Shown here: positions 1-64,000 of the stretch, one piece after another | Numbering within the stretch: the stretch's first letter is position 1 | How the letters are laid out: the number at the start of each line of letters is the position of its first letter | DNA from: Burkholderiales bacterium | GTDB taxonomy: Bacteria; Pseudomonadota; Gammaproteobacteria; Burkholderiales; JAEUOS01 | DNA: 64,000 nucleotides | Reading direction: 5' to 3' | Assembly: GCA_965279115.1 (NCBI GenBank) | Contig: OZ257137.1 | Span: forward strand, 2,806,587-2,870,586 | The notes under the pieces: generated by a model | Seen by the model: the letters and a program-made list of their open reading frames with translations, nothing else | Databases searched by the model: none | Told to the model about the DNA's origin: nothing | Position numbers and translations under genes: made by a program

Positions 1-909
1 CCGTCGATGGCACCGGCGCATGCCTGCCATCGTCATGTGATCATCTCCGGCAAGAACTACCGCACCGTGTCGGACGGGTCATGGAGCGTGCCGCGGCGCA
101 TCGAGGGCATGGGCGCCATGCGCGTCGGCCGCCAGGCGCTTTCGCCGATGCCGGAACTGCTGTCGTACTGGCTGCCGGCGGATGACGCGCAGGTGCTGCT
201 GCGCTACATCAACGACACCATCGCCGGCATGATCTCGCAAGCGCCCGACCGCTTCATCGGCCTGGGCGCGATTCCCTTGCAGGACATGGATCTGGCATTG
301 CGCGAACTCGAGTATGTGAAGAACACACTTGGTTTCGCCGGCGTTGAGATCGCCTCGCATGTGAACGGCGTGTCGATCGGCGACGCGCGCTTCGGCCCTT
401 TCTTCAGCGCATGCGAACGCATGGGCGCCGCCATCTTCGTGCATGCCCTGCGCCCGGCAGGGCAGGACCGCATCGTCGGCCCCCTGTCGGAGCAGGCGGT
501 GGCGTTTCCGGGCGACGTCGGCCTGGCGGCCGCGGCGGTCATTACCGGCGGCGTGGCGGCGCGGCATCCGCAGCTGCGCATCGCGTTCTCGCACGGCGGC
601 GGCGCCCTTTCGATGATGCTGCCGCGCCTGAAGCATGCGTGGTCGATGACGCCCAAGGCGCTGGAGCAGATGCCGGAGGCGCCGGACGTGTATGCGCGTC
701 GCTTCTTCTACGACTGCGTGGTCTTCGACCCGAAACTGGTGCGCCTCCTGATCGAGAGCTACGGGAGCTCGCAAATCCTGATCGGCAGCGACTATCCGTT
801 CGCGATGGGCGAGGGTGACCCGGTGGGGCTGCTGGAGCGCAGCGATCTGGATGCCGCCACCATCACCGCGATCACCGGGACGAACGCGAAGCGCTTCCTG
901 GGTTTGTGA
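1..909 (+). CDS. amidohydrolase-2 family enzyme (ACMSD-like decarboxylase/hydrolase), 5' end cut by window edge
   Basis: The frame is open to base 1. By eye it aligns to ACMSD-type enzymes only from about their residue 45 onward (FVHA, AFSHGGGA, GSDYPF blocks). The N-terminal HxH metal motif is absent, so the start lies upstream of the window. Confidence 0.8.
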   Translation, partial: PSMAPAHACHRHVIISGKNYRTVSDGSWSVPRRIEGMGAMRVGRQALSPMPELLSYWLPADDAQVLLRYINDTIAGMISQAPDRFIGLGAIPLQDMDLALRELEYVKNTLGFAGVEIASHVNGVSIGDARFGPFFSACERMGAAIFVHALRPAGQDRIVGPLSEQAVAFPGDVGLAAAAVITGGVAARHPQLRIAFSHGGGALSMMLPRLKHAWSMTPKALEQMPEAPDVYARRFFYDCVVFDPKLVRLLIESYGSSQILIGSDYPFAMGEGDPVGLLERSDLDAATITAITGTNAKRFLGL

Positions 910-1081
910 CAGGACGATGAATGTCCGGCTTGTCCGCGGGGAACATTGCAGCGGGCGTGACATTCATCACTATTGATGACAAATGGCCGGATGACAGTGA
1001 CATTGTTCACAGACTTGAAGGCATCGGATGGGTAGAGTGGGAACCGTCTCCTCCTCTTCTGCCCCTCAGACAGGCAGTTCG

Positions 1082-1116
1082 GCCGCAACCCCCAAAAGGT
1101 TGCGGCTTTTTCTTTT
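1082..1116 (+). terminator. rho-independent terminator after the amidohydrolase gene
   Basis: GCCGCAACC-N7-GGTTGCGGC perfect 9-bp stem followed by TTTTTCTTTT. Confidence 0.6.
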
Positions 1117-1195
1117 GTGGCCCCGCCGTCCTGATAACCTTGTGCCGCGCGCGCCGTGCCGCAAGCCGGCGTCACCGCGCGAGTGGCGCCATTCA

Positions 1196-1918
1196 ATGCT
1201 TCCGTTACGAATCCAGGCTTTCCTCCCCATCCTCGCCGCGCTCGCGACCGTGATGGCGGCGTGTGCGCCGGCACAGGCCGCACCGCCGGACACCATCGCA
1301 CAGCGGTTGGTGGCCTGCGCGGCCTGCCACGGCAGCGAAGGACGCGCCACCAACGAGGGCTATTACCCGCGCATCGCCGGCAAACCGCAGGGCTACCTGT
1401 ACAACCAGTTGCTCAACTTTCGCGACGGGCGCAGGCGCAACGCGGCCATGCGCCATCTGGTGGCGCACCAGACCGACGCCTTCCTGGGCGAAATGGCGGC
1501 GCACTTCGCCGCGCAGAAACTGCCGTATCCGCCGTCCCGCACCGGCAACGCCACGCCGGCAGAACTCGAGCGCGGCCGGCAACTGGCCGAAGTGGGCGAT
1601 GCCGCCCGCTCGATACCCGCATGTTCTGCTTGCCATGGCCGGCAACTTACTGGCGTATTGCCCGCGACGCCTGGCCTGTTGGGCCTGCCGCGTGACTACC
1701 TGAGTGCGCAGATCGGCGCCTGGAAGGGCGGGTCGCGGCGCGCCGCCGCGCCGGATTGCATGGCTGAGATCGCGCGTGCACTGGCGCCGGAGGACGTGGG
1801 CGCCGTGTCCGCCTGGCTCGCTTCGCGCCCGATGCCGGCGCATGACGGGGCGGTGCCGCCGGCCGGGCCCACGCCGCCGCTCGCGTGCGGGTCGGCAGAG
1901 CCGGTGGCGCGTCCATGA
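1196..1918 (+). CDS. dihaem c-type cytochrome (c4-like)
   Basis: Signal peptide MLPLRIQAFLPILAALATVMAACAPAQA and two CxxCH motifs (CAACH, CSACH). Start moved to ATG 1196 from the ORF-track start at 1028. Confidence 0.8.
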   Translation: MLPLRIQAFLPILAALATVMAACAPAQAAPPDTIAQRLVACAACHGSEGRATNEGYYPRIAGKPQGYLYNQLLNFRDGRRRNAAMRHLVAHQTDAFLGEMAAHFAAQKLPYPPSRTGNATPAELERGRQLAEVGDAARSIPACSACHGRQLTGVLPATPGLLGLPRDYLSAQIGAWKGGSRRAAAPDCMAEIARALAPEDVGAVSAWLASRPMPAHDGAVPPAGPTPPLACGSAEPVARP

Positions 1919-3198
1919 GAAGGCTGCTCCGCTGGACGTGCGCCGTGCTGGCGCTGGCATTGCTGGCGCTGGGCGTACTGGTCGCGCGCGGCTTGTCGGA
2001 ACGCGAAGAGCCGCTGTCCGCCGCCGCTGTCGCGGAAAGCCTGCCAGATCGCATCGCGCGAGGACGCTATCTCGCGCTGGCCGGCAATTGCATGGCCTGC
2101 CATACCGAACCCGGCGAACAGCCGTATGCGGGCGGCCGCGCGATTGAAACGCCGTTCGGCCGGGTGTACGGCTCCAACCTCACGCCGGACGTCGCGCACG
2201 GCATCGGTGCGTGGACCGCCGATGATTTCCGGCGCGCCCTGCATCACGGCAAGTCGCGCGATGGCCGCCTGCTCTACCCGGCGTTTCCCTATCCCAACTT
2301 CACGCGCATGCCACGCGCCGACGCCGATGCCGTGTTCGCCTATTTGCGCACCGTGGCGCCGGCGGCGAAACCGAACCGTCCGCATGAGCTGCGTTTTCCG
2401 TACAACCAGCGCGTGCTCCTCGCGGCGTGGCGCGGGTTGTACTTCCGCGCCGGTACCTACTCCCCGGATGCCGGGCGCGACGCCGAATGGAACCGCGGCG
2501 CTTACCTGGTGCAGGGTCCGGGTCATTGCAATGCATGTCATACGCGCCGCGACACGCTTGGCGCCACCGTGCTGGCGGCCGATCTCGCCGGGGGCATGAT
2601 CCCGATGCAGAATTGGTACGCCCCGCCGCTCAACGCCACGCGCGGCGCGGGCCTGGGAGACTGGTCCGCGGACGATGTGGTGCAACTGCTCAAGACCGGC
2701 GTGTCGATGCGTGGCAGCGTATCCGGGCCGATGGCCGAGGTGGTGGCGCGCAGCCTGCAACATCTGGAAGCAAGCGACCTGCAGGCGATGGCGGCCTACC
2801 TCAAGACCTTGCCGCCGGTACCCGTGCCGCCGCCGCCGGTTCACGGCGAGGATGCCGCGCGCGTGTTCGCGGCCGGTGGCGTGCTCTATGAACGCCATTG
2901 CAAGGACTGCCATGGTGCAGACGGTCGCGGCATGCCGCCGGCCTATCCGCCCCTGGCGGGCAACCGCTCGTTGACGCAACCCTCGCCGGCCAATCCGATT
3001 CGCGTGGTGTTGAACGGTGGATTCGCGCCCGGCACGGCGGGCAATCCGCGCCCGTACGGCATGCCGCCCTACCGGCCGTTGTTCTCCGACGCGGAAGTGG
3101 CGGCGGTGGTGTCGTACATCCGCAATGCCTGGGGCAACCGAGCCGCCGTGGTGAGTACGACCGAAGTTGACCGATTCCGCTCGGCGCCGCTGGAGTAG
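1915..3198 (+). CDS. trihaem c-type cytochrome (dehydrogenase cytochrome-subunit-like)
   Basis: Three CxxCH motifs (CMACH, CNACH, CKDCH) and a hydrophobic N-terminus. ATGA overlap with the upstream cytochrome gene. Confidence 0.8.
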   Translation: MRRLLRWTCAVLALALLALGVLVARGLSEREEPLSAAAVAESLPDRIARGRYLALAGNCMACHTEPGEQPYAGGRAIETPFGRVYGSNLTPDVAHGIGAWTADDFRRALHHGKSRDGRLLYPAFPYPNFTRMPRADADAVFAYLRTVAPAAKPNRPHELRFPYNQRVLLAAWRGLYFRAGTYSPDAGRDAEWNRGAYLVQGPGHCNACHTRRDTLGATVLAADLAGGMIPMQNWYAPPLNATRGAGLGDWSADDVVQLLKTGVSMRGSVSGPMAEVVARSLQHLEASDLQAMAAYLKTLPPVPVPPPPVHGEDAARVFAAGGVLYERHCKDCHGADGRGMPPAYPPLAGNRSLTQPSPANPIRVVLNGGFAPGTAGNPRPYGMPPYRPLFSDAEVAAVVSYIRNAWGNRAAVVSTTEVDRFRSAPLE

Positions 3199-3439
3199 GT
3201 GCCGCCGGGGTCCGGACATGCACCAACGGGCGGATGTCCGCACGCTACTGGCGGTTTTGCAATAGGCCGCCGACCCGGTGGTATGTCAAGCGGCCGGGAG
3301 AAGATTATTTCTTGCGTTTGCAGGTCGAGTTTTCCCCCGCGGGCGGCTGCAGGGATATATTTCCAGCGCCTGCCTGCTTTCGCGCCAAACCTCTTGACTT
3401 CCGCGCGCACCAACGTGTTTCGTGAGGTCGGGGGGGAAG

Positions 3440-3462
3440 TTATCCACAGATTTTGTGGATAA
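3440..3462. promoter_or_regulatory. inverted pair of perfect DnaA-box consensus 9-mers
   Basis: TTATCCACA-gattt-TGTGGATAA read directly, 60 bp upstream of the tauD-like start in an AT-richer intergenic region. Binding and function are untested. Confidence 0.4.
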
Positions 3463-3521
3463 GTGAATGGCGCCATTTGCTACAGTGACGGCAAAATCAA
3501 GCACAAATTCGGGGAGGAGAC

Positions 3522-4367
3522 ATGCCGATCGAAGTCAAGCCGCAGGCGGCGCCATGCGGCGCGGTGGTGCATGGCGTCGATCTTGGCGGACACCTCGGCG
3601 CAGACGAAGTGGCCGAATTGCGGTCGCACTGGTTGCGGCACCTGGTGCTGGCCTTTCCCGACCAGGTGCTGGAACTCGCCGATCTTGAGCGCTTTGCCAG
3701 AGCGATCGGGCCGTTCGGAACCGATCCCTACTTTCATGGCGTTCCGGGCCACCCGCATGTGGCGCAGGTGCGCCGCGAGGCTGACGAGAAAACCCCCATC
3801 TTTGCGGAGTCGTGGCATTCGGACTGGAGTTTCCTGGCAAGCCCGCCGGCGGCCACCGTGCTGTACGGCAATGTGATTCCGCCCTTGGGAGGCGACACCC
3901 TGTTCGCCAACCAGGTCGCGGCATGGGAGGCATTGCCTGCGGCGCTGCGTTCCCAGGTGCAGGGGCGCCTGGGCATCCACTCGGCCCGGCGCGGCTACTC
4001 GCGCCAGGGGCTGTATGGAGAAAGGGACCAGGGTCGTTCAATGGCGATCAAGTACTCCGACAGCGCGCTCGCCACCCAGTTGCATCCGCTGTGCCGTGTA
4101 CATCCGGAGACCGGCCGCACGGCGCTATATGCCAGCCCCGGCTACACCATCGGCATCGATGGCGTGCCGGAAGATGAAGCCGGCGCGCTGCTCAAGGAAT
4201 TGTTCGCGCACCAGGTCAAGCCGGAATTCATCTACCGTCACCGCTGGACAGAGGGCATGCTGGTCATGTGGGACAATCGCGCCGTGTTGCATGCGGCCAC
4301 CGGCGGTTACCAGGGTCATCGCCGCCTGTTGCACCGGATCACCGTCTCCGAACGTGAGGCCGCCTGA
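3522..4367 (+). CDS. TauD/TfdA-family Fe(II)/2-oxoglutarate dioxygenase
   Basis: WHSDWSF iron-binding block, family-typical length of 281 aa, and a GGAGGAG RBS just upstream of the ATG. Confidence 0.85.
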   Translation: MPIEVKPQAAPCGAVVHGVDLGGHLGADEVAELRSHWLRHLVLAFPDQVLELADLERFARAIGPFGTDPYFHGVPGHPHVAQVRREADEKTPIFAESWHSDWSFLASPPAATVLYGNVIPPLGGDTLFANQVAAWEALPAALRSQVQGRLGIHSARRGYSRQGLYGERDQGRSMAIKYSDSALATQLHPLCRVHPETGRTALYASPGYTIGIDGVPEDEAGALLKELFAHQVKPEFIYRHRWTEGMLVMWDNRAVLHAATGGYQGHRRLLHRITVSEREAA

Positions 4368-4421
4368 CCGCCAGATGCGCTTCCCGCCTTTCGCTCCTTT
4401 CCTTCCGGCTTTGCAATCCAG

Positions 4422-5639
4422 GTGAAGATCTTTTACGGCTGGCGCATCGTCGCCGCCGCCGCCGTCCTCCAGTGCCTGCAGGCCGGCCTGCTGCATTCGG
4501 CCTTCGGTGTCTATGTGGCGGTGCTGGTCGAGGAACGCGGCTGGAGCAAGACCGCGCTGTCCGGCGCCGCGGCGCTGCAGTCCCTCGAAGCCGCCGTGCT
4601 CGGCCCCTTGCTGGGCTGGGTGATCGATCGCTCCGGCGCCAAGCGCATGATCATGTTCGGCATCGTGATCTTCGCGCTGGGCTTCATGGCGCTGTCACGC
4701 ATCGAAACCCTGGGCGGGTTCTATGCGGCCGTCGTGGTGATCGCCATCGGCGCAAGTTTCTCCGGCTATTTTCCGCTCACGGTCGCGGTGGTGCAGTGGT
4801 TCGAGCGCAATCGCGCGCGCGCGCTGTCGGCCATGGGTTTCGGCCTGGCCGCCGGCGGGCTTGCGGTACCCGCGGTGGCCTGGTGCATGCAGACCTACGG
4901 CTGGCGCCCCACCGCCTTCGGCTCCGGCGTGCTCCTGTTGCTGGTGGGCCTGCCGCTGGCCATGACCATCAAGAGCCGGCCGGAGGACCATGGCGAGACG
5001 CTCGATGGCCTGCCGCCGGCGCCGCCGCCGGTCACCGGCATGCAGATGCCGCCCGCGCAGCGCGAGTTCACCGTGCGCGAGGCCGTGCGCACGCGCGCCT
5101 TCTGGCTGCTGGCGCTGGGCCACGGGGTGGCGCTGTTGATTGTCACCGCGGTGAACGTGCATGCCATCACCCACATGAAGGAAGGGCTGGGCTATTCGGT
5201 GGCGCAGGCCTCGTTCATCATCACCCTCATGACCCTGGGCCAGGCCGGCGGCGTGGCGCTCGGCTACGCCATCGGCGACCGCTTCGAAAAGCGCTATGTG
5301 GCCGCGCTGTGCATGCTGATGCACGCCGCCGGCATGCTGATGCTTACCTATGCCACCGGCACGGTGATGCTGGCGGCTTTCGCCGCGCTGCACGGCGCGG
5401 CCTGGGGCCTGCGCGGGCCATTCATGCAGGCGATTCGCGCCGACTACTTCGGGCGCAACGCCATCGGCATGATCATGGGACTCTCCGGCATCGTCATCGC
5501 GCTCGGCCAGGTGGGCGGCCCGCTGGTTGCGGGCGCCTTCGCCGACGCATTCGGCAACTATCGCGCCGGCTTCACGCTGCTGGCGGTGGTGGCCGGCCTG
5601 GGGTCGCTGCTGTTCGTCCTGGCGAAAAAGCCCGCCTGA
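4422..5639 (+). CDS. MFS transporter
   Basis: About 12 hydrophobic segments and an MKIFYGWRIV-type N-terminus. The GTG start is uncertain. Confidence 0.8.
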   Translation: MKIFYGWRIVAAAAVLQCLQAGLLHSAFGVYVAVLVEERGWSKTALSGAAALQSLEAAVLGPLLGWVIDRSGAKRMIMFGIVIFALGFMALSRIETLGGFYAAVVVIAIGASFSGYFPLTVAVVQWFERNRARALSAMGFGLAAGGLAVPAVAWCMQTYGWRPTAFGSGVLLLLVGLPLAMTIKSRPEDHGETLDGLPPAPPPVTGMQMPPAQREFTVREAVRTRAFWLLALGHGVALLIVTAVNVHAITHMKEGLGYSVAQASFIITLMTLGQAGGVALGYAIGDRFEKRYVAALCMLMHAAGMLMLTYATGTVMLAAFAALHGAAWGLRGPFMQAIRADYFGRNAIGMIMGLSGIVIALGQVGGPLVAGAFADAFGNYRAGFTLLAVVAGLGSLLFVLAKKPA

Positions 5640-5652
5640 GGCCGGCGCGGAC

Positions 5653-6051
5653 CTATTGCGCCGGCACCTCGCGCGGCCGGCGCGACTCGTCGGTGGCCAC
5701 GTAGGTCAGGGTGGCCTCGGTGATCTTCACCGTCTCCAGCACCGCCGGGTTGCGTTGCGCGAAGACTTCGACATCGACGGTGATCGAGGTGCGCCCGACC
5801 TTGACCACCTCCGCATAGAACAGCACCACGTCGCCGATCATCACCGGCTGCTTGAAGGTGAAGGCATTGACGGCCACGGTGGCCACACGGCCGCGCGCGC
5901 GGCGCGCGGCGATCACGCCGCCGGCGATGTCCACCTGCGACATGATCCAGCCGCCGAAGATGTCACCGTGCTGGTTGGCATCCGAAGGCATCGGCACCAC
6001 CGACAGGACCGGGGTGCGGCCCGGCGGCAGGGTTACGCTCTGCTGGTTCAT
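5653..6051 (-). CDS. acyl-CoA thioesterase (hotdog fold, YciA-like)
   Basis: ANQHGDIFGGWIMSQVDIAGG block typical of YciA-type thioesterases; 132 aa. Confidence 0.8.
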   Translation of the reverse strand: MNQQSVTLPPGRTPVLSVVPMPSDANQHGDIFGGWIMSQVDIAGGVIAARRARGRVATVAVNAFTFKQPVMIGDVVLFYAEVVKVGRTSITVDVEVFAQRNPAVLETVKITEATLTYVATDESRRPREVPAQ

Positions 6052-6083
6052 GGAGCATCTTTCCGGGCCGCTGGCATGCCGGC

Positions 6084-6587
6084 CTACAGGTCAACCACGC
6101 GCCGCAGCTGGGCGTACGGCACACGCATGTCGCCATTCTCGCCGGTGATGGTGACAGAGACGCGGTTGATGCGCTTGACCACGCCGAAATGGTGAACCAG
6201 GTCGCGCCCTTCGTAGCTGACTTTTTCGCCCAACGCGAATGCCGTCGCCCCGGGAACCGGCGGGGGCGCGCGGCGCGCCGCCGGCGGGTCGAGCTGGATG
6301 GAGGCATAGTGCAGCCAGCGCAGCTTCTGGTCGGCAGTCTGGATCAGCACGCGGTCAGCCATCAGCTCGACGATGCAGCCGGTGTTCATGCGGCCCTGGC
6401 GTTCGCTCAGGTACTGGATGAACTTGCCCACTGCCAGGCGGCTGCGGATCTCGGCGATGCGCGCAGGATCGAGCAGGATCTCGTCTATGGCCGCGCGCAG
6501 GCGCACCAGTTCGCTGTCGGTCGCATGGTGCAGGGCTTCGATCACCTGCAGCCAGTCGGGCGTTCTTTTCGCCTTGGGAGCGCGCAT
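6084..6587 (-). CDS. hypothetical protein
   Basis: ORF with protein-like composition and no recognisable motif. Start taken at the internal Met (MRAPKAKRTPDW). Confidence 0.4.
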   Translation of the reverse strand: MRAPKAKRTPDWLQVIEALHHATDSELVRLRAAIDEILLDPARIAEIRSRLAVGKFIQYLSERQGRMNTGCIVELMADRVLIQTADQKLRWLHYASIQLDPPAARRAPPPVPGATAFALGEKVSYEGRDLVHHFGVVKRINRVSVTITGENGDMRVPYAQLRRVVDL

Positions 6588-6898
6588 GCCTTGAAGTCGG
6601 TAGTCCGTTGCCGGCAGGCGCCGGCAACGCAAGAATCCTTGCAATACCCGATCGCACGCAGGGCGTGGCGACCGACGGATTCTACCCTGCGATGACTGCG
6701 AAGCTTTCCGGGCCATGCTTCAGGGCGGCGCGGCGGCGGTGCTGCGCTTTCAGGCCTGAGGCTGGAGTGTTCTCCCGGGTGAGAGCCATCCCGTAGTGAC
6801 CCCTTCGGGCTATTTCCCTCCGAAGGTGAAATCGGGGACAATGAAATGTTAAAGCTTGCCGCGCGAATTCAAGGTGGTCTGACTTTTCGGGGGTAGTC

Positions 6899-7546
6899 AT
6901 GCTGATAAAGAGATTTCGTGGTCTGGTGGCGGCAGTGGCCCTGGGGTTGGCAGCGGGAGCGCCAATGGCGGCCGATTTTCCGGTTACCCCGGGCGGCGTG
7001 TCCGTGGTGGGAGGCGGCACGCTGCAGGTGCAGCCCACCTTCAACATCGGATTTGCTTCCGGGTATGAGTTCATCAGTCTGGATTTCACGCTCACCTACA
7101 GCAATGCCCTGAGTTTCAGCAAGCTGGAGTTCACGCTTCCGTCCAATGTGGGTAGTCCGGTCAGTTTTTCGGTGACTTCTGCGAATCTGGCAGGCCCTCT
7201 GCCGGCTGCCCCAGACTTCACGTATGGTGTAACCGTGACCGCTCCGGACATGATGTCTTCGGTGTTGACCTTCAGCGGGTTTCCATCATCTTCATTCGTA
7301 CTTTCCGGCCCGGTTTTGCTCAAGACCACCTTCCTGACCAGTACGATCGGGCAAAGTGCGGTTGACCTTGCGGGCACATCCGGCCCGAATGCTATTTCCT
7401 TTGCAAGCTACACCCTGGACACTTTTTCCTCCAGTGCCCTCGTGACCGTCTCCGCAGTGCCGGAGCCCGAAGCCTGGCTGATGCTGCTTGCAGGCCTGGG
7501 AATGTTCGCCACCCTGGGACGTCGCAGGCACGCCGCACGCCGCTAA
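6899..7546 (+). CDS. PEP-CTERM sorting-domain secreted protein
   Basis: N-terminal signal peptide and a C-terminal VPEPEAWLMLLAGLGMFATLGRRR motif (PEP, TM helix, Arg cluster). Confidence 0.75.
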   Translation: MLIKRFRGLVAAVALGLAAGAPMAADFPVTPGGVSVVGGGTLQVQPTFNIGFASGYEFISLDFTLTYSNALSFSKLEFTLPSNVGSPVSFSVTSANLAGPLPAAPDFTYGVTVTAPDMMSSVLTFSGFPSSSFVLSGPVLLKTTFLTSTIGQSAVDLAGTSGPNAISFASYTLDTFSSSALVTVSAVPEPEAWLMLLAGLGMFATLGRRRHAARR

Positions 7547-7684
7547 ACGTCCCGAAGGGCGGGGGCGTGCGATGCGTCCCCGATGCGCTCCGCCGAGACT
7601 TGCCTGCGGCTAAACTAAGCGCCACTGAGCGTGGCGCGCCTTGCGTGGCAAGGCGTGACCACCGTCCAGGCCAAAGGAGACAAC

Positions 7685-8650
7685 ATGCGACTTTTTCCGC
7701 GCCTTGTGTGCGCAACCCTGGCACTCGCCGCCGCAAGCACTTCGTTCGCGCAGTCCTGGCCCGCGCGCCCGGTGCGCCTGATCGTATCCCAGGCGGCCGG
7801 CACTTCCCCGGACATTTCCGCCCGCTTCATCGCTGATCGACTGTCCAAGGTCTGGGGACAGACGCTGGTGGTCGAAAACCGCGCCGGTGGCCAGAACGTG
7901 ATCGGCGCCCAGGCGGCGGCGCGTTCCGCTCCCGATGGCTACACCTTCTTCTATGCCACCACGGCGGCAATCGTCACCAATCCGCTCACCTTCAAGTCCT
8001 TGCCCTACGACCCGCCGCGCGATTTCGATGCGGTCGCGATGATCGCGAAATCGCCGATGGTGGTGGCGGTGGGGGCCGCGGTACCGGCGAAAACCGTCGC
8101 GGAACTCATCGCGCTCGACAAAAGCAAGCCCGGCACCCTTTCCTCCGCGCACGAAGGGCCGCGCACCTTCAGCGGCATGATGAGCCAGGCTTTCAACCTG
8201 GCCACCGGCATCAAGGCGCTGCAGGTGCCCTACAACGGGGCTACGCCGGCGATCCAGGACACCGTCGGCGGGCGCACGCAGATCGTGTTCCTCTCCTCGG
8301 CCGCGGTCGCGCCCTTCATCAAGCGCGGCGACCTGCGACCCATCGCCGTCACGGTGGGCAAGCGGGTCACCGGCCTCGAGGGGGTGCCGGCACTGGCTGA
8401 AACCTATGCCGGCTTCGACTATTCGGGCTGGTTCGCCGTGCTCGCCCCTGCCGGCACGCCCAAGGACGTGATCGCCAAGGTCAATCGCGACGTCAACCAG
8501 GTGCTGGCCGACCCGGAGGTGGCGCAGCGCCTGCGCGACCTCGGCGTGGTCACCGAGCCGGGTTCGCCGGAAGCGCTCAACGATTTTCTGGCGGCCGAGC
8601 GCACGCGCTGGACCAAACTGGTCAAGGACATCGGGTTGCAGCCGGAATGA
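7685..8650 (+). CDS. Bug-family (TctC-like) tripartite tricarboxylate transporter substrate-binding protein
   Basis: Signal peptide followed by the WPARPVRLIV...GTSPD pattern typical of Bug proteins. Start at ATG 7685. Confidence 0.85.
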   Translation: MRLFPRLVCATLALAAASTSFAQSWPARPVRLIVSQAAGTSPDISARFIADRLSKVWGQTLVVENRAGGQNVIGAQAAARSAPDGYTFFYATTAAIVTNPLTFKSLPYDPPRDFDAVAMIAKSPMVVAVGAAVPAKTVAELIALDKSKPGTLSSAHEGPRTFSGMMSQAFNLATGIKALQVPYNGATPAIQDTVGGRTQIVFLSSAAVAPFIKRGDLRPIAVTVGKRVTGLEGVPALAETYAGFDYSGWFAVLAPAGTPKDVIAKVNRDVNQVLADPEVAQRLRDLGVVTEPGSPEALNDFLAAERTRWTKLVKDIGLQPE

Positions 8651-9423
8651 GTGCCATGAACGCCGCGACCGACCGGGTGGCGCTGGTCACCGGCGCTGCG
8701 ATGGGTATCGGTGAGGCCATCGCCGACGCCCTTGCTGCGGACGGGCTCACTGTCATCGTTTCCGACCTCAATGGCGAGGCGGCCGAGGCCACGGCGGCGC
8801 GGCTGCGTGGCGCCGGCCGCAAGGCGGAGAGTCTCGTGCTCGACGTGGGCAATCCGGAATCAATCGCCTCCGGTTTTGCCGAGGTGGCACGCCGGCACGG
8901 ACGTTGTGACGTCGTGGTCAACAACGCCGGCATCGCCAAGACCTACCCGTTTGTCGATTTTCCGCTCGACAACTGGCTGGCCACCATGAACATCAACGTC
9001 ACCGGCACCATGCTGTGCAGCCAGCATGCGGCGCGCCTGATGCTGAAGCATGGCTGGGGGCGCATCATCAACATCGCGTCGGTGGCGGGCTTGCGCGCGG
9101 TGGGTAGCGGTCGCACCGCATACGGCACCTCCAAGGCCGCCATCGCCGGGCTCACCCGCCAGATCGCCGCCGAGTTGTCCGAGCATGGCATCACCGCCAA
9201 TGCGATCGCGCCCGGGCCGGTGGATACACCGCTCACCAAGGTGCTGCATTCCGCCGCCTTCCGCACCGCCTACACGAATGCGATCCCGATGAAGCGCTAC
9301 GGGCTGCCCGCCGAGATCGCCGCCATCGCGTCCTTCCTGGCGTCGGACAAGGCCGACTACATCAGCGGCACCACCATCCCGGTGGATGGCGGGTTCATGG
9401 CCAGCGGCGCGCGCGGGGCGTGA
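8647..9423 (+). CDS. SDR-family oxidoreductase (FabG-like)
   Basis: TGAAMGIG cofactor motif, NNAG, and the catalytic YGTSK (YxxxK). ATGA overlap with the upstream gene. Confidence 0.9.
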   Translation: MSAMNAATDRVALVTGAAMGIGEAIADALAADGLTVIVSDLNGEAAEATAARLRGAGRKAESLVLDVGNPESIASGFAEVARRHGRCDVVVNNAGIAKTYPFVDFPLDNWLATMNINVTGTMLCSQHAARLMLKHGWGRIINIASVAGLRAVGSGRTAYGTSKAAIAGLTRQIAAELSEHGITANAIAPGPVDTPLTKVLHSAAFRTAYTNAIPMKRYGLPAEIAAIASFLASDKADYISGTTIPVDGGFMASGARGA

Positions 9424-9507
9424 GATTTTCGGGCCTCGCTCCGGCACGCCGTTCCGAAGTTTGCGTCACGTCAATGCGGTGCGGTTTTCACTTTCTATAA
9501 TGACCCT

Positions 9508-9894
9508 GTGAAAATCCGCAACGCGATCCTGATAGCGCTGTTCGCCCTGCTGCAAGGCATGGCACCGCTGCTGCATGCCCACATGGGCGTGGATGCATCC
9601 GGCGTATCCGGCGTGCACATGCATGGCGTGTCCCATGCCGCGCCTGGCGGCGAACCGGAAACCCGTTGGTCGGGAGCCGCCCCGCTTGAATCGCAGGTCG
9701 TAGCCCTGGGCCAGGAAATCCGTCGCGAGTTGTCCTGGCAGCCGGTTGATGTCGCGCCAGCGCCCGTGGGTGCCTGGAATTGCGGTTCGTCCGGGACTTT
9801 CACGCCACTGCGGGGCGCCAACGAGGCACCACTCGCGCTGGCTGCCTGCCGCATTGTCCCCCCCTCGCGTGCCCCGCCCCCGGTCCTGAGCTGA
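9508..9894 (+). CDS. hypothetical His-rich exported protein upstream of the RND efflux operon
   Basis: Signal-like N-terminus followed by HAHMGVDASGVSGVHMHGVSH. No family recognised. Confidence 0.4.
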   Translation: MKIRNAILIALFALLQGMAPLLHAHMGVDASGVSGVHMHGVSHAAPGGEPETRWSGAAPLESQVVALGQEIRRELSWQPVDVAPAPVGAWNCGSSGTFTPLRGANEAPLALAACRIVPPSRAPPPVLS

Positions 9895-9997
9895 CCACGT
9901 ACCGCCCCACGGGTTCTCGTCGGGCGGAAGTTCAAGTAGTGCGCCCGCACATGTCGCCAAGGTGGCATGCCGGGTGCCGGTTTTGATCGGGGTGAAC

Positions 9998-11113
9998 ATG
10001 ATGTTCAGACCTTCCAGGCGGTCCTGCATGCGGGCCGCATGGTCGCTTTTCGCGGTGGCAGCATCATGGTCCGGCGCCGCGGAGACCATCCGGATCTCGG
10101 CGGCCCAGGCCAAGGCCGCCGGGGTCGAAACGGCCGCCGTGGCGATGCGCGCGGGCTCGGGCTCGCAAGGCATGCCGGCTCAGGTGGTGATTCCGGCACC
10201 GCAATTGCGTGTGGTCAGCGCGCCGCTGGCGGGACTGGTCGAGGCGGTGCTGGTGGCGACCAACCAGAACGTGCGCCGTGGCCAGGTGGTGGCACGCCTG
10301 GCGAGTCCCGGCCTGGCCGATGTGCAGCACACCTATCTTCAGGCCTCTGCCCAGCACCAGCTGGCAGCCTCGGCCGCCATCCGCGACGAAAAGCTGTTCG
10401 AGGAAGGCATCATTGCCCAGTCTCGACTGGAAGCCGCGCGCAGCCGGCAACAGGAGGTCGCGGCCGACCTTGCCGAGCGCACCCAGGCCTTGCGCGCCGC
10501 CGGCATGTCCGCCGAGGCGATCGCCCGATTGCGGGCGGGGCGTACCGTGGGTACCGGAATCGACCTGGTGGCTCCGCTTGACGGGGTGGTGCTTGAGCAA
10601 ATGGCCTTGCCCGGGCAGCGCCTCGAGGCCGCCGCGCCCATCCTCAAGATCGCCAGGCTGACCCCGCTATGGCTGGAGATCCAGGTGCCGGTCGACCGCA
10701 TCGCCGGCGTGGCCATCGATTCGCCGGTGCGCCTGCCCGCGCTGGATGTAAGCGGCCGCGTCATCGCGATCGGCCGAGCCGTGTCCGGCAATACCCAGAC
10801 CCTCGCGGTGCGGGCCGAAGTGCGCAAGGGGGTTGAGCGCCTGCGTGCCGGGCAGCTCGTGGAGGCGGTTCTCGACGGCGCGCTGGGCCAGGGTGTGTGG
10901 AATGTACCGGTGGCCGCCATCGCACGCAGCAACGGCCGCGCGCAGGTCTATGTCGAGACCACCGGCGGCTTCACCGCCCAGGCCGTGCAGGTGATCGAGG
11001 AGACCGGCGGAAACGCGCTGGTCACAGGACCCTTCAAGGGCGGTGAACGGGTGGCGACCAAGGGCGTGGCGACGCTCAAGGCCATCGAGGCCGGCATCGG
11101 CGGGGTGCAGTAA
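9998..11113 (+). CDS. efflux RND periplasmic adaptor (CzcB/CusB-like)
   Basis: Coiled-coil middle region and beta-barrel C-terminus pattern. Its stop overlaps the RND pump start. Confidence 0.85.
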   Translation: MMFRPSRRSCMRAAWSLFAVAASWSGAAETIRISAAQAKAAGVETAAVAMRAGSGSQGMPAQVVIPAPQLRVVSAPLAGLVEAVLVATNQNVRRGQVVARLASPGLADVQHTYLQASAQHQLAASAAIRDEKLFEEGIIAQSRLEAARSRQQEVAADLAERTQALRAAGMSAEAIARLRAGRTVGTGIDLVAPLDGVVLEQMALPGQRLEAAAPILKIARLTPLWLEIQVPVDRIAGVAIDSPVRLPALDVSGRVIAIGRAVSGNTQTLAVRAEVRKGVERLRAGQLVEAVLDGALGQGVWNVPVAAIARSNGRAQVYVETTGGFTAQAVQVIEETGGNALVTGPFKGGERVATKGVATLKAIEAGIGGVQ

Positions 11114-14100
11114 TGCTCGCCTGGCTGGTTGATACGGCGCTGGCGCAGCGCCTGCTGGTGCTGGTGGCGACCCTCATGCTGGTGGCCGCCGGCGTGATGG
11201 CGTATCGGGTACTGCCTGTAGACGCCTATCCGGATGTGTCTTCCACACAGGTGAAGATCATCATCAAGTCACCCGGCATGACGCCCGAGGAGGTCGAGGC
11301 GCGCATCACCACGCCGATCGAGCTGGAAATGCTCGGCATTCCGTTCAAGCGCCTGGTGCGCTCCACCTCCAAGTACGCGATCGCCGACATCACGCTCGAT
11401 TTTGCCGAAGGCACCGACCTCTACTGGGCGCGCCAGCAGGTGGGCGAGCGCCTGGCCGGCATCCTGCGCGAACTGCCACAGGGCGCCAGCGGCGGGCTGG
11501 CGCCGATCACCACGCCCCTGGGCGAGATGTTCATGTTCACCGTCGAAGGCGAGGGCCTCACCCTGGCCGAACGCCGCACCCTGCTGGACTGGACCATCCG
11601 CCCGGCCTTGCGCACCCTGCCAGGCGTGGCGGACGTCAACTCGCTGGGCGGCCATGTGCGCAGCTTCGAGGTGGTGCCGGACAACACCGCCATGCAGGCG
11701 CGCGGGGTGACCTCTGCGATGCTTATGCGCGCGCTCGAGGCGAACAACCGCAACGACGGCGCCGGCCGCATCCGCGAAGGGGAGGAAACCCTGCTGGTGC
11801 GCACCGAAGGCAGCATCCGCACCCTCGAAGACCTGCGTGCCGTGACGGCCGCCGCCCGGGATGGCACGCCGGTGCGGGTGGGCGATCTCGCCGAAGTGCG
11901 CATCGGCAGCCTCACGCGCTATGGCGCGGTCACGCAGGACGGCCGCGCCGAGGCGGTGCAGGGCCTGGTGCTGGGCCTGCGTGGCGCCAACGCGCGCGAG
12001 GTGGTGGCGAACGTGCGCGCGCGCCTGGCGGAACTCGAGCCGACCTTTCCGAAAGGCGTGACCACCCGCGTGTTCTACGACCGCGGCGCACTGGTGGACC
12101 GCGCCGTCGGCACGGTAGCCCGCGCCTTGCTCGAGGCGATCGTGCTGGTGGTGGTGCTGCTGCTGTTCTTCCTCGGCAACGTTCGTGCTGCACTGGTGGT
12201 GGCCATCACCCTGCCACTGGCCGCGCTGGGCACCTTCGTGCTCATGCGCTACACCAGCCTTTCGGCCAACCTGATGAGCCTGGGCGGATTGGCGATCGCC
12301 ATCGGCATGCTGGTCGATGGCGCCGTGGTCGTGGTGGAAAACATCGTCACCCACCTCGGCAGCGACAACACGCAGGGCCTGTCGCCGCATGAGCGCGTGG
12401 CCATCGCCACCCGCGAAGTGGTGGTGCCGGTGGCAGCCGGCGTGCTCATCATCGTGATCGTGTTCCTGCCCCTGCTTTCGCTCGAGGGCCTGGAAGGCAA
12501 GCTGTTCGCGCCGGTGGCCTTGACCATCGTGTATGCGCTGGGCACGGCGCTGCTGCTTTCGCTGACCACCGTGCCGGTGCTGGCTTCGCTGCTGCTCAAG
12601 GCCGGCCGCCATGGCGACCCATGGCTGTTGCGGAAGGCGCAGGGCATCTACACGCCGGTGCTGGGGTTCGCATTGCGGCACGGGAAGGCATGTGTGCTGG
12701 GCGCACTCATTGCGCTGGCCGCGGCGTTGGCGACCTTTCCCTTCATCGGCAAGACCTTCATGCCCGGCCTGGACGAAGGCGACCTGCTGGTGAGCGTGGA
12801 GAAGCTGCCGTCGATCAGCCTGGAGCAAAGTGTGGCCACCGACATGCGCATCCAGCAGGCCATCCTCGCGGCGGTGCCCGAGGTCAAGGGCATCGTTGCG
12901 CGCACCGGATCCGACGAGATCGGGCTCGATCCGATGGGGCCGAACCAGACCGACACCTTCCTGGTGTTGAAGCCCAAGGCCGAATGGCGCAGGCCCGACA
13001 AGGAATGGCTGGGCGACCAGTTGCGCGAGGTCTTGAAGCAGTTTCCGGGCGTGGCCTTCAGCTTCACCCAACCCATAGAGATGCGGGTATCCGAAATGCT
13101 GGTGGGGGTGCGCGGCGATGTGGCCGTCAAGGTATTCGGCCCGGACCTCAAGACGCTCAACGATTTCGCCGGGCGCATGGTCGATGCGCTCAAGAAGGTG
13201 AATGGCGCCGAGGACGTGCTGACCATCAAGAACGACGGCGTGCAGTACTACCGGGTAGTGATCGACCGCCTGGCCGCCGGGCGGCTCGGCGTGAGTGTCG
13301 ACGACATCGCCAGTGCGTTACGAACCCAGGTCGAGGGCCAGGTGGCCGGGCTGGTGCTTGAACCGGGACGCCGCACGCCGATCCTGCTGCGCGGTGCCGA
13401 GGGCTTGCGCACTTCGCCGGCCGCGCTGGCCGCCATGACGCTTACCCTGCCTGAAGGGCAGAGCGTGCCGGTCGCGCAGCTGGCCAGGCTGGAGCGCGTT
13501 GAAGGTCCGGTGAAGGTGGATCATGAAAACGCCGAACGCATGGTGGTGGTACAGGCCAACGTGCGCGGCCGCGACCTGGTGGGATTCGTCGAGGATGCGA
13601 AGAAGGCGGCGGCGCAACTGGGCGTGCCGGCCGGCTACCGCATCACCTGGAGCGGCCAGTTCGAAAACCAGCAGCGCGCGGCCGCCAGGCTGGCAGTCGT
13701 GGTGCCGGTGGCGCTGGGGCTCATATTCCTGCTGCTCTACATCACCTTCGGATCGCTGCGCCAGTCGCTCCTGGTGTTTGCCAACATTCCCTTCGCCTTG
13801 ATCGGCGGCGTGTTCGCCCTGGCGCTGGCGCGTGAATACCTTTCGGTACCAGCCTCGGTGGGCTTCATCGCACTTCTCGGCATCGCGGTGTTGAACGGCG
13901 TGGTGCTGGTGAGTTGCTTCAACCAGCTGCAGGCCTCGGGCATGGCGCTTGCCGAGGTGGTGGTGGAGGGCGCGCGCCGGCGCTTGCGCCCGGTGCTGAT
14001 GACCGCCGGCATCACCGCGCTGGGTCTGGTGCCGCTCTTGTTCGCCACCGGCCCGGGGTCGGAGATCCAGCGTCCCCTGGCCATCGTGGTCATCGGCGGC

Positions 14101-14202
14101 CTGGTGTCATCGACCCTGCTGACGCTGGTGATCCTGCCCGTGCTTTACCTGCGTTTCGGTGCCGGACCCGACGCGCCGGATGAAACGGAGGTTGTGCAAT
14201 GA
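11113..14202 (+). CDS. heavy-metal efflux RND pump (CusA/CzcA family)
   Basis: 1029 aa. The N-terminus and 12-TM layout are typical of HME-RND pumps (AYPDVSSTQVKIIIKSPGMTPEEVE). Confidence 0.95.
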   Translation: MLAWLVDTALAQRLLVLVATLMLVAAGVMAYRVLPVDAYPDVSSTQVKIIIKSPGMTPEEVEARITTPIELEMLGIPFKRLVRSTSKYAIADITLDFAEGTDLYWARQQVGERLAGILRELPQGASGGLAPITTPLGEMFMFTVEGEGLTLAERRTLLDWTIRPALRTLPGVADVNSLGGHVRSFEVVPDNTAMQARGVTSAMLMRALEANNRNDGAGRIREGEETLLVRTEGSIRTLEDLRAVTAAARDGTPVRVGDLAEVRIGSLTRYGAVTQDGRAEAVQGLVLGLRGANAREVVANVRARLAELEPTFPKGVTTRVFYDRGALVDRAVGTVARALLEAIVLVVVLLLFFLGNVRAALVVAITLPLAALGTFVLMRYTSLSANLMSLGGLAIAIGMLVDGAVVVVENIVTHLGSDNTQGLSPHERVAIATREVVVPVAAGVLIIVIVFLPLLSLEGLEGKLFAPVALTIVYALGTALLLSLTTVPVLASLLLKAGRHGDPWLLRKAQGIYTPVLGFALRHGKACVLGALIALAAALATFPFIGKTFMPGLDEGDLLVSVEKLPSISLEQSVATDMRIQQAILAAVPEVKGIVARTGSDEIGLDPMGPNQTDTFLVLKPKAEWRRPDKEWLGDQLREVLKQFPGVAFSFTQPIEMRVSEMLVGVRGDVAVKVFGPDLKTLNDFAGRMVDALKKVNGAEDVLTIKNDGVQYYRVVIDRLAAGRLGVSVDDIASALRTQVEGQVAGLVLEPGRRTPILLRGAEGLRTSPAALAAMTLTLPEGQSVPVAQLARLERVEGPVKVDHENAERMVVVQANVRGRDLVGFVEDAKKAAAQLGVPAGYRITWSGQFENQQRAAARLAVVVPVALGLIFLLLYITFGSLRQSLLVFANIPFALIGGVFALALAREYLSVPASVGFIALLGIAVLNGVVLVSCFNQLQASGMALAEVVVEGARRRLRPVLMTAGITALGLVPLLFATGPGSEIQRPLAIVVIGGLVSSTLLTLVILPVLYLRFGAGPDAPDETEVVQ

Positions 14203-15452
14203 GGCTTGTCGCGTTCTTGCGCCGCGCGGGATCCGCGGGCGCCATGCTGGCCGCCGCCACGGTGGCGGCCCAACCTGCCGGCGTCGTGGGCGACCTGCCG
14301 CCGGTCGAGCATGTCGCAGTGGCCATCGAGCAGCACCCGAGCGTGGCCGGTGCGCGCGCCGGCATCAGTCTGGAAGAAGCCAACCGGCGGCGCCTCAATG
14401 CCGGTCCGCACGAAGTCAATGTGCGTCTGGGGGCGCAGCAGCGGCATGACTCCACCGCCGGCCGCAACATGGGTGAATGGGATGTCATGGTTGAACGTGC
14501 CGTGCGCCTGCCCGGCAAGGGCGCACTGGACGCGCGACTGGGCGAGCAGGGGGTGGACCTGGCCAAACTCGCCGTGGGCGATGCGCGCCATGAGGCCGGA
14601 CGCAGCCTGTTGCGCCTGTGGTTCGCGTGGGGCCGCGCGGCCACCCAATTGGGTCTCTGGCTGGGCCAGCGCGACCTGCTGCGCCGCCAGGCCGAGGTGA
14701 TGGCGCGCCGCAACCAGTTGGGCGATGCCGCCCGCCAGGAAAAGCTCCTCGCCGATTCCGCGCTGGCGCAGGCCGAGGCGGCCTTGTTGCAGGCGATGAC
14801 GCGTGCCGAAGTGAGCGCCAGCGAGCTCACCCGCAACTACCCGCAGATCCGCCTGCCGGAGCGTCCACCTGCGGCCCTGCCACAGCCGGTGGACAAGCCT
14901 TCGGCCTACTGGGAGGCACGCATCGCCGAGCACAACCATGAACTGGCGCTTGCCAGGGGCGAGGTCGAACGGCGCCGCACACTGGCCGAGCGCGCGCGCG
15001 CAGAGCGCAGTGCCGATCCGTCGCTGGGCGTGCGGGTGGCGTCGGAGCGCGCCGGCGTCGAGCGCGTCGTGGGCCTGGTGCTGGCGGTGCCGATAGGCGG
15101 TGCGGCGCGCGCCGCCGGCCAGGATGCCGCGCTGGCGCAGATCGATGTGGCCGCGCAGCGTGCCGCGGTGATCGAGCGACGGCTGGCCGCTGAAGCGGCG
15201 GCGACCTATGTCGGGGCGACCCGCGCATTCGAGGCGTGGCAGCAGACCCGCGCCGCGGCGGAAGCGATGACCCGCAGCGCCGAATTGACGGCGCGCGCCT
15301 ATCGGCTGGGCGAGGGCAGTCTGGGCGAGGTGCTCACCGCACAGCGCCTGGCCATCGATGCACGCCTTGCCGCGACCAGCGTGCAGTTCGAGGCGGCCGA
15401 AGCCCGCTACCGCCTGATGCTTGACGCCCACCTGCTGTGGGATCTCGACTAG
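14199..15452 (+). CDS. outer-membrane efflux protein (TolC/CzcC family)
   Basis: ATGA overlap with the pump gene, signal peptide, and Ala/Arg/Leu-rich coiled repeats typical of OMF proteins. Confidence 0.8.
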   Translation: MRLVAFLRRAGSAGAMLAAATVAAQPAGVVGDLPPVEHVAVAIEQHPSVAGARAGISLEEANRRRLNAGPHEVNVRLGAQQRHDSTAGRNMGEWDVMVERAVRLPGKGALDARLGEQGVDLAKLAVGDARHEAGRSLLRLWFAWGRAATQLGLWLGQRDLLRRQAEVMARRNQLGDAARQEKLLADSALAQAEAALLQAMTRAEVSASELTRNYPQIRLPERPPAALPQPVDKPSAYWEARIAEHNHELALARGEVERRRTLAERARAERSADPSLGVRVASERAGVERVVGLVLAVPIGGAARAAGQDAALAQIDVAAQRAAVIERRLAAEAAATYVGATRAFEAWQQTRAAAEAMTRSAELTARAYRLGEGSLGEVLTAQRLAIDARLAATSVQFEAAEARYRLMLDAHLLWDLD

Positions 15453-15455
15453 TCC

Positions 15456-16361
15456 CTACTTGCCCATGTAGTTGTCTTCCCACCAGCTGTAGACGATGTC
15501 GCGCAGTGCGGCGCCATCATCATCGCCATAAAGCTCGCGGCGTTTCACCTTCTGCAGAAGGGCGAACTCCGCGGCGTCGAGTCGTATCGGGAAATCGGCG
15601 TAGCGGATCGGCACGTTGACGAACTCCGGCACGTAGCCGGGGTCACGCACCAGTTCGCGCTCGGCCTTGATACGCTTGATCTTGAAGTCGGCCGGGGTTC
15701 GCTGGCTCGGAAGTGCAGCCGGCAGGGGCGGTACCGCGGCCAGGTCGGCGTCACCGGCGGTATAGGTCGACAACCGCACCGGCTTGATCGAGAAATTGCT
15801 GGTTTTCATGATGTCCGCGCCGCATACGTTGGGCACGGCCAGCACGTCGATGAGCGCCAGAAGTTCCACGTGGTCGCCGGGCTTCGAGTTCTGCCGCGTG
15901 ATGAAGGGCATGCCGTCGTTCACGCCGGTGGCCATGAAAAGGTTGAAGGAATCGTGCACGTCGTCCGGTGTCAGGCCGTATTCGCGCTGTGCTTCGGACT
16001 GGATGTCGTGGCAGTTGGTATGCACCGGCAGGCCGTAGATGCTTTCGTAAAGGTGCGCGCTGCAACGCGGGAACATCACGTCGTTGCAGCCGACCGTGTC
16101 CTCGAGGATAAAGACCATGGCGCGCTCGCGCGGCGGCGCCGACCACATGAAGGTCCCCTTGGTCGGGTTGATGCCATGCAGGGTGCGGGTACGCCCGGTA
16201 TGCATGAATTCCTTGTAGTCGTGCAGGTTGAAGCAGTTGAAATCCACGCACTGCCCACCCTCGATCTGCTCGATCCTGAGGATCTGGCCGGCCATGAGTT
16301 CGATGGCCTTGCCGGTGCCGGGTTCGAGCACCCGGGTGTCGATCAGGGTGCGTGCGCTCAC
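15456..16361 (-). CDS. DUF1989-family protein (urea-carboxylase-associated-like)
   Basis: By-eye match to the DUF1989 core (GQCVDFNCFNLHDYKEF, CNDVMFPRCS). Start placed at GTG 16361, overlapping the stop of a small upstream ORF. Confidence 0.7.
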   Translation of the reverse strand: MSARTLIDTRVLEPGTGKAIELMAGQILRIEQIEGGQCVDFNCFNLHDYKEFMHTGRTRTLHGINPTKGTFMWSAPPRERAMVFILEDTVGCNDVMFPRCSAHLYESIYGLPVHTNCHDIQSEAQREYGLTPDDVHDSFNLFMATGVNDGMPFITRQNSKPGDHVELLALIDVLAVPNVCGADIMKTSNFSIKPVRLSTYTAGDADLAAVPPLPAALPSQRTPADFKIKRIKAERELVRDPGYVPEFVNVPIRYADFPIRLDAAEFALLQKVKRRELYGDDDGAALRDIVYSWWEDNYMGK

Positions 16362-16531
16362 TTGCTGCCCCCGGACGGTGTGTTGGGGGCATGGATTGCC
16401 GCATGCTCGCGCAGGGCGCGCCGGATCAGTGCCTCGAGATCGGGCGCCGCACCACGGGCAATCGTTCTGTCGAGCAATTCCCGTTGCTGCTGGTTGAGTT
16501 TGAGCACCACCGTGACCGCTTCCATCGTCAT
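16358..16531 (-). CDS. 57-aa hypothetical protein coupled to the DUF1989 gene
   Basis: Below the ORF-track cutoff and translated by hand: MTMEAVTVVLKLNQQQRELLDRTIARGAAPDLEALIRRALREHAAIHAPNTPSGGSK. Its TGA overlaps the downstream GTG (GTGA). Confidence 0.35.
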   Translation of the reverse strand: MTMEAVTVVLKLNQQQRELLDRTIARGAAPDLEALIRRALREHAAIHAPNTPSGGSK

Positions 16532-16693
16532 GTCCTTTGCCTGGATTTGAAGTGACGCGTGGCAAGAGGATCACCCCGCGCGCGGGTTTCCTGAAGCAAG
16601 GTCCGGTCCATCACGCACCACAAAAGCGCATGGCATGGAGGTTGCGAATGGCATGGCGGCCAATCAGGCTCCAAACTTCTAAGGGGAAGCGCG

Positions 16694-17815
16694 ATGGAAT
16701 CGACGTCCAAGGGAATGCAACGCCGTCAATGGATCAAGCAGGCTGCGAGTATCGCGGCAGGCGCCACGTTGGGAGAAGGGCTGATCGCCCGCGCTTTTGC
16801 CGCGGACCCGCTGGTCATCGGTGCGATTTACGTCGGCCCGCGTGGCGACTATGGCTGGAACCAGTCGCATGCCGTCGGCGTCGAAATCCTCAAGAAGCTG
16901 CCCAACGTCAAGGTGATCGAGGAAGAGAAAGTCCCGGAATCCACCGAAGTGGTCAAGACCATGGAAGCGATGATCCGCCAGGACGGTGCCCGTCTGATCC
17001 TCGGCACCTCGTTCGGCTATTTCGATCCGCACATGATCGCCATGGCCAAGAAATACCCCAAGGTGCAGTTCCGCCACCCCACGACGCTATGGTCCAAGGA
17101 AAAGCATCCTGGCAACCTGGGCGGTTACTTCTGCTTTCTCGACCAGGCCCACTACGTGAACGGCGCCGCCGCCGCGGCCATGACCAAGAGCAACAAGATC
17201 GGTTTCGTCGCCGCCAAGCCCATTTCCGTGGTGTTGCGCAACATCAACGCGTTCACCATGGCGGCCAAAAAAGTCAATCCCAAGGTGACGGTGCAGCTGG
17301 TGTTCACCGGCGAATGGTCCATGCCGGTGCGCGAGGCCGAATCCGCCAACGCGCTGGTCGACGCTGGCTGCGACGTGATCGCCTGCCATGTGGACAGCCC
17401 CAAGGTGGTGCTGGAGACCGCGGAACGCCGCGGCGTCAAGTCGCTGGGTCACAACGTGGGGCAGGCCACCATCGCCCCCAAGGGCTTCATCACCGGCGCG
17501 GAGAACAAATACGAAACCATCTACAAGGCCTATGCCGAGGCGCTCGCCGCCGGAAAGGGCCTGCCCAACGTGGCCGTAGGCGGGTATGACAAGGACTACG
17601 TGCGCAACACCGCGTTTGGCGCGGGCGCCGACGAAGGCGCGCGCAAGGCCGCCAACGCGGCAATGGCCGACATGAAGGCCGGCAAGCCCATGTATCCCGG
17701 CGCGGTCAAGGACAACAAGGGCAAGGTCGTGCTGGAGAAGTCGGTCGGCAACTACGATCCGGTCCTCGATGCCATGAACTACCTGGTCGAGGGCGTGTCG
17801 GGTTCGATCGGCTGA
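16694..17815 (+). CDS. BMP-family ABC transporter substrate-binding protein
   Basis: Tat-like signal RRQWIKQAASIAAGATLG and BMP/PnrA-like sequence pattern. Confidence 0.85.
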   Translation: MESTSKGMQRRQWIKQAASIAAGATLGEGLIARAFAADPLVIGAIYVGPRGDYGWNQSHAVGVEILKKLPNVKVIEEEKVPESTEVVKTMEAMIRQDGARLILGTSFGYFDPHMIAMAKKYPKVQFRHPTTLWSKEKHPGNLGGYFCFLDQAHYVNGAAAAAMTKSNKIGFVAAKPISVVLRNINAFTMAAKKVNPKVTVQLVFTGEWSMPVREAESANALVDAGCDVIACHVDSPKVVLETAERRGVKSLGHNVGQATIAPKGFITGAENKYETIYKAYAEALAAGKGLPNVAVGGYDKDYVRNTAFGAGADEGARKAANAAMADMKAGKPMYPGAVKDNKGKVVLEKSVGNYDPVLDAMNYLVEGVSGSIG

Positions 17816-17877
17816 GTGCTTCCCGACCCCGGCCCGGACCTTGCCTCCATGCCGGTCGGGGTCGGGCTTGTGCGCAG

Positions 17878-18867
17878 TTAGCCGATGGTCCGGTCCGACC
17901 GCAACATCAACGACTGCGGAATCTCGATGGCGAGCGCGCGGGCGGCGGCGAGATTGACCACCATCTCGAAGACGGTCGGCTGTTCCACCGGCAGGTCCGC
18001 CGGGCGTGTGCCCCGCAGGAGCTTGTCCGCATAGAGCGCCACCTGGCGGTAGTAGTTGCGCTGGTTGGGACCGTAGCTGAGAAGATTTCCGGCCTCGGCG
18101 AATTCGGCCCAGCCCGAGATGGTCGGCAGTTTCCGTTTCGTGGCGAAATCCGCGATCGATCTCGCCTGGCGATTGATCAGGTTGTCCGGAATGGCGATCA
18201 GCGCGTCCGCGCCTTCGCTTGCGATCGCGTCGAACGTCCTGTCGAAGTCAGCCACCGCGTAGACCGGATGCCATTTCAGTGTCAGGCCGAGTTGTTGCGC
18301 AGCGGCCAGCGTGGCCTTGTATTCCGTCTGCACGCCGGGATGTGCCTGGTTGGCGATGGCCGCCACGCGGCTGATGCGCGGTGCGGCTTCCTTCAGCAAT
18401 TGCAGGCGCTTGCCGGATAACTCTTCGGAGAGCGCGGTAACGCCGGTGAGATTCGCGCCGGGGCGCGACAGGCTCGAAACCAGGTTGGCCTCGACCGGAT
18501 CGCCATTGATGTTGAAGACGATGGGCGTGGTACCGGCGTTGACCCGGGCGCCGAACACCATGGGACCCTGCGCGATGATCACGTCCACCTTCGTGCCCAC
18601 TAGTTCCCGGGTCAGTTCGCGCGCCGCGCTGCTGTCGCCGCTGCGCACTTCCAGGACCAGATTGCGGCCTTCGTGCCAGCCCCGTTCAGCCAATACGGTC
18701 TTGAGTGCCTCCAGGGGCACCCGGGAGGCCGTTGCGCCGGGACCACCCGTCCAGCCCAGCCAGCCTACACGGACAGAACGCGCCGTGCCTTGAGCATTGG
18801 CGTTGATGGACGGCAGCACGAGGCCGCCACTGGTCAACAGGAAGTCTCTGCGATTGAACCGTGTCAT
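17878..18867 (-). CDS. ABC transporter substrate-binding protein (ABC_sub_bind family)
   Basis: Tat-like N-terminus MTRFNRRDFLL and a periplasmic binding-protein pattern. Start at the internal Met. Confidence 0.7.
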   Translation of the reverse strand: MTRFNRRDFLLTSGGLVLPSINANAQGTARSVRVGWLGWTGGPGATASRVPLEALKTVLAERGWHEGRNLVLEVRSGDSSAARELTRELVGTKVDVIIAQGPMVFGARVNAGTTPIVFNINGDPVEANLVSSLSRPGANLTGVTALSEELSGKRLQLLKEAAPRISRVAAIANQAHPGVQTEYKATLAAAQQLGLTLKWHPVYAVADFDRTFDAIASEGADALIAIPDNLINRQARSIADFATKRKLPTISGWAEFAEAGNLLSYGPNQRNYYRQVALYADKLLRGTRPADLPVEQPTVFEMVVNLAAARALAIEIPQSLMLRSDRTIG

Positions 18868-19269
18868 TGTGGCTGTGGCGTCTTGGCGTCTCCGAACTAG
18901 CGCCAAAGTGTAAAGGCTCGCGCCAGGAGAATCCAGAGCCGGCAGCGACTGGCTGCATCGGCGGCCTCACACGCACCTCCGGTTCACGCGCAAAAGGCTG
19001 CCACGCCGACACTTTGTTGACGCAGGTCAAGCGGCCGGTATTGCGCTGCCGGAGGGTGAGACGCAAACTTTGAATGCCCGATTTTGTAGCAGCGCGGTGC
19101 CGCGAGATCGGTTGGGCGCGGACATCAGAAAAGCTTTCTATTGACCTATGTCACTATTGAGTGACACAAGCCATGTAACGTGATTATTGCAAGAGTCTGA
19201 ACGGCTTGTACTTCATGCCGGACGAATGGTCCGGAAAATGTGGGATGCAGTCGCGATGCGCGGAAAGTC

Positions 19270-19998
19270 ATGAACGAACCTTTGCCCCTGTCGAAAAGCT
19301 TCGGCTACCAGAGCGTGGATGAGCGCGAACGTGAGTTGCGCATCCGCCGTGTTTTCGAGGCGGTGGCCAGGCGTTACGACCTCATGAACGACCTGATGAG
19401 CTTCGGCATCCACCGCTTGTGGAAGCGCGTATTCGTGGCCATGGCGGCGCCGCGCGCCGGCCAGCGCATCGTCGATCTGGCCGGGGGAACCGGGGACGTT
19501 GCGGCCCTGATGGCAGGGCCCGACCGCGAAGTCACCGTGATCGACCCCAGCGCGGCCATGATGGAAGCCGGTCGCGCGCGCAATCATCGGCATGTGCAGT
19601 GGCAACTGGGCACGGCCGAGCGGCTGCCGCTTGGCGATGCCTCGATCGACACCCTGACCATCGCATTCGGGATCCGCAATGTCACGCGCATCGAGGATGC
19701 GCTCGCCGAGGCGCTGCGGGTGCTCAAGCCCGGCGGCCGCTTCCTGTGCCTGGAGTTTTCCACGCCGGTGTTCTGGCTGCGTCCGTTCTACAACCTGTTT
19801 TCTTTCCTGGTGATTCCGCGCCTCGGTGCCTGGATCGCCAACTCGCCGGAGGCCTACACCTACCTGGTCGAGTCGATTCGCCGCTTTCCCGACCAGCAGG
19901 CTTTCACGCGCCTGATCGAAGGCGCCGGCTTCGCCGACGTACGCTTCAGGAACCTGAGTTTCGGTATCGCGGCGATCCATAGCGGGGTGCGCAAATGA
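19270..19998 (+). CDS. ubiE: demethylmenaquinone / ubiquinone C-methyltransferase
   Basis: FGYQSVDE...VARRYDLMNDLMSFGIHRLWK signature N-terminus and the SAM motif VDLAGGTGD. Confidence 0.9.
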   Translation: MNEPLPLSKSFGYQSVDERERELRIRRVFEAVARRYDLMNDLMSFGIHRLWKRVFVAMAAPRAGQRIVDLAGGTGDVAALMAGPDREVTVIDPSAAMMEAGRARNHRHVQWQLGTAERLPLGDASIDTLTIAFGIRNVTRIEDALAEALRVLKPGGRFLCLEFSTPVFWLRPFYNLFSFLVIPRLGAWIANSPEAYTYLVESIRRFPDQQAFTRLIEGAGFADVRFRNLSFGIAAIHSGVRK

Positions 19999-20936
19999 AC
20001 GTCAAGCGCGCCAGCTTCGGGGCCGCGCCGGGGGTCGAAAACGGATCGGTTGCCGCATGGGCGGTGGCGGTGCGGCCCAAGACTTTCATGGTGGCCATCA
20101 GTCCGGTGCTGGTGGGCGCGACCCTGGGATTCGCACGTACCGGCGCCATTGACCCGTTGGCCGCCTTGCTGGTGCTGGGCGCCGCCCTGCTCATGCAGGT
20201 GATCACCAACATGCAGAACGACGTCGGGTACACCGTGCGCGGCGGCGAGAAGAGCGGTACGCGGACCGGCCTGCCGCGCGCCACTGCCAATGGTTGGCTC
20301 TCCGTGGGTCACGTGCGTGCAGGCATCGTCGCTGCGGCGGCAGTGGCCACCTGCCTTGGCCTGGCGCTGGTGGCCTATCGCGGCTGGCCGGTGCTGGCCA
20401 TCGGCGTGGCTTCGTTGCTGGCGGCGCTTGCCTATATGGGCGGGCCCCGGCCGATTGCCTATACGCCTTTGGGCGAGGCGACGGTGTTCGTGTTTTTCGG
20501 CCTGATCGCGGTGATGGGGACCGACTGGGTCCTCACCGGCGGGATCGGCGCTGCGAGCGCGCTGGCGTCGTGCGCCATCGGTGGGCTGGCGGCGGCCGCC
20601 CTGGCGGTGAACAACCATCGTGACATCGCGCATGACCGCCTGGCCGGACGGCGCACCTTCGCGGTCACCTTCGGGGCCCGCGCTTCGCACCATCTGTACG
20701 GCATTCTGCTGCTCGGACCGTTCGCGCTGTTGCCGGTGATGGCCTGGGTGGAGCGCGACGTCGCCTTGCTGTTGCCGTTGGTGATGCTGCCGGTCGCGCA
20801 GGCCTTGCGTCGCGATTTCGTCGCCTGTCCGCCCGGCACCGCTTTCAATGAAGTGCTGTTCCGCACCTTCCGGATCGAACTGTGGTTCGCCGCGCTGCTC
20901 TCGGCCGGCGCGTTGCTCGGCAGGATCGCGGGGTAG
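19995..20936 (+). CDS. menA: UbiA-superfamily prenyltransferase, MenA-like
   Basis: Polytopic membrane protein with NDVGY and HRDIAHDRLAGRRT Asp-rich motifs. ATGA overlap with ubiE. Confidence 0.75.
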   Translation: MNVKRASFGAAPGVENGSVAAWAVAVRPKTFMVAISPVLVGATLGFARTGAIDPLAALLVLGAALLMQVITNMQNDVGYTVRGGEKSGTRTGLPRATANGWLSVGHVRAGIVAAAAVATCLGLALVAYRGWPVLAIGVASLLAALAYMGGPRPIAYTPLGEATVFVFFGLIAVMGTDWVLTGGIGAASALASCAIGGLAAAALAVNNHRDIAHDRLAGRRTFAVTFGARASHHLYGILLLGPFALLPVMAWVERDVALLLPLVMLPVAQALRRDFVACPPGTAFNEVLFRTFRIELWFAALLSAGALLGRIAG

Positions 20937-20957
20937 GCGCGCGGCCGGCGGCGCCCG

Positions 20958-21452
20958 ATGATCGTGCATCATTCCGCGCTCGTGGGGCGCAGCGCGGAAA
21001 CGCTGTTCGACCTGATCGAGGCGGCTGAAAACTATCCACGCTTTCTGCCCTGGTGTGCCGGCGCGAGTATCGTCAGTCGCACCGACGCCGAGGTCAGTGC
21101 CGACATCCGCGTCAGCTACCACGGGGTCAGCTTCGGCTTTCGTACCCGCAACCCGAAGCGCCGGCCGGTGCACATGACCTTACACCTTGAGCAGGGGCCT
21201 TTCCGGCGCTTCGAGGGCGAATGGAGCCTGACCGTGCTGGCGCCCGAGGCCTGCAAGGTGGAATTCACGCTCGACTACGAGTTCGACAGCGCCTTGATGA
21301 CCCGTATGGCCGGCCCCGCTTTCGCGCACATCTCGGGCACGCTGGTCGACGCCTTCGTGCGCCGCGCCGAGGCGCTGCGGTCCCCGGCAGATACTGGCGC
21401 GGGTGCGTCTGCAACGCTATCGGGTTCTGAGGGCCCGGCGCAGAAGGCATGA
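20958..21452 (+). CDS. SRPBCC-family protein (RatA/Coq10-like)
   Basis: YPRFLPWC block typical of RatA/Coq10-type START-fold proteins. Confidence 0.8.
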   Translation: MIVHHSALVGRSAETLFDLIEAAENYPRFLPWCAGASIVSRTDAEVSADIRVSYHGVSFGFRTRNPKRRPVHMTLHLEQGPFRRFEGEWSLTVLAPEACKVEFTLDYEFDSALMTRMAGPAFAHISGTLVDAFVRRAEALRSPADTGAGASATLSGSEGPAQKA

Positions 21453-21485
21453 TGGCGATCCAGGGCCGTTGCCACCATGCCCGCA

Positions 21486-22763
21486 TCACCCGCGAGGGGG
21501 CTGACGACCGGTAGTGGCGTCGCCATCGGGGCGCGGGCCCAGCCACGCGACCAGTTGCGCATGGACCTCGGCGCGGTTGAGCAGGTCCCAATGATTGGCG
21601 CCCTCAATCACCAGTTGGTGCGATGTCGGCACAGCCAGGGCGAGGGCCGGGTCGCGGTGCTCGCCCAGCGCGCTGGCCAGCGGCACCAGGCCATCGCCGA
21701 TCACGGTGCTGGCCAGTCCCGTGCCAGCTTGCGCGCGCGTGGCGGCCACGACATAGGCATCCACGCCGGCGGGCAAGGGCGTGGGCCGGCGATCATCATG
21801 CTTTTGCGCGTGGTGCTCGCGACCCTGCCAGTCGGCGTCCTGCAGGTTGCCGTAGCGCAGGTCGGTGATGCCGGCGCTGCGCGCGCGCCCGAGCCGGCCG
21901 AACGGCGCCACGTAAGGGGAGAAGCCGAGCAGGGTATCGACCAGATGGCCGCCACGCTCCAGCGGCGCACCCTGGTGGGGAGTGCCGAGAAATACCAGTT
22001 TTGTAAGCGAGCCAGGCCAGGCAAATCCGGCTTCACCCGCGTAATGGCAGGCGCTGCGCGCGACCAGGCCGCCCATGCTGTGGCCGAGGATCACCAGTTC
22101 GTTCACAGGCATCGGCCAGCGCCGCACCAATTGCTCCAGCAATGCGGCGAAATCGCGACCGTTTTGCGAAACATGTCGTCCGCTGTTGTAGTGCAGGTAG
22201 AGCGGGGTGAATCCGAGATCGCGCGCCAGCGCCGCGCCGTGGTCATGCCCCTTGCGATTCCACTGCAGGTCGTTCATGCACAACCCATGTACCAGCACCA
22301 CCAGTTTGCCGGTGGGCGCGGATAACTGCGCGGCCAGGCCGTCATTGACGAGGTCGAGCGCCTTGCCGCCAATCCGAAGTGTCATCGGTATGGCGAGCGG
22401 ATTGGCGGTGTCGGCGAGATGGTCGCCCCACAGGCCGTTCAGAGCCGCAACCATCGCCTCGCGTTGCGGATTGGCAACGGTGGTTTCGGACGAGCCGGCG
22501 AAGGCGGTCAGCAACGCATCGAGACCATGGCCCACCGCCCGCGTGGTGCCGCGCACCGCGCCATACACGAAACCGGTGATGCCACCGGTGCGGCCCGGCG
22601 GCGCCGCGCCGACAATCCCCGCGCGCGAGGCGATGGCGTGGTGCATGGCCTCCACCAGGTCGGTCACGCCGAGGGTCGCGTCGATGCCCAGGCGCGAAAG
22701 GCCGCGCAGGTCGGAGGCGAGGGCCGGAAGCGCGCGGTTCGGGACGGGCTTTGCATCTGCCAT
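21486..22763 (-). CDS. alpha/beta hydrolase
   Basis: GHSMGG nucleophile elbow. Start moved to ATG 22763 (MADAKPV) from the ORF-track start at 23015. Confidence 0.75.
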   Translation of the reverse strand: MADAKPVPNRALPALASDLRGLSRLGIDATLGVTDLVEAMHHAIASRAGIVGAAPPGRTGGITGFVYGAVRGTTRAVGHGLDALLTAFAGSSETTVANPQREAMVAALNGLWGDHLADTANPLAIPMTLRIGGKALDLVNDGLAAQLSAPTGKLVVLVHGLCMNDLQWNRKGHDHGAALARDLGFTPLYLHYNSGRHVSQNGRDFAALLEQLVRRWPMPVNELVILGHSMGGLVARSACHYAGEAGFAWPGSLTKLVFLGTPHQGAPLERGGHLVDTLLGFSPYVAPFGRLGRARSAGITDLRYGNLQDADWQGREHHAQKHDDRRPTPLPAGVDAYVVAATRAQAGTGLASTVIGDGLVPLASALGEHRDPALALAVPTSHQLVIEGANHWDLLNRAEVHAQLVAWLGPRPDGDATTGRQPPRG

Positions 22764-23001
22764 TTGAAGAATCCGTGATGATTGCGACGCTTCACTATGC
22801 GCCGCCGCCGGGCGCCACGCAAGCGATGCACTAGTGGCCGGTCTCGGTCGCATCGTCCGGGTCATGCATGCCCGATGGGCACGGGTACAGCGCGGCGACA
22901 CCGGCGTGAATGTGCACCAACGCACAGAACTGCCGATCGACTTTGACGGAGGATAGCCGCATCCACCGCCACGCGGCGGCTCAGGGTGAAGGAGAAACAA
23001 A

Positions 23002-23391
23002 GTGAAAAACACCACCGAGGCTGTTTCGCCGCGGCGAATTCTCTATTTTGACGAAGATCGGGATTTCGGCCAGCTGCTGGCGTGGGCACTGGGCCAGTTC
23101 GGACACCAAGTCACGACATTCTCGGATTCGCAAGACGCGCTGGGCGCGATCTTCGTGGCGCCATGGGACTGGGACCTGGTGATTTTTGCGATGGGAGGCA
23201 AGGAACCCGGTGCGGAGCAGGTCGTCAAGGCGATCCGGCAACTGCGGCCGGACCTGCATTGCGCCCTGGTTTCACCGGAGGCCGAATTGGACGCCTGCCG
23301 CGCGTCAGACTTGTCTTTCCTGGCCCCCATCATCCGCAAGCCTGTCTGCATGCGGCAATTCGCCGCACTTGCCGAGCTCACCCTGCACTGA
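23002..23391 (+). CDS. orphan receiver-domain-like protein
   Basis: CheY-like pattern (ILYFDEDRD acidic pocket, IRKP lysine). By manual alignment the expected phospho-acceptor Asp in DLVIFAMGG appears to be Ala. GTG start. Confidence 0.45.
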   Translation: MKNTTEAVSPRRILYFDEDRDFGQLLAWALGQFGHQVTTFSDSQDALGAIFVAPWDWDLVIFAMGGKEPGAEQVVKAIRQLRPDLHCALVSPEAELDACRASDLSFLAPIIRKPVCMRQFAALAELTLH

Positions 23392-23405
23392 CTGGAGGCC
23401 TCGCG

Positions 23406-23675
23406 ATGCACCCAAACCCGAACCTCGCCCCCGAGACTTTGATCGCCCGCCCCAACGGACACGGCAATGCTGGCGCGCCCGGCATTGTCCTGCGCAACGG
23501 GCTGCCCATGCCAATCTTGCCGCAGGCACAGGTCTCGCCCCACACGCGCCACCTGATGATCCAGACAGCGGCCTACTTTCTCGCCCAGGGCCGGGGTTTC
23601 CTGCCGGGGCGTGAACTGGACGATTGGCCGGCGGCCGAGGAACTGATCGGGCAGGAGTTGGCGGCAGGGCCGTGA
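23406..23675 (+). CDS. DUF2934-like small protein
   Basis: AAYFLAQGRGFLPGRELDDWPAAEE matches the DUF2934 pattern (helix...G...DLEDWLxAE). Confidence 0.5.
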   Translation: MHPNPNLAPETLIARPNGHGNAGAPGIVLRNGLPMPILPQAQVSPHTRHLMIQTAAYFLAQGRGFLPGRELDDWPAAEELIGQELAAGP

Positions 23676-24093
23676 TCGTCTGGTCGAGGCGGTGCCGGGA
23701 TCGTTGCAGCGGCCACGGCACCGCCCTTTGCACGTGTGCCGCCCGTCAGCGCTGCGAGTTCGAGGATGCGGCACGGACGCAGTGCTCGTTCTTGGTCAAG
23801 ACGGCGAACGCGATTGACGATGGTTGCGCTTGGATCGCGGTTTCAGTGAAACTTGGCTGGGAAGGCTAGCCTGCGCCTGAACAGCAGCCAAAGCATCGCC
23901 CATGCGGCGCCAGACGCCCAGCCGGCCAGTACGATGGTTGCCCTGTGCGCGTGCTGGCAAGCAGGGCACAGGGTGAGGAGCACTATGGCGGAACCGATAT
24001 TGTCACGGCGCCGCCCTGCCATCCTATGCGCGCAGGGGAAGTGCGGTATCTTCGGATTGACGACCGGTTCAAGCAGGAAAGGCAAGCGGGCCC

Positions 24094-25887
24094 ATGAGTG
24101 AATCTGCGCCCCAGCGACCGCAGCCGGGGCCGGGACGGATTCTCCGGCCCCCGAAGCGATCGAACCAGCCGGGCTGGATGCGCTGGCTGCCCGGCCTGCA
24201 GGTGCTGCGCCACTACGATATCGGTTGGCTGCGTCACGACGTCATGGCCGGACTCGCGTTGACCGCGGTGCTGGTGCCGGTGGGCATAGCGTACGCGGTG
24301 GCTTCCGGTGTGCCGGCCATCTGCGGTTTGTACGCCACCATCTTTGGTCTCCTGGCCTACGCGTTGTTCGGGCCGAGCCGGGTACTGGTGCTGGGACCGG
24401 ATTCCTCGCTGGTTGCGCTCATCCTTGGGGTGGTGCTGCCCTTGTCTGGTGGCGATCCGGCACGCGCCATGTCACTGGCCGCGATGTTGGCGCTGGTATC
24501 GGGAACAATCTGTGTTCTGGCCGGCAGCCTGCGTCTGGGTTTCGTGACCGAGCTGCTCTCCAAACCGATCCGCTATGGCTACATGAACGGCATCGCGTTG
24601 ACGGTGATCGTCAGCCAGTTGCCGGCGCTGTTCGGCTTCGGAATCGAGTCCGGCGGCATGTTGCGGCAGGCATGGGCGTTCGCCATGGCATTGCCCGAGG
24701 GCAAGACCAATCCCGTGGCGCTTGCGCTGGGCTGTGGCACGTTGCTGGTGGTCTTCGTGCTGGCGCGCTGGAAAGGCCTGCCCGGGGTGCTGATTGCCGT
24801 GGCCGGTGCGACCATTCTCAACGGCATGCTTGATCCCGCGCTACGTGCGGGCGTCGATGTGCTGGGTTCACTGCCGCAGGGACTGCCGGCCATGCGCATG
24901 CCGGTGGTCGGCTTCGATGACATCGCACCCGTGCTTCTGGGAGGTCTGGCGGTGGCGCTGGTGTCCTTTGCCGATACAAGCGTCCTCGCACGCAGCTTTG
25001 CGGCGCGCAGCGGCGCCTTGCCGGATCCCAATCGCGAGATGGTGGGGCTGGGCGCGGCGAATCTGGCCGCCGGCCTGTTTCAGGGGTTTCCGATCAGCGC
25101 GAGCGCATCGCGAACGCCGGTGGCCGAAATGGCGGGCGCGAAGACCCAGTTGACCGGCGTGGTCGGCGCGCTCGCGGTCGGTGTGTTGCTGGTGGCAGCG
25201 CCCGATCTGCTTGCCAACCTGCCGCGTGCCACGCTGGCGGCGGTGGTGATCGCATCCGCCTTTGCGCTGATCGAGGTTGCCGACCTGCGCCGCATCCATC
25301 GCATCCAGCCTTGGGAGTTCTGGCTTTCGATGGGATGCTTCGCCGGTGTGGCGGTGTTCGGCGCCATCCCCGGGATCGGGCTGGCAATCGTGGCCGCGGT
25401 GATCGAGTTCCTTTGGGACGGCTGGCGCCCGCATTCCGCGGTGCTGGGCCGCGTCGATGGCGTCAAGGGATACCACGACCTCACGCGCTATCCGGATGCC
25501 CGCCGGGTCCCCGGCCTGGTGCTGTTCCGCTGGGACGCGCCCTTGTTCTTCGCCAATGCGGAGCTTTTCCAGGCGCGCGTGCTCGACGCGGTGGCCGCCT
25601 CGCCCACGCCGGTACGATGGCTGGTGGTGGGTGCTGAACCGGTCACCAGCATCGATGTCACGGCGGCCGACGTCCTCGATGAACTCGACCAGTCGCTCAG
25701 GGCGGCAGGTGTCGACCTGTGCTTCGCCGAGATGAAGGATCCCGTCAAGGACAAACTCAAGCGCTTCGGTCTTTTTTCCCGCCTCGGCGAAGAGCGCTTC
25801 TTTGCCACCCTGGGCGAGGCGGTGAGCAGTTACCTCAATGCGCACCCGGTCGACTGGGTGGACTGGGAGGACCGCCTCGCCCGGTGA
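24094..25887 (+). CDS. SulP-family anion permease with C-terminal STAS domain
   Basis: 597 aa. Polytopic core followed by a STAS-like tail (VLFRWDAPLFFANAE...DVTAADVLDEL). Confidence 0.9.
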   Translation: MSESAPQRPQPGPGRILRPPKRSNQPGWMRWLPGLQVLRHYDIGWLRHDVMAGLALTAVLVPVGIAYAVASGVPAICGLYATIFGLLAYALFGPSRVLVLGPDSSLVALILGVVLPLSGGDPARAMSLAAMLALVSGTICVLAGSLRLGFVTELLSKPIRYGYMNGIALTVIVSQLPALFGFGIESGGMLRQAWAFAMALPEGKTNPVALALGCGTLLVVFVLARWKGLPGVLIAVAGATILNGMLDPALRAGVDVLGSLPQGLPAMRMPVVGFDDIAPVLLGGLAVALVSFADTSVLARSFAARSGALPDPNREMVGLGAANLAAGLFQGFPISASASRTPVAEMAGAKTQLTGVVGALAVGVLLVAAPDLLANLPRATLAAVVIASAFALIEVADLRRIHRIQPWEFWLSMGCFAGVAVFGAIPGIGLAIVAAVIEFLWDGWRPHSAVLGRVDGVKGYHDLTRYPDARRVPGLVLFRWDAPLFFANAELFQARVLDAVAASPTPVRWLVVGAEPVTSIDVTAADVLDELDQSLRAAGVDLCFAEMKDPVKDKLKRFGLFSRLGEERFFATLGEAVSSYLNAHPVDWVDWEDRLAR

Positions 25888-25983
25888 TGAATCCGGGTTG
25901 ACGTTTGGATCATGGAACGCACCATCGCGGCAGGGCGCACGGGCCGGCAGGCCGGAACACGCGCTTGCCGGCCGCCTGCCGCA

Positions 25984-26391
25984 CTAGGAAATCCAGAACT
26001 CGAAAATCACCGCCGAGAACGCCACCAAGAGCACCAGGATCGTCGCGGCGAATGACTTGGACGGTTCAAGGTTGCGGTGGCGGAAGAACATGTACAGGTC
26101 GGAGAACATGTGCGCCGGCAAATGGACAAGCAGGTAGTGCGCCACGTAAATGCCCCAGCACAGGATCAGCGGCAAACCCGCCAGGAGGAGCATCGGGTCG
26201 CTGATGATGGGACGTGGCACATTGATGATCATCACCGCGGCCAGGATCAGGTGATAAGCCCAGAATATCCGCGCAAGCACCTTCAGGCTGGCGGGCGGAA
26301 CGCGCTCCCGCAACTGTTCGAGCTTCAGGAACCGGTCGCTTGCGCGCAGCAGCGACTGCAGGCGTGAATCCCAATCATCCCTGGTTTCCAT
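25984..26391 (-). CDS. hypothetical membrane protein
   Basis: 135 aa with three or four hydrophobic helices. No motif recognised. Confidence 0.45.
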   Translation of the reverse strand: METRDDWDSRLQSLLRASDRFLKLEQLRERVPPASLKVLARIFWAYHLILAAVMIINVPRPIISDPMLLLAGLPLILCWGIYVAHYLLVHLPAHMFSDLYMFFRHRNLEPSKSFAATILVLLVAFSAVIFEFWIS

Positions 26392-26533
26392 CGCGGATCT
26401 CCCCTTCGTTGTTCGAGCGTTTCCTATTCTGCATCAGACCTGCTTTGCGTGCTTGCACATTCAGTGCGCGCGTCGCCGCCGTTAATGGAGGATAATTTCG
26501 CTCCGTGCCCACCCACGGAAGAAGCAACGCCCC

Positions 26534-27391
26534 ATGAGCATGCCGGCTGGTTCAGAGTTTGCCCCCGCGTCGACGTTGTCTTCACTTCCCGGGACCCTTG
26601 CGGTCGCACCGCGGGAAGCGGATCGACGCGCCATCCTGCGCGAGGAGATCCGCCAGGCCCGGGACATGCTGCAGCGCCTGCCTGCTGCCGAGCAGCAGCG
26701 GCTCTACGAGGAGTCCCGCGCCAGGAGCACGACGCTGTTCGCGCTACTGCATCGCCTCGAGGAAGACCCGGTCATGCGGCCGCTGGTCCACTCGGCGGTG
26801 GAACGAACCCGGCTTGCACCTGCGGACGCCGAACTTGCCCGCGCGGCCGCCCGGTCGTTTGCGGCGGCCTTCCGCGCCGGAGACAGGTCCTTTCGCAAGG
26901 CGGTTGAGTTCGTGCTGCGCAGGTTGTGCGAGGAATTTGGCGAAGCCAATGCACGCCGTCTCAAGCTGGCCGACCTGCAGCGCGGCTACCTCGCCGCGGC
27001 GGCGCGCGCCAAGGCCGGCGAATTCGAAAGTGCCGCCAGCGTGATGAAAGTTGCGAGCGTAGGCGAGTTGTGGTGCTTCAGCATCGAGGCGCCGGCCGGG
27101 TCTGCATGGTCGGGCAAGGACGGTATCGCTCCCGGGGCGACCGAGCCAGCCGGCCCCGCAAGTGCGGGTGAGCACCTTCTGGTCACCAGCCTGGTGGCGG
27201 CTTGCCTCAACCTCGAAGCGGGCGTGCGCAACTTCGCCGAATTCACCGAGGCCATGGCCACCGACCTGGGCGAGGCTGTGCGCCCCTATTTGCGAGTCGT
27301 CTACGAGGCGATCCGCCACTATCCCGGCATCGATCTGTCGGGCCGCAAGGTGCCGCCACCTGCTGAGGAAGGCTTCCTGCTCGCGGCCTGA
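26534..27391 (+). CDS. hypothetical protein
   Basis: 285-aa ORF with no recognisable motif. Confidence 0.4.
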   Translation: MSMPAGSEFAPASTLSSLPGTLAVAPREADRRAILREEIRQARDMLQRLPAAEQQRLYEESRARSTTLFALLHRLEEDPVMRPLVHSAVERTRLAPADAELARAAARSFAAAFRAGDRSFRKAVEFVLRRLCEEFGEANARRLKLADLQRGYLAAAARAKAGEFESAASVMKVASVGELWCFSIEAPAGSAWSGKDGIAPGATEPAGPASAGEHLLVTSLVAACLNLEAGVRNFAEFTEAMATDLGEAVRPYLRVVYEAIRHYPGIDLSGRKVPPPAEEGFLLAA

Positions 27392-27409
27392 GATTCGCAA
27401 ACGGATTGA

Positions 27410-28402
27410 TCAGGGCTTCAGCAGCAGCTTGCCCATCACGGCACGCGCATCGAGCAGTTCGTGTGCCAGGCGTGCCTGCGAAAGCGGCAGGCGATCATGG
27501 ATCGGCGGGTTGACCTGCCCGCGCGCGAACAGGTCGATCACCGTGTCGCGCACATGGCGCTTGCCGACCGGGTCGTGGTCGTAGGCATGCATGGTGAAAC
27601 AGCGCACTGCCGGGCTTTTGGGCAGGTGGGCGCGCATCTCGCGAAACAGTTCCTTCTCGGGCGTGCCGCCCAGCGCGTTGAAGGAGACGATCATGCCAAG
27701 ATTGGCCAGCATGTCGAGGCTATCGGTGAAGTTCTTGCCCACCACATGGTCGAGGATCAGGTCGACGCCTTCGCCATTGGTGAGTTCGAGCACCCGTTCG
27801 ACCACCCGCTCGCGGGAATAGTCGATCGCGTGCGTTGCGCCCTGCGCCATGGCGAACGCGCATTTCTCCGCCGAGCTGGCGCCGCCAATCACCTTGAACC
27901 CCGCCACCTTGCAGAGTTGTATGACGGCGCTGCCGATACCACCAGCTGCGCCATTGACATACACCGAGCGGATGTCCACGCCGCGCGCGGCGCGATGCAT
28001 CAGCGCCCAGGCGACCTGGTAGTTGGGAATACTCACCGCGGCGTCGAGATCGATTGAATCGGGCAGCGGCGTCACGTCGGTTGCCGGCACGGCCGCCAAT
28101 TCGGCGTAGCCGCGCCCGCCGAAGTGATACACCAGGACAGGCGTGCCGACCCTGAGTTGCGGATGCTGTGCGGCCACGCCCTCACCGAGAGCCTCGACTA
28201 TCCCTGTCATTTCCGCGCCCGGAGTGGCGGGCAGCGGCGGCATCCAGCGATAGGCACCGGTGCGCATGAGCACATCGGGCTTGCCCACGCCGATGGCGAC
28301 CGAGCGCACCAGTACCTCGCCGGGGGCGGGCACCGGAGTGGGTATATCGACCAGTTCCAGCACTTCCGGGCCGCCGGTCACCTTGATCTGGATGGCTTTC
28401 AT
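27410..28402 (-). CDS. NADPH:quinone oxidoreductase / MDR-family zinc-type dehydrogenase
   Basis: MKAIQIKVTGGPEVLELVDIP N-terminus and the AAGGIGSA cofactor motif. Start at ATG 28402. Confidence 0.85.
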   Translation of the reverse strand: MKAIQIKVTGGPEVLELVDIPTPVPAPGEVLVRSVAIGVGKPDVLMRTGAYRWMPPLPATPGAEMTGIVEALGEGVAAQHPQLRVGTPVLVYHFGGRGYAELAAVPATDVTPLPDSIDLDAAVSIPNYQVAWALMHRAARGVDIRSVYVNGAAGGIGSAVIQLCKVAGFKVIGGASSAEKCAFAMAQGATHAIDYSRERVVERVLELTNGEGVDLILDHVVGKNFTDSLDMLANLGMIVSFNALGGTPEKELFREMRAHLPKSPAVRCFTMHAYDHDPVGKRHVRDTVIDLFARGQVNPPIHDRLPLSQARLAHELLDARAVMGKLLLKP

Positions 28403-28446
28403 GGCCGGTCTCTCCGTCCGGTTGTTGTTGCGTGATGGGGCGGCGC

Positions 28447-30135
28447 TTACTTCAACGGGGGAAACGCCAGCTTGCGGCTTGCCTGGCGCCACGCGCTCAT
28501 CTGGTGGGCGGAGCTCTTCACATGCACCACCACCGGCCGGTCGCTCGGTGCGAAAGCCTCCGCGAGGGCGGCCTCGATGCCGGCTTCGGTGTCGATGGTG
28601 ATGCCCCTGGCGCCGAAGGATTGTGCCCACAGGGCGAAATCGGGATTGGCCAATTGCGTGGCGGCCTCGAACGGACGGCCCGGAAAGCGCATGTCCTGGT
28701 GCAGGCCGATGGTGCCGTAGTTGCCGTTGTCCGAGATGATGATGATGGGTTTCAGGCCGTACAGGCGCGCGGTGGCCAGTTCGTTGCCGGTCATGAGTGC
28801 GCCGCCGTCGCCGAGGAAGGCCACCACCTGGCGTTCCGGATTGCGCAAGCAGGCGGCCACTGCCATCGGCACGCCAGCGCCCATCGCTCCGACCACGGAA
28901 GTGAGCACCTCCTGCCCGCGGCGAAAGCCGACATAGCGGTACAGAAAGGTCGAGAAGCTGCCGGCGTCCACCGTGACGGCGGCGTCAGCTGCGAGGTGCT
29001 TCTCGACCGCGCACACCACGGCGGCAAAGTTGACGCCGTCGTCGACCTTGTCCCAAACCGGCGCGCGCACTTCGGCGCCGAGGGCATGCAGGCCGGAAAC
29101 CCAGGCTTTCCGTTGTGTCGTGATCGCCGGGGCTGGCAGGTTGAGCAGCGCACGCACAGCTTCATGCGGATCGCAGGGCAAACCCAGCGCGGGGCGCCAC
29201 ACGCGGCCGACTTCGTTGGCGTCGGGCCAGATGTGCACCAGCGGCATCTGCGGGTCCGGCGCGCTGGGAAAGGTGTACGACTGGCTGAGCGTGTCGGTGA
29301 GGCGTTCGCCCAGCGCGATCAGCAGGTCGGTCTTCTTGAGCTCCGCGAGCAGCTTGGCCGGCGTGCGGATACCCACGTGGCAGGCAAAGTTTGGATGGCG
29401 CGAATCGAACAGGTGCGGCCGCTTGTTGGTGGGGCATACCGGCACGCCCCACACCTCGGCCAGCTTTTCCAGGTCGGCAAGCGCCGCGTCGCCGGAAAGT
29501 GCGCCACCCACCCAGATGAGCGGGCGCTCGGCCTTGGCGAGCATGTCGGCCAGTTGCGCGAGGTCCTGCGCGCGCGGGCCGGGAGCCACATCGATGCGCG
29601 GCTGCACCAGCGGCGCATCGGTGAGATCGGTCAACAGGTCTTCGGGCAGGACCACCGCCACCGGGCCGGGCGTGCCGCTTTGCGCAATGTGGAAGGCGCG
29701 CGAGATCGCGTCAGACGCCTGGTCCGGGTCGAACACCTCGATGACCGACTTGGTGATGTCGCACAACAGGCGCGCGTAGTTCTGCTCCTGAAGTGCCATG
29801 CGGCCGATGTCCTTGCGCTCCACATGGCCGATCAGCATGATCAGCGGCGCGGCGTCGTGGAAGGCGGTGTGCAGCGCCACCATCGCATGGGTCAAGCCCG
29901 GGCCGCGCGAAACCAGGCACACGCCGGCGCGCCGCCGGAGCAGCCCGTCGGCGATCGCCATCGAGCCCGCGCCGCCCTCGTGGCGGCAAACGATCAGGCG
30001 GATCGAGGGCACATCGGTGAGCGCGTCGGTGAGGCCGAGGTAGCTCTCGCCCGGCACACAGAAAATGGTGTCCACGCCCTGCAGTGCGAGGCTCAGGGCG
30101 ATTTTTCTGCCGACGGATTCTTTCATTTGGGGCAT
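28447..30135 (-). CDS. thiamine-diphosphate-dependent enzyme (acetolactate-synthase-like)
   Basis: TPP motif GDGGALMTGNELATARLYGLKPIIIISDNGNYG; 562 aa with a three-domain layout. Confidence 0.9.
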   Translation of the reverse strand: MPQMKESVGRKIALSLALQGVDTIFCVPGESYLGLTDALTDVPSIRLIVCRHEGGAGSMAIADGLLRRRAGVCLVSRGPGLTHAMVALHTAFHDAAPLIMLIGHVERKDIGRMALQEQNYARLLCDITKSVIEVFDPDQASDAISRAFHIAQSGTPGPVAVVLPEDLLTDLTDAPLVQPRIDVAPGPRAQDLAQLADMLAKAERPLIWVGGALSGDAALADLEKLAEVWGVPVCPTNKRPHLFDSRHPNFACHVGIRTPAKLLAELKKTDLLIALGERLTDTLSQSYTFPSAPDPQMPLVHIWPDANEVGRVWRPALGLPCDPHEAVRALLNLPAPAITTQRKAWVSGLHALGAEVRAPVWDKVDDGVNFAAVVCAVEKHLAADAAVTVDAGSFSTFLYRYVGFRRGQEVLTSVVGAMGAGVPMAVAACLRNPERQVVAFLGDGGALMTGNELATARLYGLKPIIIISDNGNYGTIGLHQDMRFPGRPFEAATQLANPDFALWAQSFGARGITIDTEAGIEAALAEAFAPSDRPVVVHVKSSAHQMSAWRQASRKLAFPPLK

Positions 30136-30190
30136 TGCCTGACGACTGGACGAAGGCGCGATTCTAGCGGCTGGCCCGGCTCGTCAGATT

Positions 30191-31402
30191 TCAGGTCTTG
30201 CGCATGCCCCGGTGTCGCACGACGTCTTCCTGCGTCGCTACCTTGACGATGCCAAGCGCCCCAAGACGCTCGACATCGCTGGCGGAGTAGTGGAGTTCGC
30301 GCAGCATGTCGCCCGAATGCTCACCCAGCGCGGGAGGGCTCAGTTGCAATTCCCCGGGTTCTTCGGCAAAGCGGATCGGGTTGCCGATATGGTCCCAGCC
30401 ACGCGAATCGGTGAGAACCATGCCGCGTTCGCGGAAATGCGGGTCGTCAAGCACCTCAGGCAGCGTGTTCACGGGCGCGAAGGGAACATCGCGTCCCTTG
30501 AACCATTCAACCCATTCCGCGCGAGTTCGCGTCAGGAAGGTCGCGCGCAGGAAGTCGCGCACCGGATGCTGTGGCTTGCCCGGTGGCAGTTTGCAGGTGT
30601 CTATCAGGTCTGGCCGGCCCAGGGCGTTTAGCAGGTTGACGGCGAATTTGAATTCCTGGCTGCCGAGGGCCACCCAGCCGCCGTCCCGGGTCTCGTATAT
30701 CGAGTACATGGCGTTGCCGCCGAGCGAGCGTTCGTTGCCGACATCGGGTTGGCGTCGTGTCGCCATCGCCGAGCCGAGATTGTTGGGAATGCAGGCGAGC
30801 AGGCACTCGGCCATGGCCAGGTCGAGATAGTCGCCGCGTCCGGTTTCCTTGCGGCGCAAGAGCGCCATCAGTACGCCGGAGAGCCCGATCATCGAAGAAA
30901 GCATGTCGGAGGCCGGCAGGCCGGGAATCGCCGGCTTGCCGTCCTGCCCGTGGTTGAGCGAGAGCACGCCCGCCATCGCCTCGGTAGCGAGGTCATGGGT
31001 GGCAAGGTCCCGGTAAGGGCCGCTTTGCCCGTAGGCGGAAATCGAGGCGTACACGACATGCGGGGCGCGTGCGGCGACCTGCTTGTAACCCACGCCGAGA
31101 CGGTCGGCCACGCCGGGCCGAAAGGCTTCGATGATCACATCGGCCGACTCCGCCAGTCGCATGAGGACCTCCACGCCTTCAGGATGCTTGAGGTTCAACG
31201 CCAGGCTTTTCTTGCCGCGACTGGTGTTGGCGAAAAAGACGCTGATGCCGTCGCGCATCTCGCCGATCGAGCGCGTCGGCTCGCCTTCGTCAGTGGACTC
31301 GACCTTGATGACTTCCGCGCCCTGGTCGGCCATGAACTGCGTCAACATCGGCCCTGGCAGGAAGCGGGACAGGTCGATGACGCGGATGCCCTGGAGTTTC
31401 AT
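30191..31402 (-). CDS. family III CoA-transferase (CaiB/BaiF)
   Basis: N-terminus LQGIRVIDLSRFLPGPMLTQFMADQGAEVIKVE is typical of the family. Confidence 0.9.
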   Translation of the reverse strand: MKLQGIRVIDLSRFLPGPMLTQFMADQGAEVIKVESTDEGEPTRSIGEMRDGISVFFANTSRGKKSLALNLKHPEGVEVLMRLAESADVIIEAFRPGVADRLGVGYKQVAARAPHVVYASISAYGQSGPYRDLATHDLATEAMAGVLSLNHGQDGKPAIPGLPASDMLSSMIGLSGVLMALLRRKETGRGDYLDLAMAECLLACIPNNLGSAMATRRQPDVGNERSLGGNAMYSIYETRDGGWVALGSQEFKFAVNLLNALGRPDLIDTCKLPPGKPQHPVRDFLRATFLTRTRAEWVEWFKGRDVPFAPVNTLPEVLDDPHFRERGMVLTDSRGWDHIGNPIRFAEEPGELQLSPPALGEHSGDMLRELHYSASDVERLGALGIVKVATQEDVVRHRGMRKT

Positions 31403-31424
31403 GTGAGGTCGGCCTTCGGCGCGA

Positions 31425-32396
31425 TCAATCGGCGCGGATGTTCGCCGCGCGGATGATGCGGGCCCATTTCTCGCGCTCGGTGCGAACCCGCTCGGCGAGT
31501 TCCTCGGGCGTGCTGCCGAGAACTTCGAAGCCCAGCGACATCAGGTGCGCGCGCGTCTCCGGCAGCGCGAGGATCTTGCGCATCTCGGTGTTGATCAGGG
31601 TCACGATGGCGGGGGGTGTCCCCTTGGGCGCGAAGAACGCGTTCCAGGCGGTCAGTTCGAAGCCGGCCAAGCCCTGCTCGGCCACCGACTTCACGCCCGG
31701 CATGAGCTCGGAGGACTTGAGGGAAGTGACCGCCAGCGGCTTGAGACGCCCCGAATTGATGTGTGGCCGCAGCGCCGTGATGCTGTCGATGATCAGCGGC
31801 ACCTGGCCGCTCATGACCTCCGGCAGGGCGGTCGCCGAACCCTTGTAGGGAATCGCGAACAGCGGCGCTCCCTGCAGGCGCAACATTTCAAATGCGATGC
31901 GTTGTGGCGGCGCGGGAATGGCGACATTGAGCGAATCCGGCTTCGCCTTGGCAGCCGCGATCAGTTCACCGATCGAGTTGACCGGGAAGCCCGGATAGGC
32001 GGCCACCATCAGCGGCAGCATGCCGGTCATGGTGATCGGCTCGAAATCCTTTTCCGGGTCGTAGCCCAGCACCGGGTACAGCGAGGGATTCATGGTGTGG
32101 GTGCCGGATGTGCCGACACCCAGGGTGTAGCCGTCCGGAACCGAGCGCGCCAGGATCTCGGTGCCAAGCGTCGCGCCGGCGCCGGCGCGGTTCTCGACCA
32201 CCACGTTTCGGCCCAGCGCCTTACCAAGCTGCTCGACCAGGTAGCGCGTGCCCACATCGGTGCCTTGGCCGGGCGGGAAGGGCACGATCATCTTGATCGG
32301 CTTGGTGGGATAGGTCTGTGCGAGTACGGCAGCCGCGCACAGCATGGTGCTGGCGATGACCATAAGGGCCAGGGCATTCCGGAATGTCTTCATCAT
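31425..32396 (-). CDS. Bug-family (TctC-like) substrate-binding protein
   Basis: Signal peptide followed by YPTKPIKMIVPFPPGQGTD. A GGAGG sits just upstream of the tandem ATGs; the exact start is uncertain by 1-4 codons. Confidence 0.85.
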   Translation of the reverse strand: MMKTFRNALALMVIASTMLCAAAVLAQTYPTKPIKMIVPFPPGQGTDVGTRYLVEQLGKALGRNVVVENRAGAGATLGTEILARSVPDGYTLGVGTSGTHTMNPSLYPVLGYDPEKDFEPITMTGMLPLMVAAYPGFPVNSIGELIAAAKAKPDSLNVAIPAPPQRIAFEMLRLQGAPLFAIPYKGSATALPEVMSGQVPLIIDSITALRPHINSGRLKPLAVTSLKSSELMPGVKSVAEQGLAGFELTAWNAFFAPKGTPPAIVTLINTEMRKILALPETRAHLMSLGFEVLGSTPEELAERVRTEREKWARIIRAANIRAD

Positions 32397-32466
32397 CACC
32401 TCCCGCAACGGGAAACCTGCAGACGCGCAAAGGGGCAGCCGGGCGCGCCGGCTGCCGTCCGCCTGC

Positions 32467-33612
32467 CTAGAACGGCGCGAAGTCCTTGCCGAGAATGTCG
32501 CGCGCGATGATGCCCAGGTGCACTTCGCGCGGACCGTCGGCCGACTCCATGCCCAGGCAGTCGCGCAGGCGCTGCTCGTGCGGCAGGTCCTTGGCCCAAC
32601 CGTAGTGGCCGTTCAAGCGCATGCAGGTGTAGAGCGCCTCGTTGGCGGTTTTCACGCCCCACCACTTGGCCATCGACGACTCCGCGTCGTGGCGCAGGCC
32701 CTTGTCCTTGAGCGAGAGCGCGCGGTAGCACAACAGGCGCGCCGCCTCCAGCTTGGTGACCTCGGTGGCCAGTTCATTGGCCACGCCCTGCCACTTGGAG
32801 AGCGACTTGCCCATCACCTGGCGCTGCTTGACATACTCGATGGTCTCTTCCACCGACTTCATCGCCGCGCCAATGCAGGCCAGCGGGACGAAGTTGCGGT
32901 TGTAGCCGATGATGGTCATGGCCCAGATGAAGCCCTCGTTCTCCTTGCCGATCATGTTGCGTGCCGGGATGCGCACGTCGTCGAAGAACATGCTGCCGCC
33001 GCGGTCCAGCCTTTGGCCCATGCGGTCGAAGTTGGTGGTTGTCAGCCCGGGGGTGTCGGTGGGCACCAGGAAGAACGACAGGCCGCGCGGCCCCGGCTTG
33101 CCGGTGCGCGCCGAGACGAACACCACCTTGGACACTCCGGTGAAGGTGATGCTGGTCTTCTCGCCGTTGATCACATAGTAGTCGCCGTCGCGCACCGCCT
33201 TGGTGGTGATGTTGCCAGCGTCCGCCCCGCCGCGCGGCTCGGTAAAGGCCAGCGACATCATCTCGCCGTTGGCGATGCGCGGGATCCATTCGGCCTGCAG
33301 GTCCGGGTGCATGGAGGAGGCCATCTCGCCCAGGTGGATGGCGTTGGAGATGATGTAGCGGATCTGGTGGTCGCAGCGGCCGATTTCCTCACAGACGATG
33401 CCGCAATCGACGAAGGAATAGTTCTGGCCGTCGTATTTTTCCGGCAGGCGCAATCGCAACAGGCCCATGTCGACGATCTTCTGGATGAACTCCGGGGTGA
33501 GGAATTCGCCGGTGCGGTCCCAGCGCTGGTAGTTGGGCAGCAGTTCTGCCTCGGCGAACTTGCGCACCGAGTCGCGGATCATGATCTGGTTGTCGGTCAG
33601 GCTGAAGTCCAT
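32467..33612 (-). CDS. acyl-CoA dehydrogenase
   Basis: 381 aa with ACAD-typical blocks (FTEPRGGADAG, YYVINGEKTSITF). Confidence 0.9.
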   Translation of the reverse strand: MDFSLTDNQIMIRDSVRKFAEAELLPNYQRWDRTGEFLTPEFIQKIVDMGLLRLRLPEKYDGQNYSFVDCGIVCEEIGRCDHQIRYIISNAIHLGEMASSMHPDLQAEWIPRIANGEMMSLAFTEPRGGADAGNITTKAVRDGDYYVINGEKTSITFTGVSKVVFVSARTGKPGPRGLSFFLVPTDTPGLTTTNFDRMGQRLDRGGSMFFDDVRIPARNMIGKENEGFIWAMTIIGYNRNFVPLACIGAAMKSVEETIEYVKQRQVMGKSLSKWQGVANELATEVTKLEAARLLCYRALSLKDKGLRHDAESSMAKWWGVKTANEALYTCMRLNGHYGWAKDLPHEQRLRDCLGMESADGPREVHLGIIARDILGKDFAPF

Positions 33613-33645
33613 GCTGTTGTCTCCTGCTTTCGTATGTTGAGTCGG

Positions 33646-34767
33646 TTACTTGCCGGATTGCGAGGGCCGCTGGAACCAGGGCCCGGTGATGGGGTCTTTC
33701 CAGGGCGTGTAGCCTTCCCCGGCCCAGGCCTGCGGCCCATGCCTGAAGTGCCTTGCGGCCTCAAGGCTCTCGAGCCCCGGCATGTTGGGGTCGTAGAAGG
33801 CGCCCGGCGTCGCCGGCCGCGGGCCGGCCTTGGCCACCATGCCATGGGTGGGCCGGCCGATGATCTTCTCCAGCAGCCACACGCAATCGATCAGGCGGTC
33901 GATGTCGACGCCGGTGGCGATGCCCATGCCGTCGAGCATGTGCATGAAGTCCTCGGTGGCCACCATGCCGGAGGCGCGGCCGTTGCCGCCGAACTGGCCG
34001 CCGCCGATGCCGCCGAGCGTGCCCTCAACCAGCGCGGTGTCATCGGGCCCGAGCGTTCTCAAGGCCGCGTAGAGCGAAGGCAGGGCCATGCCGCGCGCGT
34101 TGTGCATGTGGAAATGGAACTGCCGCACGCCGGGCCAGCGGCACCTGATTTCCAGCAGGTCGGCTTCCATCTCGTGCGGCAGACAAAAGCTTTGTGAGTC
34201 ATGCAGGCCGATTTCAATGACCTCGATGCCGGCCGCGCCCAGCAATTCGAACTGGCGCTCAAGGAAGAACAGGCGGAAGTCCTGGTCGAACTTGCCCATG
34301 AAATTGGATCCCCAGGCCGAACCGATGCCGATGCGCGCCTGGGTGATGCCCTTTTGCTTCGCCTCGAGAATCGCGGCAGGCCACGTGTCCATCATCTGTT
34401 CGACCGAACGGTTGACGTTGCGGCGCTGGTGGATGTCGCAGATGTCGATGAACAGCGTGAACACATCGGCTTCGAGCGTCAGGGGCGGGGCGTACTCCTC
34501 GGCGCGCTTTCTTGCCTTCTGGTTGTGCAGGTAGGGCAGGTAGGTTACGCCGGCGCGCGGGCGGAAGCGTTTGAGGATCTCCTCGAAGCAGGCCATCTGC
34601 GGCACATAGGCGGGGCTGACGAAGGCGCCGACGGTGATGCGTTTCAGGCCGGTGTCGGAGAGCGCCTCGAGGAACTCGACCTTGGCTTCGACCGGAATGG
34701 CCACGTCCTCGATGCCGAAACCCTCGCGCATCACTTCTTCGTTGTAGATGACGGTCGGCCAGTTCAT
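33646..34767 (-). CDS. HMGL-like (pyruvate carboxyltransferase fold) lyase
   Basis: The N-terminal EVMREGFGIE and the TIM-barrel-like pattern resemble HMG-CoA-lyase-like enzymes. Confidence 0.7.
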   Translation of the reverse strand: MNWPTVIYNEEVMREGFGIEDVAIPVEAKVEFLEALSDTGLKRITVGAFVSPAYVPQMACFEEILKRFRPRAGVTYLPYLHNQKARKRAEEYAPPLTLEADVFTLFIDICDIHQRRNVNRSVEQMMDTWPAAILEAKQKGITQARIGIGSAWGSNFMGKFDQDFRLFFLERQFELLGAAGIEVIEIGLHDSQSFCLPHEMEADLLEIRCRWPGVRQFHFHMHNARGMALPSLYAALRTLGPDDTALVEGTLGGIGGGQFGGNGRASGMVATEDFMHMLDGMGIATGVDIDRLIDCVWLLEKIIGRPTHGMVAKAGPRPATPGAFYDPNMPGLESLEAARHFRHGPQAWAGEGYTPWKDPITGPWFQRPSQSGK

Positions 34768-34909
34768 GGGGTCGTTCCGGGCTTGGGCTGCGGATTTTCC
34801 GCGCTTGCTTGCCGGTAGGCTTTAATTGTATAACTATTATGATACGATGCCGGAAACCCGTCAACATCCCCGCTTCAGACGGGGTGTTCCTTGCATCAGG
34901 AGACATCGG

Positions 34910-36589
34910 ATGAACGAGAGCGCGCCGCCGCGCACCACCGGGAGGGTGCTGCCCGAGGGCAGGACATACGAGGAGATCTGCGCGCGCTTCAGGTGGGGTG
35001 TGCCGGCCAGCTTCAATATCGCCGTGGACATCTGCGACCGCCATGCGGATGACCCGACGCGTGTGGCCATGATCTACGAGGACGAGACCGGCCGCATCAG
35101 CGAGCACACATTCGCCGATTTTCGCGCGCGTTCCAACCAGCTCGCCGGCGCCCTGCGGCGCCTGGGCGTGGCGCGTGGCGATCGTGTCGGGATCGTGATG
35201 TCACAAAGGCCGGAAACCGGCACCGCGCATCTGGGCATCTACAAGCTCGGCGCGATCGCCTTGCCACTGGCCACGCTGTTCGGTCCCGAGGCGCTCGAGT
35301 ACCGCCTGCGCAGTGCCGGTGTGCGGGTGGTGATCACCGACGCGATGAGCGTGGATCGCCTGATTGAGGTGCGCGCCAGGCTGCCCGAGCTCACCCACAT
35401 CATCAGTGCCGACCCGCTCGGTCGCAGCGATGTGCTGGACTATGGCCCGCTGATCGCTGCCGAACCCGAACAGTTCGAACCGGTGGACACCGCGGCCGAA
35501 GACCCCGCGCTCCTGATTTTCACTTCCGGTACCACCGGGCCGCCCAAGGGTGCGCTGCATGCGCACCGCATCATGCTGGGGCGCCTGCCCTCGATGGAGT
35601 TCGTGCACCAGGGGTTTCCGCAACCCGGCGACCGATTCTGGACCCCGGCCGACTGGGCGTGGGCGGGCGGGCTGCTCGACATGCTGTTGCCCAGCTGGCA
35701 CTACGGCGTGACCGTGGTGGCGCACCGCGCGCGCAAGTTTGACGCCGCGCGCGCCTTCGACCTGATGGCGCGCCACAAGGTGCGCAACGTGTTCCTGCCG
35801 GCCACGGTGCTCAAGATGATGCGCCTGATCGAAAATCCGCGCCAGCAGTGGGACGTGCAACTGCGCACCATCCATACCGGCGGCGAGACGGTGGGCGAAG
35901 ATGTGATCCGCTGGGCGCGCGATGCCCTGGGCGCCACGCCGCACGAGGCCTTCGGCCAGACCGAGGCCGTGATGATCATCGGCAACTGCACCGACTACAT
36001 GCCGATCAAGCCGGGCTCGCTCGGCCGGCCGATCCCCGGCCACGAGATCACCCTGCTGGATGCCGAAGGCCGGCCGACACCCGACGGTGAGGTCGGCGAG
36101 ATTTCACTGAAGCGCCCGGTGCCGGCGATGTTCCTGCGCTACTGGAACGACGAGGCCGCCACACGCGAGAAGTTCTCCGGCGACTGGCTGCTAACCGGCG
36201 ACCTGGCGAAGCGGGACGAGGACGGCTATATCTGGTATGTCGGCCGCAAGGACGACGTGATCTCGAGCGGCGCGTATCGCATCGGCCCTGGCGAGATTGA
36301 AGCCTGCCTGACCGGCCACCCGGCGGTGGCGCTGGCGGTGGCGGTCGGCAGCCCCGACCCGATTCGCGGCGAGGTGGTCAAGGCTTTCGTGCAGTTGCGC
36401 GAGGGATTCGCGCCGACACCTGAATTGGCGCAGGAACTCCAGGTCCATGTGCGCACCCGGCTGTCCGCGCACGAGTACCCGCGCGAGATCGAGTTTCACG
36501 ACGCGATTCCGACCACCACCACCGGCAAGGTCATCCGCAAGGGACTGCGGCAACTCGAATACGAGCGCAAGAAGGGCAAGCCCGCTTAG
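34910..36589 (+). CDS. AMP-dependent acyl-CoA synthetase/ligase
   Basis: AMP-binding motifs FTSGTTGPPKG and TGDLAKRDEDGYIWYVGRKDD. CAGGAGA RBS before ATG 34910. Confidence 0.9.
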   Translation: MNESAPPRTTGRVLPEGRTYEEICARFRWGVPASFNIAVDICDRHADDPTRVAMIYEDETGRISEHTFADFRARSNQLAGALRRLGVARGDRVGIVMSQRPETGTAHLGIYKLGAIALPLATLFGPEALEYRLRSAGVRVVITDAMSVDRLIEVRARLPELTHIISADPLGRSDVLDYGPLIAAEPEQFEPVDTAAEDPALLIFTSGTTGPPKGALHAHRIMLGRLPSMEFVHQGFPQPGDRFWTPADWAWAGGLLDMLLPSWHYGVTVVAHRARKFDAARAFDLMARHKVRNVFLPATVLKMMRLIENPRQQWDVQLRTIHTGGETVGEDVIRWARDALGATPHEAFGQTEAVMIIGNCTDYMPIKPGSLGRPIPGHEITLLDAEGRPTPDGEVGEISLKRPVPAMFLRYWNDEAATREKFSGDWLLTGDLAKRDEDGYIWYVGRKDDVISSGAYRIGPGEIEACLTGHPAVALAVAVGSPDPIRGEVVKAFVQLREGFAPTPELAQELQVHVRTRLSAHEYPREIEFHDAIPTTTTGKVIRKGLRQLEYERKKGKPA

Positions 36590-36625
36590 GGCCCGCCAGT
36601 CAAGCAGGCAGCAAGTGCTGCCTGC

Positions 36626-37624
36626 TTACTTGAAAGTGCCCAGCTTGCGCGCGAGTTGCCCGGCCTTTTCGAGCTCGCTCTTCATGTCGGCCTCGAACTG
36701 CTCGTTGGTGGGGCTGATGGGTTGCGCGCCGAGGCCGGTGAGACGTTCCTGGACCTCCTTTGAACGCATCGCGCCTTGGATGAGCGCGTTGAGCGTGGCC
36801 ACTGCTTCCTTTGGTGTGCCTGTGGGCGCGAGAAAGCCATACCACACCGGTGTGGGTGTATACCCGGGCACGCGCAACTCCTCGGCCAGCGGCGGCGCGT
36901 CGGGCAACAGCGGCGAGCGCTGCGTGTCGAATACCCCCAGCGCGCGGGCGCGGCCGGAGCGCAGGTGGGGCAAGGCCAGGGGCACCACCACCGGAAACAG
37001 CGGGATCTGCCCGCCGATGGTGTCGGTCATGGCCTGTGCCGTGCTCTTGTACGGCACCTCGACGATGTCCAGCCCCGCAGCCTGCTTGAACAACTCCATC
37101 TCCTGCTGGCTGATGGTGCCGGCGCCGGACGACGCGTAACTGAGCTTGCCCGGGTTGGCCTTGGCATATGCGACCAGTTCGCGCACGTTGGCAAACGGCG
37201 CGCCGGGGTTGGTGGCCAGCACCAATGGAATCACCGCGACCTTGGCGATCGGCACGAAGTCCTTGATCGGGTCGTAAGGCGGCTTGGCGTTCTGGCTTGG
37301 CACGATGATGAAAGGATTGGCGGCGATCAGCATGGTGTAGCCGTCGGGCGCCGACTTGGCTGCCGCCATGGTGCCGATCAGGCTGCCGCCGCCGTCGCGA
37401 TTCTCGATCACCACCGGCTGCCCCGATTTCTCCGTGATGCTCTGGCCGATGGTGCGCGCCAGGACGTCGCTACCGGTGCCGGCGGAGTAGGGCACGATGA
37501 TCTTCATCGGCCGGTTCGGGAAGGGGCCCGACTGCGCCAGCGCACTGTTGCATGCCAGCGCGGCGGCAACCGCCAACGTCAGTCCGACCACCCGGCGGCG
37601 CGCCTCGAGAATCCGTGAATGCAT
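36626..37624 (-). CDS. Bug-family (TctC-like) substrate-binding protein
   Basis: Signal peptide followed by FPNRPMKIIVPYSAGTGSD. The 559-aa ORF-track extension is rejected. Confidence 0.85.
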   Translation of the reverse strand: MHSRILEARRRVVGLTLAVAAALACNSALAQSGPFPNRPMKIIVPYSAGTGSDVLARTIGQSITEKSGQPVVIENRDGGGSLIGTMAAAKSAPDGYTMLIAANPFIIVPSQNAKPPYDPIKDFVPIAKVAVIPLVLATNPGAPFANVRELVAYAKANPGKLSYASSGAGTISQQEMELFKQAAGLDIVEVPYKSTAQAMTDTIGGQIPLFPVVVPLALPHLRSGRARALGVFDTQRSPLLPDAPPLAEELRVPGYTPTPVWYGFLAPTGTPKEAVATLNALIQGAMRSKEVQERLTGLGAQPISPTNEQFEADMKSELEKAGQLARKLGTFK

Positions 37625-37768
37625 TGTTGTCTCCTTGAAGATGGACCTGCACCCGACCAACCCGCGCTTCTTCGAGCGACTTTTGTTGACATTCTTATTA
37701 TATAACCATTTAATCGGTATCTTGCAATGGTCGCAACCGGCCTGGTTTTCCGAAGACCTACATATTTC

Positions 37769-38614
37769 ATGACGCAACCTGCACCCGAAAACAAGAAGGC
37801 CAAGGACTTGCCGGTCCGCAAGCGTCCGAAAGCCGCCGAACGGGTGGCAGAAGAACTGCGCCGCCAGATCGTCACCGGGCGCCTGAAGCCCGGCGACAAG
37901 CTCCAGCCAGAGAACATGCTGCAGGCCGAGTTCGCCATCTCGCGCCCGACCATGCGCGAAGCCCTGCGCATCCTCGAGTCGGAGTCGCTCATCAGCATCA
38001 GCCGTGGCAAGCACGGCGGTGCAAGGGTGACCCGGATGGACCTTGGCGCGGCCGCCAGCCAGGTGGGCGTGTACCTGCAGATCGAGGGCGCGACGCTTCA
38101 GGACGTGTGGCTGGCGCGCACCATCATCGAGCCGCCGGCGGCGGGCCTCTTGGCAGCGCAGCGCAACCCGCAGGCCTTCGCGGACCTGGAGGCCAACATC
38201 GTGGCCGCGCGCGAGGCCGCGCAGACCGACCTGATCCGCTATGCCGACCTGTCCGCCGAGTTTTCCATGCTGATCACCCGGCATTGCGGCAACAAGACCA
38301 TCCACCTCTTGTCTTCATTGATCTACGACATCATCCGTCGCCAGCACGAGGACGTGACCGCGCGCACCTCCACCCGGGCCAGCGTGGACAAGCTGCGCCA
38401 GGACAGCATCAGGAGCCGCGAAATGGCGGTGGCATTGATGAAGAGCGGCACCCCGGCGGTGGCCGAGAGCTTCTGGCGGGCGCACCTCGAGAACATGCGC
38501 GACCTTGTGCTGGCTGCCTACAAGGGGCCGATGACCATCGATGTGCTCAATGAGCCGATCGGCAAATTGCGGCCGATCGGCAACGTCAAGCGCAAGGCCG
38601 GTCCGGCCGCGTGA
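37769..38614 (+). CDS. GntR-family transcriptional regulator (FadR/FCD type)
   Basis: N-terminal winged HTH (AERVAEELRRQIVTGRLKPGDKLQPENMLQAEFAISRPTMREALRILE) and a helical C-terminal domain. Confidence 0.85.
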   Translation: MTQPAPENKKAKDLPVRKRPKAAERVAEELRRQIVTGRLKPGDKLQPENMLQAEFAISRPTMREALRILESESLISISRGKHGGARVTRMDLGAAASQVGVYLQIEGATLQDVWLARTIIEPPAAGLLAAQRNPQAFADLEANIVAAREAAQTDLIRYADLSAEFSMLITRHCGNKTIHLLSSLIYDIIRRQHEDVTARTSTRASVDKLRQDSIRSREMAVALMKSGTPAVAESFWRAHLENMRDLVLAAYKGPMTIDVLNEPIGKLRPIGNVKRKAGPAA

Positions 38615-38644
38615 AGTTGCAGCCCGGCTTCCTGTAGGCGGGGT

Positions 38645-39625
38645 TCAGTCGAGCGCGATTTTCAGCGTCGAGGTGACCTCGCGCACCTTGGCTACTTCTT
38701 CGCGCAGGAACTTCTGGAACACCTCCGGCGTGGCGGGGTAGGGTTCCGCGCCATAGGCCTGCAGGCGCTTCGCGTAGTCGGCGTCCGCCACCACTTGCTG
38801 CGATACCTGCGCCAGTCTGTCAATCGCCGCGCGCGGCGTGGCGGCCGGCGCCATCAGTCCGCAAAAGCCCAACTGCTCGATATCCGGAATGCCCTGTTCC
38901 ACATTGGTAGGCACCTCAGGCAGCACCGTTGCACGGCGTGGAGCGAACACCGTGAGCGCCCGCAACTGACCGGCCTTCAGGCGTGGGGCCACGCCGAACA
39001 CGGTATCGAACCCCAGGTCGGTCTGGCCGCTCATGGTGGCCTGGCTGGCCTCCGGGCCGCTCTTGTAAGGCACATGCAGCACGTCGATGCCGGTGCGCAT
39101 GCGCAACAATTCCATCTGCAGGTGCGCGCTGGTGCCGACACCCCAGGTGGAATAGGTGTACTTGCCGGGATTGGCCTTTGCCAGCGCGATGAATTCACCC
39201 AGGCTGCGCGCCGGGAAATCCGGACGCGCCGACAGGACGATGCCGGTGGTGAATAGACCCGTCACCGGGGTGAAGGTGACCAGCGGGTCGTATTCTGACT
39301 TGCGGTAGACGTGCGGCGCGACGATGTAGGTGTTGCTGGCAATCAGCAGGGTGTGGCCGTCGGCCGGCGCGCGCATCACCAGGCCGGCGGCAATCGCTCC
39401 GCCCGCCCCGGGTTTGTTGTCCACGATCACCGATACGCCCAGGAGTGCGGACGCCCTGGTGGCGTAGATGCGCGCGATCACGTCGATGGATGAGCCAGGC
39501 GCCAGCGGGCATACCAGGGTGATGGTCCTGGCAGGAAACGAGGGCGCCTGTGCGTTTGCCCTCGATGCCATGGATGCGAAGGGCGCAAACGCGGCGGCGC
39601 GAATCAGGGTGCGGCGTTGGTTCAT
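38645..39625 (-). CDS. Bug-family (TctC-like) substrate-binding protein
   Basis: Signal peptide followed by FPARTITLVCPLAPGSSID. Confidence 0.85.
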   Translation of the reverse strand: MNQRRTLIRAAAFAPFASMASRANAQAPSFPARTITLVCPLAPGSSIDVIARIYATRASALLGVSVIVDNKPGAGGAIAAGLVMRAPADGHTLLIASNTYIVAPHVYRKSEYDPLVTFTPVTGLFTTGIVLSARPDFPARSLGEFIALAKANPGKYTYSTWGVGTSAHLQMELLRMRTGIDVLHVPYKSGPEASQATMSGQTDLGFDTVFGVAPRLKAGQLRALTVFAPRRATVLPEVPTNVEQGIPDIEQLGFCGLMAPAATPRAAIDRLAQVSQQVVADADYAKRLQAYGAEPYPATPEVFQKFLREEVAKVREVTSTLKIALD

Positions 39626-39849
39626 TTTGTCTCCCGGTATGCGTGACCTCGCGGGTCACGGAATTCTTCTGGCCCATTCTAGGCGTCCCGCGTGACGTAC
39701 GTCACAACTTGAGACCTGCTTTCCGGCAAGGCGTGCGTTTACGCACCGGAGCAACCCGTTTGCCCTGCATCCAGCGTGACGGCCGGCCTATAAAGCCATC
39801 CATGCGGATCACATTCCTGACCCGCAAGACGGATAAGCCGGAGGGAATC

Positions 39850-39996
39850 ATGAAAACCATCACCAGCACGATCACCGCAATCGCAGTCACGCTTGTCATC
39901 GGACTTGCCATCGGTGGCAACGCAAGTCATTCCGAAACCGAACCCCAGACCCAGGCCTTCGCGCCGATCACCGTCAACGACCTGTTGAAAATCTGA
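39850..39996 (+). CDS. 48-aa small hydrophobic/exported peptide (hypothetical)
   Basis: GGAGGG RBS 5 nt before the ATG; the N-terminal TM/signal segment is MKTITSTITAIAVTLVIGLAIGG. Confidence 0.3.
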   Translation: MKTITSTITAIAVTLVIGLAIGGNASHSETEPQTQAFAPITVNDLLKI

Positions 39997-40001
39997 GCCG
40001 G

Positions 40002-40415
40002 ATGGTTGCTGTCATGACCTCTACATTTGACCTGGAAGCGGCCTGCTCGGCCTTGTTCGAAACCGTGGCGCCCCTCTATCGGGGGAACGGTGCGGTTTAT
40101 CCGGCATTGATCGGTGTGCGTCTCAGGGCGGGCCGCGTGGTCGATTCGCATACCGAGTGGCTCAAGACGCCGGCCAAGACCGATATCCTGATCGCCCGGA
40201 TGCGGCGCCAGTGGGAGACTGTGGCGCTGGTCAAGCCGGCGGACGGTGTCTCCGAAGATCCCGCCCCGGATGCCTTGGGCAGACAACGCTTCGCATCGAT
40301 CGAGTTGCACTCGGCCGCCGGGGTCGCGCGCGCATACTGCTGCGTGCATCAAGGCACGCGGGAAATGCGCACCGGCCGCCTTTCCGTGCTTGCCGCGCCC
40401 GCCAACCCTGCCTGA
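40002..40415 (+). CDS. hypothetical protein
   Basis: 137-aa ORF starting 5 nt after the small peptide gene. No motif recognised. Confidence 0.4.
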   Translation: MVAVMTSTFDLEAACSALFETVAPLYRGNGAVYPALIGVRLRAGRVVDSHTEWLKTPAKTDILIARMRRQWETVALVKPADGVSEDPAPDALGRQRFASIELHSAAGVARAYCCVHQGTREMRTGRLSVLAAPANPA

Positions 40416-40436
40416 AAGGCGGCGGCACGCCGCCGG

Positions 40437-41210
40437 CTATTCCCAGAGCACGTTCGGCAGCGGCAGGCCCGCCAGGTCTGCCGCGCTCAGGCGGCCATCC
40501 GGTTCGATTCCAAAGCGCTCGAGCACCGCCACCAGCTGGCGGGCATGCTGCGCGCAATGCCAGGTTGATCGTTCGAACAGCATGTGAATCGGATGCACGC
40601 CGAAAAACGTGTTCAGCGGCTGCTGGCAAGTGCGGTCGGCAAGTTCGTCCCACCAGCGTTCCAACCTGGCCATCACGTCATTGCCATAGGCGGCGATCTG
40701 TTCGCGGGTGAAGATGGTGCCGTCCGCGGTCTCGGCATTGGCCTTCTCGGCGGTGTATTCGGCGCCATCGGCCGCGCTTTCGAGAAACGCCTCGGCGATG
40801 CGAAACACATGGTGGCCGATCATGCGGATGGTGCGGTCGCGGTTGTCGATCACGCGCTCATCCAGACGTTCCGCCGGCATCTGGCGGATATAGCGATGCA
40901 CGGCGCGCAGCACAAGCAGCCACCGGGTGATCAGCTCATCGGGCGGCAGGCGGGCATGGCCGGTGCCTTGCAGGCCGACGAACTTCGCGACATCCTCGAG
41001 GTTTTGCGCGAAGACGAACTTGCTGCCATGCGCAACCACCGGGACGCTGCGCGCACCGAGCGCGAACAGCTTCTCCCTTCCGCCAGCGTCGTTCAGGACG
41101 TCAATGGCGACGAAGTCGATGCTCTTTTGCGAAAGAAACTCTTTCGTCCGGAGGCAGCTGCTTCACCCGGGCTGGGTGTAGAGGATGTACTTTTCGGCAA
41201 CGGCGGCCAT
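40437..41210 (-). CDS. glutaredoxin-like / DinB-like fusion protein with an in-frame TGA at the first position of a CxxC-type motif (candidate selenoprotein, or else a nonsense pseudogene)
   Basis: Hand translation from ATG 41210 gives MAAVAEKYILYTQPG-TGA-SSCLRTKEFLSQKSIDFVAIDVLNDAGGREKLFALGARSVPV. This runs in frame into the ORF-track 200-aa DinB-like ORF that starts at 41039. The TGA lies at 41165-41163. Confidence 0.55.
41130..41146 (-). promoter_or_regulatory. SECIS-like hairpin 16 nt downstream of the in-frame UGA
   Basis: On the mRNA strand, CGAAAGA-GUU-UCUUUCG forms a perfect 7-bp stem with a G-first apical loop. The loop begins 23 nt after the UGA. Confidence 0.4.
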
Positions 41211-41312
41211 GGCGAAATCCGTGTGAGGGGAGTCGGCAGGCTACGTTGTTGATCGATAGGCGTCAAGCATGCGCGAACAGGCGGCCAACGGGCGGGTAGT
41301 ATCGCGCAAACG

Positions 41313-41337
41313 AAAAAGGCCCAGCCGAAGCTGAGCC
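41313..41337 (-). terminator. rho-independent terminator at the left island junction
   Basis: Minus-strand RNA GGCUCAGC-UUCG-GCUGGGCC followed by UUUUU. Its position fits the original terminator of tRNA-Phe, displaced by the insertion. Confidence 0.6.
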
Positions 41338-41347
41338 TTTGAATGTT

Positions 41348-41367
41348 TGGTCTGGGGCTCTCTCGAA
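41348..41367 (-). repeat. degenerate copy of the tRNA-Phe 3' end (putative att remnant)
   Basis: The minus-strand TTCGAGAGAGCCCCAGACCA compares with the tRNA TTCGATTCCGCCCCAGGCCA. The GCCCCAG(A/G)CCA core has one mismatch, and 16 of 25 positions match over the wider alignment. Confidence 0.35.
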
Positions 41368-41420
41368 TGATGTCCGAAGACCGTTGCGGCCCAACAGACC
41401 TAGAAAAGCGAAAAAGCCGG

Positions 41421-41441
41421 TTACCCCCAGTATTACCCCCG
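41421..41441 (+). repeat. paired TTACCCCC motifs, 12-bp spacing (left island end)
   Basis: TTACCCCCagtaTTACCCCC. The same paired arrangement occurs at 62119-62139. Confidence 0.6.
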
Positions 41442-41446
41442 CCGCC

Positions 41447-41626
41447 CTAGTTGTTGCTCAAACTGAGTCCGAGAAATCTCGCAAGCTCCTCGACGTTCAC
41501 CTTGGTTTCGGCCATAGACAGATTTAGCATCTTCACAATCTCCTCGTTTCCCCGTTCCTTCTGGTCATCGGTGAGCGTTGCGGTTTCAGCTTCAAGTAAA
41601 CCTTCAGCAGTTCGAATGAGAGCCAT
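41447..41626 (-). CDS. 59-aa hypothetical protein (possible HTH) at the island's left edge
   Basis: Below the ORF-track cutoff and translated by hand: MALIRTAEGLLEAETATLTDDQKERGNEEIVKMLNLSMAETKVNVEELARFLGLSLSNN. The segment VNVEELARFLGLS resembles an HTH turn. Confidence 0.3.
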   Translation of the reverse strand: MALIRTAEGLLEAETATLTDDQKERGNEEIVKMLNLSMAETKVNVEELARFLGLSLSNN

Positions 41627-41705
41627 TTTCGTGATCCTTTCGAGTCAACAATTTGCGGGCAATCACTCGCATTTTCAAGCGAGAACTCGCAATTCCAAGC
41701 CAGAC

Positions 41706-44363
41706 TCACCGTAGGGCAGCGCACCGCTCAATCTCGGCTTTTACCCCAACCATATATTTGACAGCAGTTTGCCACAAGAACGAAAGAAGAGTGTCTTGCG
41801 CCGATTGGTCGGATGGCGCCGCGCCGCTCACCGGCTTTTCGGGGATCAAGCTCAAAAGCTTGCTGTCTTTGGCCGTGGACGCGATAGTGAGAACGCCGAT
41901 CGTTTCCTCGGGCGAAATTTCTTCTCCGGGCTCAATGTCTCGCAGCGGCAACGGGATGGCGATCAAAACAGCGAATCTTTCGTCTACTGCCGGTTTTCTA
42001 TCTCCATAGTAAACATAGCCGCCGTCATGCTCTGGCCCCCACAACTCCCTCAGGGCGAACATCTGCAACTTGCGCTTCTTGAATGCTGTCCCGGCAACGC
42101 CTTCGCCCAATGGAATACTTTCCACTCGCCCTGAAAGGGATGCGTTGTCGCCAGCCTCCAACACGAGTTCCAGCCTATTCGTACGTTGATCGTACGTGAA
42201 CACTGCCACCGCTATTTTCTCGTCTTGAGAATATTGCGATTTGATCTTGGGTTTCAGCAACAGCTTGTAGATATCATCGAGCTTGCCCTTGGCGAGTTCA
42301 CGTAGTTTCTCGATCTCGGAAGACGGACTCTTGTCCCTGAATTGCAAAAGCGACTTACGCAGTTCGAGCGTCGCGCCTTTGTCTCTGATCGTGACTTCGT
42401 CGGCCGCCGTATTGACACGCCATCGGATCAAATATGCATAGCCAACAAGCGGCTCGGTGATTTCCAGCGCCCATCCATTGAACTCGGTGTGGGGATCTCG
42501 TTTCGTTCCCTGTTTCCGCCCAAGAGGACTCAGCCGGGATGACTCAAAATGGCCAATGTCCTCGTCGACCGTGTACCCACTGGCGCCAATTACAACCTCG
42601 CCGGCTGCGTCATCCACTTCCAGGTTCGGATAGCCATTTGACCGCTCGCAGAGAACGTGCGCCTCCGGCTGATGAAACGTTGTCGGAAGCCAAACCTTTA
42701 ATACGAGGCGCTTTGCCGGATGTCGGACTGCAACGCCCATATAGTCGAAGCCATTCAAGTTTGGATCCGCCTCCGTTTCCCACCTCGAGGTGGCAAATGT
42801 ATTGATAGTGCGAAATACGGCACCGTAATGATTGACCACCCTGCCGCTCAGATCACGGCCAAAATTGACATCGAGCTTCAGTTCCTTCGTAGGTTCATCA
42901 CTTTCAGGGGGGGCGATATAGTGCCCCGCAATGCTTGAGATGTCGTCGACTGCGGCGCCGGAAGGATTGATGGCACCGAGCTGAACAGACAATCTAAGTG
43001 ACCCTTTCCCCGACGAATTTCCCCCTAAGACTCTGTAGCCATCTACCCAGAGGTGAAAGTCCGCTGCCCCTGATTCGTAAACGTGCACCTCCCGGCCAAT
43101 GCAATCGCAGAAAGAATTCAGCAGTGCTACAGCTTTCTCGTAACTCCGATGCTTTACGGATTCAATAGGCAGGATTTCACGAATCTCCGAGGCCATCGTA
43201 CTCAATGCAGTTTGCCCCCGGCCATAACTGACGACCTGATGATTCATGAGACCGCTCGGGTGAATATCCACCAAGTTGAATGCATTGCGTCCGGCCTCGT
43301 CATGGCGAACCGTCGGGGAGCCGGCTGCGATTACTGCGAGTTCGCCGGCCGGACGGCTGGGTACCGAGTAGGAGAGCCTGCTGAAAGCCGAATAGTGCTT
43401 GTGCCCGTGAAGCACTAAGTCAAAGTGGTGCTTGCCCAGTTCATGCAGCAGTGTTCCGGCGTTCCGCAATACAAGGAAAGCTTCAATCGATGTCAGAGAT
43501 TCCTTCGTGGTGGAATGAGGTATCGGAAGGGGGTGGTGGTGAACCAGCGCGATTCTTGGGGCTAGACAAATCGTTACCCTGGTGTTGCGCAAACTCATCA
43601 GAGCCATGTCTAGCTTGTGGATATCGTTCTCGTCGACTTTGCCGGTGGCTAGGACCAAGCGGCAGTTTGAATTGAATGCGGCAAATAGAACAGCGTCGCC
43701 GCCTTCCTTTACTCCTCGCGGTCCTTGCGCATCGCTACTCTTCCGAACCTGAATTGGCAATATTTGTATGACATCAAGGGGTGTCTCTTGCTGCGGGCCG
43801 GCATTCAAGAGCCCAATCAGACGCATAGCGAAAAACTGGGCACACCAGCGCCAATAGGAAAGCCATCTCGACTTACTGCGCGAATGATATTCAGTAAACG
43901 TGGGGAGTTGGTCGAAAACACCCGCGTGCTTTTGCCTAAATACGACCCTTACGTAGCGGCTCCAAGGCCAAAACACAAGGTTTCCCATCACTGCGACGTC
44001 GTGGTTTCCGGGCACGTAGTAGATTTTGCAGTTCAGCCGATTGGCCAAGGCTTGGAGTTCGCGGCGAGCAAGGCCCAGTTCGAATAGCCATGGCGAATCC
44101 ACGATATCCCCCGTCACGACAACCGCGTCCGGACGATGCCTTTCGGTCAGCATGGCACTGACGTATCTCCAAAGCTCCGGATCGAATTGCGAGCCAAAAT
44201 GAATATCGGAAAGGTGCGCGATCCGATAGAAACCATTGCGATTTCTGCGCTGCGATGTATCGCCGTCAGCCCTTTCTGACGAACTCTCCGCAGTGCCGCT
44301 TTCGCCTCTTGGGTCGGGGCTATTGGCTTCCGAACCCACTCCATTCTGATGTTCCGTCGGCAT
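41706..44363 (-). CDS. large metallophosphoesterase (class III PDE-like motifs) with an unknown middle region and a C-terminal GAF-like domain
   Basis: All calcineurin-like motifs are present in order: LSDIHFG, TGDIVD, PGNHDV, LVHHHP, LHGHKH. The C-terminus carries a GAF-like block (IPLGEGVAGTAFKKRKLQMF...VLIAIPL...IGVLTIAS). Start taken at ATG 44363; the ORF track extends to 44492. Confidence 0.8.
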   Translation of the reverse strand: MPTEHQNGVGSEANSPDPRGESGTAESSSERADGDTSQRRNRNGFYRIAHLSDIHFGSQFDPELWRYVSAMLTERHRPDAVVVTGDIVDSPWLFELGLARRELQALANRLNCKIYYVPGNHDVAVMGNLVFWPWSRYVRVVFRQKHAGVFDQLPTFTEYHSRSKSRWLSYWRWCAQFFAMRLIGLLNAGPQQETPLDVIQILPIQVRKSSDAQGPRGVKEGGDAVLFAAFNSNCRLVLATGKVDENDIHKLDMALMSLRNTRVTICLAPRIALVHHHPLPIPHSTTKESLTSIEAFLVLRNAGTLLHELGKHHFDLVLHGHKHYSAFSRLSYSVPSRPAGELAVIAAGSPTVRHDEAGRNAFNLVDIHPSGLMNHQVVSYGRGQTALSTMASEIREILPIESVKHRSYEKAVALLNSFCDCIGREVHVYESGAADFHLWVDGYRVLGGNSSGKGSLRLSVQLGAINPSGAAVDDISSIAGHYIAPPESDEPTKELKLDVNFGRDLSGRVVNHYGAVFRTINTFATSRWETEADPNLNGFDYMGVAVRHPAKRLVLKVWLPTTFHQPEAHVLCERSNGYPNLEVDDAAGEVVIGASGYTVDEDIGHFESSRLSPLGRKQGTKRDPHTEFNGWALEITEPLVGYAYLIRWRVNTAADEVTIRDKGATLELRKSLLQFRDKSPSSEIEKLRELAKGKLDDIYKLLLKPKIKSQYSQDEKIAVAVFTYDQRTNRLELVLEAGDNASLSGRVESIPLGEGVAGTAFKKRKLQMFALRELWGPEHDGGYVYYGDRKPAVDERFAVLIAIPLPLRDIEPGEEISPEETIGVLTIASTAKDSKLLSLIPEKPVSGAAPSDQSAQDTLLSFLWQTAVKYMVGVKAEIERCAALR

Positions 44364-44881
44364 TCTTTTCTCGACTGTCTGCAGCGAGCCGTGGGAGCGA
44401 AAGCTCAACGCTTCATCGAACTCGATCGCATTGTTGAATTTCAACAAATGATGCGGGAGCGGCCGGAAAAACACAATCCGTAGAGGTGTCAAATTCCAAT
44501 GGAATGCGTGAATACAACGTGCGCTGCCGAAAAGTGAAGCCTACTGGGCCGACGATTCATGCTCAGTCGATCTATTGCCACCAGCGAACGTGCGACTCTC
44601 AACATACGGCGCGTCGCACCGGTCAATTTGGAAGCGCTGCCCGTGCCAATCGTCACCGATCGCCCTGGCCTCCTAGAAATGGAATTGAAATTCCTTCTAG
44701 AGGGTGCTTCAGACTCTGCTACCCGCAATCAGGTGTGCTCATTGCCTACAGGAAGCACCGTCTGGTAACTGCCAACCACATGAATCCGAGGCCTTTTCCG
44801 ATTGATAATCGCCATTTAATTATTTTATTTCGTCACTTTATGTTTATAATTCGTCAATTAATAGACATCGGTTTTTTGGCC

Positions 44882-46066
44882 ATGCAAGACATAGTCATAC
44901 AATCTAGTGACGAAACGCATATTTTGGAGGAAGATTTCGTCAATTTGTCACGTTTGGCTGCGAGCGAAGCGTTTGATGATGTCCGCATGCTGCTGGCGAA
45001 GCTTGTCCGCAAGTACAGGATCACCCGGCCGGAGTTTGCTCAACGACTTAACACTAGTCTTCGGGCTGCAAATGCGCGCTCGGGAGGTTCGGGATTATTG
45101 CGTCGCCATACGCCCGAGATGTCAAAAAGTTCCGATATGCCTGTCGACGCTGACTCACGAATGTCACTCATCCGCGTATTCGACGATCGAGCTGGACTGC
45201 AGCCCCCGCTCCTGCCCGAGGGTTTGTTCGACCAGATCCACGACATCGCACGAGAACGCAAGCAGCGAGCGCGCCTCGCAAAGCGTGGCGTCACACCGAG
45301 TCGGTCCGCCATTCTCGTCGGGCCGCCTGGGGTCGGCAAGACATTGTCTGCACGCTGGATCGCGCATCTAATCGGCAAGCCACTGTGGATACTGGATTTG
45401 ACGACGGTCATGAGCAGTCTTCTTGGCAAGACAGGCAATAACCTGCGAGCAGTGTTCGACCATGCGCGTCAGAATGAGGCAGTGCTGCTTTTGGATGAAA
45501 TCGACGCGATCGCAAAGCGTCGCAGCGACGAATCCGACGTCGGTGAGTTGAAGCGGTTGGTTACGGCAATCTTGCAGGAGGTGGATGCTTGGCCCGATTC
45601 GGGATTGCTACTGGCAGCAACTAATCATCCGGAACTGGTAGACCCGGCGCTGTGGCGTCGATTCGATGTAATTTTGTCCTTTCCCGCAACGGATGCCAGT
45701 TTGCTCGAGCAGGCCGTCGAACGTTTTCTGGGTCTGGATCTAAGTACGTTTCAGGCACACGTTCAATTGCTGGCCCTTTCGCTTCAGGGCATGTCTTTGT
45801 CGGACGTCGAACGCGCCGTTACGGCTCTCCGGCGAACGGTGGCCTTGAAGCGAAGTGACCCTACCACCGCTGTACTAGCTATGGCCAAGCAACATGTCAG
45901 TCACCTCGACAAACCTGCAAAGAGGAGATTGGCAATAGCAATGGCGGGCTCTGAAACATTTCCACACACGAAGATCATGGAGCTCACTGGCGTCTCGCGA
46001 GACACGATCCGCAAGTACGCCGGCCCCTCTCCAATAAAGGGACGTCCAGAAAAGAAGGAAGCCTAA
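44882..46066 (+). CDS. ietA: AAA+ ATPase, IetA-like
   Basis: Walker A GPPGVGKT, Walker B LLLDEID, sensor-1 AATN, and an RRFD arginine. The gene lies directly upstream of an S8 protease gene (1-nt gap). Start at ATG 44882 after an AT-rich promoter region. Confidence 0.75.
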   Translation: MQDIVIQSSDETHILEEDFVNLSRLAASEAFDDVRMLLAKLVRKYRITRPEFAQRLNTSLRAANARSGGSGLLRRHTPEMSKSSDMPVDADSRMSLIRVFDDRAGLQPPLLPEGLFDQIHDIARERKQRARLAKRGVTPSRSAILVGPPGVGKTLSARWIAHLIGKPLWILDLTTVMSSLLGKTGNNLRAVFDHARQNEAVLLLDEIDAIAKRRSDESDVGELKRLVTAILQEVDAWPDSGLLLAATNHPELVDPALWRRFDVILSFPATDASLLEQAVERFLGLDLSTFQAHVQLLALSLQGMSLSDVERAVTALRRTVALKRSDPTTAVLAMAKQHVSHLDKPAKRRLAIAMAGSETFPHTKIMELTGVSRDTIRKYAGPSPIKGRPEKKEA

Positions 46067-46067
46067 C

Positions 46068-48284
46068 ATGGCCAATCGATTTATTATCGGTCGTGGGGAG
46101 CTTCTGACCTACGACATCCTCCCACCGTCAATCAAGCCGACGAAATCACATCCATATACGCTTGACCAGGCCAAGGAGGCGGTTATTCCGCAAATTAGGA
46201 AAGCTGCGGTGGTGATGAAGGAATTACCGCAAGAGGCCTGCCCCCAGGACGTAAGCGTTGCGCAGCTGGACCTGCACCCGGCCTACATCTCAAAATCTTA
46301 CTTTCCCCAGGCACTGCTGCGACAGGCCGGCTTAACATCGATCGGTAGCCGAAATGTCGTAGTTCGGCCACGCAAACGTCACTCGAAAGCGGCGCCGGAA
46401 GAATCTGAGACGACCAGGCTATTTATTGCCGGCACGCGGAGTGCGTTTGCCAAACTGCCTGATTTCGCCATCGCATTGCAACCTGAAACCAAGGAGGCGG
46501 AGAATTTCGCAGAGATCGAATCCTTTTCCGCGATGACAGTAACCGATCGCGTGCGCCCTTCTCCTTCCGGCCAGGAAATATTTGAAATCGGCGTTCATCT
46601 ACTCCCGGATGAGCAACTGGAAGCGACGCGCAGCGCATTTCGAAGGTATGCCAAGTCATGCGACTTCGAAATTCACCCCGAGCTGGAATTCCCTGTCGGG
46701 CGCATGATCTTTTTCGCGGCCCGCGGCGAGAAAAGAAATCTGAACCGACTCGCAATGTTCAGCCTCGTGCGCGTGGTACGTCCAATGGCAAAAATGCGTG
46801 GTTCACGCCCGATTCCCCGCGGAACAGGGACGCTGGTCGACTTCATGCTTCCAGCAAGTCAGCCATTAGCCGACGAGCCGCGCGTGGCGATCTTGGACGG
46901 CGGCTTACCTGCAAAACATCCGCTGACCCGTTTCGTGAAGAAGTACGAGAAGTCAGATCCACGGGCGGCGGACGTTCCTGCATATCTCGACCATGGGCTT
47001 GCGGTCACGTCCGCCTTTCTTTTTGGGCCGATTGAGCCGGAAGAAGAGGCGGTTCGTCCCTACACGCCGGTCGACGTTTTTCGTGTCCTCGATTCCAAGT
47101 CGGACAAAGAAGATCGGTACGAACTGTTCCGCACCATGGGCCACGTGGAAGAGATTCTCTTGACCCGGCAATATCAGTTCCTCAATATAAGCCTCGGACC
47201 CGAAGCGATCGTGGAGGACAACGATGTGCACGCGTGGACGTCTATGCTCGATACCATGTTGTCGGATGGAGAGACAATCGTCACCGTGGCGGTGGGTAAC
47301 AATGGCGCCGGAGACAAAGCACTACAGCAGGATCGTCTGCAAGTGCCTTCAGACAGTGTCAATGCTATCTCAGTGGGCGCCGCGAACCGCTCAAGGGCGT
47401 CGTGGCAACGGGCATCCTACAGCGCTCGCGGCCCCGGGCGCAGCCCTGGGCGCCGGAAACCCGATGTCGTGGTTTTCGGGGGAAGTCCGAAGGAATACTT
47501 TCATGTCGCCGCGCCCGGGACGCGGCCGCAACTTGTCGCGACATTCGGGACGAGCTTTGCTTCACCGTACCTTCTTCGATCCTGTGTTGGTGTACGGGCA
47601 GTTCTCGGCGATCAGGTCCATCCGTTGACCGCAAAGGCCTTGGTTGTTCATGCAGCAGAAAACGAAGACGGACTGCATCCCGACGATGTCGGCTGGGGCC
47701 GTGTTCCAAGTGATTTGAACGCGATCATTTCTTGCGGTGTCGGTGTCGCGCGCATCATTTATCAGGGAACTCTGCGTCCTGGAAAGTTACTGCGCGCGCC
47801 ACTTCCACTTCCCACCAAAGCCTTGGCAGGCAACATCGAAATCACGGCAACCTTCTGTTACGCGAGCCCGGTCGACGTCGCGGATGCCGCCACGTATACC
47901 AAGGCTGGCCTCACCATTCGGTTCCGTCCAAACTCGGATAGGAAGACCAAGGGTAAGAAGCCTGAGGCGGCAACAAATTCCTTTTTTTCCCAAGGGGAAT
48001 TTCGAACTGAAAAGCAGCTTCGCGCTGATCTTGGCAAATGGGAAACTGTCCTACACGCTAAAGCCACCAAGCGTGGCAGCAGCTTGAAGGAACCCTGCTT
48101 TGACATCCACTACAACGCACGGGACGGTGGAGGGCCGACCGGCTCCGGTGCGGAAATTATCCGTTACTCATTGGTCTTGACTGTTCACGCCCCTAGGCAT
48201 GTCGACATTTACGATGAGATATTGAGATCGCACGCAAAGCTACAGGCGCTTGCGCCTCGGGTAGCGTTGCCAATTCGAGCGTGA
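46068..48284 (+). CDS. ietS: subtilisin-like (S8) serine protease, IetS-like
   Basis: Catalytic blocks in the S8 order: AILDGG (Asp), DHGLAVTSA (His), VGNNG (Asn), GTSFASPY (Ser). Large N- and C-terminal extensions. Confidence 0.8.
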   Translation: MANRFIIGRGELLTYDILPPSIKPTKSHPYTLDQAKEAVIPQIRKAAVVMKELPQEACPQDVSVAQLDLHPAYISKSYFPQALLRQAGLTSIGSRNVVVRPRKRHSKAAPEESETTRLFIAGTRSAFAKLPDFAIALQPETKEAENFAEIESFSAMTVTDRVRPSPSGQEIFEIGVHLLPDEQLEATRSAFRRYAKSCDFEIHPELEFPVGRMIFFAARGEKRNLNRLAMFSLVRVVRPMAKMRGSRPIPRGTGTLVDFMLPASQPLADEPRVAILDGGLPAKHPLTRFVKKYEKSDPRAADVPAYLDHGLAVTSAFLFGPIEPEEEAVRPYTPVDVFRVLDSKSDKEDRYELFRTMGHVEEILLTRQYQFLNISLGPEAIVEDNDVHAWTSMLDTMLSDGETIVTVAVGNNGAGDKALQQDRLQVPSDSVNAISVGAANRSRASWQRASYSARGPGRSPGRRKPDVVVFGGSPKEYFHVAAPGTRPQLVATFGTSFASPYLLRSCVGVRAVLGDQVHPLTAKALVVHAAENEDGLHPDDVGWGRVPSDLNAIISCGVGVARIIYQGTLRPGKLLRAPLPLPTKALAGNIEITATFCYASPVDVADAATYTKAGLTIRFRPNSDRKTKGKKPEAATNSFFSQGEFRTEKQLRADLGKWETVLHAKATKRGSSLKEPCFDIHYNARDGGGPTGSGAEIIRYSLVLTVHAPRHVDIYDEILRSHAKLQALAPRVALPIRA

Positions 48285-48314
48285 ACAGGGTAAGTCAAAA
48301 GGAATGGGGATTCG

Positions 48315-48653
48315 ATGATCAAACCAGTGAAGCTTACCAATGGCCGTGCCTGGCGTAAGTCCGGCGACGCGCTGGCCCATTTCAAGGCGATGCTGGGGCG
48401 GTACAACGTTGGGCAGAAAATCACCGATCCAAACGATCACGCTGATCTTGTCGCTCTCGTCTCGGTTTATGACTCCGACTTAGCACCAGGCCACGGCACG
48501 AAAGCAGGCCTAGGCATCGAATATTTCTTCAAGGATCATTGCGGTGATGCGGGATACTCGACAGATTGCTTCCATATCCATAGAATCGACGACTCAACAG
48601 TTGACTTCAGCTACATCCACGCGGTGAGGAGCGCCGGCAAGCTGACGCCCTGA
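48315..48653 (+). CDS. small DUF3223-like protein downstream of ietS
   Basis: 112 aa. MIKPVKLTNGRAWRKSGDALAHFKAML...CFHIHRIDDSTVDFSYIHAV resembles the DUF3223 pattern from memory; not verified. Confidence 0.45.
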   Translation: MIKPVKLTNGRAWRKSGDALAHFKAMLGRYNVGQKITDPNDHADLVALVSVYDSDLAPGHGTKAGLGIEYFFKDHCGDAGYSTDCFHIHRIDDSTVDFSYIHAVRSAGKLTP

Positions 48654-48691
48654 ATAAAGGTCAGCCAACGACTACGGCCATTGATGTTTTA

Positions 48692-49300
48692 TCAGCTTGC
48701 AAGTCTCCCTTTTGACGTCCAAAAGGCCAAGTCACGGTCCCCCTTGTCATGGGCGGAGTTCGGGCCGGATTGACGCGCCAGCAGCCCCTCATAAATCTGC
48801 GCTCCAACACTGGAAAGCGCGATAAACTGCGCTACCCGCAGCCCTGGGTAGAGGACGATTGGCACTGTTCCCACATTCACCAGTTCAAGGGTGATCGCCC
48901 CGACGAATCCCGGGTGCACAGCAACTGCTGTTGCCACGACAAGTCCGGATCGCCCCCAAGAAGAGCGAGATGTGACATACCCAGAAATATCCACTGGCAA
49001 GCGAAACCATTCCATGGTCGCTGCAAGGACAAGTTCGTTTGGATGTAGGACGAATTTCTCACCGCGGTCGACATAGTGGTGATGTTCGTATTTTTCCTTC
49101 AGCCTATTTGGCGCTTTGGCCGGATCGATGGAATCCAGGTTTCCGCGACGGGTCGTGATGAACTCATACCCCAGGCGGACGTCAATGGACCCCGGGCCGA
49201 CTTGCTCTTCCAGATCGAAGATCGGCGTGATAATAAGTCGGGACTCGAGCGTTTCCCGGGTCATCGCCTCGATTAATTTGTCGTGGCCAAGCACACTCAT
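48692..49300 (-). CDS. dCTP deaminase / dUTPase-fold protein (short Dcd-like)
   Basis: By eye it aligns with E. coli Dcd blocks: SIDVRLG, LHPNELVLAATME, SRSSWGRSGL, HPGFVGAITLELVN. The catalytic Ser, Arg and Glu positions are retained. ATGA overlap with the upstream gene. Confidence 0.8.
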   Translation of the reverse strand: MSVLGHDKLIEAMTRETLESRLIITPIFDLEEQVGPGSIDVRLGYEFITTRRGNLDSIDPAKAPNRLKEKYEHHHYVDRGEKFVLHPNELVLAATMEWFRLPVDISGYVTSRSSWGRSGLVVATAVAVHPGFVGAITLELVNVGTVPIVLYPGLRVAQFIALSSVGAQIYEGLLARQSGPNSAHDKGDRDLAFWTSKGRLAS

Positions 49301-50700
49301 CGATTCGGCTTCTCTTCATCGTACAACTGCTTCATTAGGATGGATTCGACACCGCGGAGTGTGATCGTGTTCAAAAGCTCCCGTTGCTTCGCCGTGAGCG
49401 GCTCCGACACGCCCCCAACCGCCTTCTGGCCGTGAATTGCCCAGCACCAACCTGCCAAAATGGCTGACGCCCAAGTGGGGGATTTTTTCGTGGCGCCGAC
49501 ACCGATCTCGTCCGGCGGAATATCGAACGAAATTCTCTCGACAAGCTCTGGTACTTCGCTTTGGAGGGAATCGCGCGAGTAAGTAAGAGCCTGCACATTC
49601 TGTTTCGCAAGCTTCTTCGCATGCTCAATCGTGATGCCCATGAGATCGTATGCCTTCTGCATCCCGAGATGCTTGCGCTCACGCATTGCCACCTCGTCGG
49701 CGTCGTTCTTTGCCAATGTTTGCAAGAAGTCGATGAAAGCGGCCACAGATGGATAGCAATCTAGTTTGCCGCCTGATGCAGGAGGTGAACTACGAAGCGC
49801 GTCCACAAATCCTTCTTCCTCAAGAGTTTTGAGAGCGAAGCGCAAACGATGGCGAGCAGCCGGATAGAAGCCGGGCTCGCTCGGTAGTTTGTCGAGATCT
49901 CTGTGAGAAGTGACCCAATAAAAGGCGAAGAGCGCGCTCGGTCCAAAAAGTAGCAATCCGACATAGTCGGATATCAGTTCCTCCATGCCCCGCAGCCAAC
50001 AGCTGCGGATATGGTGAAATTCCTTAGCAGCCTCGACAGTCTTGACGGCAGGTGACTGTGCGGTGGACTTTGCCCGCAGATCGTCGCGAATGCCGTTCAT
50101 GGGGTCCTTTATCAGGGCAAGCATAGTCGGGTCGGCGATACATCGTGCCGCGACCAGATGTCCCACTTCGTGCCCGAAAACTGCGTGGGCGAGGATATTG
50201 TCCCTTTCCATGCGTGGAAAAGTTATTACGAACAAAGGGTCTGAAAAGAACTTGAAAAAGTCTTTTTCAGATCCTGTTTCCTCCGCCAAGATGAAGAGAT
50301 CTTTGACTGGGTCAAGGATCAGTGGCGCTAGATTCGTTATCCGATAGTTGTATTCTGCGGCTGGTGCAGCGATCAAGCGGCACTTCGAACCTGTAATATC
50401 GTGTGCGACCAGAAGTTTTTCGAGAATCCACACTAGGCCGCGCGGCGTCTGCTCGGTGTGAGCGTTGTCGAAATGAACGAGGAGCTTTTGCCATTCGATC
50501 GCGGCACGAATAAACAGCTTGGTCTGGTCGAGGTCGGCTGTACTCAGCTTTACTTCGACCCGGTCCAACATCAGGCGAAGGTGCGAAAGGGCATCAATCG
50601 TCGCCGCTGAAGGATAGTCCCTGCATTCCAATTCGCGGAAGCGTTCTTTGAGACTGCTAAGTAAGCCTCGTGCTCGTCGTTGAAGGAAATCTAAGTCCAT
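49297..50700 (-). CDS. putative zinc metallopeptidase (HExxH) of unrecognised family
   Basis: HAVFGHEVGH motif with a downstream MEELISDYVG segment. The rest of the 467 aa is unrecognised. Confidence 0.6.
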   Translation of the reverse strand: MDLDFLQRRARGLLSSLKERFRELECRDYPSAATIDALSHLRLMLDRVEVKLSTADLDQTKLFIRAAIEWQKLLVHFDNAHTEQTPRGLVWILEKLLVAHDITGSKCRLIAAPAAEYNYRITNLAPLILDPVKDLFILAEETGSEKDFFKFFSDPLFVITFPRMERDNILAHAVFGHEVGHLVAARCIADPTMLALIKDPMNGIRDDLRAKSTAQSPAVKTVEAAKEFHHIRSCWLRGMEELISDYVGLLLFGPSALFAFYWVTSHRDLDKLPSEPGFYPAARHRLRFALKTLEEEGFVDALRSSPPASGGKLDCYPSVAAFIDFLQTLAKNDADEVAMRERKHLGMQKAYDLMGITIEHAKKLAKQNVQALTYSRDSLQSEVPELVERISFDIPPDEIGVGATKKSPTWASAILAGWCWAIHGQKAVGGVSEPLTAKQRELLNTITLRGVESILMKQLYDEEKPNR

Positions 50701-50717
50701 TCAGTGGACGAGCTACC

Positions 50718-51221
50718 CTATTCGGGAAAGGACATGACCGTCCGCAGAGCTGCTGTCTTGCCGATAACTGGTTCGTCTCGCTCGAGGAGTTGTGAAACCT
50801 GTCGGTACAAAGAGTCAAAAAAGAGCTCAAACAGCTTAAAGCTGGTGGCGTCTTTCGAGTCACGCGGCGCTTTGGGATTTTTTGCACTGCGTTCGACCGC
50901 GGATGCCACCATGGCAAGAAAATCACCGATCTCCTGGTTGTCCTCAAGCTGCTTTGAGAGTTCAGTTACCGGGTCAATTGCCAGGTCAAGCGCGTCAAGC
51001 GCATCCAGCAGCCCACCGGTGGGGGGATCGCTTCCTTCAAGGTACGAGGCGCCTGTGGACACACTCTTCAAGAAGTCGATGCCCACGTCAATCGCATCCC
51101 GTTCGGAGCCAGTCAGGTCTTCACCGCACTCAAGGCGCTTTGCTGCAGCCTTGGCGCGCGTGGCAAGGAATCCGTAGTTCAGGAATTTGGCGTTTTGCAA
51201 ATCGACTGCAGGCGCGCTCAT
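50718..51221 (-). CDS. hypothetical helical protein, first gene of the Dcd-like trio
   Basis: GGAGAA RBS 8 nt before the ATG. 167 aa with no motif recognised. Confidence 0.5.
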   Translation of the reverse strand: MSAPAVDLQNAKFLNYGFLATRAKAAAKRLECGEDLTGSERDAIDVGIDFLKSVSTGASYLEGSDPPTGGLLDALDALDLAIDPVTELSKQLEDNQEIGDFLAMVASAVERSAKNPKAPRDSKDATSFKLFELFFDSLYRQVSQLLERDEPVIGKTAALRTVMSFPE

Positions 51222-51641
51222 CGTGGGTCTTCTCCAACTTGACGTTCATTGCCAAATCGCAAGCAATGCAGGTGCCTATGCCACTGCTTCCCAATATGGC
51301 ATAACGAGCCAAACTCGGGAATGTTGAGTGAGATATAGGCTACATCCCGTGTTGCGCGGGATCTGTGTGCAATACCGAGCAGTTGGAAAACTGGCATTAC
51401 ACGTATCTGTGTGTCTTGCTGTACAACACGACCGGCACAGATGGCTCCAATTTAGGTTTTTTGCTATAGCTACGTAGGCGCGGCAAAGTACCTCTTAAAT
51501 TGGTGTAGTAATTTATTTCATGAGCGATATCGTGTCAATTCGGATTTTTGTAAATTTTCGCCATAACCGGTCGGGAATACCTTCGAGGTTTTTCGGCCCC
51601 GGAAGAATCTCAGGCCGTCTGGCAATCGTTAACGACGACTG

Positions 51642-53021
51642 CTAATTGCGAGGTAGGCAGAAGCCGCAGTTTGGTGCCGTGCTATTCTCAAAAACGACTT
51701 GCCGGTCGACCGGGGATCGCAGGTCCATGTCCAATAGCGCGATGCGGCGCCCGCCGTGAAGGCCACGAACTATCTCGGCAATGACCAGACATGCCGCTAT
51801 CATGCCCACAAACGGAGCACCCACCGTCCGCTCGGCCAGCAAGACCAGTCCGCACTGGTCAAGGCCAGCGGCGCTGAGGGCTTGGTAAGCCTCGCGTTCC
51901 AACGGCAACACGCCGCGCACGGCCGGCTTGCCCCAAATTTTCCGAGCTGCCCGAGGCCCCGGGAACGTGTTCAAGCGCATGGTCTGGAACTCCGCAGGCC
52001 CTGCCCCGAGGCCGGCGTCGATGACCCACGTGAAACCCACTTCTTCCAGTGCCGAACGGGCCATCGCGTTGTCGACGCCGCACAAAGCCAGCGAGGGTTC
52101 GTCTTCACGTACCCTGAAATGCGAGTCGAACTTCCGTTCCACCAGACGCGTCTGAAATCCCAATCCCTCGGCCCAAGCCGCCATCGCCCGGGTTTTGGGA
52201 CGGTCGCGGAGAGCTGCCGTGGTCAGCACTGACGTGCTTTCATTGGCCAGGTTCAGCCGATCGAAGTCCTGGAGTACCAGAGTCAGATCTTCCGGGTTGC
52301 GATACGGCAACATCGAAAGCACCCATAGGTAGGCCTGACCAAGGTGGCCCAGACCAATCAGCCAGAGCGAGTTAGGCAAGAGTTCCAGCTTCGGCGCCTG
52401 CGCATCGGCTTTGATCCAGTTCTCGGCCGTCCCGGGTGACCAGAGAGACATTCCGACTGCTCGCCGCGCCGCCGGCGCGAACCCGCCGCGCAAGTGCAAG
52501 AACACCTCGGACACCGCGATGGCGCCTGCCAGCACACCCGCAATCGTCAACGTATTCTTGCCGGTCGGCAGCGTGGCTTGGTCGGCAGGCAGTACGCCAC
52601 CACGCCAGCCATCGAATACGCAACGCAGTGCGACTGCCGAACGGTCGTCAATCAGGGTGTCACCGATGATGATCAATGGTATGACAGTAGGCGGCGTTTC
52701 ACCCAGACGTCCGCCGAGGGCAAGCACAGCTTCGCGCAGCGTGTTTGCATTATCGGAGGGGACCAGAAGCGGTGCGTCAGGTACGCTGCTCACGAACACG
52801 CCTCCGAGAAGGGCACGTCGGCCAATCGCAATCACCGTTAACAGGGCCGCCTGACCCGCAGGCGTTTCTGCGGCTTCCTCACCGATGACCAGTTCCGTCG
52901 AATACCCAAAAAGCTTCCTTTCGGCCTCTTCAATGGTCGCCGCGTCGCCGGCGTCGACAAGGATCTTGACGATACGATTGAGTTCGTCGGGGGTAGGTAT
53001 CTGCTTCGTCATGATGCTCAT
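51642..53021 (-). CDS. bilD: E1-like (ThiF/MoeB-fold) activating enzyme, BilD-like
   Basis: Rossmann motif LIGLGHLGQAY and the adenylation-domain block CGVDNAMARSAL. Its ATG overlaps the JAB gene stop (ATGA). Confidence 0.7.
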   Translation of the reverse strand: MSIMTKQIPTPDELNRIVKILVDAGDAATIEEAERKLFGYSTELVIGEEAAETPAGQAALLTVIAIGRRALLGGVFVSSVPDAPLLVPSDNANTLREAVLALGGRLGETPPTVIPLIIIGDTLIDDRSAVALRCVFDGWRGGVLPADQATLPTGKNTLTIAGVLAGAIAVSEVFLHLRGGFAPAARRAVGMSLWSPGTAENWIKADAQAPKLELLPNSLWLIGLGHLGQAYLWVLSMLPYRNPEDLTLVLQDFDRLNLANESTSVLTTAALRDRPKTRAMAAWAEGLGFQTRLVERKFDSHFRVREDEPSLALCGVDNAMARSALEEVGFTWVIDAGLGAGPAEFQTMRLNTFPGPRAARKIWGKPAVRGVLPLEREAYQALSAAGLDQCGLVLLAERTVGAPFVGMIAACLVIAEIVRGLHGGRRIALLDMDLRSPVDRQVVFENSTAPNCGFCLPRN

Positions 53022-53536
53022 CCCAGAAATCCAATGTAGAAGAATTGTCGGGCCGCGCCAGAATGATCTTTCCACCTATAACCGCCCCGGTACTCGAAGA
53101 TGCACAGGGTGTCAGCCGACAGGCTGCCTCGGCCCATATTCGACGCGATCAAGGCGAGGTGGCCAGCACGTGCCACCATGGGGTTGGTTCGGTCGGCGTC
53201 GCTTTGAAATGCACGGCCGACATGGGTGTGAATGTCAGCCACTACCGTCAGCGCCTCCTCTCTGCAGGTCTGCCAGAGCTTTCCGAACGAATCGCCCGTT
53301 AGGACGCAAACGCCGCTTTTGTAAGCGTTCGGGTCGAGGTCGTCGTAGTACAGTGCCTTGACGATCTCGCGCACACCGTCAGTGTCGCGTCCCAGCAGGA
53401 ACGCTCCACTTTCGTGGAAGCCTTCGCTTCGACGGGTCAGCTCTCGCCGGATAACTGACCACATGCCCGACCTGACTGTCAGGCGATGATCAGGGGCAAC
53501 GAACGCCCGTATAGTCTTGCGAATTGAGAAGTTCAT
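53018..53536 (-). CDS. bilC: JAB/JAMM metalloprotease, BilC-like
   Basis: HESGAFLLG (Glu) and DIHTHVGRAFQSDAD (an HxH-x6-SxxD JAMM-like motif). A strong GAGGTG SD lies 4 nt before ATG 53536, which sits inside the 3' end of the E2-like gene. Confidence 0.8.
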   Translation of the reverse strand: MNFSIRKTIRAFVAPDHRLTVRSGMWSVIRRELTRRSEGFHESGAFLLGRDTDGVREIVKALYYDDLDPNAYKSGVCVLTGDSFGKLWQTCREEALTVVADIHTHVGRAFQSDADRTNPMVARAGHLALIASNMGRGSLSADTLCIFEYRGGYRWKDHSGAARQFFYIGFLG

Positions 53537-53975
53537 ATATCACCTCGAGGTAGCTGACGATGCCGGTCTGCTCCGACCAGCACATCGTTGGGTATTGGGA
53601 CAACCAAAGGGGGTGACCTTCCAGACTCACGCGATCGCACGGCAGATACAGGGCTTCGCCATTCTTCCAATCGGTCCTGAACGCACCGGGTACCCGCGAA
53701 CGCCCGTTCGGCCACCGGTCAAAAGGCAGCGGCTGCTTCGCGGCAACATCCCAGGGGCGCCCCGTTGCAGGCGTACGCCGGTAACCAGTGCATTCAAACC
53801 TGAAGCTGTATTCGCTCGGCATCCCAGCGCGTTTCGCCGCGGACACCGTGATGATCAGGTAGGGCCATTCGAGGCTCACCATCCTCCACCGGCCCGTGCA
53901 GGCGCCGAGGAGAAAGGCGGAACGTTCGAGGTCCTCAACCAGGCTTTTGTAATCCGGCCGGACGGTGACCTCCAC
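53490..53975 (-). CDS. bilB: E2-like (UBC-fold candidate) protein, BilB-like
   Basis: Called from its position between the Ubl and JAB genes and its 161-aa size. Candidate catalytic Cys in LYLPCDR or FECTGY. The GTG start lies 3 nt after the Ubl stop. The fold was not verified. Confidence 0.5.
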   Translation of the reverse strand: MEVTVRPDYKSLVEDLERSAFLLGACTGRWRMVSLEWPYLIITVSAAKRAGMPSEYSFRFECTGYRRTPATGRPWDVAAKQPLPFDRWPNGRSRVPGAFRTDWKNGEALYLPCDRVSLEGHPLWLSQYPTMCWSEQTGIVSYLEVIYELLNSQDYTGVRCP

Positions 53976-53978
53976 AAT

Positions 53979-54473
53979 CTAGCCCTCGACGCGCTGGATC
54001 GGCACAAGGTCGAAGCAGATGTCGCAGTGGCCCAGTTCTGTTAACGCGCCGATCTGCAGGTCCGGTGCCGGGCGTTCCGTCGTGTTGCAAATTTGCAGCG
54101 CGTGGTCTGCCTTGTCGGGTCCGTGGACGTCGAACTGCCTCAAGGCCCAGTGCAGTACGTGTTTAACTGTCACAGACGGGCGGAACACGTGCTTGTGCGT
54201 CTTGTCCGTGAAGTGAACCGTTACCTCAATTTCCTTGCAGCGGTGCACGTGCACGCGCGAGTGGCGCTTAACCAGTGCGTCCTTGAGCGAGGCCGACATC
54301 GGGAAGGGGATCTCGACCTCGTCGACGAAGATCAGCCCGCCGTCCGCAGGTACCTGCAGGCCTTTTTCCGCCGCGGCGCGCACTAGATCCCGGAGTAGCG
54401 CCGTTTCCGCCACAGAGATGATCTCGATTCGCGAATCACCTGCGGTCTGCACAAACACTTCAATCACATTCAT
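53979..54473 (-). CDS. bilA: ubiquitin-like protein with probable tandem beta-grasp halves and a C-terminal Gly, BilA-like
   Basis: 164 aa, ending in ...LVPIQRVEG followed by the stop. The two halves each open with an IEV-x-V strand (NVIEVFVQT and KEIEVTVHF). AGGAA RBS before ATG 54473. Confidence 0.6.
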   Translation of the reverse strand: MNVIEVFVQTAGDSRIEIISVAETALLRDLVRAAAEKGLQVPADGGLIFVDEVEIPFPMSASLKDALVKRHSRVHVHRCKEIEVTVHFTDKTHKHVFRPSVTVKHVLHWALRQFDVHGPDKADHALQICNTTERPAPDLQIGALTELGHCDICFDLVPIQRVEG

Positions 54474-54497
54474 ATCAGTTTCCTTTCGGAGGTTTGG

Positions 54498-54515
54498 GGC
54501 GGCAAGATTGCCGCC
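54498..54515. promoter_or_regulatory. perfect 8-bp palindrome between the HTH-like gene and the Ubl gene
   Basis: GGCGGCAA-ga-TTGCCGCC lies 25 bp upstream of the Ubl start and has no U-tract. It could be an operator or an RNA hairpin. Confidence 0.3.
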
Positions 54516-54556
54516 TTTCACACTCAAATCTCAGGAAACCGATAAAACGTGCAACT

Positions 54557-55153
54557 CTATTTCATCCAGGACTCCAGGTCTTCGCGCGCCAGGCCGCATT
54601 CCGCCCATGCTTCTTCGAACCTTTTGCTTCGTTCTTCGCCCGACGGTGGAAGGACGCTTCGAATGAAAGACGGCGACGGTGAAGAAAGGCCGCCGCGCGC
54701 CAGCCATCCGACCAACCAATCGATCGAGGCCTTGATGTGTTCCGACAGCGCAGCGATAAAGCGGTCCGGAATGGACGATAGTTGTACCGTCTTGCTATCA
54801 AGCATTTCAAGCAGTTCCACACTGCAATCAAGCTTTCCTGCAACTTCGAAGATATCAATGCCGGAGGCTTGCGCGGTAGAAATAATGCCGGGCGGCATTA
54901 CCCTGCTTCGAAATTTGTGAAGCCGATTGGCCAGATCGCTGCCTGCACGCGTGTGCGCTAAACCCTCGTTCACGGAGCCAGGCCCGCTCGTCGAGCGAAG
55001 CTGGTACAGCCATTCACCAACGAACGTGGTGATGTCGTCGGTGAACTCGGGATACCGTGCGCACCAGACTTTTGCTGTCCGACAGTCGGGGACATCGACC
55101 GATGACTGCATTGCTTGCAGAACATCGTCCAAATTGGGGCGGCTGGAATTCAT
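54557..55153 (-). CDS. hypothetical protein with a possible HTH segment (candidate partner/anti-sigma of the upstream gene)
   Basis: 198 aa. ATGA overlap with the sigma-like gene. The segment ISTAQASGIDIFEVAGKLDCSVELLEMLDSK looks XRE-HTH-like. This is a weak call. Confidence 0.4.
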   Translation of the reverse strand: MNSSRPNLDDVLQAMQSSVDVPDCRTAKVWCARYPEFTDDITTFVGEWLYQLRSTSGPGSVNEGLAHTRAGSDLANRLHKFRSRVMPPGIISTAQASGIDIFEVAGKLDCSVELLEMLDSKTVQLSSIPDRFIAALSEHIKASIDWLVGWLARGGLSSPSPSFIRSVLPPSGEERSKRFEEAWAECGLAREDLESWMK

Positions 55154-55887
55154 GTTCTTTCTCCGATTTCAGCTTTGAGGGCCGCGAAAATTTTCTCGAA
55201 CCAGTAGTGCACAGTCCGCTTATTGCGATGGACTAGCTTTTCGATGGAAATAACGTCGGGGTCGCTAGACTCGATCGGGTACCCGTCGCTATACCAATAT
55301 TCGAATGCCACTCGTTGCTCGTCTTTGAGCGTGGGCAAAACCTTCTGCAGAGCCATGCGCAAATTCTCGCTCAGCTCCATTGCGCGCTTCATTTCCAACA
55401 TGGCCTGGGCGTTGCTAATCGGCACCTCGTCGAGGTCTTCGCCCACAACCACTTCTTTGGCGCGTAGCTTCCTTAGGCGCGCTGCCGCTGTCAACGCGCG
55501 GCGCGAGACGAAGTGACCGAAGGAGATCTCACAATAGCGGAGCCTGCTTAGGTCAGCGTGGATCAGGTCTTCATTGATCGCGTGGAGTGTCCGGTCGACT
55601 ACTTCCTGGGCGTCGATTTCAGCCAGCCCCATGCACTTGCTGTTGGCAATTTTGATTGCGCGGGGATAGATTTGCTGGTCGACAAGCTGCTGAAAGAGGT
55701 CGTCATATCCCCAGGCTAAAAGGCGCCTCGCGAGAGTACACAGCGTCTCCTTTTTCCATTGGTGCGCCTGGTCAACCCAATCGTCCACAGGTACGTCGCC
55801 GGCAGCCGACAGCTCAACGACCACCTCCGGGCGTCGAACAAAGCCGGTCGTGCCGGAGGACGCGTTCGCTAGCGGTGAGGTGTCCAT
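55150..55887 (-). CDS. sigma-70/ECF-like protein (region 2-like and region 4 HTH-like segments)
   Basis: AEIDAQEVVDRTLHAINEDL is region-2-like. LPTLKDEQRVAFEYWY...IEKLVHRNKRTVHYWFEKIFAALK is region-4-like. The similarity was judged by eye only. Confidence 0.45.
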   Translation of the reverse strand: MDTSPLANASSGTTGFVRRPEVVVELSAAGDVPVDDWVDQAHQWKKETLCTLARRLLAWGYDDLFQQLVDQQIYPRAIKIANSKCMGLAEIDAQEVVDRTLHAINEDLIHADLSRLRYCEISFGHFVSRRALTAAARLRKLRAKEVVVGEDLDEVPISNAQAMLEMKRAMELSENLRMALQKVLPTLKDEQRVAFEYWYSDGYPIESSDPDVISIEKLVHRNKRTVHYWFEKIFAALKAEIGERT

Positions 55888-56292
55888 TGGTGATCCTGGT
55901 GCCTATCGTATTACCAAATCATCGCGTTCCTGGAAAACATGCAATCGACATTTGAAAGAAATGTTCAGAAAAGACATTGGCGAAAAATATCATTAGTAAT
56001 CAGAAGGATAAAGTATATTGATATCGATGGTGTAGTCGGTGTGGGCGTCGCGATAGGCCTGCAAGTAGTCGGTATTACCCTTGTCCCACGCTTGCCGGGC
56101 GCGGGCGTGATTGTCGCGGTCGTCCGGATCGACGGCGAGTTTGTTGCTCTGCCAGCTTCGGGGCGAACGCTTGGCCGCAGGCGACGCACCGTATGCATTG
56201 CATCTGGATCTCGGCGCATGCGGGTGACGCGCATGGTGCGGGATCGAGGTCGGATGAGATCGGCCTACAGATGATTTCGATTGGAAGACACC

Positions 56293-56392
56293 GCTTGCTA
56301 CTGTCGCTACCGCTGCTACCGATCAGAATTCAGGGGAAGGGGTAGGGGCAGCGACGATAGCAACAGTAGCAACAGTAGCAACAGTAGCAGCC
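56293..56392. repeat. iteron-like 9-bp periodic repeats in inverted arrangement (candidate replication origin or long hairpin)
   Basis: The left arm has three NNNNGCTAC units (56293-56319). The right arm has RTAGCAACA three times plus GTAGCAGCC (56357-56392). They flank AGAATTCAGGGGAAGGGGTAGGGG, and the array starts 32 bp past the primase stop. Confidence 0.75.
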
Positions 56393-56423
56393 CCCTCCTA
56401 CGCAGGATTGCGTCGTTTGCCTC

Positions 56424-58943
56424 TCAGTCGGCGTTCCCCAGGAGCGCAGTATTGATGACTACATACCGTCTGCGCCCGTCTTCTTCCAGTCGGGCCCGGT
56501 TACGTTCGGCGAGAATGGACAGCGCCGCCTGGAAGTCCCGGCTGCTGCGCACGCAATTCGGCCCATACTGATAGATGCGCTTGGTCGGTACACGATCCAC
56601 GCCGTTGGCGCGCGCTTCCTGACGCAGCCAGGCATCGAACCGGATCGCAGCAGCCATAGAGGGTGGCGTATCCAATTCAGCAAGCAGGCGCCGCGCTTCG
56701 CCTAAGTGCCACCCAACTATATGGACGGCCGCATCAATATCCCCAACCCCGATCGTTCCAGCAGGCCCATGCGCCAGCACATGAAACAGCGCTGCCAGGC
56801 GCGCAGCATTCTCCGCCGCCTTCGCGGCCACATCGCGAACAGCGCGGAATTCCCCATGTGCACCGAGTTCACGCTCAATCCCATCGTGAAACTGGATCCA
56901 CTCCGCACGTGCCTGCGGCGCGAGATCGAGGATGGGCGGATCAAGGCCGCCGCAGGCGTCGGCCGCGAGTGCCTGCCCGAGCAGGTCGCCGATGCGCGCC
57001 GCATACAACGTCACGCTCGGCATGGTCGCGGGCGCCGGCCGATACGGCCGCTGTCCTTGCGTGCTGTCTGGCCAGGCCATGAGGAAGCGCGCGATAAACC
57101 CGGTCCCTCGTGGCAGCGGTCCGGCCCGTTCCAGGAACCCCCGTAACGCCTCCGGCTGCGCCATCAACCCGAACGTGAGGCGCCGGCCGCGCAGCAAGAA
57201 CGAGGGCCGGGATCGCCGATCGATCGCCATCTCTCCGCCGTCCCACAGGACATTGAGCAGCGCCAGATTGCGCAGAATCGTGTCCTGCCCCATGCCATGC
57301 GCGCCGAACACCGCACCGGCTTCCGCGGACAGCACGCCGCCGCTCGGCCAACCGTTGGCCAGCGCATGCGCCAGTGCTTCTGGCGTCGCATCGGCGTAGA
57401 TCAGGCGCGGCACGACAAGCGGCGCAAGCGCCTGGCGGACCAGGTCCTCCAGTTCACTCTCTTGGACCGTCGTGTCCTGCGCGCGGCGCCGCCGCTGCTT
57501 GATGGCTTCGAGAAGGCCTGCTTTTTTCGCCTCGTATGCCGCGATTGCCGCTTCGCGCTGGGCGATCGCCGGCGCCATGCCCAGGATCCGACCGGTTTCC
57601 CAATCCCGCAACGCCTGGCCAAAGATCGCGTCACAGGTGGTCTTGCGTTCCCCGGAATCGGCCACTGCCATCAGATACAGGGAAATCGGACCCACCAACT
57701 GGTGATCCCGGCGCACGTTGGCCAACCCCTGCGCCGCCAGCGATAGTGCCGCCAGGGCCGAGCACGCGACAAGTGCCATGGGGGCCTGTACAAAGCCCTG
57801 GGCTTCGGTCACCGCGTCGCGCAACATCGTGGGCAGGGCGTCGACCGGGTAAGGCTGCGCGTCCATCGGTTCGGTCAAGGGTTCGGGCTCTGGCCATTCC
57901 GGAAATCGCGTCCCGCTGGCCTGTGGAGGCCTTGTGTCGAAATTGCCGCCGGCTACCGGCTCCACGGCTGCGGTAGAGAGCGTATTTCGAACGGCGATCA
58001 AACCCTGGAGCTGATGCAGGTCGTTGAAGTCCGTCGCGCCGTCCGGGCGATCGGCACCAAATGCCGGAACCGCGAGTCGCGCATCCACCGCACGCGCAGC
58101 GGCGCGGGCGTGCGTGAGGCCTGGATTGCCAGGCGTGGCCGCATCGTCATCGGCGCAGATGATGAGCTGCGCCCGGGGATGTTTATCCCGGATGACCCCG
58201 GCGACCGCGCCAAGATTGCCGGCATGGAAGGCCACGGCCACCGGATGCCCTGTGGCCAGGTGAATGCTCGCGCCGGTCGCATAGCCTTCGGCGACGCAGA
58301 TGACCCCCGCCGTGGTATTGCCGACATCTCCGATTCCGCAAAACAGGCCGGCGACACGTCCGCCCTTCAGGAATCGCTTGGTGCCGCCTCCCGTGATGAA
58401 CTGCAAGCTGTGCAACACGCCGGCCGCGTCGCGTAGCGGTACGACCAGGGCCCCCTTGTAGACGCGTATCCCGAACGCGCCGACACCTTTGCGCACCAGG
58501 TAGGGGTGGTGGTGGTCTGCCGGCTGTGCCGTCTCCCAGAGACGCGTAGCGCGAGCCTGCGCGGCACGGTGACGTACTGCATTTGCTGCCTCGCGCCGAT
58601 CGAGGTCGACGCGGGTTCGCGTGGCAATCGTCGCATGTTCCCCTGGCGACAATTCTCGTCCCGAGTCGAAGCGCCAGGATTCCCAGCCGCGGCCATCACG
58701 CCAGTTCTCCAGACCGCCCGCCGGTAACCCATCCATGTGCAGGACGTAGGCGGCATCGCCGCGACCGTGCTTGCCGGCCGCGTCGCAGCGATGCAGGCAA
58801 CCGTCTGCGAGTATCGGTTCCGGTGGGACGATGTCGCGGGCGACGAGGGCAGCGCGAAACTGATCCACGACCGACGCCAAACTGGGGGCGGTTCTCGGGG
58901 CGTGGCTTGGGCGAGGAGAAGAGGATTTCTGATCGCCAGCCAT
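56424..58943 (-). CDS. Toprim-domain primase-like protein with a DUF3987-like C-terminal half (island replication protein)
   Basis: Toprim Glu in VICVAEGYATG and DxD in IICADDD. The C-terminal DSGERKTT block is typical of DUF3987 proteins. The gene starts 6 nt after the alpA stop. Confidence 0.8.
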   Translation of the reverse strand: MAGDQKSSSPRPSHAPRTAPSLASVVDQFRAALVARDIVPPEPILADGCLHRCDAAGKHGRGDAAYVLHMDGLPAGGLENWRDGRGWESWRFDSGRELSPGEHATIATRTRVDLDRREAANAVRHRAAQARATRLWETAQPADHHHPYLVRKGVGAFGIRVYKGALVVPLRDAAGVLHSLQFITGGGTKRFLKGGRVAGLFCGIGDVGNTTAGVICVAEGYATGASIHLATGHPVAVAFHAGNLGAVAGVIRDKHPRAQLIICADDDAATPGNPGLTHARAAARAVDARLAVPAFGADRPDGATDFNDLHQLQGLIAVRNTLSTAAVEPVAGGNFDTRPPQASGTRFPEWPEPEPLTEPMDAQPYPVDALPTMLRDAVTEAQGFVQAPMALVACSALAALSLAAQGLANVRRDHQLVGPISLYLMAVADSGERKTTCDAIFGQALRDWETGRILGMAPAIAQREAAIAAYEAKKAGLLEAIKQRRRRAQDTTVQESELEDLVRQALAPLVVPRLIYADATPEALAHALANGWPSGGVLSAEAGAVFGAHGMGQDTILRNLALLNVLWDGGEMAIDRRSRPSFLLRGRRLTFGLMAQPEALRGFLERAGPLPRGTGFIARFLMAWPDSTQGQRPYRPAPATMPSVTLYAARIGDLLGQALAADACGGLDPPILDLAPQARAEWIQFHDGIERELGAHGEFRAVRDVAAKAAENAARLAALFHVLAHGPAGTIGVGDIDAAVHIVGWHLGEARRLLAELDTPPSMAAAIRFDAWLRQEARANGVDRVPTKRIYQYGPNCVRSSRDFQAALSILAERNRARLEEDGRRRYVVINTALLGNAD

Positions 58944-58949
58944 GCGCGG

Positions 58950-59174
58950 TTATTCCGGGCGGCGGTCGCCGTCGCGGGCGATCTTGACGCGCCCGGCGAT
59001 CCACGCACTGACCTCCGATTCAAGCCAGCCGACCGCGCGCGGGCCAAGCGGTACGGGTTTCGGGAATGCGCCTTCCTGGATGTATTGATAGATGGTGCTG
59101 CGCGAGAGTCCCGTGCGCGTCTGGACTTCCTTGCGGCGGAGAAACGCAGGCTCACGCTGGATGGTCTGGGACAT
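58950..59174 (-). CDS. alpA: AlpA-family transcriptional regulator / excisionase-like
   Basis: FLRRKEVQTRTGLSRSTIYQYIQEGAFPKPVPLGPRAVGWLESEVSAWI is the classic AlpA HTH. GAGGTG SD 6 nt before ATG 59174. Confidence 0.8.
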   Translation of the reverse strand: MSQTIQREPAFLRRKEVQTRTGLSRSTIYQYIQEGAFPKPVPLGPRAVGWLESEVSAWIAGRVKIARDGDRRPE

Positions 59175-59270
59175 GGTCGTCACCTCACGGCTGGCAATGG
59201 AAGATGCCGATGTTTCCACGGCGAACCGCCGGTGTCCGACGCGATTGCGGCCTTGGCGAAGCACTGATTC

Positions 59271-59668
59271 GACGCAATGTTCGTCAATGTGAGTGCGGTG
59301 AGTGCGGGCGGATGGCGACTACCGTCAAGTGCTGAAGCCCGTTTGGTTACGCGCACTGGTGTGCGCCTCGCCTCTGTAGAACGAACGAATCGGACCGTTG
59401 AAAACCCGGTCTCATCGGGTGGGGATTGTTCGTTCAAGCGCGGGGCCGTACCTCTATTCGGGTGAATTGTGCAACTCGATTGGGGGCCCGGTCGCGGCAC
59501 GATTTCGATTGACGCAATGAAGGCGGAGCTGCCGTGACGCCGCCACGCTCCAGCTTCGAACGCATGTTGCGTCAGCATTGCAGACACGCAGAGATGCCGA
59601 GCTTCGGGCGGGCGCGGGAACTTGCCGGCGCAGCCAACGGTCTGATGCGTTACCGCGACGACGCAATG
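59271..59668 (+). repeat. three direct copies of GACGCAATG upstream of alpA
   Basis: Exact 9-mers at 59271-59279, 59511-59519 and 59660-59668. The first two share a GATT(C) prefix. Confidence 0.7.
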
Positions 59669-60124
59669 CACCTGGTCGCTGTGCGGTCGCGAGGCAAGGA
59701 TTTTTCACGGTGGCTCCGCCAGCCCGCCTGATGCGCGTTAAGCATCGCCCATGGCTCGTTCACGCGAGCGCCAGAAGCCGGCCACATCTCCCGCAAGCCG
59801 GCGACCGAAAGGTACGGAGATCGTCCATGCGATCCCGCCCTACGGGCGGCCTGTTCAAGCAACACGCAACGATTGGCACCTTCAGATCGCCCACACTGCT
59901 GCAACGGTGGCGCGATTCGTAGCGGTTCCCTGACTCGCTCACCGGGAGCGCGCATCTTCTCGTTGTGGTGCGCGACACTGCGCCAGTCGCAGCCCAGGCT
60001 TGCGGCGCGTGTCCAGCGTGTCGCTGGACGTTCGCGTCAATGCAGCGACGCCAGGCGTCACATCTGTGGCGCGTACTGCGCCAATGTATTTGCGTCTTGC
60101 GGTGCCATCTTCTGCAGCAACCAT

Positions 60125-60165
60125 CGCGTCGTCACTACCCGGCGCCAGCCAGTAGTGACGACGCG
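60125..60165. repeat. 14-bp perfect inverted repeat with a 13-nt spacer, part of an AGTGACG motif cluster
   Basis: CGCGTCGTCACTAC-N13-GTAGTGACGACGCG. Further AGTGACG copies lie at 60208-60214 and 60221-60227. Confidence 0.7.
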
Positions 60166-60863
60166 CACAATGTCCTTGCCATCAAAGACTTATCGGTGGC
60201 TGGCGCAAGTGACGACCCCAAGTGACGGGCTCCCTGACCCGTCGTCAATCCGGACCGCGCAATACGGTCTGCCTTCTCGCCTGCTCCCCGCAGGCATCGT
60301 CAATACCGCGCCGAGCAAGCGCCCCTCAGAGCCCTGGGTCAACGGCTCAAATCGTTGGAACAGCTTCCAACAGGAAAGCACCATCGACGCCAAGAACGGG
60401 TGCAGCCGTGGCAAGTAGCAAAAGCAGTTCTGCACACATCGGGAGTGGTGTCCCGAGTCCCTTGTAGTTCCCGACACGCCCAGGCGTGCGGGACGGACAG
60501 AAACACTTACCGGACAGGCTTCACACACCAGCGTCATCACATCAAGAAGGACTACTGGCGCAACGAACCGAGGAAAGGAATTGAGACAGGCGGCAAATCA
60601 ACTCACAATCACACACACGATCCGAACTTCGGACAGCAGCACATTTGGAACCGCGATCGCGAAGGTGTCCATGCCCCTGGCTGCGCGGTTGTTAGCAGTG
60701 CTGAAACGCCGCTCCGGAGCCGGGTCAAGGGCGGGCGCATGCCCGGCGTAGCGAACCCTTGACGCGGTGGAGGGGCGGAACAAGCTCGTGCGTGGCCGGA
60801 AGTGCGGCGCCTTCGCGCTTACGGCCATGCCGGCCAGCGCTATTGCAAAGCCGAAATACCCGG

Positions 60864-62084
60864 TTACGCCGCGCGCGGTTTCAGAGGAATCACCTCGGCA
60901 CCTTGCCGTAGCCGGTCGAGGTAGTCCGCCCATTTCTGCATCATGCGGCGCCGCGAGTCGAGATGTGCCGTGCGGTTATAGGCGCGACCGTTCGGATCTT
61001 TGACGGCGTGCGCGAGCTGGTGCTCGATCCAGTCAACCCGATACCCCAACCCCTCGTCCAGCAGCGTTCGCGCTGTCGCGCGAAACCCGTGCGTGGTGAC
61101 CTCGCTCGTGGAATAGCCAAGGCGACGTAGCGCGGCGTTCAAGGTGTTGTCGGAGATCGGACGTTCTCCCGTCCGCTCGCCTGGAAACAGATAACGCCCG
61201 TGCCCAGTCAGCGGCTTCAGTTCGTCGATGATTTTCAGCGCCTGCTTGCAGAGCGGGACAATATGCGGCTCGCCCATTTTCATTTTCTTGGCGGGCAAGC
61301 GCCACTCGGCCGCCTCAAAGTCGAACTCTGCCCACTCCGCCATCCGCAATTCGCCCGGACGCACGAACAGGAGCGGCGCCAGGCGCAGCGCGGCTTTGGT
61401 GGTTGGTGAGCCGGAGTAGCCCTCGATCGCCCGCAGGAGCGCGCCAAGCGCCACGGGCTCGACGATGGCCGCGAGGTGGGTCTTTTGGGCGGGCGGTAGG
61501 GCACCACGCAAATCGGTGGACGGATCGCGTTCCGCGCGGCCGGTCGCGACGGCGTACCGAAATACCTGGCTGCAGTTCTGTTGTGCTCGGTGCGCAGTTT
61601 CGATCGCGCCGCGTTCTTCAATGCGGCGCAGGGTCGCCAACAATTGCGGCGCCCTGATTTCCGCAACGGGCAGGCCGCCTATCCACGGGAAGACATCACG
61701 CTCCAGGCGGCGGATGATCTTGCTGGCGTGCCCAGGTGCCCACTTGGGCGAGAACTTCGAAAACCACTCGCGCGCCACCCGCGCGAAGCTGTTTTCGCTT
61801 CGCTCCGTGCTCGCCGCCTTCTGCATCTGGCGGTCGATGCTGGGATCGATGCCGTTGAGCAACAGTTTCCGCGCCGCATCGCGACGGTCACGCGCATCCC
61901 GGACACCGATCTCGGGGTAGACGCCAAGGGACAGGAGCTTTTCCTTGCCGGCAAAACGGTACTTTAGTCGCCACCATTTGGAGCCGGCAGGCGTCACGAG
62001 CAGGAACATGCCTTTCTCGTCGCTGATCTTGTACGCCTTGTCCCGCGGCTTGGCGTTTTTGGCCGCTGCGTCGGTGAGTGCCAT
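60864..62084 (-). CDS. int: tyrosine recombinase / integrase, P4-type with DUF4102 arm-binding N-terminus
   Basis: N-terminus LTDAAAKNAKPRDKAYKISDEKGMFLLVTPAGSKWWRLKYRFAGKEKLLSLGVYP, the C-terminal HGFRATARTLL block, and the YNRTAHLDSRRRMMQKWADYL tyrosine region. Confidence 0.95.
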   Translation of the reverse strand: MALTDAAAKNAKPRDKAYKISDEKGMFLLVTPAGSKWWRLKYRFAGKEKLLSLGVYPEIGVRDARDRRDAARKLLLNGIDPSIDRQMQKAASTERSENSFARVAREWFSKFSPKWAPGHASKIIRRLERDVFPWIGGLPVAEIRAPQLLATLRRIEERGAIETAHRAQQNCSQVFRYAVATGRAERDPSTDLRGALPPAQKTHLAAIVEPVALGALLRAIEGYSGSPTTKAALRLAPLLFVRPGELRMAEWAEFDFEAAEWRLPAKKMKMGEPHIVPLCKQALKIIDELKPLTGHGRYLFPGERTGERPISDNTLNAALRRLGYSTSEVTTHGFRATARTLLDEGLGYRVDWIEHQLAHAVKDPNGRAYNRTAHLDSRRRMMQKWADYLDRLRQGAEVIPLKPRAA

Positions 62085-62118
62085 GGAGTTGGGGGTAGCA
62101 GATTTTAGGAGGCTGACA

Positions 62119-62139
62119 TTACCCCCAACGCTACCCCCA
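62119..62139 (+). repeat. paired (T/C)TACCCCC motifs, 12-bp spacing (right island end)
   Basis: TTACCCCCaacgCTACCCCC, 35 bp upstream of the integrase start. It mirrors 41421-41441 in the same orientation. Confidence 0.6.
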
Positions 62140-62182
62140 AAACAGACCGGATGTCAACGAATCCAGGTGGCCGACATTGGAC

Positions 62183-62216
62183 GAAAAAAGCCGCGCTCAG
62201 AGGAGAAACGCGGCTT
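62183..62216 (-). terminator. rho-independent terminator downstream of tRNA-Phe
   Basis: Minus-strand AAGCCGCG-N13-CGCGGCUU followed by a U run (six T after CGCGGC). Confidence 0.55.
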
Positions 62217-62251
62217 TATCGGACTGCTTTGGAATTCTTTGGAGGGGTAAC

Positions 62252-62327
62252 TGGTGGCCTGGGGCGGAATCGAACCACCGACACAAGGATTTTCAATCCT
62301 CTGCTCTACCGACTGAGCTACCAGGCC
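62252..62327 (-). tRNA. tRNA-Phe (GAA anticodon), CCA encoded
   Basis: Hand-folded cloverleaf: GGCCTGG acceptor stem, GCTC/GAGC D stem, GAGGA-TTGAAAA-TCCTC anticodon arm with GAA, a TTCGATT T-loop, and a CCAGGCC-ACCA 3' end. Confidence 0.9.
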
Positions 62328-62512
62328 GTTGCGCAAATCCGCTGAAGGGAAACAACGCAAGCCCTAAATTATAGCGTGAAATCCGGCTTTCTGGCGAACC
62401 GCCCGAAGCTCTTTTCCGCGCCGTCGCGCGACCGGCGCACCAATGAAAAAGGCCGGCGATGCGCCGGCCTTCAGGAAGTACCACCGGGCCATTGCGGGCC
62501 CGGCCCGCGACG

Positions 62513-64000
62513 TCAGTCGTGGATCTTGTTGTCCTTGGTTTCCTTGATGAACAGCATGCCGATCACGAAGGTCATCAGGGCGATGATGATCGGGTACCAG
62601 AGGCCGTAGTAGATGTCGCCGGTGGCCGCCACCATCGCGAAGGCGGTGGTCGGCAGGAAGCCGCCGAACCAGCCGTTGCCGATGTGGTACGGCAGACTCA
62701 TCGAGGTGTAGCGGATGCGGGTGGGGAACATTTCCACCAGCATGGCCGCGATCGGGCCGTACACCATGGTCACGTAGATCACCAGGATGACGAGAATGCC
62801 GATCACCATCACGTGGTTCACCTGGTTCGGGTCCGCCTTGGCCGGGTAGCCTGCAGCCTTCACCGCCTCGCTGATGTTCTTGACGAATTCACCCGACTTC
62901 TTCTTGGCGTCGTCAGCCGAAAGACCCTTGGCCTCGTAGCTTTCGATCACCTTGTCGCCCACCTTGATCTTGGCGACGCTGCCCGCCGGTGCGGCCTCGT
63001 TGCTGTAGTTCACCGAGGAGCGCGCCAGGTAGGCCTTGGCGATGTCGCACGAGGTGGTGAATTTGGCCGTGCCCACCGGGTTGAACTGGAAGGAACAGGC
63101 GTTCGGGTCGGCCACCACCACCACCGGCGACTTCAACTGCGCGGCTTCCAGCGCCGGGTTGGCATAGTGTGTCAGCGCCTTGAACAGCGGGAAGTAGGTG
63201 AGTGCCGCGATCAGGCAACCACCCATGATGATCATCTTGCGGCCGATCTTGTCCGACAGCGCGCCAAAGACGATGAAGAACGGCGTGCCGATCAGGAGCG
63301 ATGCGGCGATCATCAGGTTGGCGGTGCCGCCATCCACCTTGAGCGTCTGGGTCAGGAAGAACAGTGCGTAGAACTGGCCCGTGTACCAGACCACGGCCTG
63401 GCCGGCGGTCAGGCCCAGGAGGGCGAGAATGACGATCTTCAGGTTCTTCCACTGGCCGAACGACTCGGTCAGCGGCGCCTTGGAGGTCTTGCCCTCCGAC
63501 TTCATCTTCTGGAACATCGGCGATTCATTCAACTGCATGCGAATCCACACCGAGATGCCCAGCAGAACCACCGAAAGCAGGAAGGGAATGCGCCATCCCC
63601 AGGCCGCGAAGGCTTCTTCGCCCACCGCGGTACGCACACCCAGGATCACGATCAGCGAGAGGAATAGTCCGAGAGTCGCAGTGGTCTGGATCCATGCCGT
63701 GTAGGCGCCGCGCTTGTCGTCCGGCGCGTGCTCGGCCACGTAGGTGGCCGCACCGCCGTACTCACCGCCCAGTGCCAGGCCTTGGAGCAGGCGCAGGACG
63801 ATCAGGATGATCGGCGCTGCAATGCCGATCGAGGCGTAGCCGGGCAACAGGCCGACGATGAAGGTCGCCAGACCCATGATCAGGATGGTCACCAGGAAGG
63901 TGTACTTGCGGCCCACCAGGTCGCCCAGGCGGCCGAACACGATGGCGCCGAAGGGGCGCACCGCGAAGCCCGCGGCAAACGCCATCAGCGCGAAGATGAA
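62513..64000 (-). CDS. MFS transporter, metabolite:H+ symporter (MHS) family, 5' end beyond window
   Basis: GRLGDLVGRKYTFLVTILIMG and LLQGLALGGEYGGAATYVAEHAP blocks are typical of ProP/KgtP-type MHS transporters. The frame stays open to base 64000. Confidence 0.85.
   Translation of the reverse strand, partial: FIFALMAFAAGFAVRPFGAIVFGRLGDLVGRKYTFLVTILIMGLATFIVGLLPGYASIGIAAPIILIVLRLLQGLALGGEYGGAATYVAEHAPDDKRGAYTAWIQTTATLGLFLSLIVILGVRTAVGEEAFAAWGWRIPFLLSVVLLGISVWIRMQLNESPMFQKMKSEGKTSKAPLTESFGQWKNLKIVILALLGLTAGQAVVWYTGQFYALFFLTQTLKVDGGTANLMIAASLLIGTPFFIVFGALSDKIGRKMIIMGGCLIAALTYFPLFKALTHYANPALEAAQLKSPVVVVADPNACSFQFNPVGTAKFTTSCDIAKAYLARSSVNYSNEAAPAGSVAKIKVGDKVIESYEAKGLSADDAKKKSGEFVKNISEAVKAAGYPAKADPNQVNHVMVIGILVILVIYVTMVYGPIAAMLVEMFPTRIRYTSMSLPYHIGNGWFGGFLPTTAFAMVAATGDIYYGLWYPIIIALMTFVIGMLFIKETKDNKIHD

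What the first reader, a model, noticed from the sequence alone, without database searches (positions are those of the whole stretch)
40437..41210. In-frame TGA at the first Cys position of a glutaredoxin CxxC motif, with a downstream hairpin: candidate selenoprotein (Grx-DinB fusion)
**The reading frame.**
- Hand translation from ATG 41210 gives MAAVAEKYILYTQPG-[TGA]-SSCLRTKEFLSQKSIDFVAIDV...SVPVVAHGSKFVF.
- This continues without interruption into the 200-aa DinB-like ORF listed from 41039.
- The N-terminal 60 aa read as a glutaredoxin fold. In that fold the sequence after the first beta strand is normally PGCxxC, and here the first Cys codon is TGA, giving U-S-S-C.

**The hairpin.**
- Sixteen nt after the TGA the mRNA can form CGAAAGA-GUU-UCUUUCG, a 7-bp stem.
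- The apical loop starts with G and begins 23 nt from the UGA. This fits the usual bacterial SECIS geometry.

**Interpretation.**
- Sec-for-Cys replacement in thiol-oxidoreductase motifs is the most common class of bacterial selenoprotein.
- The ORF track and standard annotation would truncate this gene.
- The alternative is a simple TGC-to-TGA nonsense mutation.
Basis: partly seen in the sequence, partly recalled or inferred. Interest (0 to 1): 0.6.

Follow-up and report, generated by a model that had tools for sequence, protein, structure and literature searches.

The report
Selenocysteine-coding glutaredoxin–DinB fusion gene
The in-frame TGA is almost certainly a selenocysteine codon at the active site of a glutaredoxin fused to a DinB-type metal-binding domain. 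The family is widespread, gene callers routinely truncate it, and I did not find it in current selenoprotein catalogues.

Summary
A minus-strand ORF (41210..40437) reads MAAVAEKYILYTQPG-TGA-SSCLRTKEFL… and continues into a DinB_2 domain. A 7-bp hairpin with a GUU loop lies 16 nt after the TGA.

The TGA is not a nonsense mutation. Eighteen loci at 35–90% protein identity and 33–69% GC keep TGA at this codon, with coding-type conservation on both sides. Five DNA loci and 57 of 150 family representatives carry Cys there (QPGC[ST]SC).

In 11 TGA-form genes the six hairpin codons (ACG AAA GAG TTT CTT TCG) are 100% identical. Other conserved residues show 57% codon identity.

Two relatives place selA–selB next to the gene; one also has tRNA-Sec.

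TGA is the ordinary stop in this window.

Caveats:
- The hairpin alone is not significant (z −1.0; 11% of synonymous recodings give ≥7 bp).
- Covariation is weak.
- No Sec machinery lies in the 64-kb window.
- Nothing is experimentally shown.

No NCBIfam model covers the protein, and a 2026 catalogue of 119 selenoprotein families lists no Grx–DinB entry. I rate it a new variant of a known kind.

The parts
40437..41210 (-). Complete Grx(U)–DinB gene: ATG 41210 to TAG stop 40439..40437, 257 codons including one UGA
   Evidence: tblastn alignments cover residues 1-257 in relatives.
41166..41210 (-). The 15 codons upstream of the UGA (MAAVAEKYILYTQPG). They encode beta-strand 1 of the Grx fold.
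   Evidence: The peptide EKF/YILYTQPG is conserved with synonymous variation (GAA/GAG, CTC/CTG/CTT, CAG/CAA, CCC/CCT, GGG/GGC/GGT) across TGA forms. The model of a Cys-form relative has strand E8-12 here.
41163..41165 (-). In-frame TGA, the proposed selenocysteine codon (residue 16), first position of the U-S-S-C redox motif (41154..41165)
   Evidence: TGA at the aligned codon in 18 loci. TGC/TGT in five Cys-form loci.
41130..41146 (-). Upper SECIS-like hairpin: CGAAAGA (41146..41140), loop GUU (41139..41137), UCUUUCG (41136..41130)
   Evidence: The codons ACG AAA GAG TTT CTT TCG are 100% identical in 11 TGA-form genes against 0.57 elsewhere. The helix is paired in 91% of cells, and pair 20:36 shows CG to UA changes. 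The sequence is unique in the window.
41120..41156 (-). Possible extended lower stem of the SECIS (nt 10-15 with 41-46 after the U of UGA); weakly supported
   Evidence: RNAfold predicts it in most TGA forms. It is paired in 70% of cells, and two pairs change on both sides.
41013..41186 (-). Glutaredoxin domain (residues 9-66), including the cis-Pro motif SVPVV at 41034..41048
   Evidence: Pfam PF00462 E 3.3e-11. PDB glutaredoxin 7c10 E 4e-5. Grx/NrdH folds match at TM 0.8-0.88.
40533..40907 (-). DinB_2 / YfiT-type four-helix-bundle domain (residues 102-226). Candidate metal ligands are H134 (40809..40811), H218 (40557..40559) and H222 (40545..40547). A nearly invariant Cys195 lies at 40626..40628.
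   Evidence: Pfam PF12867 E 2e-5. The His columns are invariant in a 45-sequence alignment. Foldseek probability is 1.0 to DR0053 and YfiT, with target TM up to 0.81.

Best explanation
The gene encodes a 257-residue selenoprotein. UGA at codon 16 is proposed to be recoded as selenocysteine by SelB·GTP·Sec-tRNA(Sec), recruited by the hairpin 16 nt downstream (upper stem CGAAAGA/UCUUUCG, loop GUU). That puts Sec at the nucleophilic first position of the glutaredoxin U-S-S-C motif, at the N-terminus of helix alpha-1. The Grx domain is fused to a DinB/YfiT-type four-helix bundle that keeps the His triad typical of metal-dependent thiol S-transferases. Shown here: the conserved TGA, the Sec/Cys pairing, RNA-level constraint on the hairpin, linkage to the sel genes in relatives, and the two folds. 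Inferred: actual Sec insertion, and a function as a selenol-based oxidoreductase or thiol transferase in which the Grx(Sec) site works with the DinB metal site. In some genomes an adjacent low-Mr TrxR-like flavoprotein may re-reduce it.
For: (1) TGA sits at the same codon in the window plus 10 close loci (57-90% identity). It is also there in 7 of 7 divergent 'truncated' representatives at 35-44% identity and 33-69% GC. (2) Amino acids are conserved with synonymous variation on both sides of the TGA. (3) Cys forms with the same architecture exist: L011, L012, L023, L025 and L027 at DNA level, and 57 of 150 representatives. All 120 top hits to the Sec clade are N-truncated calls. All 120 top hits to the Cys clade are full length. 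(4) The six hairpin codons are 100% identical in 11 TGA forms against 0.57±0.20 elsewhere, rank first of 151 windows, and use minor AT-rich codons; Cys forms vary there. (5) L015 shows a CG to UA compensatory change and keeps the GU-start loop. (6) L005 reads Grx-DinB, then selA (Pfam 1.6e-157), selB, a TrxR-like gene, then tRNA-SeC. L010 has selA-selB divergently adjacent. (7) TGA is the normal stop here: 31 of 53 long frames end in it, and supported genes have no internal TGA. (8) The hairpin fits the published bacterial SECIS description: a stem-loop right after the UGA with a small apical loop containing G (PMC1088965).
Against: No selA, selB or tRNA-Sec lies in the 64-kb window, and the rest of the genome is unavailable. 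selD was not found in any fetched locus. The hairpin alone is not significant, and shuffle-based covariation is not significant. Some divergent members (L016, L017, L019, L020) have different and weaker hairpins. No Rfam model matches. There are no expression, mass-spectrometry or 75Se data.
Confidence: 0.88

Rival explanations
1. A recent TGC-to-TGA nonsense mutation: the gene is a pseudogene or an N-terminally truncated DinB protein.
For: A single-base change from TGC gives TGA. The ORF lister and public gene callers all report a shorter ORF.
Against: TGA is retained in 18 loci across 35-90% identity. Coding-type conservation holds on both sides, and the downstream start codons chosen by gene callers are inconsistent (200-238 aa).
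Confidence: 0.02
2. The family is a genuine selenoprotein family, but in this particular genome the Sec machinery has been lost, or the UGA is decoded some other way (near-cognate Trp/Cys readthrough). The window's copy would then be a relic or make only traces of a non-Sec protein.
For: No sel genes or tRNA-Sec lie in the 64 kb. The gene sits next to a recently inserted island.
Against: The ORF is intact over 257 codons, the hairpin is perfectly preserved, and the gene is 76-82% identical at DNA level to TGA-form relatives with no frameshifts. Sec machinery is usually unlinked, so its absence from 64 kb says little.
Confidence: 0.07
3. The UGA terminates a 15-codon leader peptide, and the downstream part is translated separately by re-initiation. 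The hairpin would be a regulatory element rather than a SECIS.
For: Hairpins after short ORFs can regulate translation. The hairpin is conserved as RNA.
Against: The 15 codons encode the conserved beta-1 strand of the Grx fold, contiguous in Cys forms. No conserved start codon or SD follows the UGA. The stop is always TGA. The gene is linked to selA, selB and selC.
Confidence: 0.02

Closest known systems
Sec-containing glutaredoxin (Grx, PF00462, UxxC; experimentally verified in Clostridium; listed in PMC13188914 Table 1 and in the Sargasso Sea set PMC1088965)
   Same: Grx fold. Sec replaces the first Cys of CxxC at the start of helix alpha-1. Cys-form homologues exist. The SECIS hairpin lies directly after the UGA.
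   Different: Known Sec-Grx proteins are stand-alone proteins of about 80-100 aa. This one is a 257-aa fusion to a DinB domain, found mainly in Burkholderiales/Betaproteobacteria MAGs, and its motif is U-[ST]-[SA]-C.
DinB/YfiT (S-transferase-like) superfamily: YfiT/BstA bacillithiol transferases, mycothiol S-transferase, mycothiol-dependent maleylpyruvate isomerase, DR0053
   Same: Four-helix bundle. Foldseek probability 1.0 to 6iz2, 1rxq and 2nsf. Invariant His triad, as described for the superfamily (PMC10950700).
   Different: Sequence similarity is marginal (DinB_2 25.5 bits against a 24.8 cutoff). The known enzymes are not fused to a redoxin, contain no Sec, and use free low-molecular-weight thiols. 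No activity is known for this family.
UXX-star / HUGP-GUXX-star glutaredoxin-like selenoprotein families (NCBIfam NF041212, NF041211, NF041114, NF045501)
   Same: Grx-like fold with Sec. The N-terminal 60 residues hit them weakly.
   Different: All scores are far below cutoff (36.9 against 66; 25.7 against 100; 20.5 against 325). As the family names indicate, Sec there lies three residues from the C-terminal stop, not in an N-terminal UxxC.
Canonical GSTs and Grx2 (GrxB): thioredoxin-fold domain plus a helical domain
   Same: Overall logic: an N-terminal thiol-binding Trx-fold domain followed by an all-helical substrate domain. Weak whole-chain Foldseek hits.
   Different: The helical domains are unrelated (rmsd 11-16 Å, TM about 0.3). 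This is analogy, not homology.
E. coli fdhF-type bacterial SECIS
   Same: A stem-loop within the coding region just 3' of the UGA, with a small apical loop bearing G (then U). This comparison rests on my own knowledge plus PMC1088965.
   Different: The sequence differs. The loop here is only 3 nt and lies 23 nt after the UGA. SelB binding is untested.

Membership tests
Bacterial selenoprotein gene (UGA-Sec recoding) | In-frame UGA conserved at the same codon among orthologues | tested here: met
   18 loci, including the window, at 35-90% identity
Bacterial selenoprotein gene (UGA-Sec recoding) | Cys-containing homologues aligned at the UGA position (Sec/Cys pair) | tested here: met
   L011, L012, L023, L025 and L027 have TGC/TGT; 57 of 150 representatives have CxxC
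Bacterial selenoprotein gene (UGA-Sec recoding) | Protein-coding conservation on both sides of the UGA in one frame | tested here: met
   Synonymous variation with conserved amino acids both upstream and downstream
Bacterial selenoprotein gene (UGA-Sec recoding) | SECIS stem-loop immediately 3' of the UGA with a small apical loop containing G | tested here: met
   7-bp stem with GUU loop; synonymous sites invariant. Covariation is weak and the single-sequence fold is not significant.
Bacterial selenoprotein gene (UGA-Sec recoding) | selA, selB, selC and selD present in the same genome | tested here: inconclusive
   None in the 64-kb window. Relatives L005 (selA, selB, tRNA-SeC) and L010 (selA, selB) have them adjacent. 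selD was not seen. The window's full genome is unavailable.
Bacterial selenoprotein gene (UGA-Sec recoding) | Selenium demonstrated in the protein (75Se labelling or mass spectrometry) | not testable with these tools
   Requires experiment
Glutaredoxin (Pfam PF00462) | Profile match above the gathering threshold; CxxC-type motif after beta-1; cis-Pro (VP) motif; Trx/Grx fold | tested here: met
   43.7 bits against 22.9. U-S-S-C and SVPVV read directly. Grx/NrdH structures match the model of a Cys-form relative at TM 0.8-0.88.
DinB_2 / DinB-YfiT superfamily | Profile match, four-helix bundle, conserved three-His metal site | tested here: met
   25.5 bits against 24.8, only just above cutoff. 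Foldseek probability 1.0 to 6iz2, 1rxq and 2p1a. H134, H218 and H222 columns are invariant. Metal binding itself was not tested.
UXX-star Grx-like selenoproteins (NF041212 and relatives) | Score above the NCBIfam cutoff | tested here: not met
   36.9 against 66; 25.7 against 100; 24.2 against 97; 14.4 against 72
Catalogued prokaryotic selenoprotein families (119 in PMC13188914) | A listed family with Grx plus DinB architecture | tested here: not met
   'DinB' occurs 0 times in the review, and neither part of the table lists such a family. No library paper links DinB with a selenoprotein.

The most novel reading that the evidence does not exclude
Grx(Sec)–DinB is an unrecognised, widespread selenoenzyme class. 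It would be a DinB-scaffold analogue of glutathione transferases and Grx2, in which a selenol on the fused redoxin works with the His3 metal site. In some aerobic Burkholderiales it may be the selenoprotein that keeps the Sec-decoding trait in place, which would explain its position beside selA-selB-selC. The self-complementary K-E-F-L codons of the Grx helix may have pre-adapted the family for repeated Cys-to-Sec switches.
Probability: 0.25. Interest if true: 0.72.

Novelty: new variant of a known kind. Interest (0 to 1): 0.6.

Why it matters
Sec-for-Cys replacement in a thioredoxin-fold UxxC motif is a familiar theme, and Sec-glutaredoxins are known. This architecture (Grx fused to a DinB/YfiT metal domain) is absent from NCBIfam and from a 2026 catalogue of 119 prokaryotic selenoprotein families. 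Every public gene call I saw for the TGA forms is truncated and named 'DinB family protein', 'glutaredoxin domain-containing protein' or 'hypothetical protein'. Roughly half of the family's sequence diversity appears to be Sec forms, mostly in soil and freshwater Betaproteobacteria, a group not noted for rich selenoproteomes. Recognising the family would correct many annotations and add a selenoprotein linked to the sel operon. It would also give the poorly understood DinB superfamily a built-in redox partner, which suggests testable chemistry.

Tried and rejected
- Single-sequence significance of the hairpin was rejected as evidence. The dinucleotide-shuffle z-score is -1.0. Synonymous recoding gives p of 0.11-0.16.
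- MFE comparison of Sec and Cys forms does not discriminate, because GC-rich Cys forms also fold.
- Covariation against shuffles is not significant, because the columns barely vary. Only pair 20:36 has double changes.
- Rfam found no SECIS match at gathering or permissive thresholds.
- The search for Sec machinery in the window found nothing. ARAGORN finds only tRNA-Phe. tblastn with L005 SelA and SelB gives no hit. Motif regexes for SelD, SelA and SelB give no hit.
- selD was not found among the tested ORFs flanking L005 and L010.
- A reassigned genetic code was rejected, since TGA is the main stop codon here.
I reran it with the exact post-TGA sequence.
- No att direct repeat was found for the neighbouring island.
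- The tools do not return the model's coordinates, so the distance between the Sec site and the His triad could not be measured.

Full report
**Observation.** On the minus strand, ATG 41210 opens a frame that reads MAAVAEKYILYTQPG, then TGA (41165..41163), then SSCLRTKEFLSQKSIDFVAIDV…. It runs without further stops to TAG at 40439..40437. The mechanical ORF list shows only the 200-aa GTG ORF 40437..41039. With Cys substituted for the stop, Pfam reports Glutaredoxin for residues 9-66 (E 3.3e-11) and DinB_2 for residues 102-226 (E 2e-5, just above threshold). NCBIfam has no model covering the whole protein, only sub-threshold hits of the N-terminal 60 residues to Grx, NrdH and UXX-star families. 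The hairpin CGAAAGA-GUU-UCUUUCG lies at 41146..41130, 16 nt after the TGA.

**The TGA is conserved, not a lesion.**
- All 120 best database homologues (64-90% identity) are annotated as proteins of 200-238 aa. Their called starts fall at various points after the motif, some at 'MRTKEFLS' directly after U-S-S-C.
- In six GTDB genomes (Burkholderiales, Betaproteobacteria and Pseudomonadota MAGs) and four more metagenome contigs, the DNA has an in-frame TGA at exactly this codon. The peptide EKF(I/L)L(Y/F)TQPG precedes it and SSCLRTKEFLS follows it.
- I fetched DNA for seven much more divergent 'N-truncated' cluster representatives, at 35-44% identity and with locus GC from 33% to 69%. All seven have TGA at the same position.
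- Codon-level comparison shows synonymous variation with conserved amino acids on both sides of the TGA, so both sides are translated in one frame.
- TGA is otherwise the commonest ordinary stop in the window: 31 of 53 long frames end in it, including the neighbouring TctC gene, and supported genes have no internal TGA. A reassigned code is therefore excluded.

**Sec/Cys pairing.**
- Two metagenome loci at 48-51% identity (L011, L012) and three further loci (L023, L025, L027) encode the same Grx–DinB architecture with TGC or TGT at that codon. Their motifs are (Q/P)GCSSC or QPGCTSC.
- Among the 150 best 50%-identity cluster representatives, 57 carry CxxC at that position and 67 start just after the motif. 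The remainder are 24 fragments and 2 that cover the motif without CxxC. None is annotated with U.
- A search seeded with a Cys form returns 120 of 120 full-length proteins, generically named 'glutaredoxin/uncharacterized damage-inducible protein DinB'. This contrasts sharply with the 120 of 120 truncated calls in the window's clade.
- On a rough NJ tree the two states are interspersed: at least 21 changes, against about 34 for shuffled labels. That suggests repeated switching. The caveat is that 'U' was inferred from truncation for all but the verified cases.

**The hairpin.**
- Taken alone it is weak evidence. Dinucleotide shuffles give z = -1.0.
- About 11% of synonymous recodings of the window's own peptide yield a stem of 7 bp or more, because K-E-F-L codons (AAR GAR / UUY YUN) are inherently self-complementary. 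GC-rich Cys forms can also fold.
- The comparative signal is strong. In 11 TGA-form genes spanning 35-90% protein identity, the six codons ACG AAA GAG TTT CTT TCG are identical in every sequence. Other conserved residues show 0.57±0.20 pairwise codon identity.
- This is the top-ranked of 151 six-codon windows and the only one at or above 0.95. It uses minor AT-rich codons in a 63% GC genome.
- Cys forms that encode the same TKEFL peptide use varied, GC-richer codons.
- L015 (33% GC) has GUGAAAGA-GUA-UCUUUCAC: a CG to UA double change plus an added pair, and the loop still begins with GU.
- Across 16 TGA forms the upper helix is paired in 91% of cells, against 43-60% for slid controls. Only one pair shows double changes, and the shuffle test is not significant.
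- Some divergent members have different hairpins at about the same distance.
- The geometry agrees with the published description of bacterial SECIS elements: a stem-loop directly after the UGA with a small apical loop containing guanosine (PMC1088965). Rfam has no matching model.

**Sec machinery.**
- The window has only tRNA-Phe and no selA or selB.
- In relative L005 (a TGA form), the gene is followed 110 nt later by selA (Pfam SelA E 1.6e-157) and then selB (GTP_EFTU, SelB beta-barrel and winged-helix domains). Next come a low-Mr TrxR-like flavoprotein with a CADC motif and tRNA-SeC with anticodon UCA.
- In L010 (a TGA form at 57% identity, from another metagenome), selA-selB lie divergently next to the gene.
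- selB and selC are the accepted signatures of the Sec-decoding trait (PMC1273633 abstract). selD was not seen in the flanks I could test.

**What the protein is.**
- An AlphaFold model of a full-length Cys-form relative is confident (pLDDT 91, pTM 0.87). Strand beta-1 is the stretch encoded upstream of the TGA, and the CxxC motif sits at the start of helix alpha-1. A four-helix bundle follows.
- Foldseek matches the C-terminal domain to DinB/YfiT proteins: DR0053, YfiT, BCE_2162 and mycothiol-dependent maleylpyruvate isomerase. It matches the N-terminal domain to Grx and NrdH redoxins. No solved structure contains both, and GSTs match only as a loose architectural analogy.
- Three His columns are invariant in the family (H134, H218 and H222 in the window), and a Cys (C195) is nearly invariant.
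- The DinB superfamily consists of metal-dependent four-helix-bundle enzymes that typically bind metal through three His. [quoted passage not shown]
- I therefore infer a selenol-based oxidoreductase or thiol transferase in which the Grx(Sec) site cooperates with the DinB metal site.
- A TrxR-like gene is adjacent in one Sec-form locus and one Cys-form locus. This hints at a dedicated reductant, but it is not general.

**Novelty.** The 2026 review of the prokaryotic selenoproteome lists 119 families, including a stand-alone Grx (PF00462, UxxC). It never mentions DinB. No paper in the library links DinB with selenocysteine or selenoproteins. No NCBIfam model covers the protein. Public annotations truncate it. 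I classify it as a new variant (a new domain architecture or subfamily) of a known kind, the thioredoxin-fold UxxC selenoproteins.

**Verdict.** Three uncertainties remain: the unseen Sec machinery of this genome, the weak formal covariation, and the lack of any experimental evidence.

Noticed in passing
window ~41400-62330: A roughly 20-kb integrated island sits next to tRNA-Phe (62252-62327). It is absent from relative L001, and GC is 0.54-0.57 against 0.64 in the flanks. It carries a P4-type integrase (60864-62084), a Toprim/DUF3987 primase-like gene (56424-58943), a BilD homologue (51642-53075), a dCTP-deaminase-like gene (48692-49300), the IetA/IetS defence pair (44486-48284) and a 928-aa metallophosphoesterase (41706-44492). 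It ends just upstream of the Grx-DinB gene. No att repeat was found.
   Followed up: partly
window 41130-41146 and the equivalent site in L011, L012, L023, L025, L027: The conserved Grx helix peptide K-E-F-L is encoded by intrinsically self-complementary codons (AAR GAR / UUY YUN). About 11% of synonymous recodings give a stem of 7 bp or more at SECIS distance. This may have pre-adapted the family for Cys-to-Sec conversion.
   Followed up: partly
L005 10881-15923; L010 13-2856: There is a compact sel cluster beside the gene. L005 has selA, selB, a TrxR-like flavoprotein (CADC) and tRNA-SeC, all co-oriented downstream. L010 has selA-selB divergently upstream. selD was not seen in either flank.
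   Followed up: partly
L005 14640-15557; L023/L024 6824-7780: A low-Mr thioredoxin-reductase-like gene (Pyr_redox_2, CxxC) lies adjacent to Grx-DinB in one Sec-form locus and one Cys-form locus. The two proteins are 35% identical. It is a possible dedicated reductase.
   Followed up: partly
window 36626-39625; L010 3880-4848; L025 4765-6727: TctC (Bug-family) solute-binding genes lie directly downstream of Grx-DinB in the window, in a Sec-form relative and in a Cys-form relative. This could be real synteny, or it could just reflect how abundant Bug genes are in Burkholderiales.
   Followed up: no
window 40545-40562 (WHCAQH) and 40626-40628 (Cys195): The window's clade has a Cys between the two His ligands (WH-C-AQH), where most family representatives have Ser or Ala. 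A second Cys (D-R/K-S/T-C) is nearly invariant across the family. Either could be a resolving or partner thiol for the Sec.
   Followed up: no
L013 1597-2342: This metagenome contig has the TGA and an indel-disrupted copy of the hairpin core (one T missing), and it is riddled with frameshifts. It is probably a low-quality assembly rather than a pseudogene.
   Followed up: no
window 41315-41340 (minus strand): A terminator-like hairpin (11 bp, T-rich tail) lies about 100 nt upstream of the gene's ATG. It marks the end of the upstream unit. The consensus scan found no sigma-70-like promoter between it and the ATG.
   Followed up: no

What the first reader, a model, noticed from the sequence alone, without database searches (positions are those of the whole stretch)
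41338..62251. 21-kb tRNA-Phe island: integrase, AlpA and primase backbone with four stacked defence-type modules
- Composition: G+C drops abruptly by eye at about 41.34 kb and recovers at the tRNA.
- Right end: tRNA-Phe, its terminator, a P4-type integrase, AlpA and a Toprim/DUF3987 protein. This is the backbone seen in PICI-like and P4-like satellites.
- Left end: a degenerate copy of the tRNA 3' end (GCCCCAGACCA against GCCCCAGGCCA) sits just before an intact terminator. That terminator looks like the displaced original tRNA terminator.
- Mosaic structure: the backbone (56.4-62.1 kb) is visibly more GC-rich than the cargo (41.4-55.9 kb), which suggests cargo exchange.
- Cargo: every gene is either a recognisable immunity component or an unknown.
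Basis: partly seen in the sequence, partly recalled or inferred. Interest (0 to 1): 0.6.

Follow-up and report, generated by a model that had tools for sequence, protein, structure and literature searches.

The report
tRNA-Phe defence island with replicative backbone
A 21-kb mobile island sits in the tRNA-Phe gene of an uncultured Burkholderiales bacterium; it pairs an integrase, AlpA and primase backbone with two known and two candidate anti-phage modules, which is a familiar kind of element with some undescribed parts.

Summary
G+C falls from about 0.65 to 0.53 at 41.3 kb. A tRNA-Phe gene (62252-62327, minus strand) is followed by its own terminator, a P4-type integrase, AlpA and a Toprim/DUF3987 primase.

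The closest relative (L001) has both flanks and the tRNA but lacks the 21-kb block. The left junction aligns with that relative's native tRNA 3' end plus terminator (62/78 identical, about 8 sd above shuffles).

TACCCCC repeats occur at both island ends and at only one other place in the window. Iterons lie next to the primase gene.

Cargo:
- IetAS and BilABCD are complete known systems.
- An 885-aa metallophosphoesterase is a stand-alone candidate.
- A three-gene cassette (167 aa, 467-aa HExxH protein, Dcd-fold deaminase) keeps its gene order in five contexts, including a P2-like prophage. No library holds its first two genes.

Related backbones in 78 metagenome loci carry none of this cargo.

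No capsid-redirecting or packaging genes were found, so satellite status is unproven. PICMI is the nearest known family.

A roughly 420-nt conserved structured non-coding element lies between int and alpA. It matches no Rfam family.

Verdict: a new member of a known kind, with two leads worth testing.

The parts
41315..41340 (-). Displaced native terminator of tRNA-Phe, just outside the island
   Evidence: Strongest terminator-like site in the scan of 41.2-56.5 kb (11 pairs). Aligns with the terminator that follows tRNA-Phe in relative L001.
41345..41369 (-). Degenerate remnant of the tRNA-Phe 3' end (distal attachment-site core)
   Evidence: CATTCGAGAGAGCCCCAGACCAAAC against GGTTCGATTCCGCCCCAGGCCACCA, 15/25 identical. 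The 11-mer has one mismatch. Significant only as part of the 62/78 alignment to L001.
41421..41441 (+). Two direct TTACCCCC repeats 12 bp apart, a putative distal integrase arm site
   Evidence: The same motif and spacing occur next to int.
41447..41626 (-). 59-aa ORF just downstream of the phosphoesterase gene
   Evidence: No family hit. Resembles, by eye only, an 87-aa gene after the homologue in L137.
41706..44363 (-). 885-aa metallophosphoesterase with a long C-terminal extension; candidate single-gene defence protein
   Evidence: Metallophos E 6e-14. Partial, below-cutoff hit to NCBIfam DS9_1 anti-phage phosphoesterase. The fold of the N-terminal domain resembles Rv0805, GpdQ and SMPDL3A. 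Homologues sit in Tn7-like cargo and beside defence-like genes.
44882..46066 (+). IetA (AAA+ ATPase)
   Evidence: PADLOC IetA E 3e-74; Pfam AAA E 2e-28. Start placed from the profile match.
46068..48284 (+). IetS (S8 subtilase)
   Evidence: PADLOC IetS E 5e-44 over residues 34-724; Peptidase_S8 E 2e-17.
48315..48653 (+). 112-aa DUF3223 (HamC-like) protein with no Hachiman partners
   Evidence: PADLOC HamC2 E 3e-34; Pfam DUF3223.
48692..49300 (-). Dcd-family (dUTPase-fold) dCTP deaminase-like protein, third gene of the cassette
   Evidence: TIGR02274 125 bits against a cutoff of 92.8. PF22769 E 9e-35. Aligns to M. tuberculosis Dcd 2qlp. The canonical Asp is replaced by His or Gln across the cassette family.
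49297..50700 (-). 467-aa protein with an invariant GHExGH motif, second gene of the cassette
   Evidence: No Pfam, PADLOC, NCBIfam or PHROG hit. Only 45 relatives found. Invariant columns. A confident model has no PDB match.
50718..51221 (-). 167-aa protein, first gene of the cassette
   Evidence: No family hit. Conserved upstream partner in all five contexts.
51642..53012 (-). BilD (E1-like)
   Evidence: PADLOC BilD E 2e-168.
53018..53536 (-). BilC (JAB deubiquitinase-like)
   Evidence: PADLOC BilC E 3e-59. Weak Prok-JAB hit. HTHVGRAFQSDAD motif read from the sequence.
53490..53975 (-). BilB (E2-like, DUF7665)
   Evidence: PADLOC BilB E 8e-61; PF24702 E 6e-59.
53979..54473 (-). BilA (ubiquitin-like, ends in Gly)
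   Evidence: PADLOC BilA E 8e-49. C-terminal ...RVEG.
54557..55153 (-). 198-aa unknown protein; its start overlaps the stop of the upstream sigma-like gene
   Evidence: No hits.
55150..55887 (-). 245-aa divergent sigma-70-like protein (region 4)
   Evidence: 44 relatives among 1.84 billion representatives. 12 of 32 of them hit Sigma70_r4_2. The protein itself hits the ECF sigma model only weakly.
56295..56390 (.). Iteron block (GTAGCAACA three times, with inverted copies); putative replication origin
   Evidence: An analogous inverted iteron block follows the primase gene in L129.
56424..58943 (-). Primase-helicase (Toprim_3 + DUF3987/YfjI-like)
58950..59174 (-). AlpA-family regulator or excisionase, 74 aa
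   Evidence: PF05930 E 9e-23. Start placed.
59707..59822 (-). Second short conserved non-coding block
   Evidence: 75-78% nt identity to L073, L116 and L125-L135 over 100-123 nt; a 43-nt stretch at 86% in L061.
60120..60540 (-). Conserved structured non-coding element of about 420 nt (strand not settled)
   Evidence: 72-85% nt identity in 28 loci. No conserved reading frame. Covariation. No Rfam match.
60864..62084 (-). P4-type tyrosine integrase, 406 aa
   Evidence: Belongs to a 25-member cluster at 90% identity or more.
62090..62139 (.). Three TACCCCCA motifs (one inverted, two direct 12 bp apart) just upstream of int; putative proximal arm sites
   Evidence: Conserved in position in L125-L135.
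62184..62214 (-). Island-borne terminator that now serves the tRNA
   Evidence: Conserved in related islands.
62252..62327 (-). tRNA-Phe(GAA), the integration target

Best explanation
This is an integrative island of about 20.9 kb in the 3' end of the tRNA-Phe gene of an uncultured Burkholderiales bacterium.

**Shown**
- The block is absent from the closest relative that shares both flanks.
- Its tRNA-proximal end is island DNA, shared with related islands elsewhere.
- Its distal end keeps the old tRNA 3' end and the native terminator.
- It has an intact P4-type integrase, AlpA and a Toprim/DUF3987 primase-helicase.
- Its cargo holds complete IetAS and BilABCD systems.

**Inferred**
- The integrase binds the TACCCCC repeats at both ends as arm sites and recombines within the tRNA-derived core.
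- AlpA switches on excision.
- The primase-helicase replicates the excised circle from the iteron block beside its gene.
- The element has no transfer or packaging genes, so it depends on a helper for spread. The helper is most likely a phage (as for PICMI-type satellites), less likely a conjugative element.
- The 15 kb between the origin and the distal end is a swap zone where defence modules of different origin accumulate and protect the host, and so the island.
- The 885-aa phosphoesterase, whose catalytic domain is closest in fold to the cyclic-nucleotide phosphodiesterase Rv0805, is probably a stand-alone defence enzyme.
- The three-gene cassette probably releases or activates a Dcd-fold nucleotide deaminase under control of the HExxH protein. 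That would deplete or alter the dCTP pool during infection.
For: - **Composition and GC3 tiers:**
- **tRNA, integrase, AlpA, primase:**
- **Synteny:** L001 matches on both flanks while the island block is missing.
- **Left junction:** homologous to the native tRNA end and terminator (62/78; shuffles 5.3 +/- 2.1 against 22.5).
- **tRNA-proximal sequence:** conserved in seven loci with integrases at least 90% identical, beside a tRNA-Phe in another chromosomal setting.
- **TACCCCCA motif:** 5 copies against 0.67 expected. One (36932) lies in host DNA and the other four at the island ends, where a further TTACCCCC copy brings the total to 2 distal and 3 proximal, with the same 12-bp spacing.
- **Iterons:** next to the primase gene here and in L129.
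- **Backbone and cargo:** AlpA-primase is conserved in 78 loci with no shared cargo. Other defence genes occupy the same position there.
- **Minimal version:** L129 appears to be a cargo-less form of about 5.5 kb.
- **Known systems:** IetAS and BilABCD by PADLOC.
- **Dcd cassette:** same gene order in 5 of 5 contexts, including a P2-like prophage next to the portal gene.
- **Phosphoesterase homologues:** found in Tn7-like cargo and next to defence-like genes. Metallophosphatase-based defence has been validated experimentally (PMC13092281).
Against: - The distal tRNA remnant is degenerate (15/25), so recent mobility is not shown. Only GCCCCAG is shared exactly by the two ends.
- No excised form, empty site in the same species, or helper is known.
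- No relative of the primase or of the 420-nt element was found in IMG/VR.
- L001 is not a clean empty site. It holds 2.5 kb of other DNA, including an integrase fragment.
- Defence roles for the phosphoesterase and the Dcd cassette rest on context only. The Dcd-like protein lacks the canonical Asp. The HExxH protein has no detectable relative of known function.
- In L129, no arm repeats were found at the far end.
Confidence: 0.8

Rival explanations
1. It is a fixed, decaying genomic island. It arrived once by integration but can no longer excise, and it survives only because its defence cargo is useful.
For: - The distal core is degenerate.
- Many related loci hold only truncated or frameshifted primase genes, including L129 and L066.
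- Relative L001 retains only an integrase fragment.
Against: - Int, alpA and the primase gene are full length here.
- The integrase belongs to a 25-member cluster at 90% identity or more.
- Arm-type repeats are kept at both ends with identical spacing.
Confidence: 0.3
2. It is an integrative mobilizable element moved by conjugation rather than a phage satellite. On this reading the conserved 420-nt hairpin-rich element is an origin of transfer, or a single-strand initiation site, that acts as DNA.
For: - No phage-hijacking genes were found.
- No relatives were found in IMG/VR.
- The element folds about equally well on both strands.
- Its position and orientation relative to alpA-primase vary between loci.
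Against: - No relaxase or mobilisation gene is present among the called ORFs.
- The int + AlpA + DUF3987 primase core is the one that defines PICMI satellites (PMC10803314).
- About seventeen helices over 420 nt is far more structure than known origins of transfer have (own knowledge).
Confidence: 0.15
3. The low-G+C block is ancestral chromosome, and the integrase, AlpA and primase genes are an unrelated small element that landed beside it.
For: A cargo-less form of about 5.5 kb seems to exist (L129).
Against: - L001 lacks the whole 41.3-62.25 kb block, not just the backbone.
- The tRNA remnant, native terminator and arm-type repeats lie at the far end of the cargo.
- Cargo GC3 (0.57-0.77) is far from the host's 0.80-0.90.
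Confidence: 0.03

Closest known systems
PICMI (phage-inducible chromosomal minimalist islands of Vibrionaceae; PMC10803314)
   Same: - The core is integrase, AlpA and a DUF3987-type primase.
- There are no capsid-remodelling genes.
- Accessory positions hold anti-phage genes.
   Different: - PICMIs integrate next to fis, and fis is a mandatory marker in the published model. This element integrates in tRNA-Phe.
- PICMIs are small (PICMI115 has six genes). This element is 21 kb, of which 15 kb is cargo.
- The host is Burkholderiales.
- Helper dependence is untested.
P4-like satellites and their defence hotspots (Rousset et al. 2022, cited in PMC12595487; PMC8628076)
   Same: - A P4-type integrase at a tRNA gene.
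- An AlpA-like regulator.
- A primase with an adjacent origin.
- A variable defence hotspot.
   Different: - No psu, delta or sid equivalents were detected.
- The helicase half of the primase is DUF3987/YfjI-like.
tmRNA/tRNA genomic islands with intY and alpA that carry defence systems and are moved by a jumbo phage (PMC12595487), and Vibrio phage-defence elements cited there
   Same: - Integration at a tRNA-type gene with flanking repeats.
- A tyrosine integrase plus AlpA.
- No genes for autonomous transfer.
- Defence cargo.
   Different: - Different integrase target.
- The backbone here has its own primase-helicase and origin.
- That paper's text does not mention a primase at all.
E. coli CP4-57 cryptic element (intA-alpA-yfjI; own knowledge, not tested here)
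   Same: The trio of integrase, AlpA and a YfjI/DUF3987 protein. Plasmid hits to the C-terminal half are annotated 'YfjI family'.
   Different: - CP4-57 integrates at ssrA.
- The protein here fuses a Toprim primase to the DUF3987 domain.
dCTP-deaminase defence (nucleotide depletion; bioRxiv 10.1101/2021.04.26.441389) as an analogue for the cassette
   Same: The proposed outcome is the same: a deaminase acting on dCTP during infection.
   Different: - The enzyme here is of the Dcd/dUTPase fold (TIGR02274, PF22769).
- No PADLOC model matches it.
- It always comes with two partner proteins that belong to no described family.

Membership tests
tRNA-integrated genomic island with P4-type integrase | Tyrosine integrase with an Arm-DNA-binding domain next to an intact tRNA gene | tested here: met
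tRNA-integrated genomic island with P4-type integrase | A copy of the tRNA 3' end at the far boundary | tested here: met
   The copy is degenerate (15/25). The junction is nonetheless homologous to the native tRNA end plus terminator of L001 (62/78, about 8 sd above shuffles).
tRNA-integrated genomic island with P4-type integrase | Absent from a relative that has the same flanks | tested here: met
   L001 matches both flanks but lacks the block. It is not a clean empty site: 2.5 kb of other DNA is present.
IetAS defence system | Adjacent AAA+ ATPase (IetA) and S8 protease (IetS) | tested here: met
   PADLOC E 3e-74 and 5e-44; Pfam AAA and Peptidase_S8. Walker A GPPGVGKT and the GTSFASP serine motif were read.
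Bil (bacterial ISG15-like) system | Four genes: ubiquitin-like BilA, E2 BilB, JAB BilC and E1 BilD | tested here: met
   PADLOC E 8e-49, 8e-61, 3e-59 and 2e-168, in one co-directional block.
Bil (bacterial ISG15-like) system | BilA ends in glycine; BilC has the JAMM metal motif | tested here: met
   ...RVEG stop, and HTHVGRAFQSDAD, in the translations. Read by eye.
P4-like satellite | Capsid-size and late-gene control genes (psu, delta, sid) | tested here: not met
   No Pfam, PHROG or NCBIfam hit of that kind among the island ORFs scanned. SatelliteFinder itself could not be run.
PICI / cfPICI | Packaging-interference genes (terS, ppi, rpp) or own capsid genes | tested here: not met
   None detected.
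PICMI | Integrase + AlpA + DUF3987 or DUF5906 primase | tested here: met
   The model is described in PMC10803314.
PICMI | Integration next to the fis gene | tested here: not met
   The element is integrated in tRNA-Phe. No fis gene was seen among the ORFs read next to either junction, and these flanks were not family-scanned.
PICMI | Excision, replication and packaging induced by a helper phage | not testable with these tools
   Needs experiments or virome reads. No relatives in IMG/VR.
DS-8 / DS-9 metallophosphatase defence systems (DefensePredictor) | A match above the family cutoff, plus a NACHT domain (DS-8) or a HAD partner (DS-9) | tested here: not met
   NF053862 scores 75 bits against a cutoff of 420, and NF053861 22 bits against 790. 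No NACHT or HAD was found. Only the phosphoesterase domain is related.
Known dCTP-deaminase defence (PADLOC models) | A match to the defence deaminase models | tested here: not met
   No PADLOC hit for the Dcd-like protein or for its two partners.
Hachiman type II (HamC) | HamA and HamB partners next to the DUF3223 protein | tested here: not met
   Only the DUF3223 protein is present.
Rfam RNA families (for the 420-nt element) | A covariance-model match | tested here: not met
   No match at E <= 1 in 59.2-60.9 kb.

The most novel reading that the evidence does not exclude
The island belongs to an undescribed family of helper-dependent, PICMI-like satellites of Burkholderiales. On this reading its hallmark is a structured RNA of about 420 nt that controls or marks the element, for example for immunity, replication or packaging. 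It would also carry at least one undescribed anti-phage system: the three-gene cassette in which an HExxH protein controls a Dcd-fold deaminase.
Probability: 0.2. Interest if true: 0.7.

Novelty: new member of a known kind. Interest (0 to 1): 0.45.

Why it matters
Islands that pair a small integrase-AlpA-primase core with swappable immune genes are a main route by which bacteria share anti-phage defences.

This one extends the pattern to uncultured freshwater and groundwater Burkholderiales. It gives a clean example with mapped ends, arm-type repeats and a putative origin.

It also offers three concrete leads:
- A three-gene cassette built round a Dcd-fold deaminase. It recurs in prophage and island positions and is missing from every defence library searched.
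- A stand-alone 885-aa phosphoesterase, related through its catalytic domain to the recently validated metallophosphatase defences.
- A non-coding element that is better conserved than the primase gene and shows covariation.

If the cassette works as proposed, it would be a second, unrelated enzyme route to dCTP-based nucleotide defence.

Tried and rejected
- **Exact-protein look-ups failed.** Look-ups for the integrase, a flank protein and P0001 found no contig, so the source genome could not be retrieved. Cluster data say only that it is a 6.9-Mb record.
- **tRNA 3' end search inside the island.** The 16-30-nt matches at the left end are no better than chance sites. The 11-mer argument alone was dropped in favour of the comparison with L001.
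- **A supposed second terminator copy in L001 (6520-6545).** It is part of an integrase fragment, not a terminator.
- **Distal end of the cargo-less relative L129.** No significant homology to the window's distal end, so the attachment-site core length stays unknown.
- **Protein-coding reading of 60.1-60.6 kb.** Gene callers placed 183- to 338-aa ORFs there in relatives. Amino-acid identity is only 47% where nucleotide identity is 76%, and 1-nt indels break every frame.
- **Strand of the 420-nt element.** Alifold energies are -222.8 and -218.2, and the G-U counts favour the int-sense strand only mildly. Undecided.
- **IMG/VR scans.** Scans for the primase and for the element's invariant 19-mer gave nothing related.
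- **HExxH protein.** Foldseek against the PDB and a profile search of PDB sequences gave no match. An ImmA/IrrE-like reading of the motif is therefore only a guess.
- **Covariance model not built.** The element exceeds the 400-column limit.


Full report

Sliding G+C is 0.63-0.67 up to 41.0 kb. It falls to 0.52-0.58 between 41.0 and 51.5 kb, is about 0.60 over 51.5-54.5 kb and 0.54-0.58 over 54-56 kb, and returns to 0.62-0.68 from 56.0 kb. The drop at about 41.3 kb is therefore real. The recovery comes where the backbone starts, not at the tRNA.

Third-codon-position G+C gives the same three tiers:
- host genes: 0.80-0.90
- integrase, AlpA and primase: 0.73-0.78
- Bil genes: 0.67-0.77
- all other cargo: 0.57-0.69

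ARAGORN and Rfam both find one tRNA-Phe(GAA) at 62252-62327 on the minus strand. Reading on from the tRNA on that strand, the order is:
- a hairpin with a T-run (62184-62214)
- a 406-aa integrase with Arm-DNA-bind_3, Phage_int_M and Phage_integrase domains
- a 74-aa AlpA
- an 839-aa Toprim_3 + DUF3987 protein

**2. Is it an insertion, and where are its ends?**

The left-flank gene was used to fetch relatives. The window comes from an uncultured Burkholderiales bacterium. Cluster data show that several of its proteins come from a single 6.9-Mb record.

The closest relative, L001, matches the window at 39690-41251 (76% nt), at the tRNA, and at 62436-64000 (91% nt). Between the tRNA and the left flank it has only 2.5 kb of unrelated DNA. 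That DNA holds an outer-membrane-like gene, a BLUF gene, ccdAB-like remnants and a fragment of an integrase related to residues 176-207 of the one here. The 21-kb block is thus missing from L001. The site is also a repeatedly used spot, so L001 is not a clean empty site.

There are 10 one-mismatch matches in the window against 3.1 expected. The 15/25 match of the longer remnant is equalled by chance sites inside the island.

The decisive evidence is the comparison with L001. The stretch 41285-41369, read on the minus strand, aligns with L001's native tRNA-Phe 3' end, terminator and downstream TTTGCGCGA at 62 of 78 positions. The score is 22.5, against 5.3 +/- 2.1 (maximum 12.5) for shuffles.

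In contrast, the sequence right after the window's intact tRNA is unlike L001's. It is shared instead with seven loci that carry integrases at least 90% identical, beside a tRNA-Phe in a different chromosomal setting downstream of rpoC and a two-component system.

**3. Further anatomy of the backbone**

*Arm-type repeats.* The octamer TACCCCCA occurs five times in the window against 0.67 expected. Counting the related TTACCCCC copy as well, the motif has two direct copies 12 bp apart at 41421-41441. It has three copies at 62090-62139: two direct copies 12 bp apart and one inverted copy just before the integrase start. One further copy lies in host DNA at 36932. The proximal set is conserved in position in all seven close relatives and occurs nowhere else in those loci. 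I read these as integrase arm sites. That is inference.

*Putative origin.* Directly downstream of the primase gene lies an iteron block, GTAGCAACA three times with inverted copies (56295-56390). L129 has a block of the same design but different sequence at the same place. I read it as the origin. That is also inference.

*Primase relatives.* The N-terminal half of the primase resembles phage primases at 34-40% identity. The C-terminal half resembles YfjI-family proteins. No full-length relative is present in the phage or plasmid collections.

**4. Backbone against cargo**

A metagenome scan found 78 loci with relatives of the primase. Most that reach upstream also carry AlpA at 60-85% identity. 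Two integrase types occur, at 57-63% and about 32% identity.

None of the window's cargo proteins is found in any of these loci, apart from one distant IetA relative in L063. ORFs downstream of those primase genes include a different IetAS pair, a type III methyltransferase, a ZorD/DpdE-like helicase, PD-T4-6 and others.

L129 goes from int, alpA and a split primase straight into a host-like enoyl-CoA hydratase gene. A cargo-less form of about 5.5 kb therefore seems to exist. Many loci keep only C-terminal primase fragments, which points to frequent decay.

**5. The cargo, module by module**

*(a) Metallophosphoesterase, 41706-44363 (885 aa).*
- It has a Metallophos domain.
- It hits NCBIfam's DS9_1 anti-phage phosphoesterase only partially, at 75 bits against a cutoff of 420.
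- A confident model (pLDDT 84) matches Rv0805, GpdQ and SMPDL3A over the first 340-370 residues only.
- The family has more than 380 full-length members.
- In Methylobacter it sits in the cargo of a Tn7-like element next to glmS. In Burkholderia it sits beside AAA_13, a large helicase and PLD genes.
- Metallophosphatase-based defence has been validated for DS-8 and DS-9 (PMC13092281), but this architecture has neither NACHT nor a HAD partner.

*(b) IetA and IetS, 44882-48284.* Both match PADLOC models strongly. A lone DUF3223/HamC-like gene follows.

*(c) Three-gene cassette, 48692-51221.* It encodes a 167-aa protein, a 467-aa protein with an invariant GHExGH motif, and a 202-aa Dcd-family protein.
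- The Dcd-family protein scores above the TIGR02274 cutoff.
- The first two proteins match nothing in Pfam, PADLOC, NCBIfam or PHROGs.
- The 467-aa protein has only 45 detectable relatives.
- Its model is confident (pLDDT 88, pTM 0.89) yet has no Foldseek or profile match in the PDB.
- The three genes keep their order in all five contexts examined. These are this island, a P2-like prophage of B. glumae next to the portal gene, a prophage end in B. cenocepacia, an unrelated chromosome, and an insertion between mnmE and gidA in a Thiodiazotropha genome.
- The Dcd-like proteins keep the Ser, Arg and Glu of the deaminase site. The Asp of the canonical IDPGF motif is replaced by His or Gln.

*(d) BilA-D, 51642-54473.* All four match PADLOC models at E 8e-49 to 2e-168. 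BilA ends in Gly and BilC has a JAMM-type motif.

*Genes upstream of Bil.* A 245-aa protein and a 198-aa protein overlap by four bases. The former has only 44 relatives among 1.84 billion representatives, and 12 of 32 of those hit Sigma70_r4_2. It is probably a divergent sigma-like regulator. Its partner is unknown.

**6. How it most likely works**

Shown:
- It is an integrated element at tRNA-Phe.
- It has intact recombination and replication genes.
- It has two complete defence systems.
- It shares its backbone with many elements whose cargo differs.

Inferred:
- Integrase and AlpA drive excision at the tRNA-derived core, guided by the arm repeats.
- The primase-helicase replicates the circle from the iterons.
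- Spread needs a helper, because no transfer or packaging gene is present.
- The cargo protects the host.

The published PICMI model asks for integrase, AlpA, a DUF3987 or DUF5906 primase, and fis (PMC10803314). This element meets the first three and fails the fourth. It works like a PICMI as far as gene content goes, but it is not a member. P4-like and PICI membership fail for lack of hijacking genes.

No relative of the primase turned up in IMG/VR. This is weak evidence against frequent packaging.

**7. A by-product: a structured non-coding element**

The 1.6 kb between int and alpA has no convincing gene. A block of about 420 nt (60120-60540) is 72-85% identical to 28 related loci. It is better conserved than the primase gene, which is 66% identical at the nucleotide level.
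- Frames are broken by 1-nt indels, and amino-acid identity in the best frame is 47%.
- RNAalifold predicts many hairpins.
- For a 115-pair structure, 24 pairs change on both sides, against 11.6 +/- 2.2 in shuffles (0 of 500) and 6-12 when partners are slid.
- The count of extra pair types is no higher than in shuffles.
- The strand is undecided.
- The block lies upstream of alpA in the same sense here. It lies downstream of the primase in L050-L053, and inverted in L065, L073, L074, L078, L080, L105-L107 and L116.
- L043, L044 and L064 lack it.
- Rfam has no match.

**8. Verdict**

The kind of element is well known, so this is a new member of a known kind. Its value lies in the clean anatomy and in three testable leads: the Dcd cassette, the stand-alone phosphoesterase and the structured element.

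Noticed in passing
window 60120-60540 (also L045, L046, L050-L053, L061, L065, L071, L073, L080, L106, L116, L125-L135): A conserved non-coding element of about 420 nt between int and alpA. It is 72-85% identical across 28 loci and has many hairpins with compensatory changes (24 pairs against 11.6 in shuffles). It has no Rfam match, and its position and orientation relative to alpA-primase vary. The strand, and whether it acts as RNA or DNA, are undecided.
   Followed up: partly
window 59707-59822: A second short conserved non-coding block, about 300 nt downstream of the first. It keeps the same order and relative orientation to the first block in L073, L116 and L125-L135.
   Followed up: no
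window 41421-41441 and 62090-62139; L125-L135 next to int: TACCCCC(A) repeats with 12-bp spacing, found at both island ends and at only one other place in the window (36932). In relatives they are conserved in position in front of the integrase gene. They are likely integrase arm sites.
   Followed up: partly
window 56295-56390; L129 15010-15085: Inverted blocks of 9-bp iterons directly after the primase stop codon. The sequence differs but the design is the same in a relative, which suggests a co-evolving origin of replication.
   Followed up: partly
L001 4038-6586: The closest relative has 2.5 kb at the same tRNA-Phe site. It holds an outer-membrane-like gene, a BLUF gene, ccdAB-like remnants and a 32-aa fragment of a related integrase that abuts the conserved flank. 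The site has been used more than once.
   Followed up: partly
L054-L120 (many): Many metagenome loci hold only C-terminal or frameshifted pieces of the primase gene. Some hold two pieces on one contig (L045, L058, L065, L071, L077). This suggests frequent decay or tandem arrays of such islands.
   Followed up: no
window 54557-55887: A translationally coupled pair upstream of bilA. One is a 245-aa divergent sigma-70 region-4-like protein with very few relatives (44 among 1.84 billion representatives). The other is a 198-aa protein with no hit in any library or PDB search tried. They may be a dedicated regulator pair for the Bil operon.
   Followed up: partly
window 41447-41626; L137 3962-4225: A small ORF (59 aa here, 87 aa in Burkholderia) follows the 885-aa phosphoesterase gene in both places. 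The N-terminal similarity is weak and was judged by eye. The module may have two genes.
   Followed up: partly
L121 6993-7436; L140 6965-7465: In two of the five contexts, a weak MerR-like gene precedes the three-gene Dcd cassette. No such gene was seen in the window.
   Followed up: no
window 48315-48653: A lone DUF3223/HamC-like gene lies between IetS and the Dcd cassette, without the Hachiman partners. Its role is unknown.
   Followed up: no

Follow-up and report, generated by a model that had tools for sequence, protein, structure and literature searches.

A large gene and a conserved small gene directly downstream of it, both located in the window (the whole stretch of 64,000 nucleotides analysed here), may together form a two-gene anti-phage module of the abortive-infection type, comprising an effector phosphoesterase, a sensor and a small regulator; we regard the case for this reading as evenly balanced. 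As one of two readings, the earlier note had suggested that the large gene encodes the sensor-effector of an undescribed one-gene defence system. The sensor-effector part of that reading is supported in outline by homology to defence enzymes, a recurring sensor module and defence or mobile contexts, whereas the unit has two genes rather than one and its effector belongs to a known class rather than a new one. The validation of calcineurin-type phosphoesterases as anti-phage effectors dates only from 2025-2026 and so far concerns pairings with PUA or NACHT sensors; what is new here is a known effector class that appears wired to a different sensor, absent from annotation libraries, together with a conserved mini-protein.

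The open reading frame at 41706..44363 on the minus strand is real, as first reported, and encodes a phosphoesterase, β-sandwich and GAF protein of 885 aa from its ATG (P0001). The frame extends 5′ without a stop to a TTG at 44492, which would yield 928 aa; a public protein collection lists the form of 885 aa. The AF2 model of the 885-aa protein reached a pLDDT of 85 and a pTM of 0.86, with aa 1-45, ahead of the enzyme domain, disordered (pLDDT <50 for residues 1-41). About 55 full-length homologues were found at 24-39% identity, sporadically spread over phyla and with few in reference genomes, and a scan of reference-genome loci returned mostly generic phosphoesterase motifs and just three full-length-like relatives. 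The counts given below for motif invariance, GAF_2 and NKFDE refer to a family alignment of 56 members. Searching PADLOC v2 gave no significant full-length match of P0001 to any system model, and the weak matches at its N-terminus were to the Effector endonuclease (E 0.0026) and PDC-S60 (E 0.0071) models.

The catalytic domain resembles validated defence phosphoesterases

By its sequence, P0001 qualifies as a member of the calcineurin-like metallophosphoesterase superfamily: the domain at aa 46-395 (43179..44228, minus strand) matches Pfam Metallophos (PF00149; aa 47-324, E 5e-14, 53.5 bits against a gathering cut-off of 21.5) and carries the complete motif set that had been read at the N-terminus, namely D53-x-H55, G85-D86-x-x-D89, G119-N-H-D122, H275-277 and G320-H-K-H323, all invariant in the 56 aligned members. 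The GHKH ending had also been taken as the signature of class III cyclic-nucleotide phosphodiesterases; this did not hold, since GHxH is common to the entire calcineurin-like superfamily. A helical insertion of roughly 95 aa (~aa 130-225) interrupts the domain.

Among NCBIfam models, the best match of P0001 was the DS9_1 anti-phage phosphoesterase (NF053862; E 5e-21), which was also the top match in 10 of the 10 relatives tested (E 1e-15 to 1e-20). The score of 75.1 bits is far under the equivalog cut-off of 420, which leaves P0001 outside that equivalog. The DS8 model (NF053861) matched the first 75-85 residues at E 2e-5, with 22.3 bits against a cut-off of 790, and the CpdA model (NF008359) gave 13.8 bits (E 0.031) against 225. 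These comparisons point to homology between the catalytic domain and validated defence phosphoesterases, with a match far below the membership threshold, and its similarity to DS9_1 and DS8 would place it in a broad 'Calcineurin-CE' clade with MisA/DS-9A and DS-8.

Foldseek returned Rv0805, GpdQ, Lmo2642, SMPDL3B and ASMase as the top matches of the catalytic domain, with Mre11/SbcD ranking below them; the matches to Rv0805 and GpdQ had E values of about 1e-10 to 1e-11 and TMt of 0.57-0.76, and the corresponding PDB profile matches had E ~1e-8. Rv0805, CpdA and GpdQ are the closest solved structures and share the metal-binding motif set of P0001, but each is a housekeeping enzyme of one domain and 250-330 aa, to which P0001 adds the ~95-aa insertion and ~490 residues. 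P0001 thus has class III cNMP phosphodiesterases as structural neighbours while falling short of the CpdA family score. Several homologues are named 'CpdA 3',5'-cyclic AMP phosphodiesterase' in their source records.

SbcD and Mre11 were likewise significant in both sequence and fold, and one of the weak PADLOC matches was to an endonuclease effector, as would fit the same defence architecture built around a nuclease-type (Mre11/SbcD-like) effector that degrades DNA or RNA. However, Rv0805, GpdQ, SMPDL3B and DS9_1 all outscore the nucleases, the SbcD/Mre11 match spans the first 80-100 residues only, and P0001 showed no capping or DNA-binding domain of the Mre11 type; we consider a nuclease effector unlikely.

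A β-sandwich and a GAF fold form a candidate sensor module

The middle ~270 aa, which the earlier note could not place, can be placed by fold: the sub-model of aa 400-655 (42399..43166, minus strand; pLDDT 87.8) is a β-sandwich of the Ribophorin I / M1-peptidase N-domain class, matching Ribophorin I/Ost1, the putative protease 3kd4 and the N-domains of M1 aminopeptidases/LTA4H with E values of 1e-7 to 5e-4. In Pfam, no family covers this module in the window protein or its relatives. Conserved within the module are W528-E529, P549 and the motif 'P638-x-x-G641-x-x-Y644-x-x-x-W648'. Two long linker helices (aa 659-707; 42243..42389, minus strand), assigned by DSSP in both models, lead into the C-terminal domain, which is followed by a further long helix (aa 851-885; 41709..41813, minus strand; DSSP H851-884) that may have a role in dimerisation.

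The C-terminal domain itself (aa 708-850; 41814..42242, minus strand) has a GAF fold, with the PtsP GAF domain (3ci6; E 3.7e-5, prob 1.0, TMt 0.58) and phytochrome PAS-GAF-PHY modules among its Foldseek matches. Weak sequence signals agree with this assignment: Pfam GAF_2 was detected in 5 of 56 relatives (best E 0.0064, under the gathering score), and the PDB sequence matches of the sensor profile were GAF proteins only (1ykd, E 0.018; 3ksf). No match to Pfam GAF was obtained for the window protein at E<=0.1, so the GAF domain proposed earlier holds at the level of fold but not at the Pfam threshold. Two motifs are conserved in the domain, 'IPLGEGVxGAAFK' and 'IGVxT(A/G)SxAxDSGLL'.

The NKFDE signature of cNMP binding (N-K...F-x3-D-E) was present in 0 of the 56 members, and the corresponding strand has the sequence IGVxT(A/G)S(T/D/N)AxDSGLL. 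Because this signature is absent, cyclic-nucleotide sensing by the GAF domain is unsupported. The comparison with eukaryotic GAF-PDEs (PDE2/5/6/10/11) that had been drawn gained no positive support either: those proteins likewise pair a phosphodiesterase-type enzyme with a GAF fold in one chain, but their enzyme is an HD-type class I PDE whereas that of P0001 is calcineurin-like, and the domain order is opposite, so the likeness would be an analogy at most. The GAF domains of the immune and DNA-damage metallopeptidases CapP and IrrE, which lie C-terminal to a hydrolase as in P0001, bind otherwise, helping to engage ssDNA and a small partner protein (PMC13228613). Their hydrolase is a Zn peptidase, with an HTH between the domains, and no sequence similarity to P0001 was detected; CapP and IrrE may serve only as a precedent that a GAF domain need not mean cNMP sensing.

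A profile of the β-sandwich and GAF module retrieved 919 protein clusters at E<=1e-3 and 144 at E<=1e-30. Elsewhere the module is preceded by TIR+PNP, CHAT, trypsin-like, HD-CE, EAD1 or FAD/NAD-Rossmann domains, an assortment that a published account of prokaryotic conflict systems gives as their effectors (PMC7159879). Fusion to such varied effector domains looks like the mix-and-match pattern typical of immune sensors.

A conserved small gene follows the large gene

Downstream of the large gene, the source genome has a called gene for a conserved protein of 59 aa (P0231; 41447..41626, minus strand), which starts 80 nt after it and has a Shine-Dalgarno sequence, AAGGA. The gap between the genes contains no terminator-like site, and a strong intrinsic-terminator-like hairpin with an 11-bp stem and a T-run (41315..41340, minus strand) closes the two-gene unit behind the small one; the large gene is accordingly neither 'stand-alone' nor a 'single gene', as it had been called. 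A same-strand small ORF was observed -4 to +57 nt downstream of the large gene in 14 further loci, representing 12 different large proteins; almost all homologous loci have such an ORF. A small-protein HMM built on 7 sequences was too noisy for use. In a leave-one-group-out HMM test the small ORF of the window ranked 1st of 18,814 ORFs (E 1.7e-6). The partner carries an N-terminal motif, hydrophobic-x-(R/K/Q)-(T/K)-x-(D/E/G)-G-L-(L/F/Y), and matches no Pfam family.

Several extensions of this arrangement were considered and rejected. In 3 of 4 loci of the CHAT, TIR-PNP and trypsin versions of the module, a small ORF lies 22-56 nt downstream; its similarity to the partner of the phosphoesterase family was not significant, so that the correspondence is one of position only. 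A fusion of the partner to a large protein (P0005), noticed by eye, was discarded as a Rosetta-stone case, given that the partner HMM misses the tail and no other member is fused. Genes of ~460-490 aa upstream in two further loci (L088 and L004) show no relationship to one another or to the 467-aa gene of the window, and do not represent a conserved third gene.

On the other side, the large gene is divergent from ietA across a common region of ~520 bp. The divergent AT-rich promoter attributed to the large gene was not confirmed: the AT-rich stretch is real (44760..44900, no strand assigned; GC 0.36) but a tentative promoter at most, as the promoter-like sites in the region, one per strand, are not above chance (2 found against 2.5 expected by shuffle).

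A conserved and tightly coupled gene pair with a small second gene, located on mobile elements, is also what would be expected of a toxin-antitoxin-like addiction module, in which the large enzyme would be the toxin, a small labile protein its restraint, and stabilisation of the mobile element, rather than phage sensing, the main outcome. A conserved sensor module of ~500 aa with a ligand-binding fold, joined to many effector types, is nevertheless more than a simple toxin-antitoxin pair needs, and we give this explanation the same low probability as the nuclease effector; toxin-antitoxin and defence roles are not mutually exclusive.

The module lies among defence genes and on mobile elements

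The large gene lies within a low-GC island (about 0.54 versus 0.66) that carries IetA/IetS (E 3e-74 / 5e-44), BilA/C/D (E down to 2e-168), a HamC-like gene, and a P4-type integrase and Toprim-DUF3987 primase beside tRNA-Phe, in agreement with the earlier note's defence island on a satellite-like element. The far boundary of the island is set by the GC shift only, as a search for an att repeat within 40500-42000 gave no match of at least 10 nt to the tRNA-Phe region. Iet genes are absent from all seven other homologue contexts, and P0001 is not a conserved component of Iet (IetA/IetS). One homologue is Tn7 cargo at glmS, and others adjoin PDC-S06 and a DrmC-like PLD, a caspase-HamB-like helicase, or QatC and RmrA. 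Two of the eight contexts examined (L090 and L004) were uninformative or housekeeping-flanked, the flanks of L090 being housekeeping genes.

The flanks of L090, together with the CpdA names given by the sources, the class III PDE-type enzymes as closest solved structures and the regulation of PDEs and cyclases by GAF domains elsewhere, would suit a GAF-regulated housekeeping or regulatory signalling phosphodiesterase, active in cNMP or cyclic-dinucleotide turnover and hitch-hiking on islands. Against this stand the CpdA score, the missing NKFDE signature, the sporadic distribution of divergent relatives over scattered phyla, the fusion of the sensor module to proteases and TIR, and the defence genes found as neighbours, which make a housekeeping role less probable than either alternative above.

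Known signal scavengers are small and unregulated proteins, which counts against the remaining explanation, namely that the mobile element uses the enzyme against immunity, to destroy cyclic-nucleotide signals. Its appeal lies in the phosphodiesterase-type fold, the satellite-like location and the cleavage of cGAMP in humans by SMPDL3A, a structural relative of DS-8's domain (PMC13092281), but no homologue of P0001 was found in 50,697 phage records, viral structure models yielded only generic phosphoesterases, and a sensor module common to toxic effectors (CHAT, TIR, trypsin-like) would make no sense for a signal scavenger, so that this second suggestion of the earlier note is very improbable.

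Proposed mechanism and relation to known systems

The nearest precedents for a two-gene defence module are systems built on the same broad effector clade. In MisA, the sensor domain binds m6dAMP, upon which NAD+ is cleaved to NMN and AMP (10.1101/2025.11.05.686725), while PUA-Cal turns dNDP into dNMP and can split NAD+ in vitro (10.64898/2026.01.15.699771); the physiological substrate of MisA/PUA-Cal, NAD+ or dNTP, is disputed between the two groups that reported them (10.1101/2025.11.05.686725; 10.64898/2026.01.15.699771). Metis / PUA-Cal-HAD / DS-9 (MisA and MisB) shares with the present module a fused sensor, a modulating second gene and its place as defence-island cargo. In contrast to MisA, the domain order of P0001 is reversed, with the enzyme N-terminal and the sensor C-terminal, and the sensor is a β-sandwich and GAF module rather than PUA, for which Pfam gave no match. 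The second gene also differs: MisB is a HAD phosphatase, whereas the 59-aa protein is without a known fold, and P0001 has this ORF and ietA as neighbours with no adjacent HAD gene. DS-8, a metallophosphatase-NACHT system of one protein known from DefensePredictor, resembles P0001 in placing an N-terminal metallophosphatase ahead of a large sensor region in one polypeptide; P0001, however, is without a NACHT or other P-loop NTPase domain in Pfam, has a small partner gene and scores under the cut-off. Defence by both DS-8 and DS-9 requires the metallophosphatase catalytic residues (PMC13092281). To carry function over from MisA or DS-8 to P0001 would be an extrapolation across deep divergence.

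Within these bounds, we propose that the two-gene module is cargo at the far end of the tRNA-Phe integrative island and that the large protein acts as a single-chain sensor-effector, with the N-terminal calcineurin-like phosphoesterase as its effector. By analogy, the enzyme would most likely split pyrophosphate or phosphodiester bonds, converting NAD+ to NMN and AMP or acting on (d)NDP/(d)NTP, and the loss of essential nucleotides would starve phage replication. The β-sandwich and GAF domains would be the sensory or regulatory part that holds the enzyme off until an infection cue arrives; this would most likely be a phosphorylated or nucleotide-derived small ligand, or a nucleic acid or protein, at the GAF/β-sandwich interface, and not a canonical cNMP. 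The small protein may use its N-terminal strand motif, which is conserved, to bind the sensor module and may act as a regulator (an inhibitor, a 'safety pin' or an adaptor), with its variable tail as a possible point of interference by the phage. Under such a mechanism, the P0001 family would provide a second, independent test of in vivo depletion, of NAD+ or of dNTPs, the point on which the two MisA/PUA-Cal studies differ.

More tentatively, the β-sandwich and GAF module with its small partner might constitute a sensor platform, widespread and so far undescribed, for a new family of anti-phage systems, with swappable effectors and a new infection cue. Such a platform could possibly extend over the 144 clusters, or up to ~900 at the looser threshold, with Calcineurin-CE-like, CHAT, trypsin-like, TIR+PNP, HD-CE and FAD-Rossmann effectors. 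As proteases, TIR/PNP and HD effectors all draw on this sensor, learning its cue would explain the activation of many systems together. One conceivable cue is a small phosphorylated compound, which in some variants would be removed by HAD phosphatases. None of the eight contexts of the phosphoesterase family showed a HAD gene; two variants of the module have a HAD phosphatase, either fused (P0213) or encoded by a neighbouring gene (L101), which echoes the clearance of the basal trigger nucleotide by MisB in Metis. Metagenome loci of the sensor module, sought with a degenerate DNA pattern, numbered eight.

The phosphoesterase domain and its conservation

The large open reading frame was confirmed where the earlier note placed it, on the minus strand from an ATG at 44363 to a stop at 41706, and its 885-aa product exactly matches entry P0001 in the public protein collection; the frame stays open further 5′, up to a TTG at 44492. 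Pfam detected Metallophos at residues 47-324 (E 5e-14) and no other family at E<=0.1. All five metal-binding motifs of the metallophosphoesterase set, previously described as complete, were found, and they are invariant across 56 aligned full-length family members that share just 24-39% identity with the window protein, which argues that the enzyme is under selection to remain active. The full-length AlphaFold2 model built on this 56-sequence alignment was confident (pLDDT 85.2, pTM 0.86). Fold searches with the catalytic domain (residues 46-395) returned Rv0805, GpdQ, Lmo2642, SMPDL3B and acid sphingomyelinase as top matches (E 1e-11 to 1e-6), with Mre11, SbcD and LpxH ranking below the small-molecule phosphodiesterases, and a PDB profile search gave the same ranking.

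A β-sandwich and GAF module at the C-terminus

A separate model of residues 397-885 alone, the putative sensor module, reached pLDDT 87.8 and pTM 0.85. When the fold search was repeated with the catalytic domain removed, the matches split into two groups. The first comprised β-sandwich modules, namely Ribophorin I/Ost1, the putative protease 3kd4 and the N-domains of M1 aminopeptidases/LTA4H; these matches give a fold class, a β-sandwich of 255 residues, to the middle region that could not be placed earlier. The second comprised GAF-containing structures, several phytochrome PAS-GAF-PHY modules among them, and the isolated PtsP GAF domain 3ci6 was matched at E 3.7e-5 (prob 1.0, TMt 0.58). GAF_2, the sole recurring Pfam family besides the Metallophos pair, was detected in 5 of the 56 members (best E 0.0064), and the solved proteins touched by the sensor profile were all GAF proteins (1ykd, E 0.018, and 3ksf), in alignments centred on a conserved 'IP-G-G-aG' motif. 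This sequence evidence is weak yet consistent, and we accept the predicted GAF fold, so that the original C-terminal GAF assignment holds at the level of fold. None of the 56 members has NKFDE, the signature of cNMP binding, and in CapP, an immune peptidase, and IrrE, the GAF domain contributes to the binding of ssDNA and of a partner protein (PMC13228613); the fold is therefore read as a sensor or interaction domain rather than as an indication of a cyclic nucleotide.

The sensor module is combined with different effectors

Searching the sensor profile (residues 397-885) against 1.84 billion representative proteins yielded 919 clusters at E<=1e-3, the weakest of which may be GAF-only; 502 of these remained at E<=1e-10, and 144 did so at E<=1e-30. 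Most strong matches had the phosphoesterase architecture, and many carried N-terminal regions of other lengths. Pfam scans of 45 proteins identified these regions as FAD/NAD-Rossmann oxidoreductase-like (about 10 of the 45), CHAT (7, among them P0190, P0200 and P0213, the last with an additional C-terminal HAD), Metallophos (6), trypsin-like (3, such as P0205), TIR with PNP (P0172), HD-CE (PF24391; one protein) and EAD1 (one protein). This set closely resembles the interchangeable effectors of prokaryotic conflict systems, which include calcineurin-superfamily phosphoesterase, PNPase, TIR, CHAT and trypsin (PMC7159879). That the sensor stays constant while toxic effectors are exchanged is the best argument for viewing the window protein as an immune sensor-effector, and it speaks against both a housekeeping enzyme and a scavenger of signals.

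At about 440-480 aa, the FAD/NAD(P)-Rossmann oxidoreductase-like region is the commonest alternative N-terminal domain (P0186, P0204, P0216 and about seven more) and an unusual candidate effector; at the one locus of this version examined (L103), no small ORF adjoins it. A HAD phosphatase accompanies the module twice, fused C-terminally to one CHAT version (P0213, residues 753-938) and encoded beside the TIR+PNP version (locus L101, 3350-3994, minus strand). By analogy with MisB of the Metis system, this association hints at a phosphorylated small-molecule trigger, which we take as a lead and not as a result.

A small partner gene follows the phosphoesterase gene

The gene had been described as stand-alone, a description that we withdraw because a conserved small ORF follows it in the window and in further loci. 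The window ORF (41447-41626, minus strand, 59 aa) is annotated as a gene in the source genome, lies 80 nt downstream of the large gene with no intervening terminator, is preceded by an AAGGA Shine-Dalgarno sequence and is followed by a terminator with an 11-bp stem at 41340-41315. Small same-strand ORFs were found downstream in 14 further loci, representing 12 different large proteins, at gaps of -4 to +57 nt. The partners have in common an N-terminal motif, hydrophobic-x-(R/K/Q)-(T/K)-x-(D/E/G)-G-L-(L/F/Y), and many of them a second, LA-x-(F/Y)-(L/M). A leave-one-group-out HMM test searched 18,814 ORFs, drawn from 1.73 Mb of retrieved loci. The window ORF ranked first when it was held out (E 1.7e-6), as did four further held-out groups (E 2e-5 to 1e-3); one group ranked second (E 0.22) and two were not recovered. 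No Pfam family matched the partners, and their charge is inconsistent (pI 4.5-11). Comparison of the genes upstream in L088, L004 and the window revealed no conserved upstream component.

Tiny ORFs (32-57 aa) also lie 22-56 nt downstream of the CHAT, TIR+PNP and trypsin-like versions (L099 6222-6350; L101 3156-3329; L102 2661-2759). The CHAT- and trypsin-linked peptides are alike (W-x-K-x-TP-x-T), and none of the three is significantly similar to the phosphoesterase-family partner. The 930-aa Methylobacter homologue P0005 (L005 10001-12793) has no separate small ORF downstream, and its C-terminal tail of about 60 aa (MFLEEREDGLFAPEK...) resembles a fused partner by eye, a candidate to which the partner HMM gave no support. 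At L004, a metagenomic locus, four genes of 242, 490, 213 and 249 aa (6356-10004), co-oriented and lacking family matches, run into the phosphoesterase gene with overlapping stops and starts, suggesting a larger operon in that lineage only.

Relation to known anti-phage phosphoesterases and a proposed mechanism

Among NCBIfam models, the window protein matched NF053862, 'DS9_1 anti-phage phosphoesterase', best (E 5e-21), followed by NF053861, 'DS8' (E 2e-5), both far under the equivalog cut-offs (75 versus 420 bits and 22 versus 790 bits), and ten relatives showed the same pattern. DS-8 (metallophosphatase-NACHT) and DS-9 (metallophosphatase plus HAD) were validated in E. coli, with catalytic residues needed for defence (PMC13092281). 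DS-9, Metis and PUA-Cal-HAD have the same two-gene make-up of calcineurin-like phosphoesterase and HAD phosphatase, from which we infer that they are one system. In Metis, the PUA sensor binds m6dAMP liberated from degraded host DNA, whereupon NAD+ is cleaved to NMN and AMP, while the HAD partner removes basal trigger nucleotide (10.1101/2025.11.05.686725); the PUA-Cal-HAD complex forms filaments and depletes dNTPs, NAD+ cleavage being an in-vitro side activity (10.64898/2026.01.15.699771). Both papers report the 'Calcineurin-CE' effector in many other predicted systems (10.1101/2025.11.05.686725; 10.64898/2026.01.15.699771).

Judged by sequence, the window protein is a homologue and not a member of this validated effector clade, and it carries another sensor. 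The effector class and its logic, a sensor fused to a Calcineurin-CE enzyme with a modulating second gene, are already known. Neither the sensor module and its wide occurrence nor the small partner has a counterpart in Pfam, PADLOC v2, NCBIfam or the literature compared. Nicastro et al. 2023, who reportedly defined Calcineurin-CE, lay outside this comparison and may list the architecture.

We propose that, at rest, the large protein and its partner would form a complex, with the partner docked via its conserved N-terminal strand and the large protein probably dimeric through the long helices flanking the GAF domain. The phosphoesterase would be released when the β-sandwich/GAF module senses an infection cue, or when the partner is lost, and would then abort the infection by hydrolysing NAD+ and/or (d)NDP/(d)NTP-type substrates. 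Of the elements of this scheme, the analysis establishes the domain identities, their conservation, the operon arrangement, the modularity and the genomic setting; defence activity, substrate, trigger and partner function are proposed from them. This scheme as a whole, a partner-held sensor-effector with cue-released nucleotide hydrolysis, has in our estimate roughly an even chance of being correct.

Genomic contexts of the homologues and the window island

In Burkholderia (L001), the homologue sits with a PDC-S06 gene (E 1e-285), a DrmC-like PLD gene and a large helicase; others adjoin transposases and a caspase-HamB-like helicase (L087) or IS genes (L088), or have QatC and RmrA nearby (L089). 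The Methylobacter homologue is carried at glmS by a Tn7-like element (TnsABCDE), and the contexts at L090 and L004 were uninformative. No homologue was found in 50,697 phage records, 72,556 plasmids gave a single, phosphoesterase-only match, and the matches among viral structure models were generic phosphoesterases only.

Between 41 kb and about 56 kb of the window, GC content is low (about 0.51-0.58, compared with about 0.66 in the flanks), and the large gene falls within this block. A P4-type integrase gene (60864-62084) adjoining tRNA-Phe (62252-62327), a nearby Toprim-DUF3987 primase gene (56424-58943) and the defence cargo support the earlier view of a defence island on a satellite-like element. 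The phosphoesterase unit is the final cargo unit before host-GC DNA returns; the boundary near 41300-41450 is set by the GC shift and terminator only, no direct repeat (>=10 nt) of the tRNA-Phe 3′ region (62200-62360) being present in 40500-42000 as an att repeat.

The cargo includes IetA (E 3e-74) and IetS (E 5e-44). Iet genes occur near none of the homologues whose contexts were examined, and the adjacency of ietAS in the window is thus attributed to island packing rather than to a functional unit. The mechanically called ietA ORF (44486-46066, plus strand, 526 aa from a GTG) is about 130-180 aa longer than IetA models and matched from residue 182; translation probably begins near 44885 (MQDIVIQ...), in which case about 520 bp would separate the two divergent genes, with an AT-rich core at 44760-44900 (GC 0.36). 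Right behind ietS lies a DUF3223/HamC-like ORF (48315-48653, plus strand, 112 aa; PADLOC HamC E 3e-34) covering only the first ~108 of 245 model positions, with no HamA or HamB nearby.

Of the Bil system, which carries out ubiquitin-like conjugation, BilA (53979-54527), BilC (53018-53536) and BilD (51642-53075), all on the minus strand, were matched at E 8e-49 to 2e-168; an unassigned 161-aa ORF (53490-53975, minus) occupies the expected place of BilB, and beside the system are co-oriented genes of 198 and 245 aa without family matches (54557-55887, minus). Between the IetS/HamC-like and Bil genes (48692-50700, minus), a 467-aa gene without a Pfam or PADLOC match is followed, with a 4-nt overlap, by a dCTP-deaminase-like gene (202 aa; PF22769, E 9e-35), and the two may constitute a previously undescribed defence pair based on dCTP deaminase. 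The gap that separates the cargo genes from the 3′ end of the primase gene holds three tandem 9-nt units (AGCGACGAT/AGCAACAGT) at 56350-56385.
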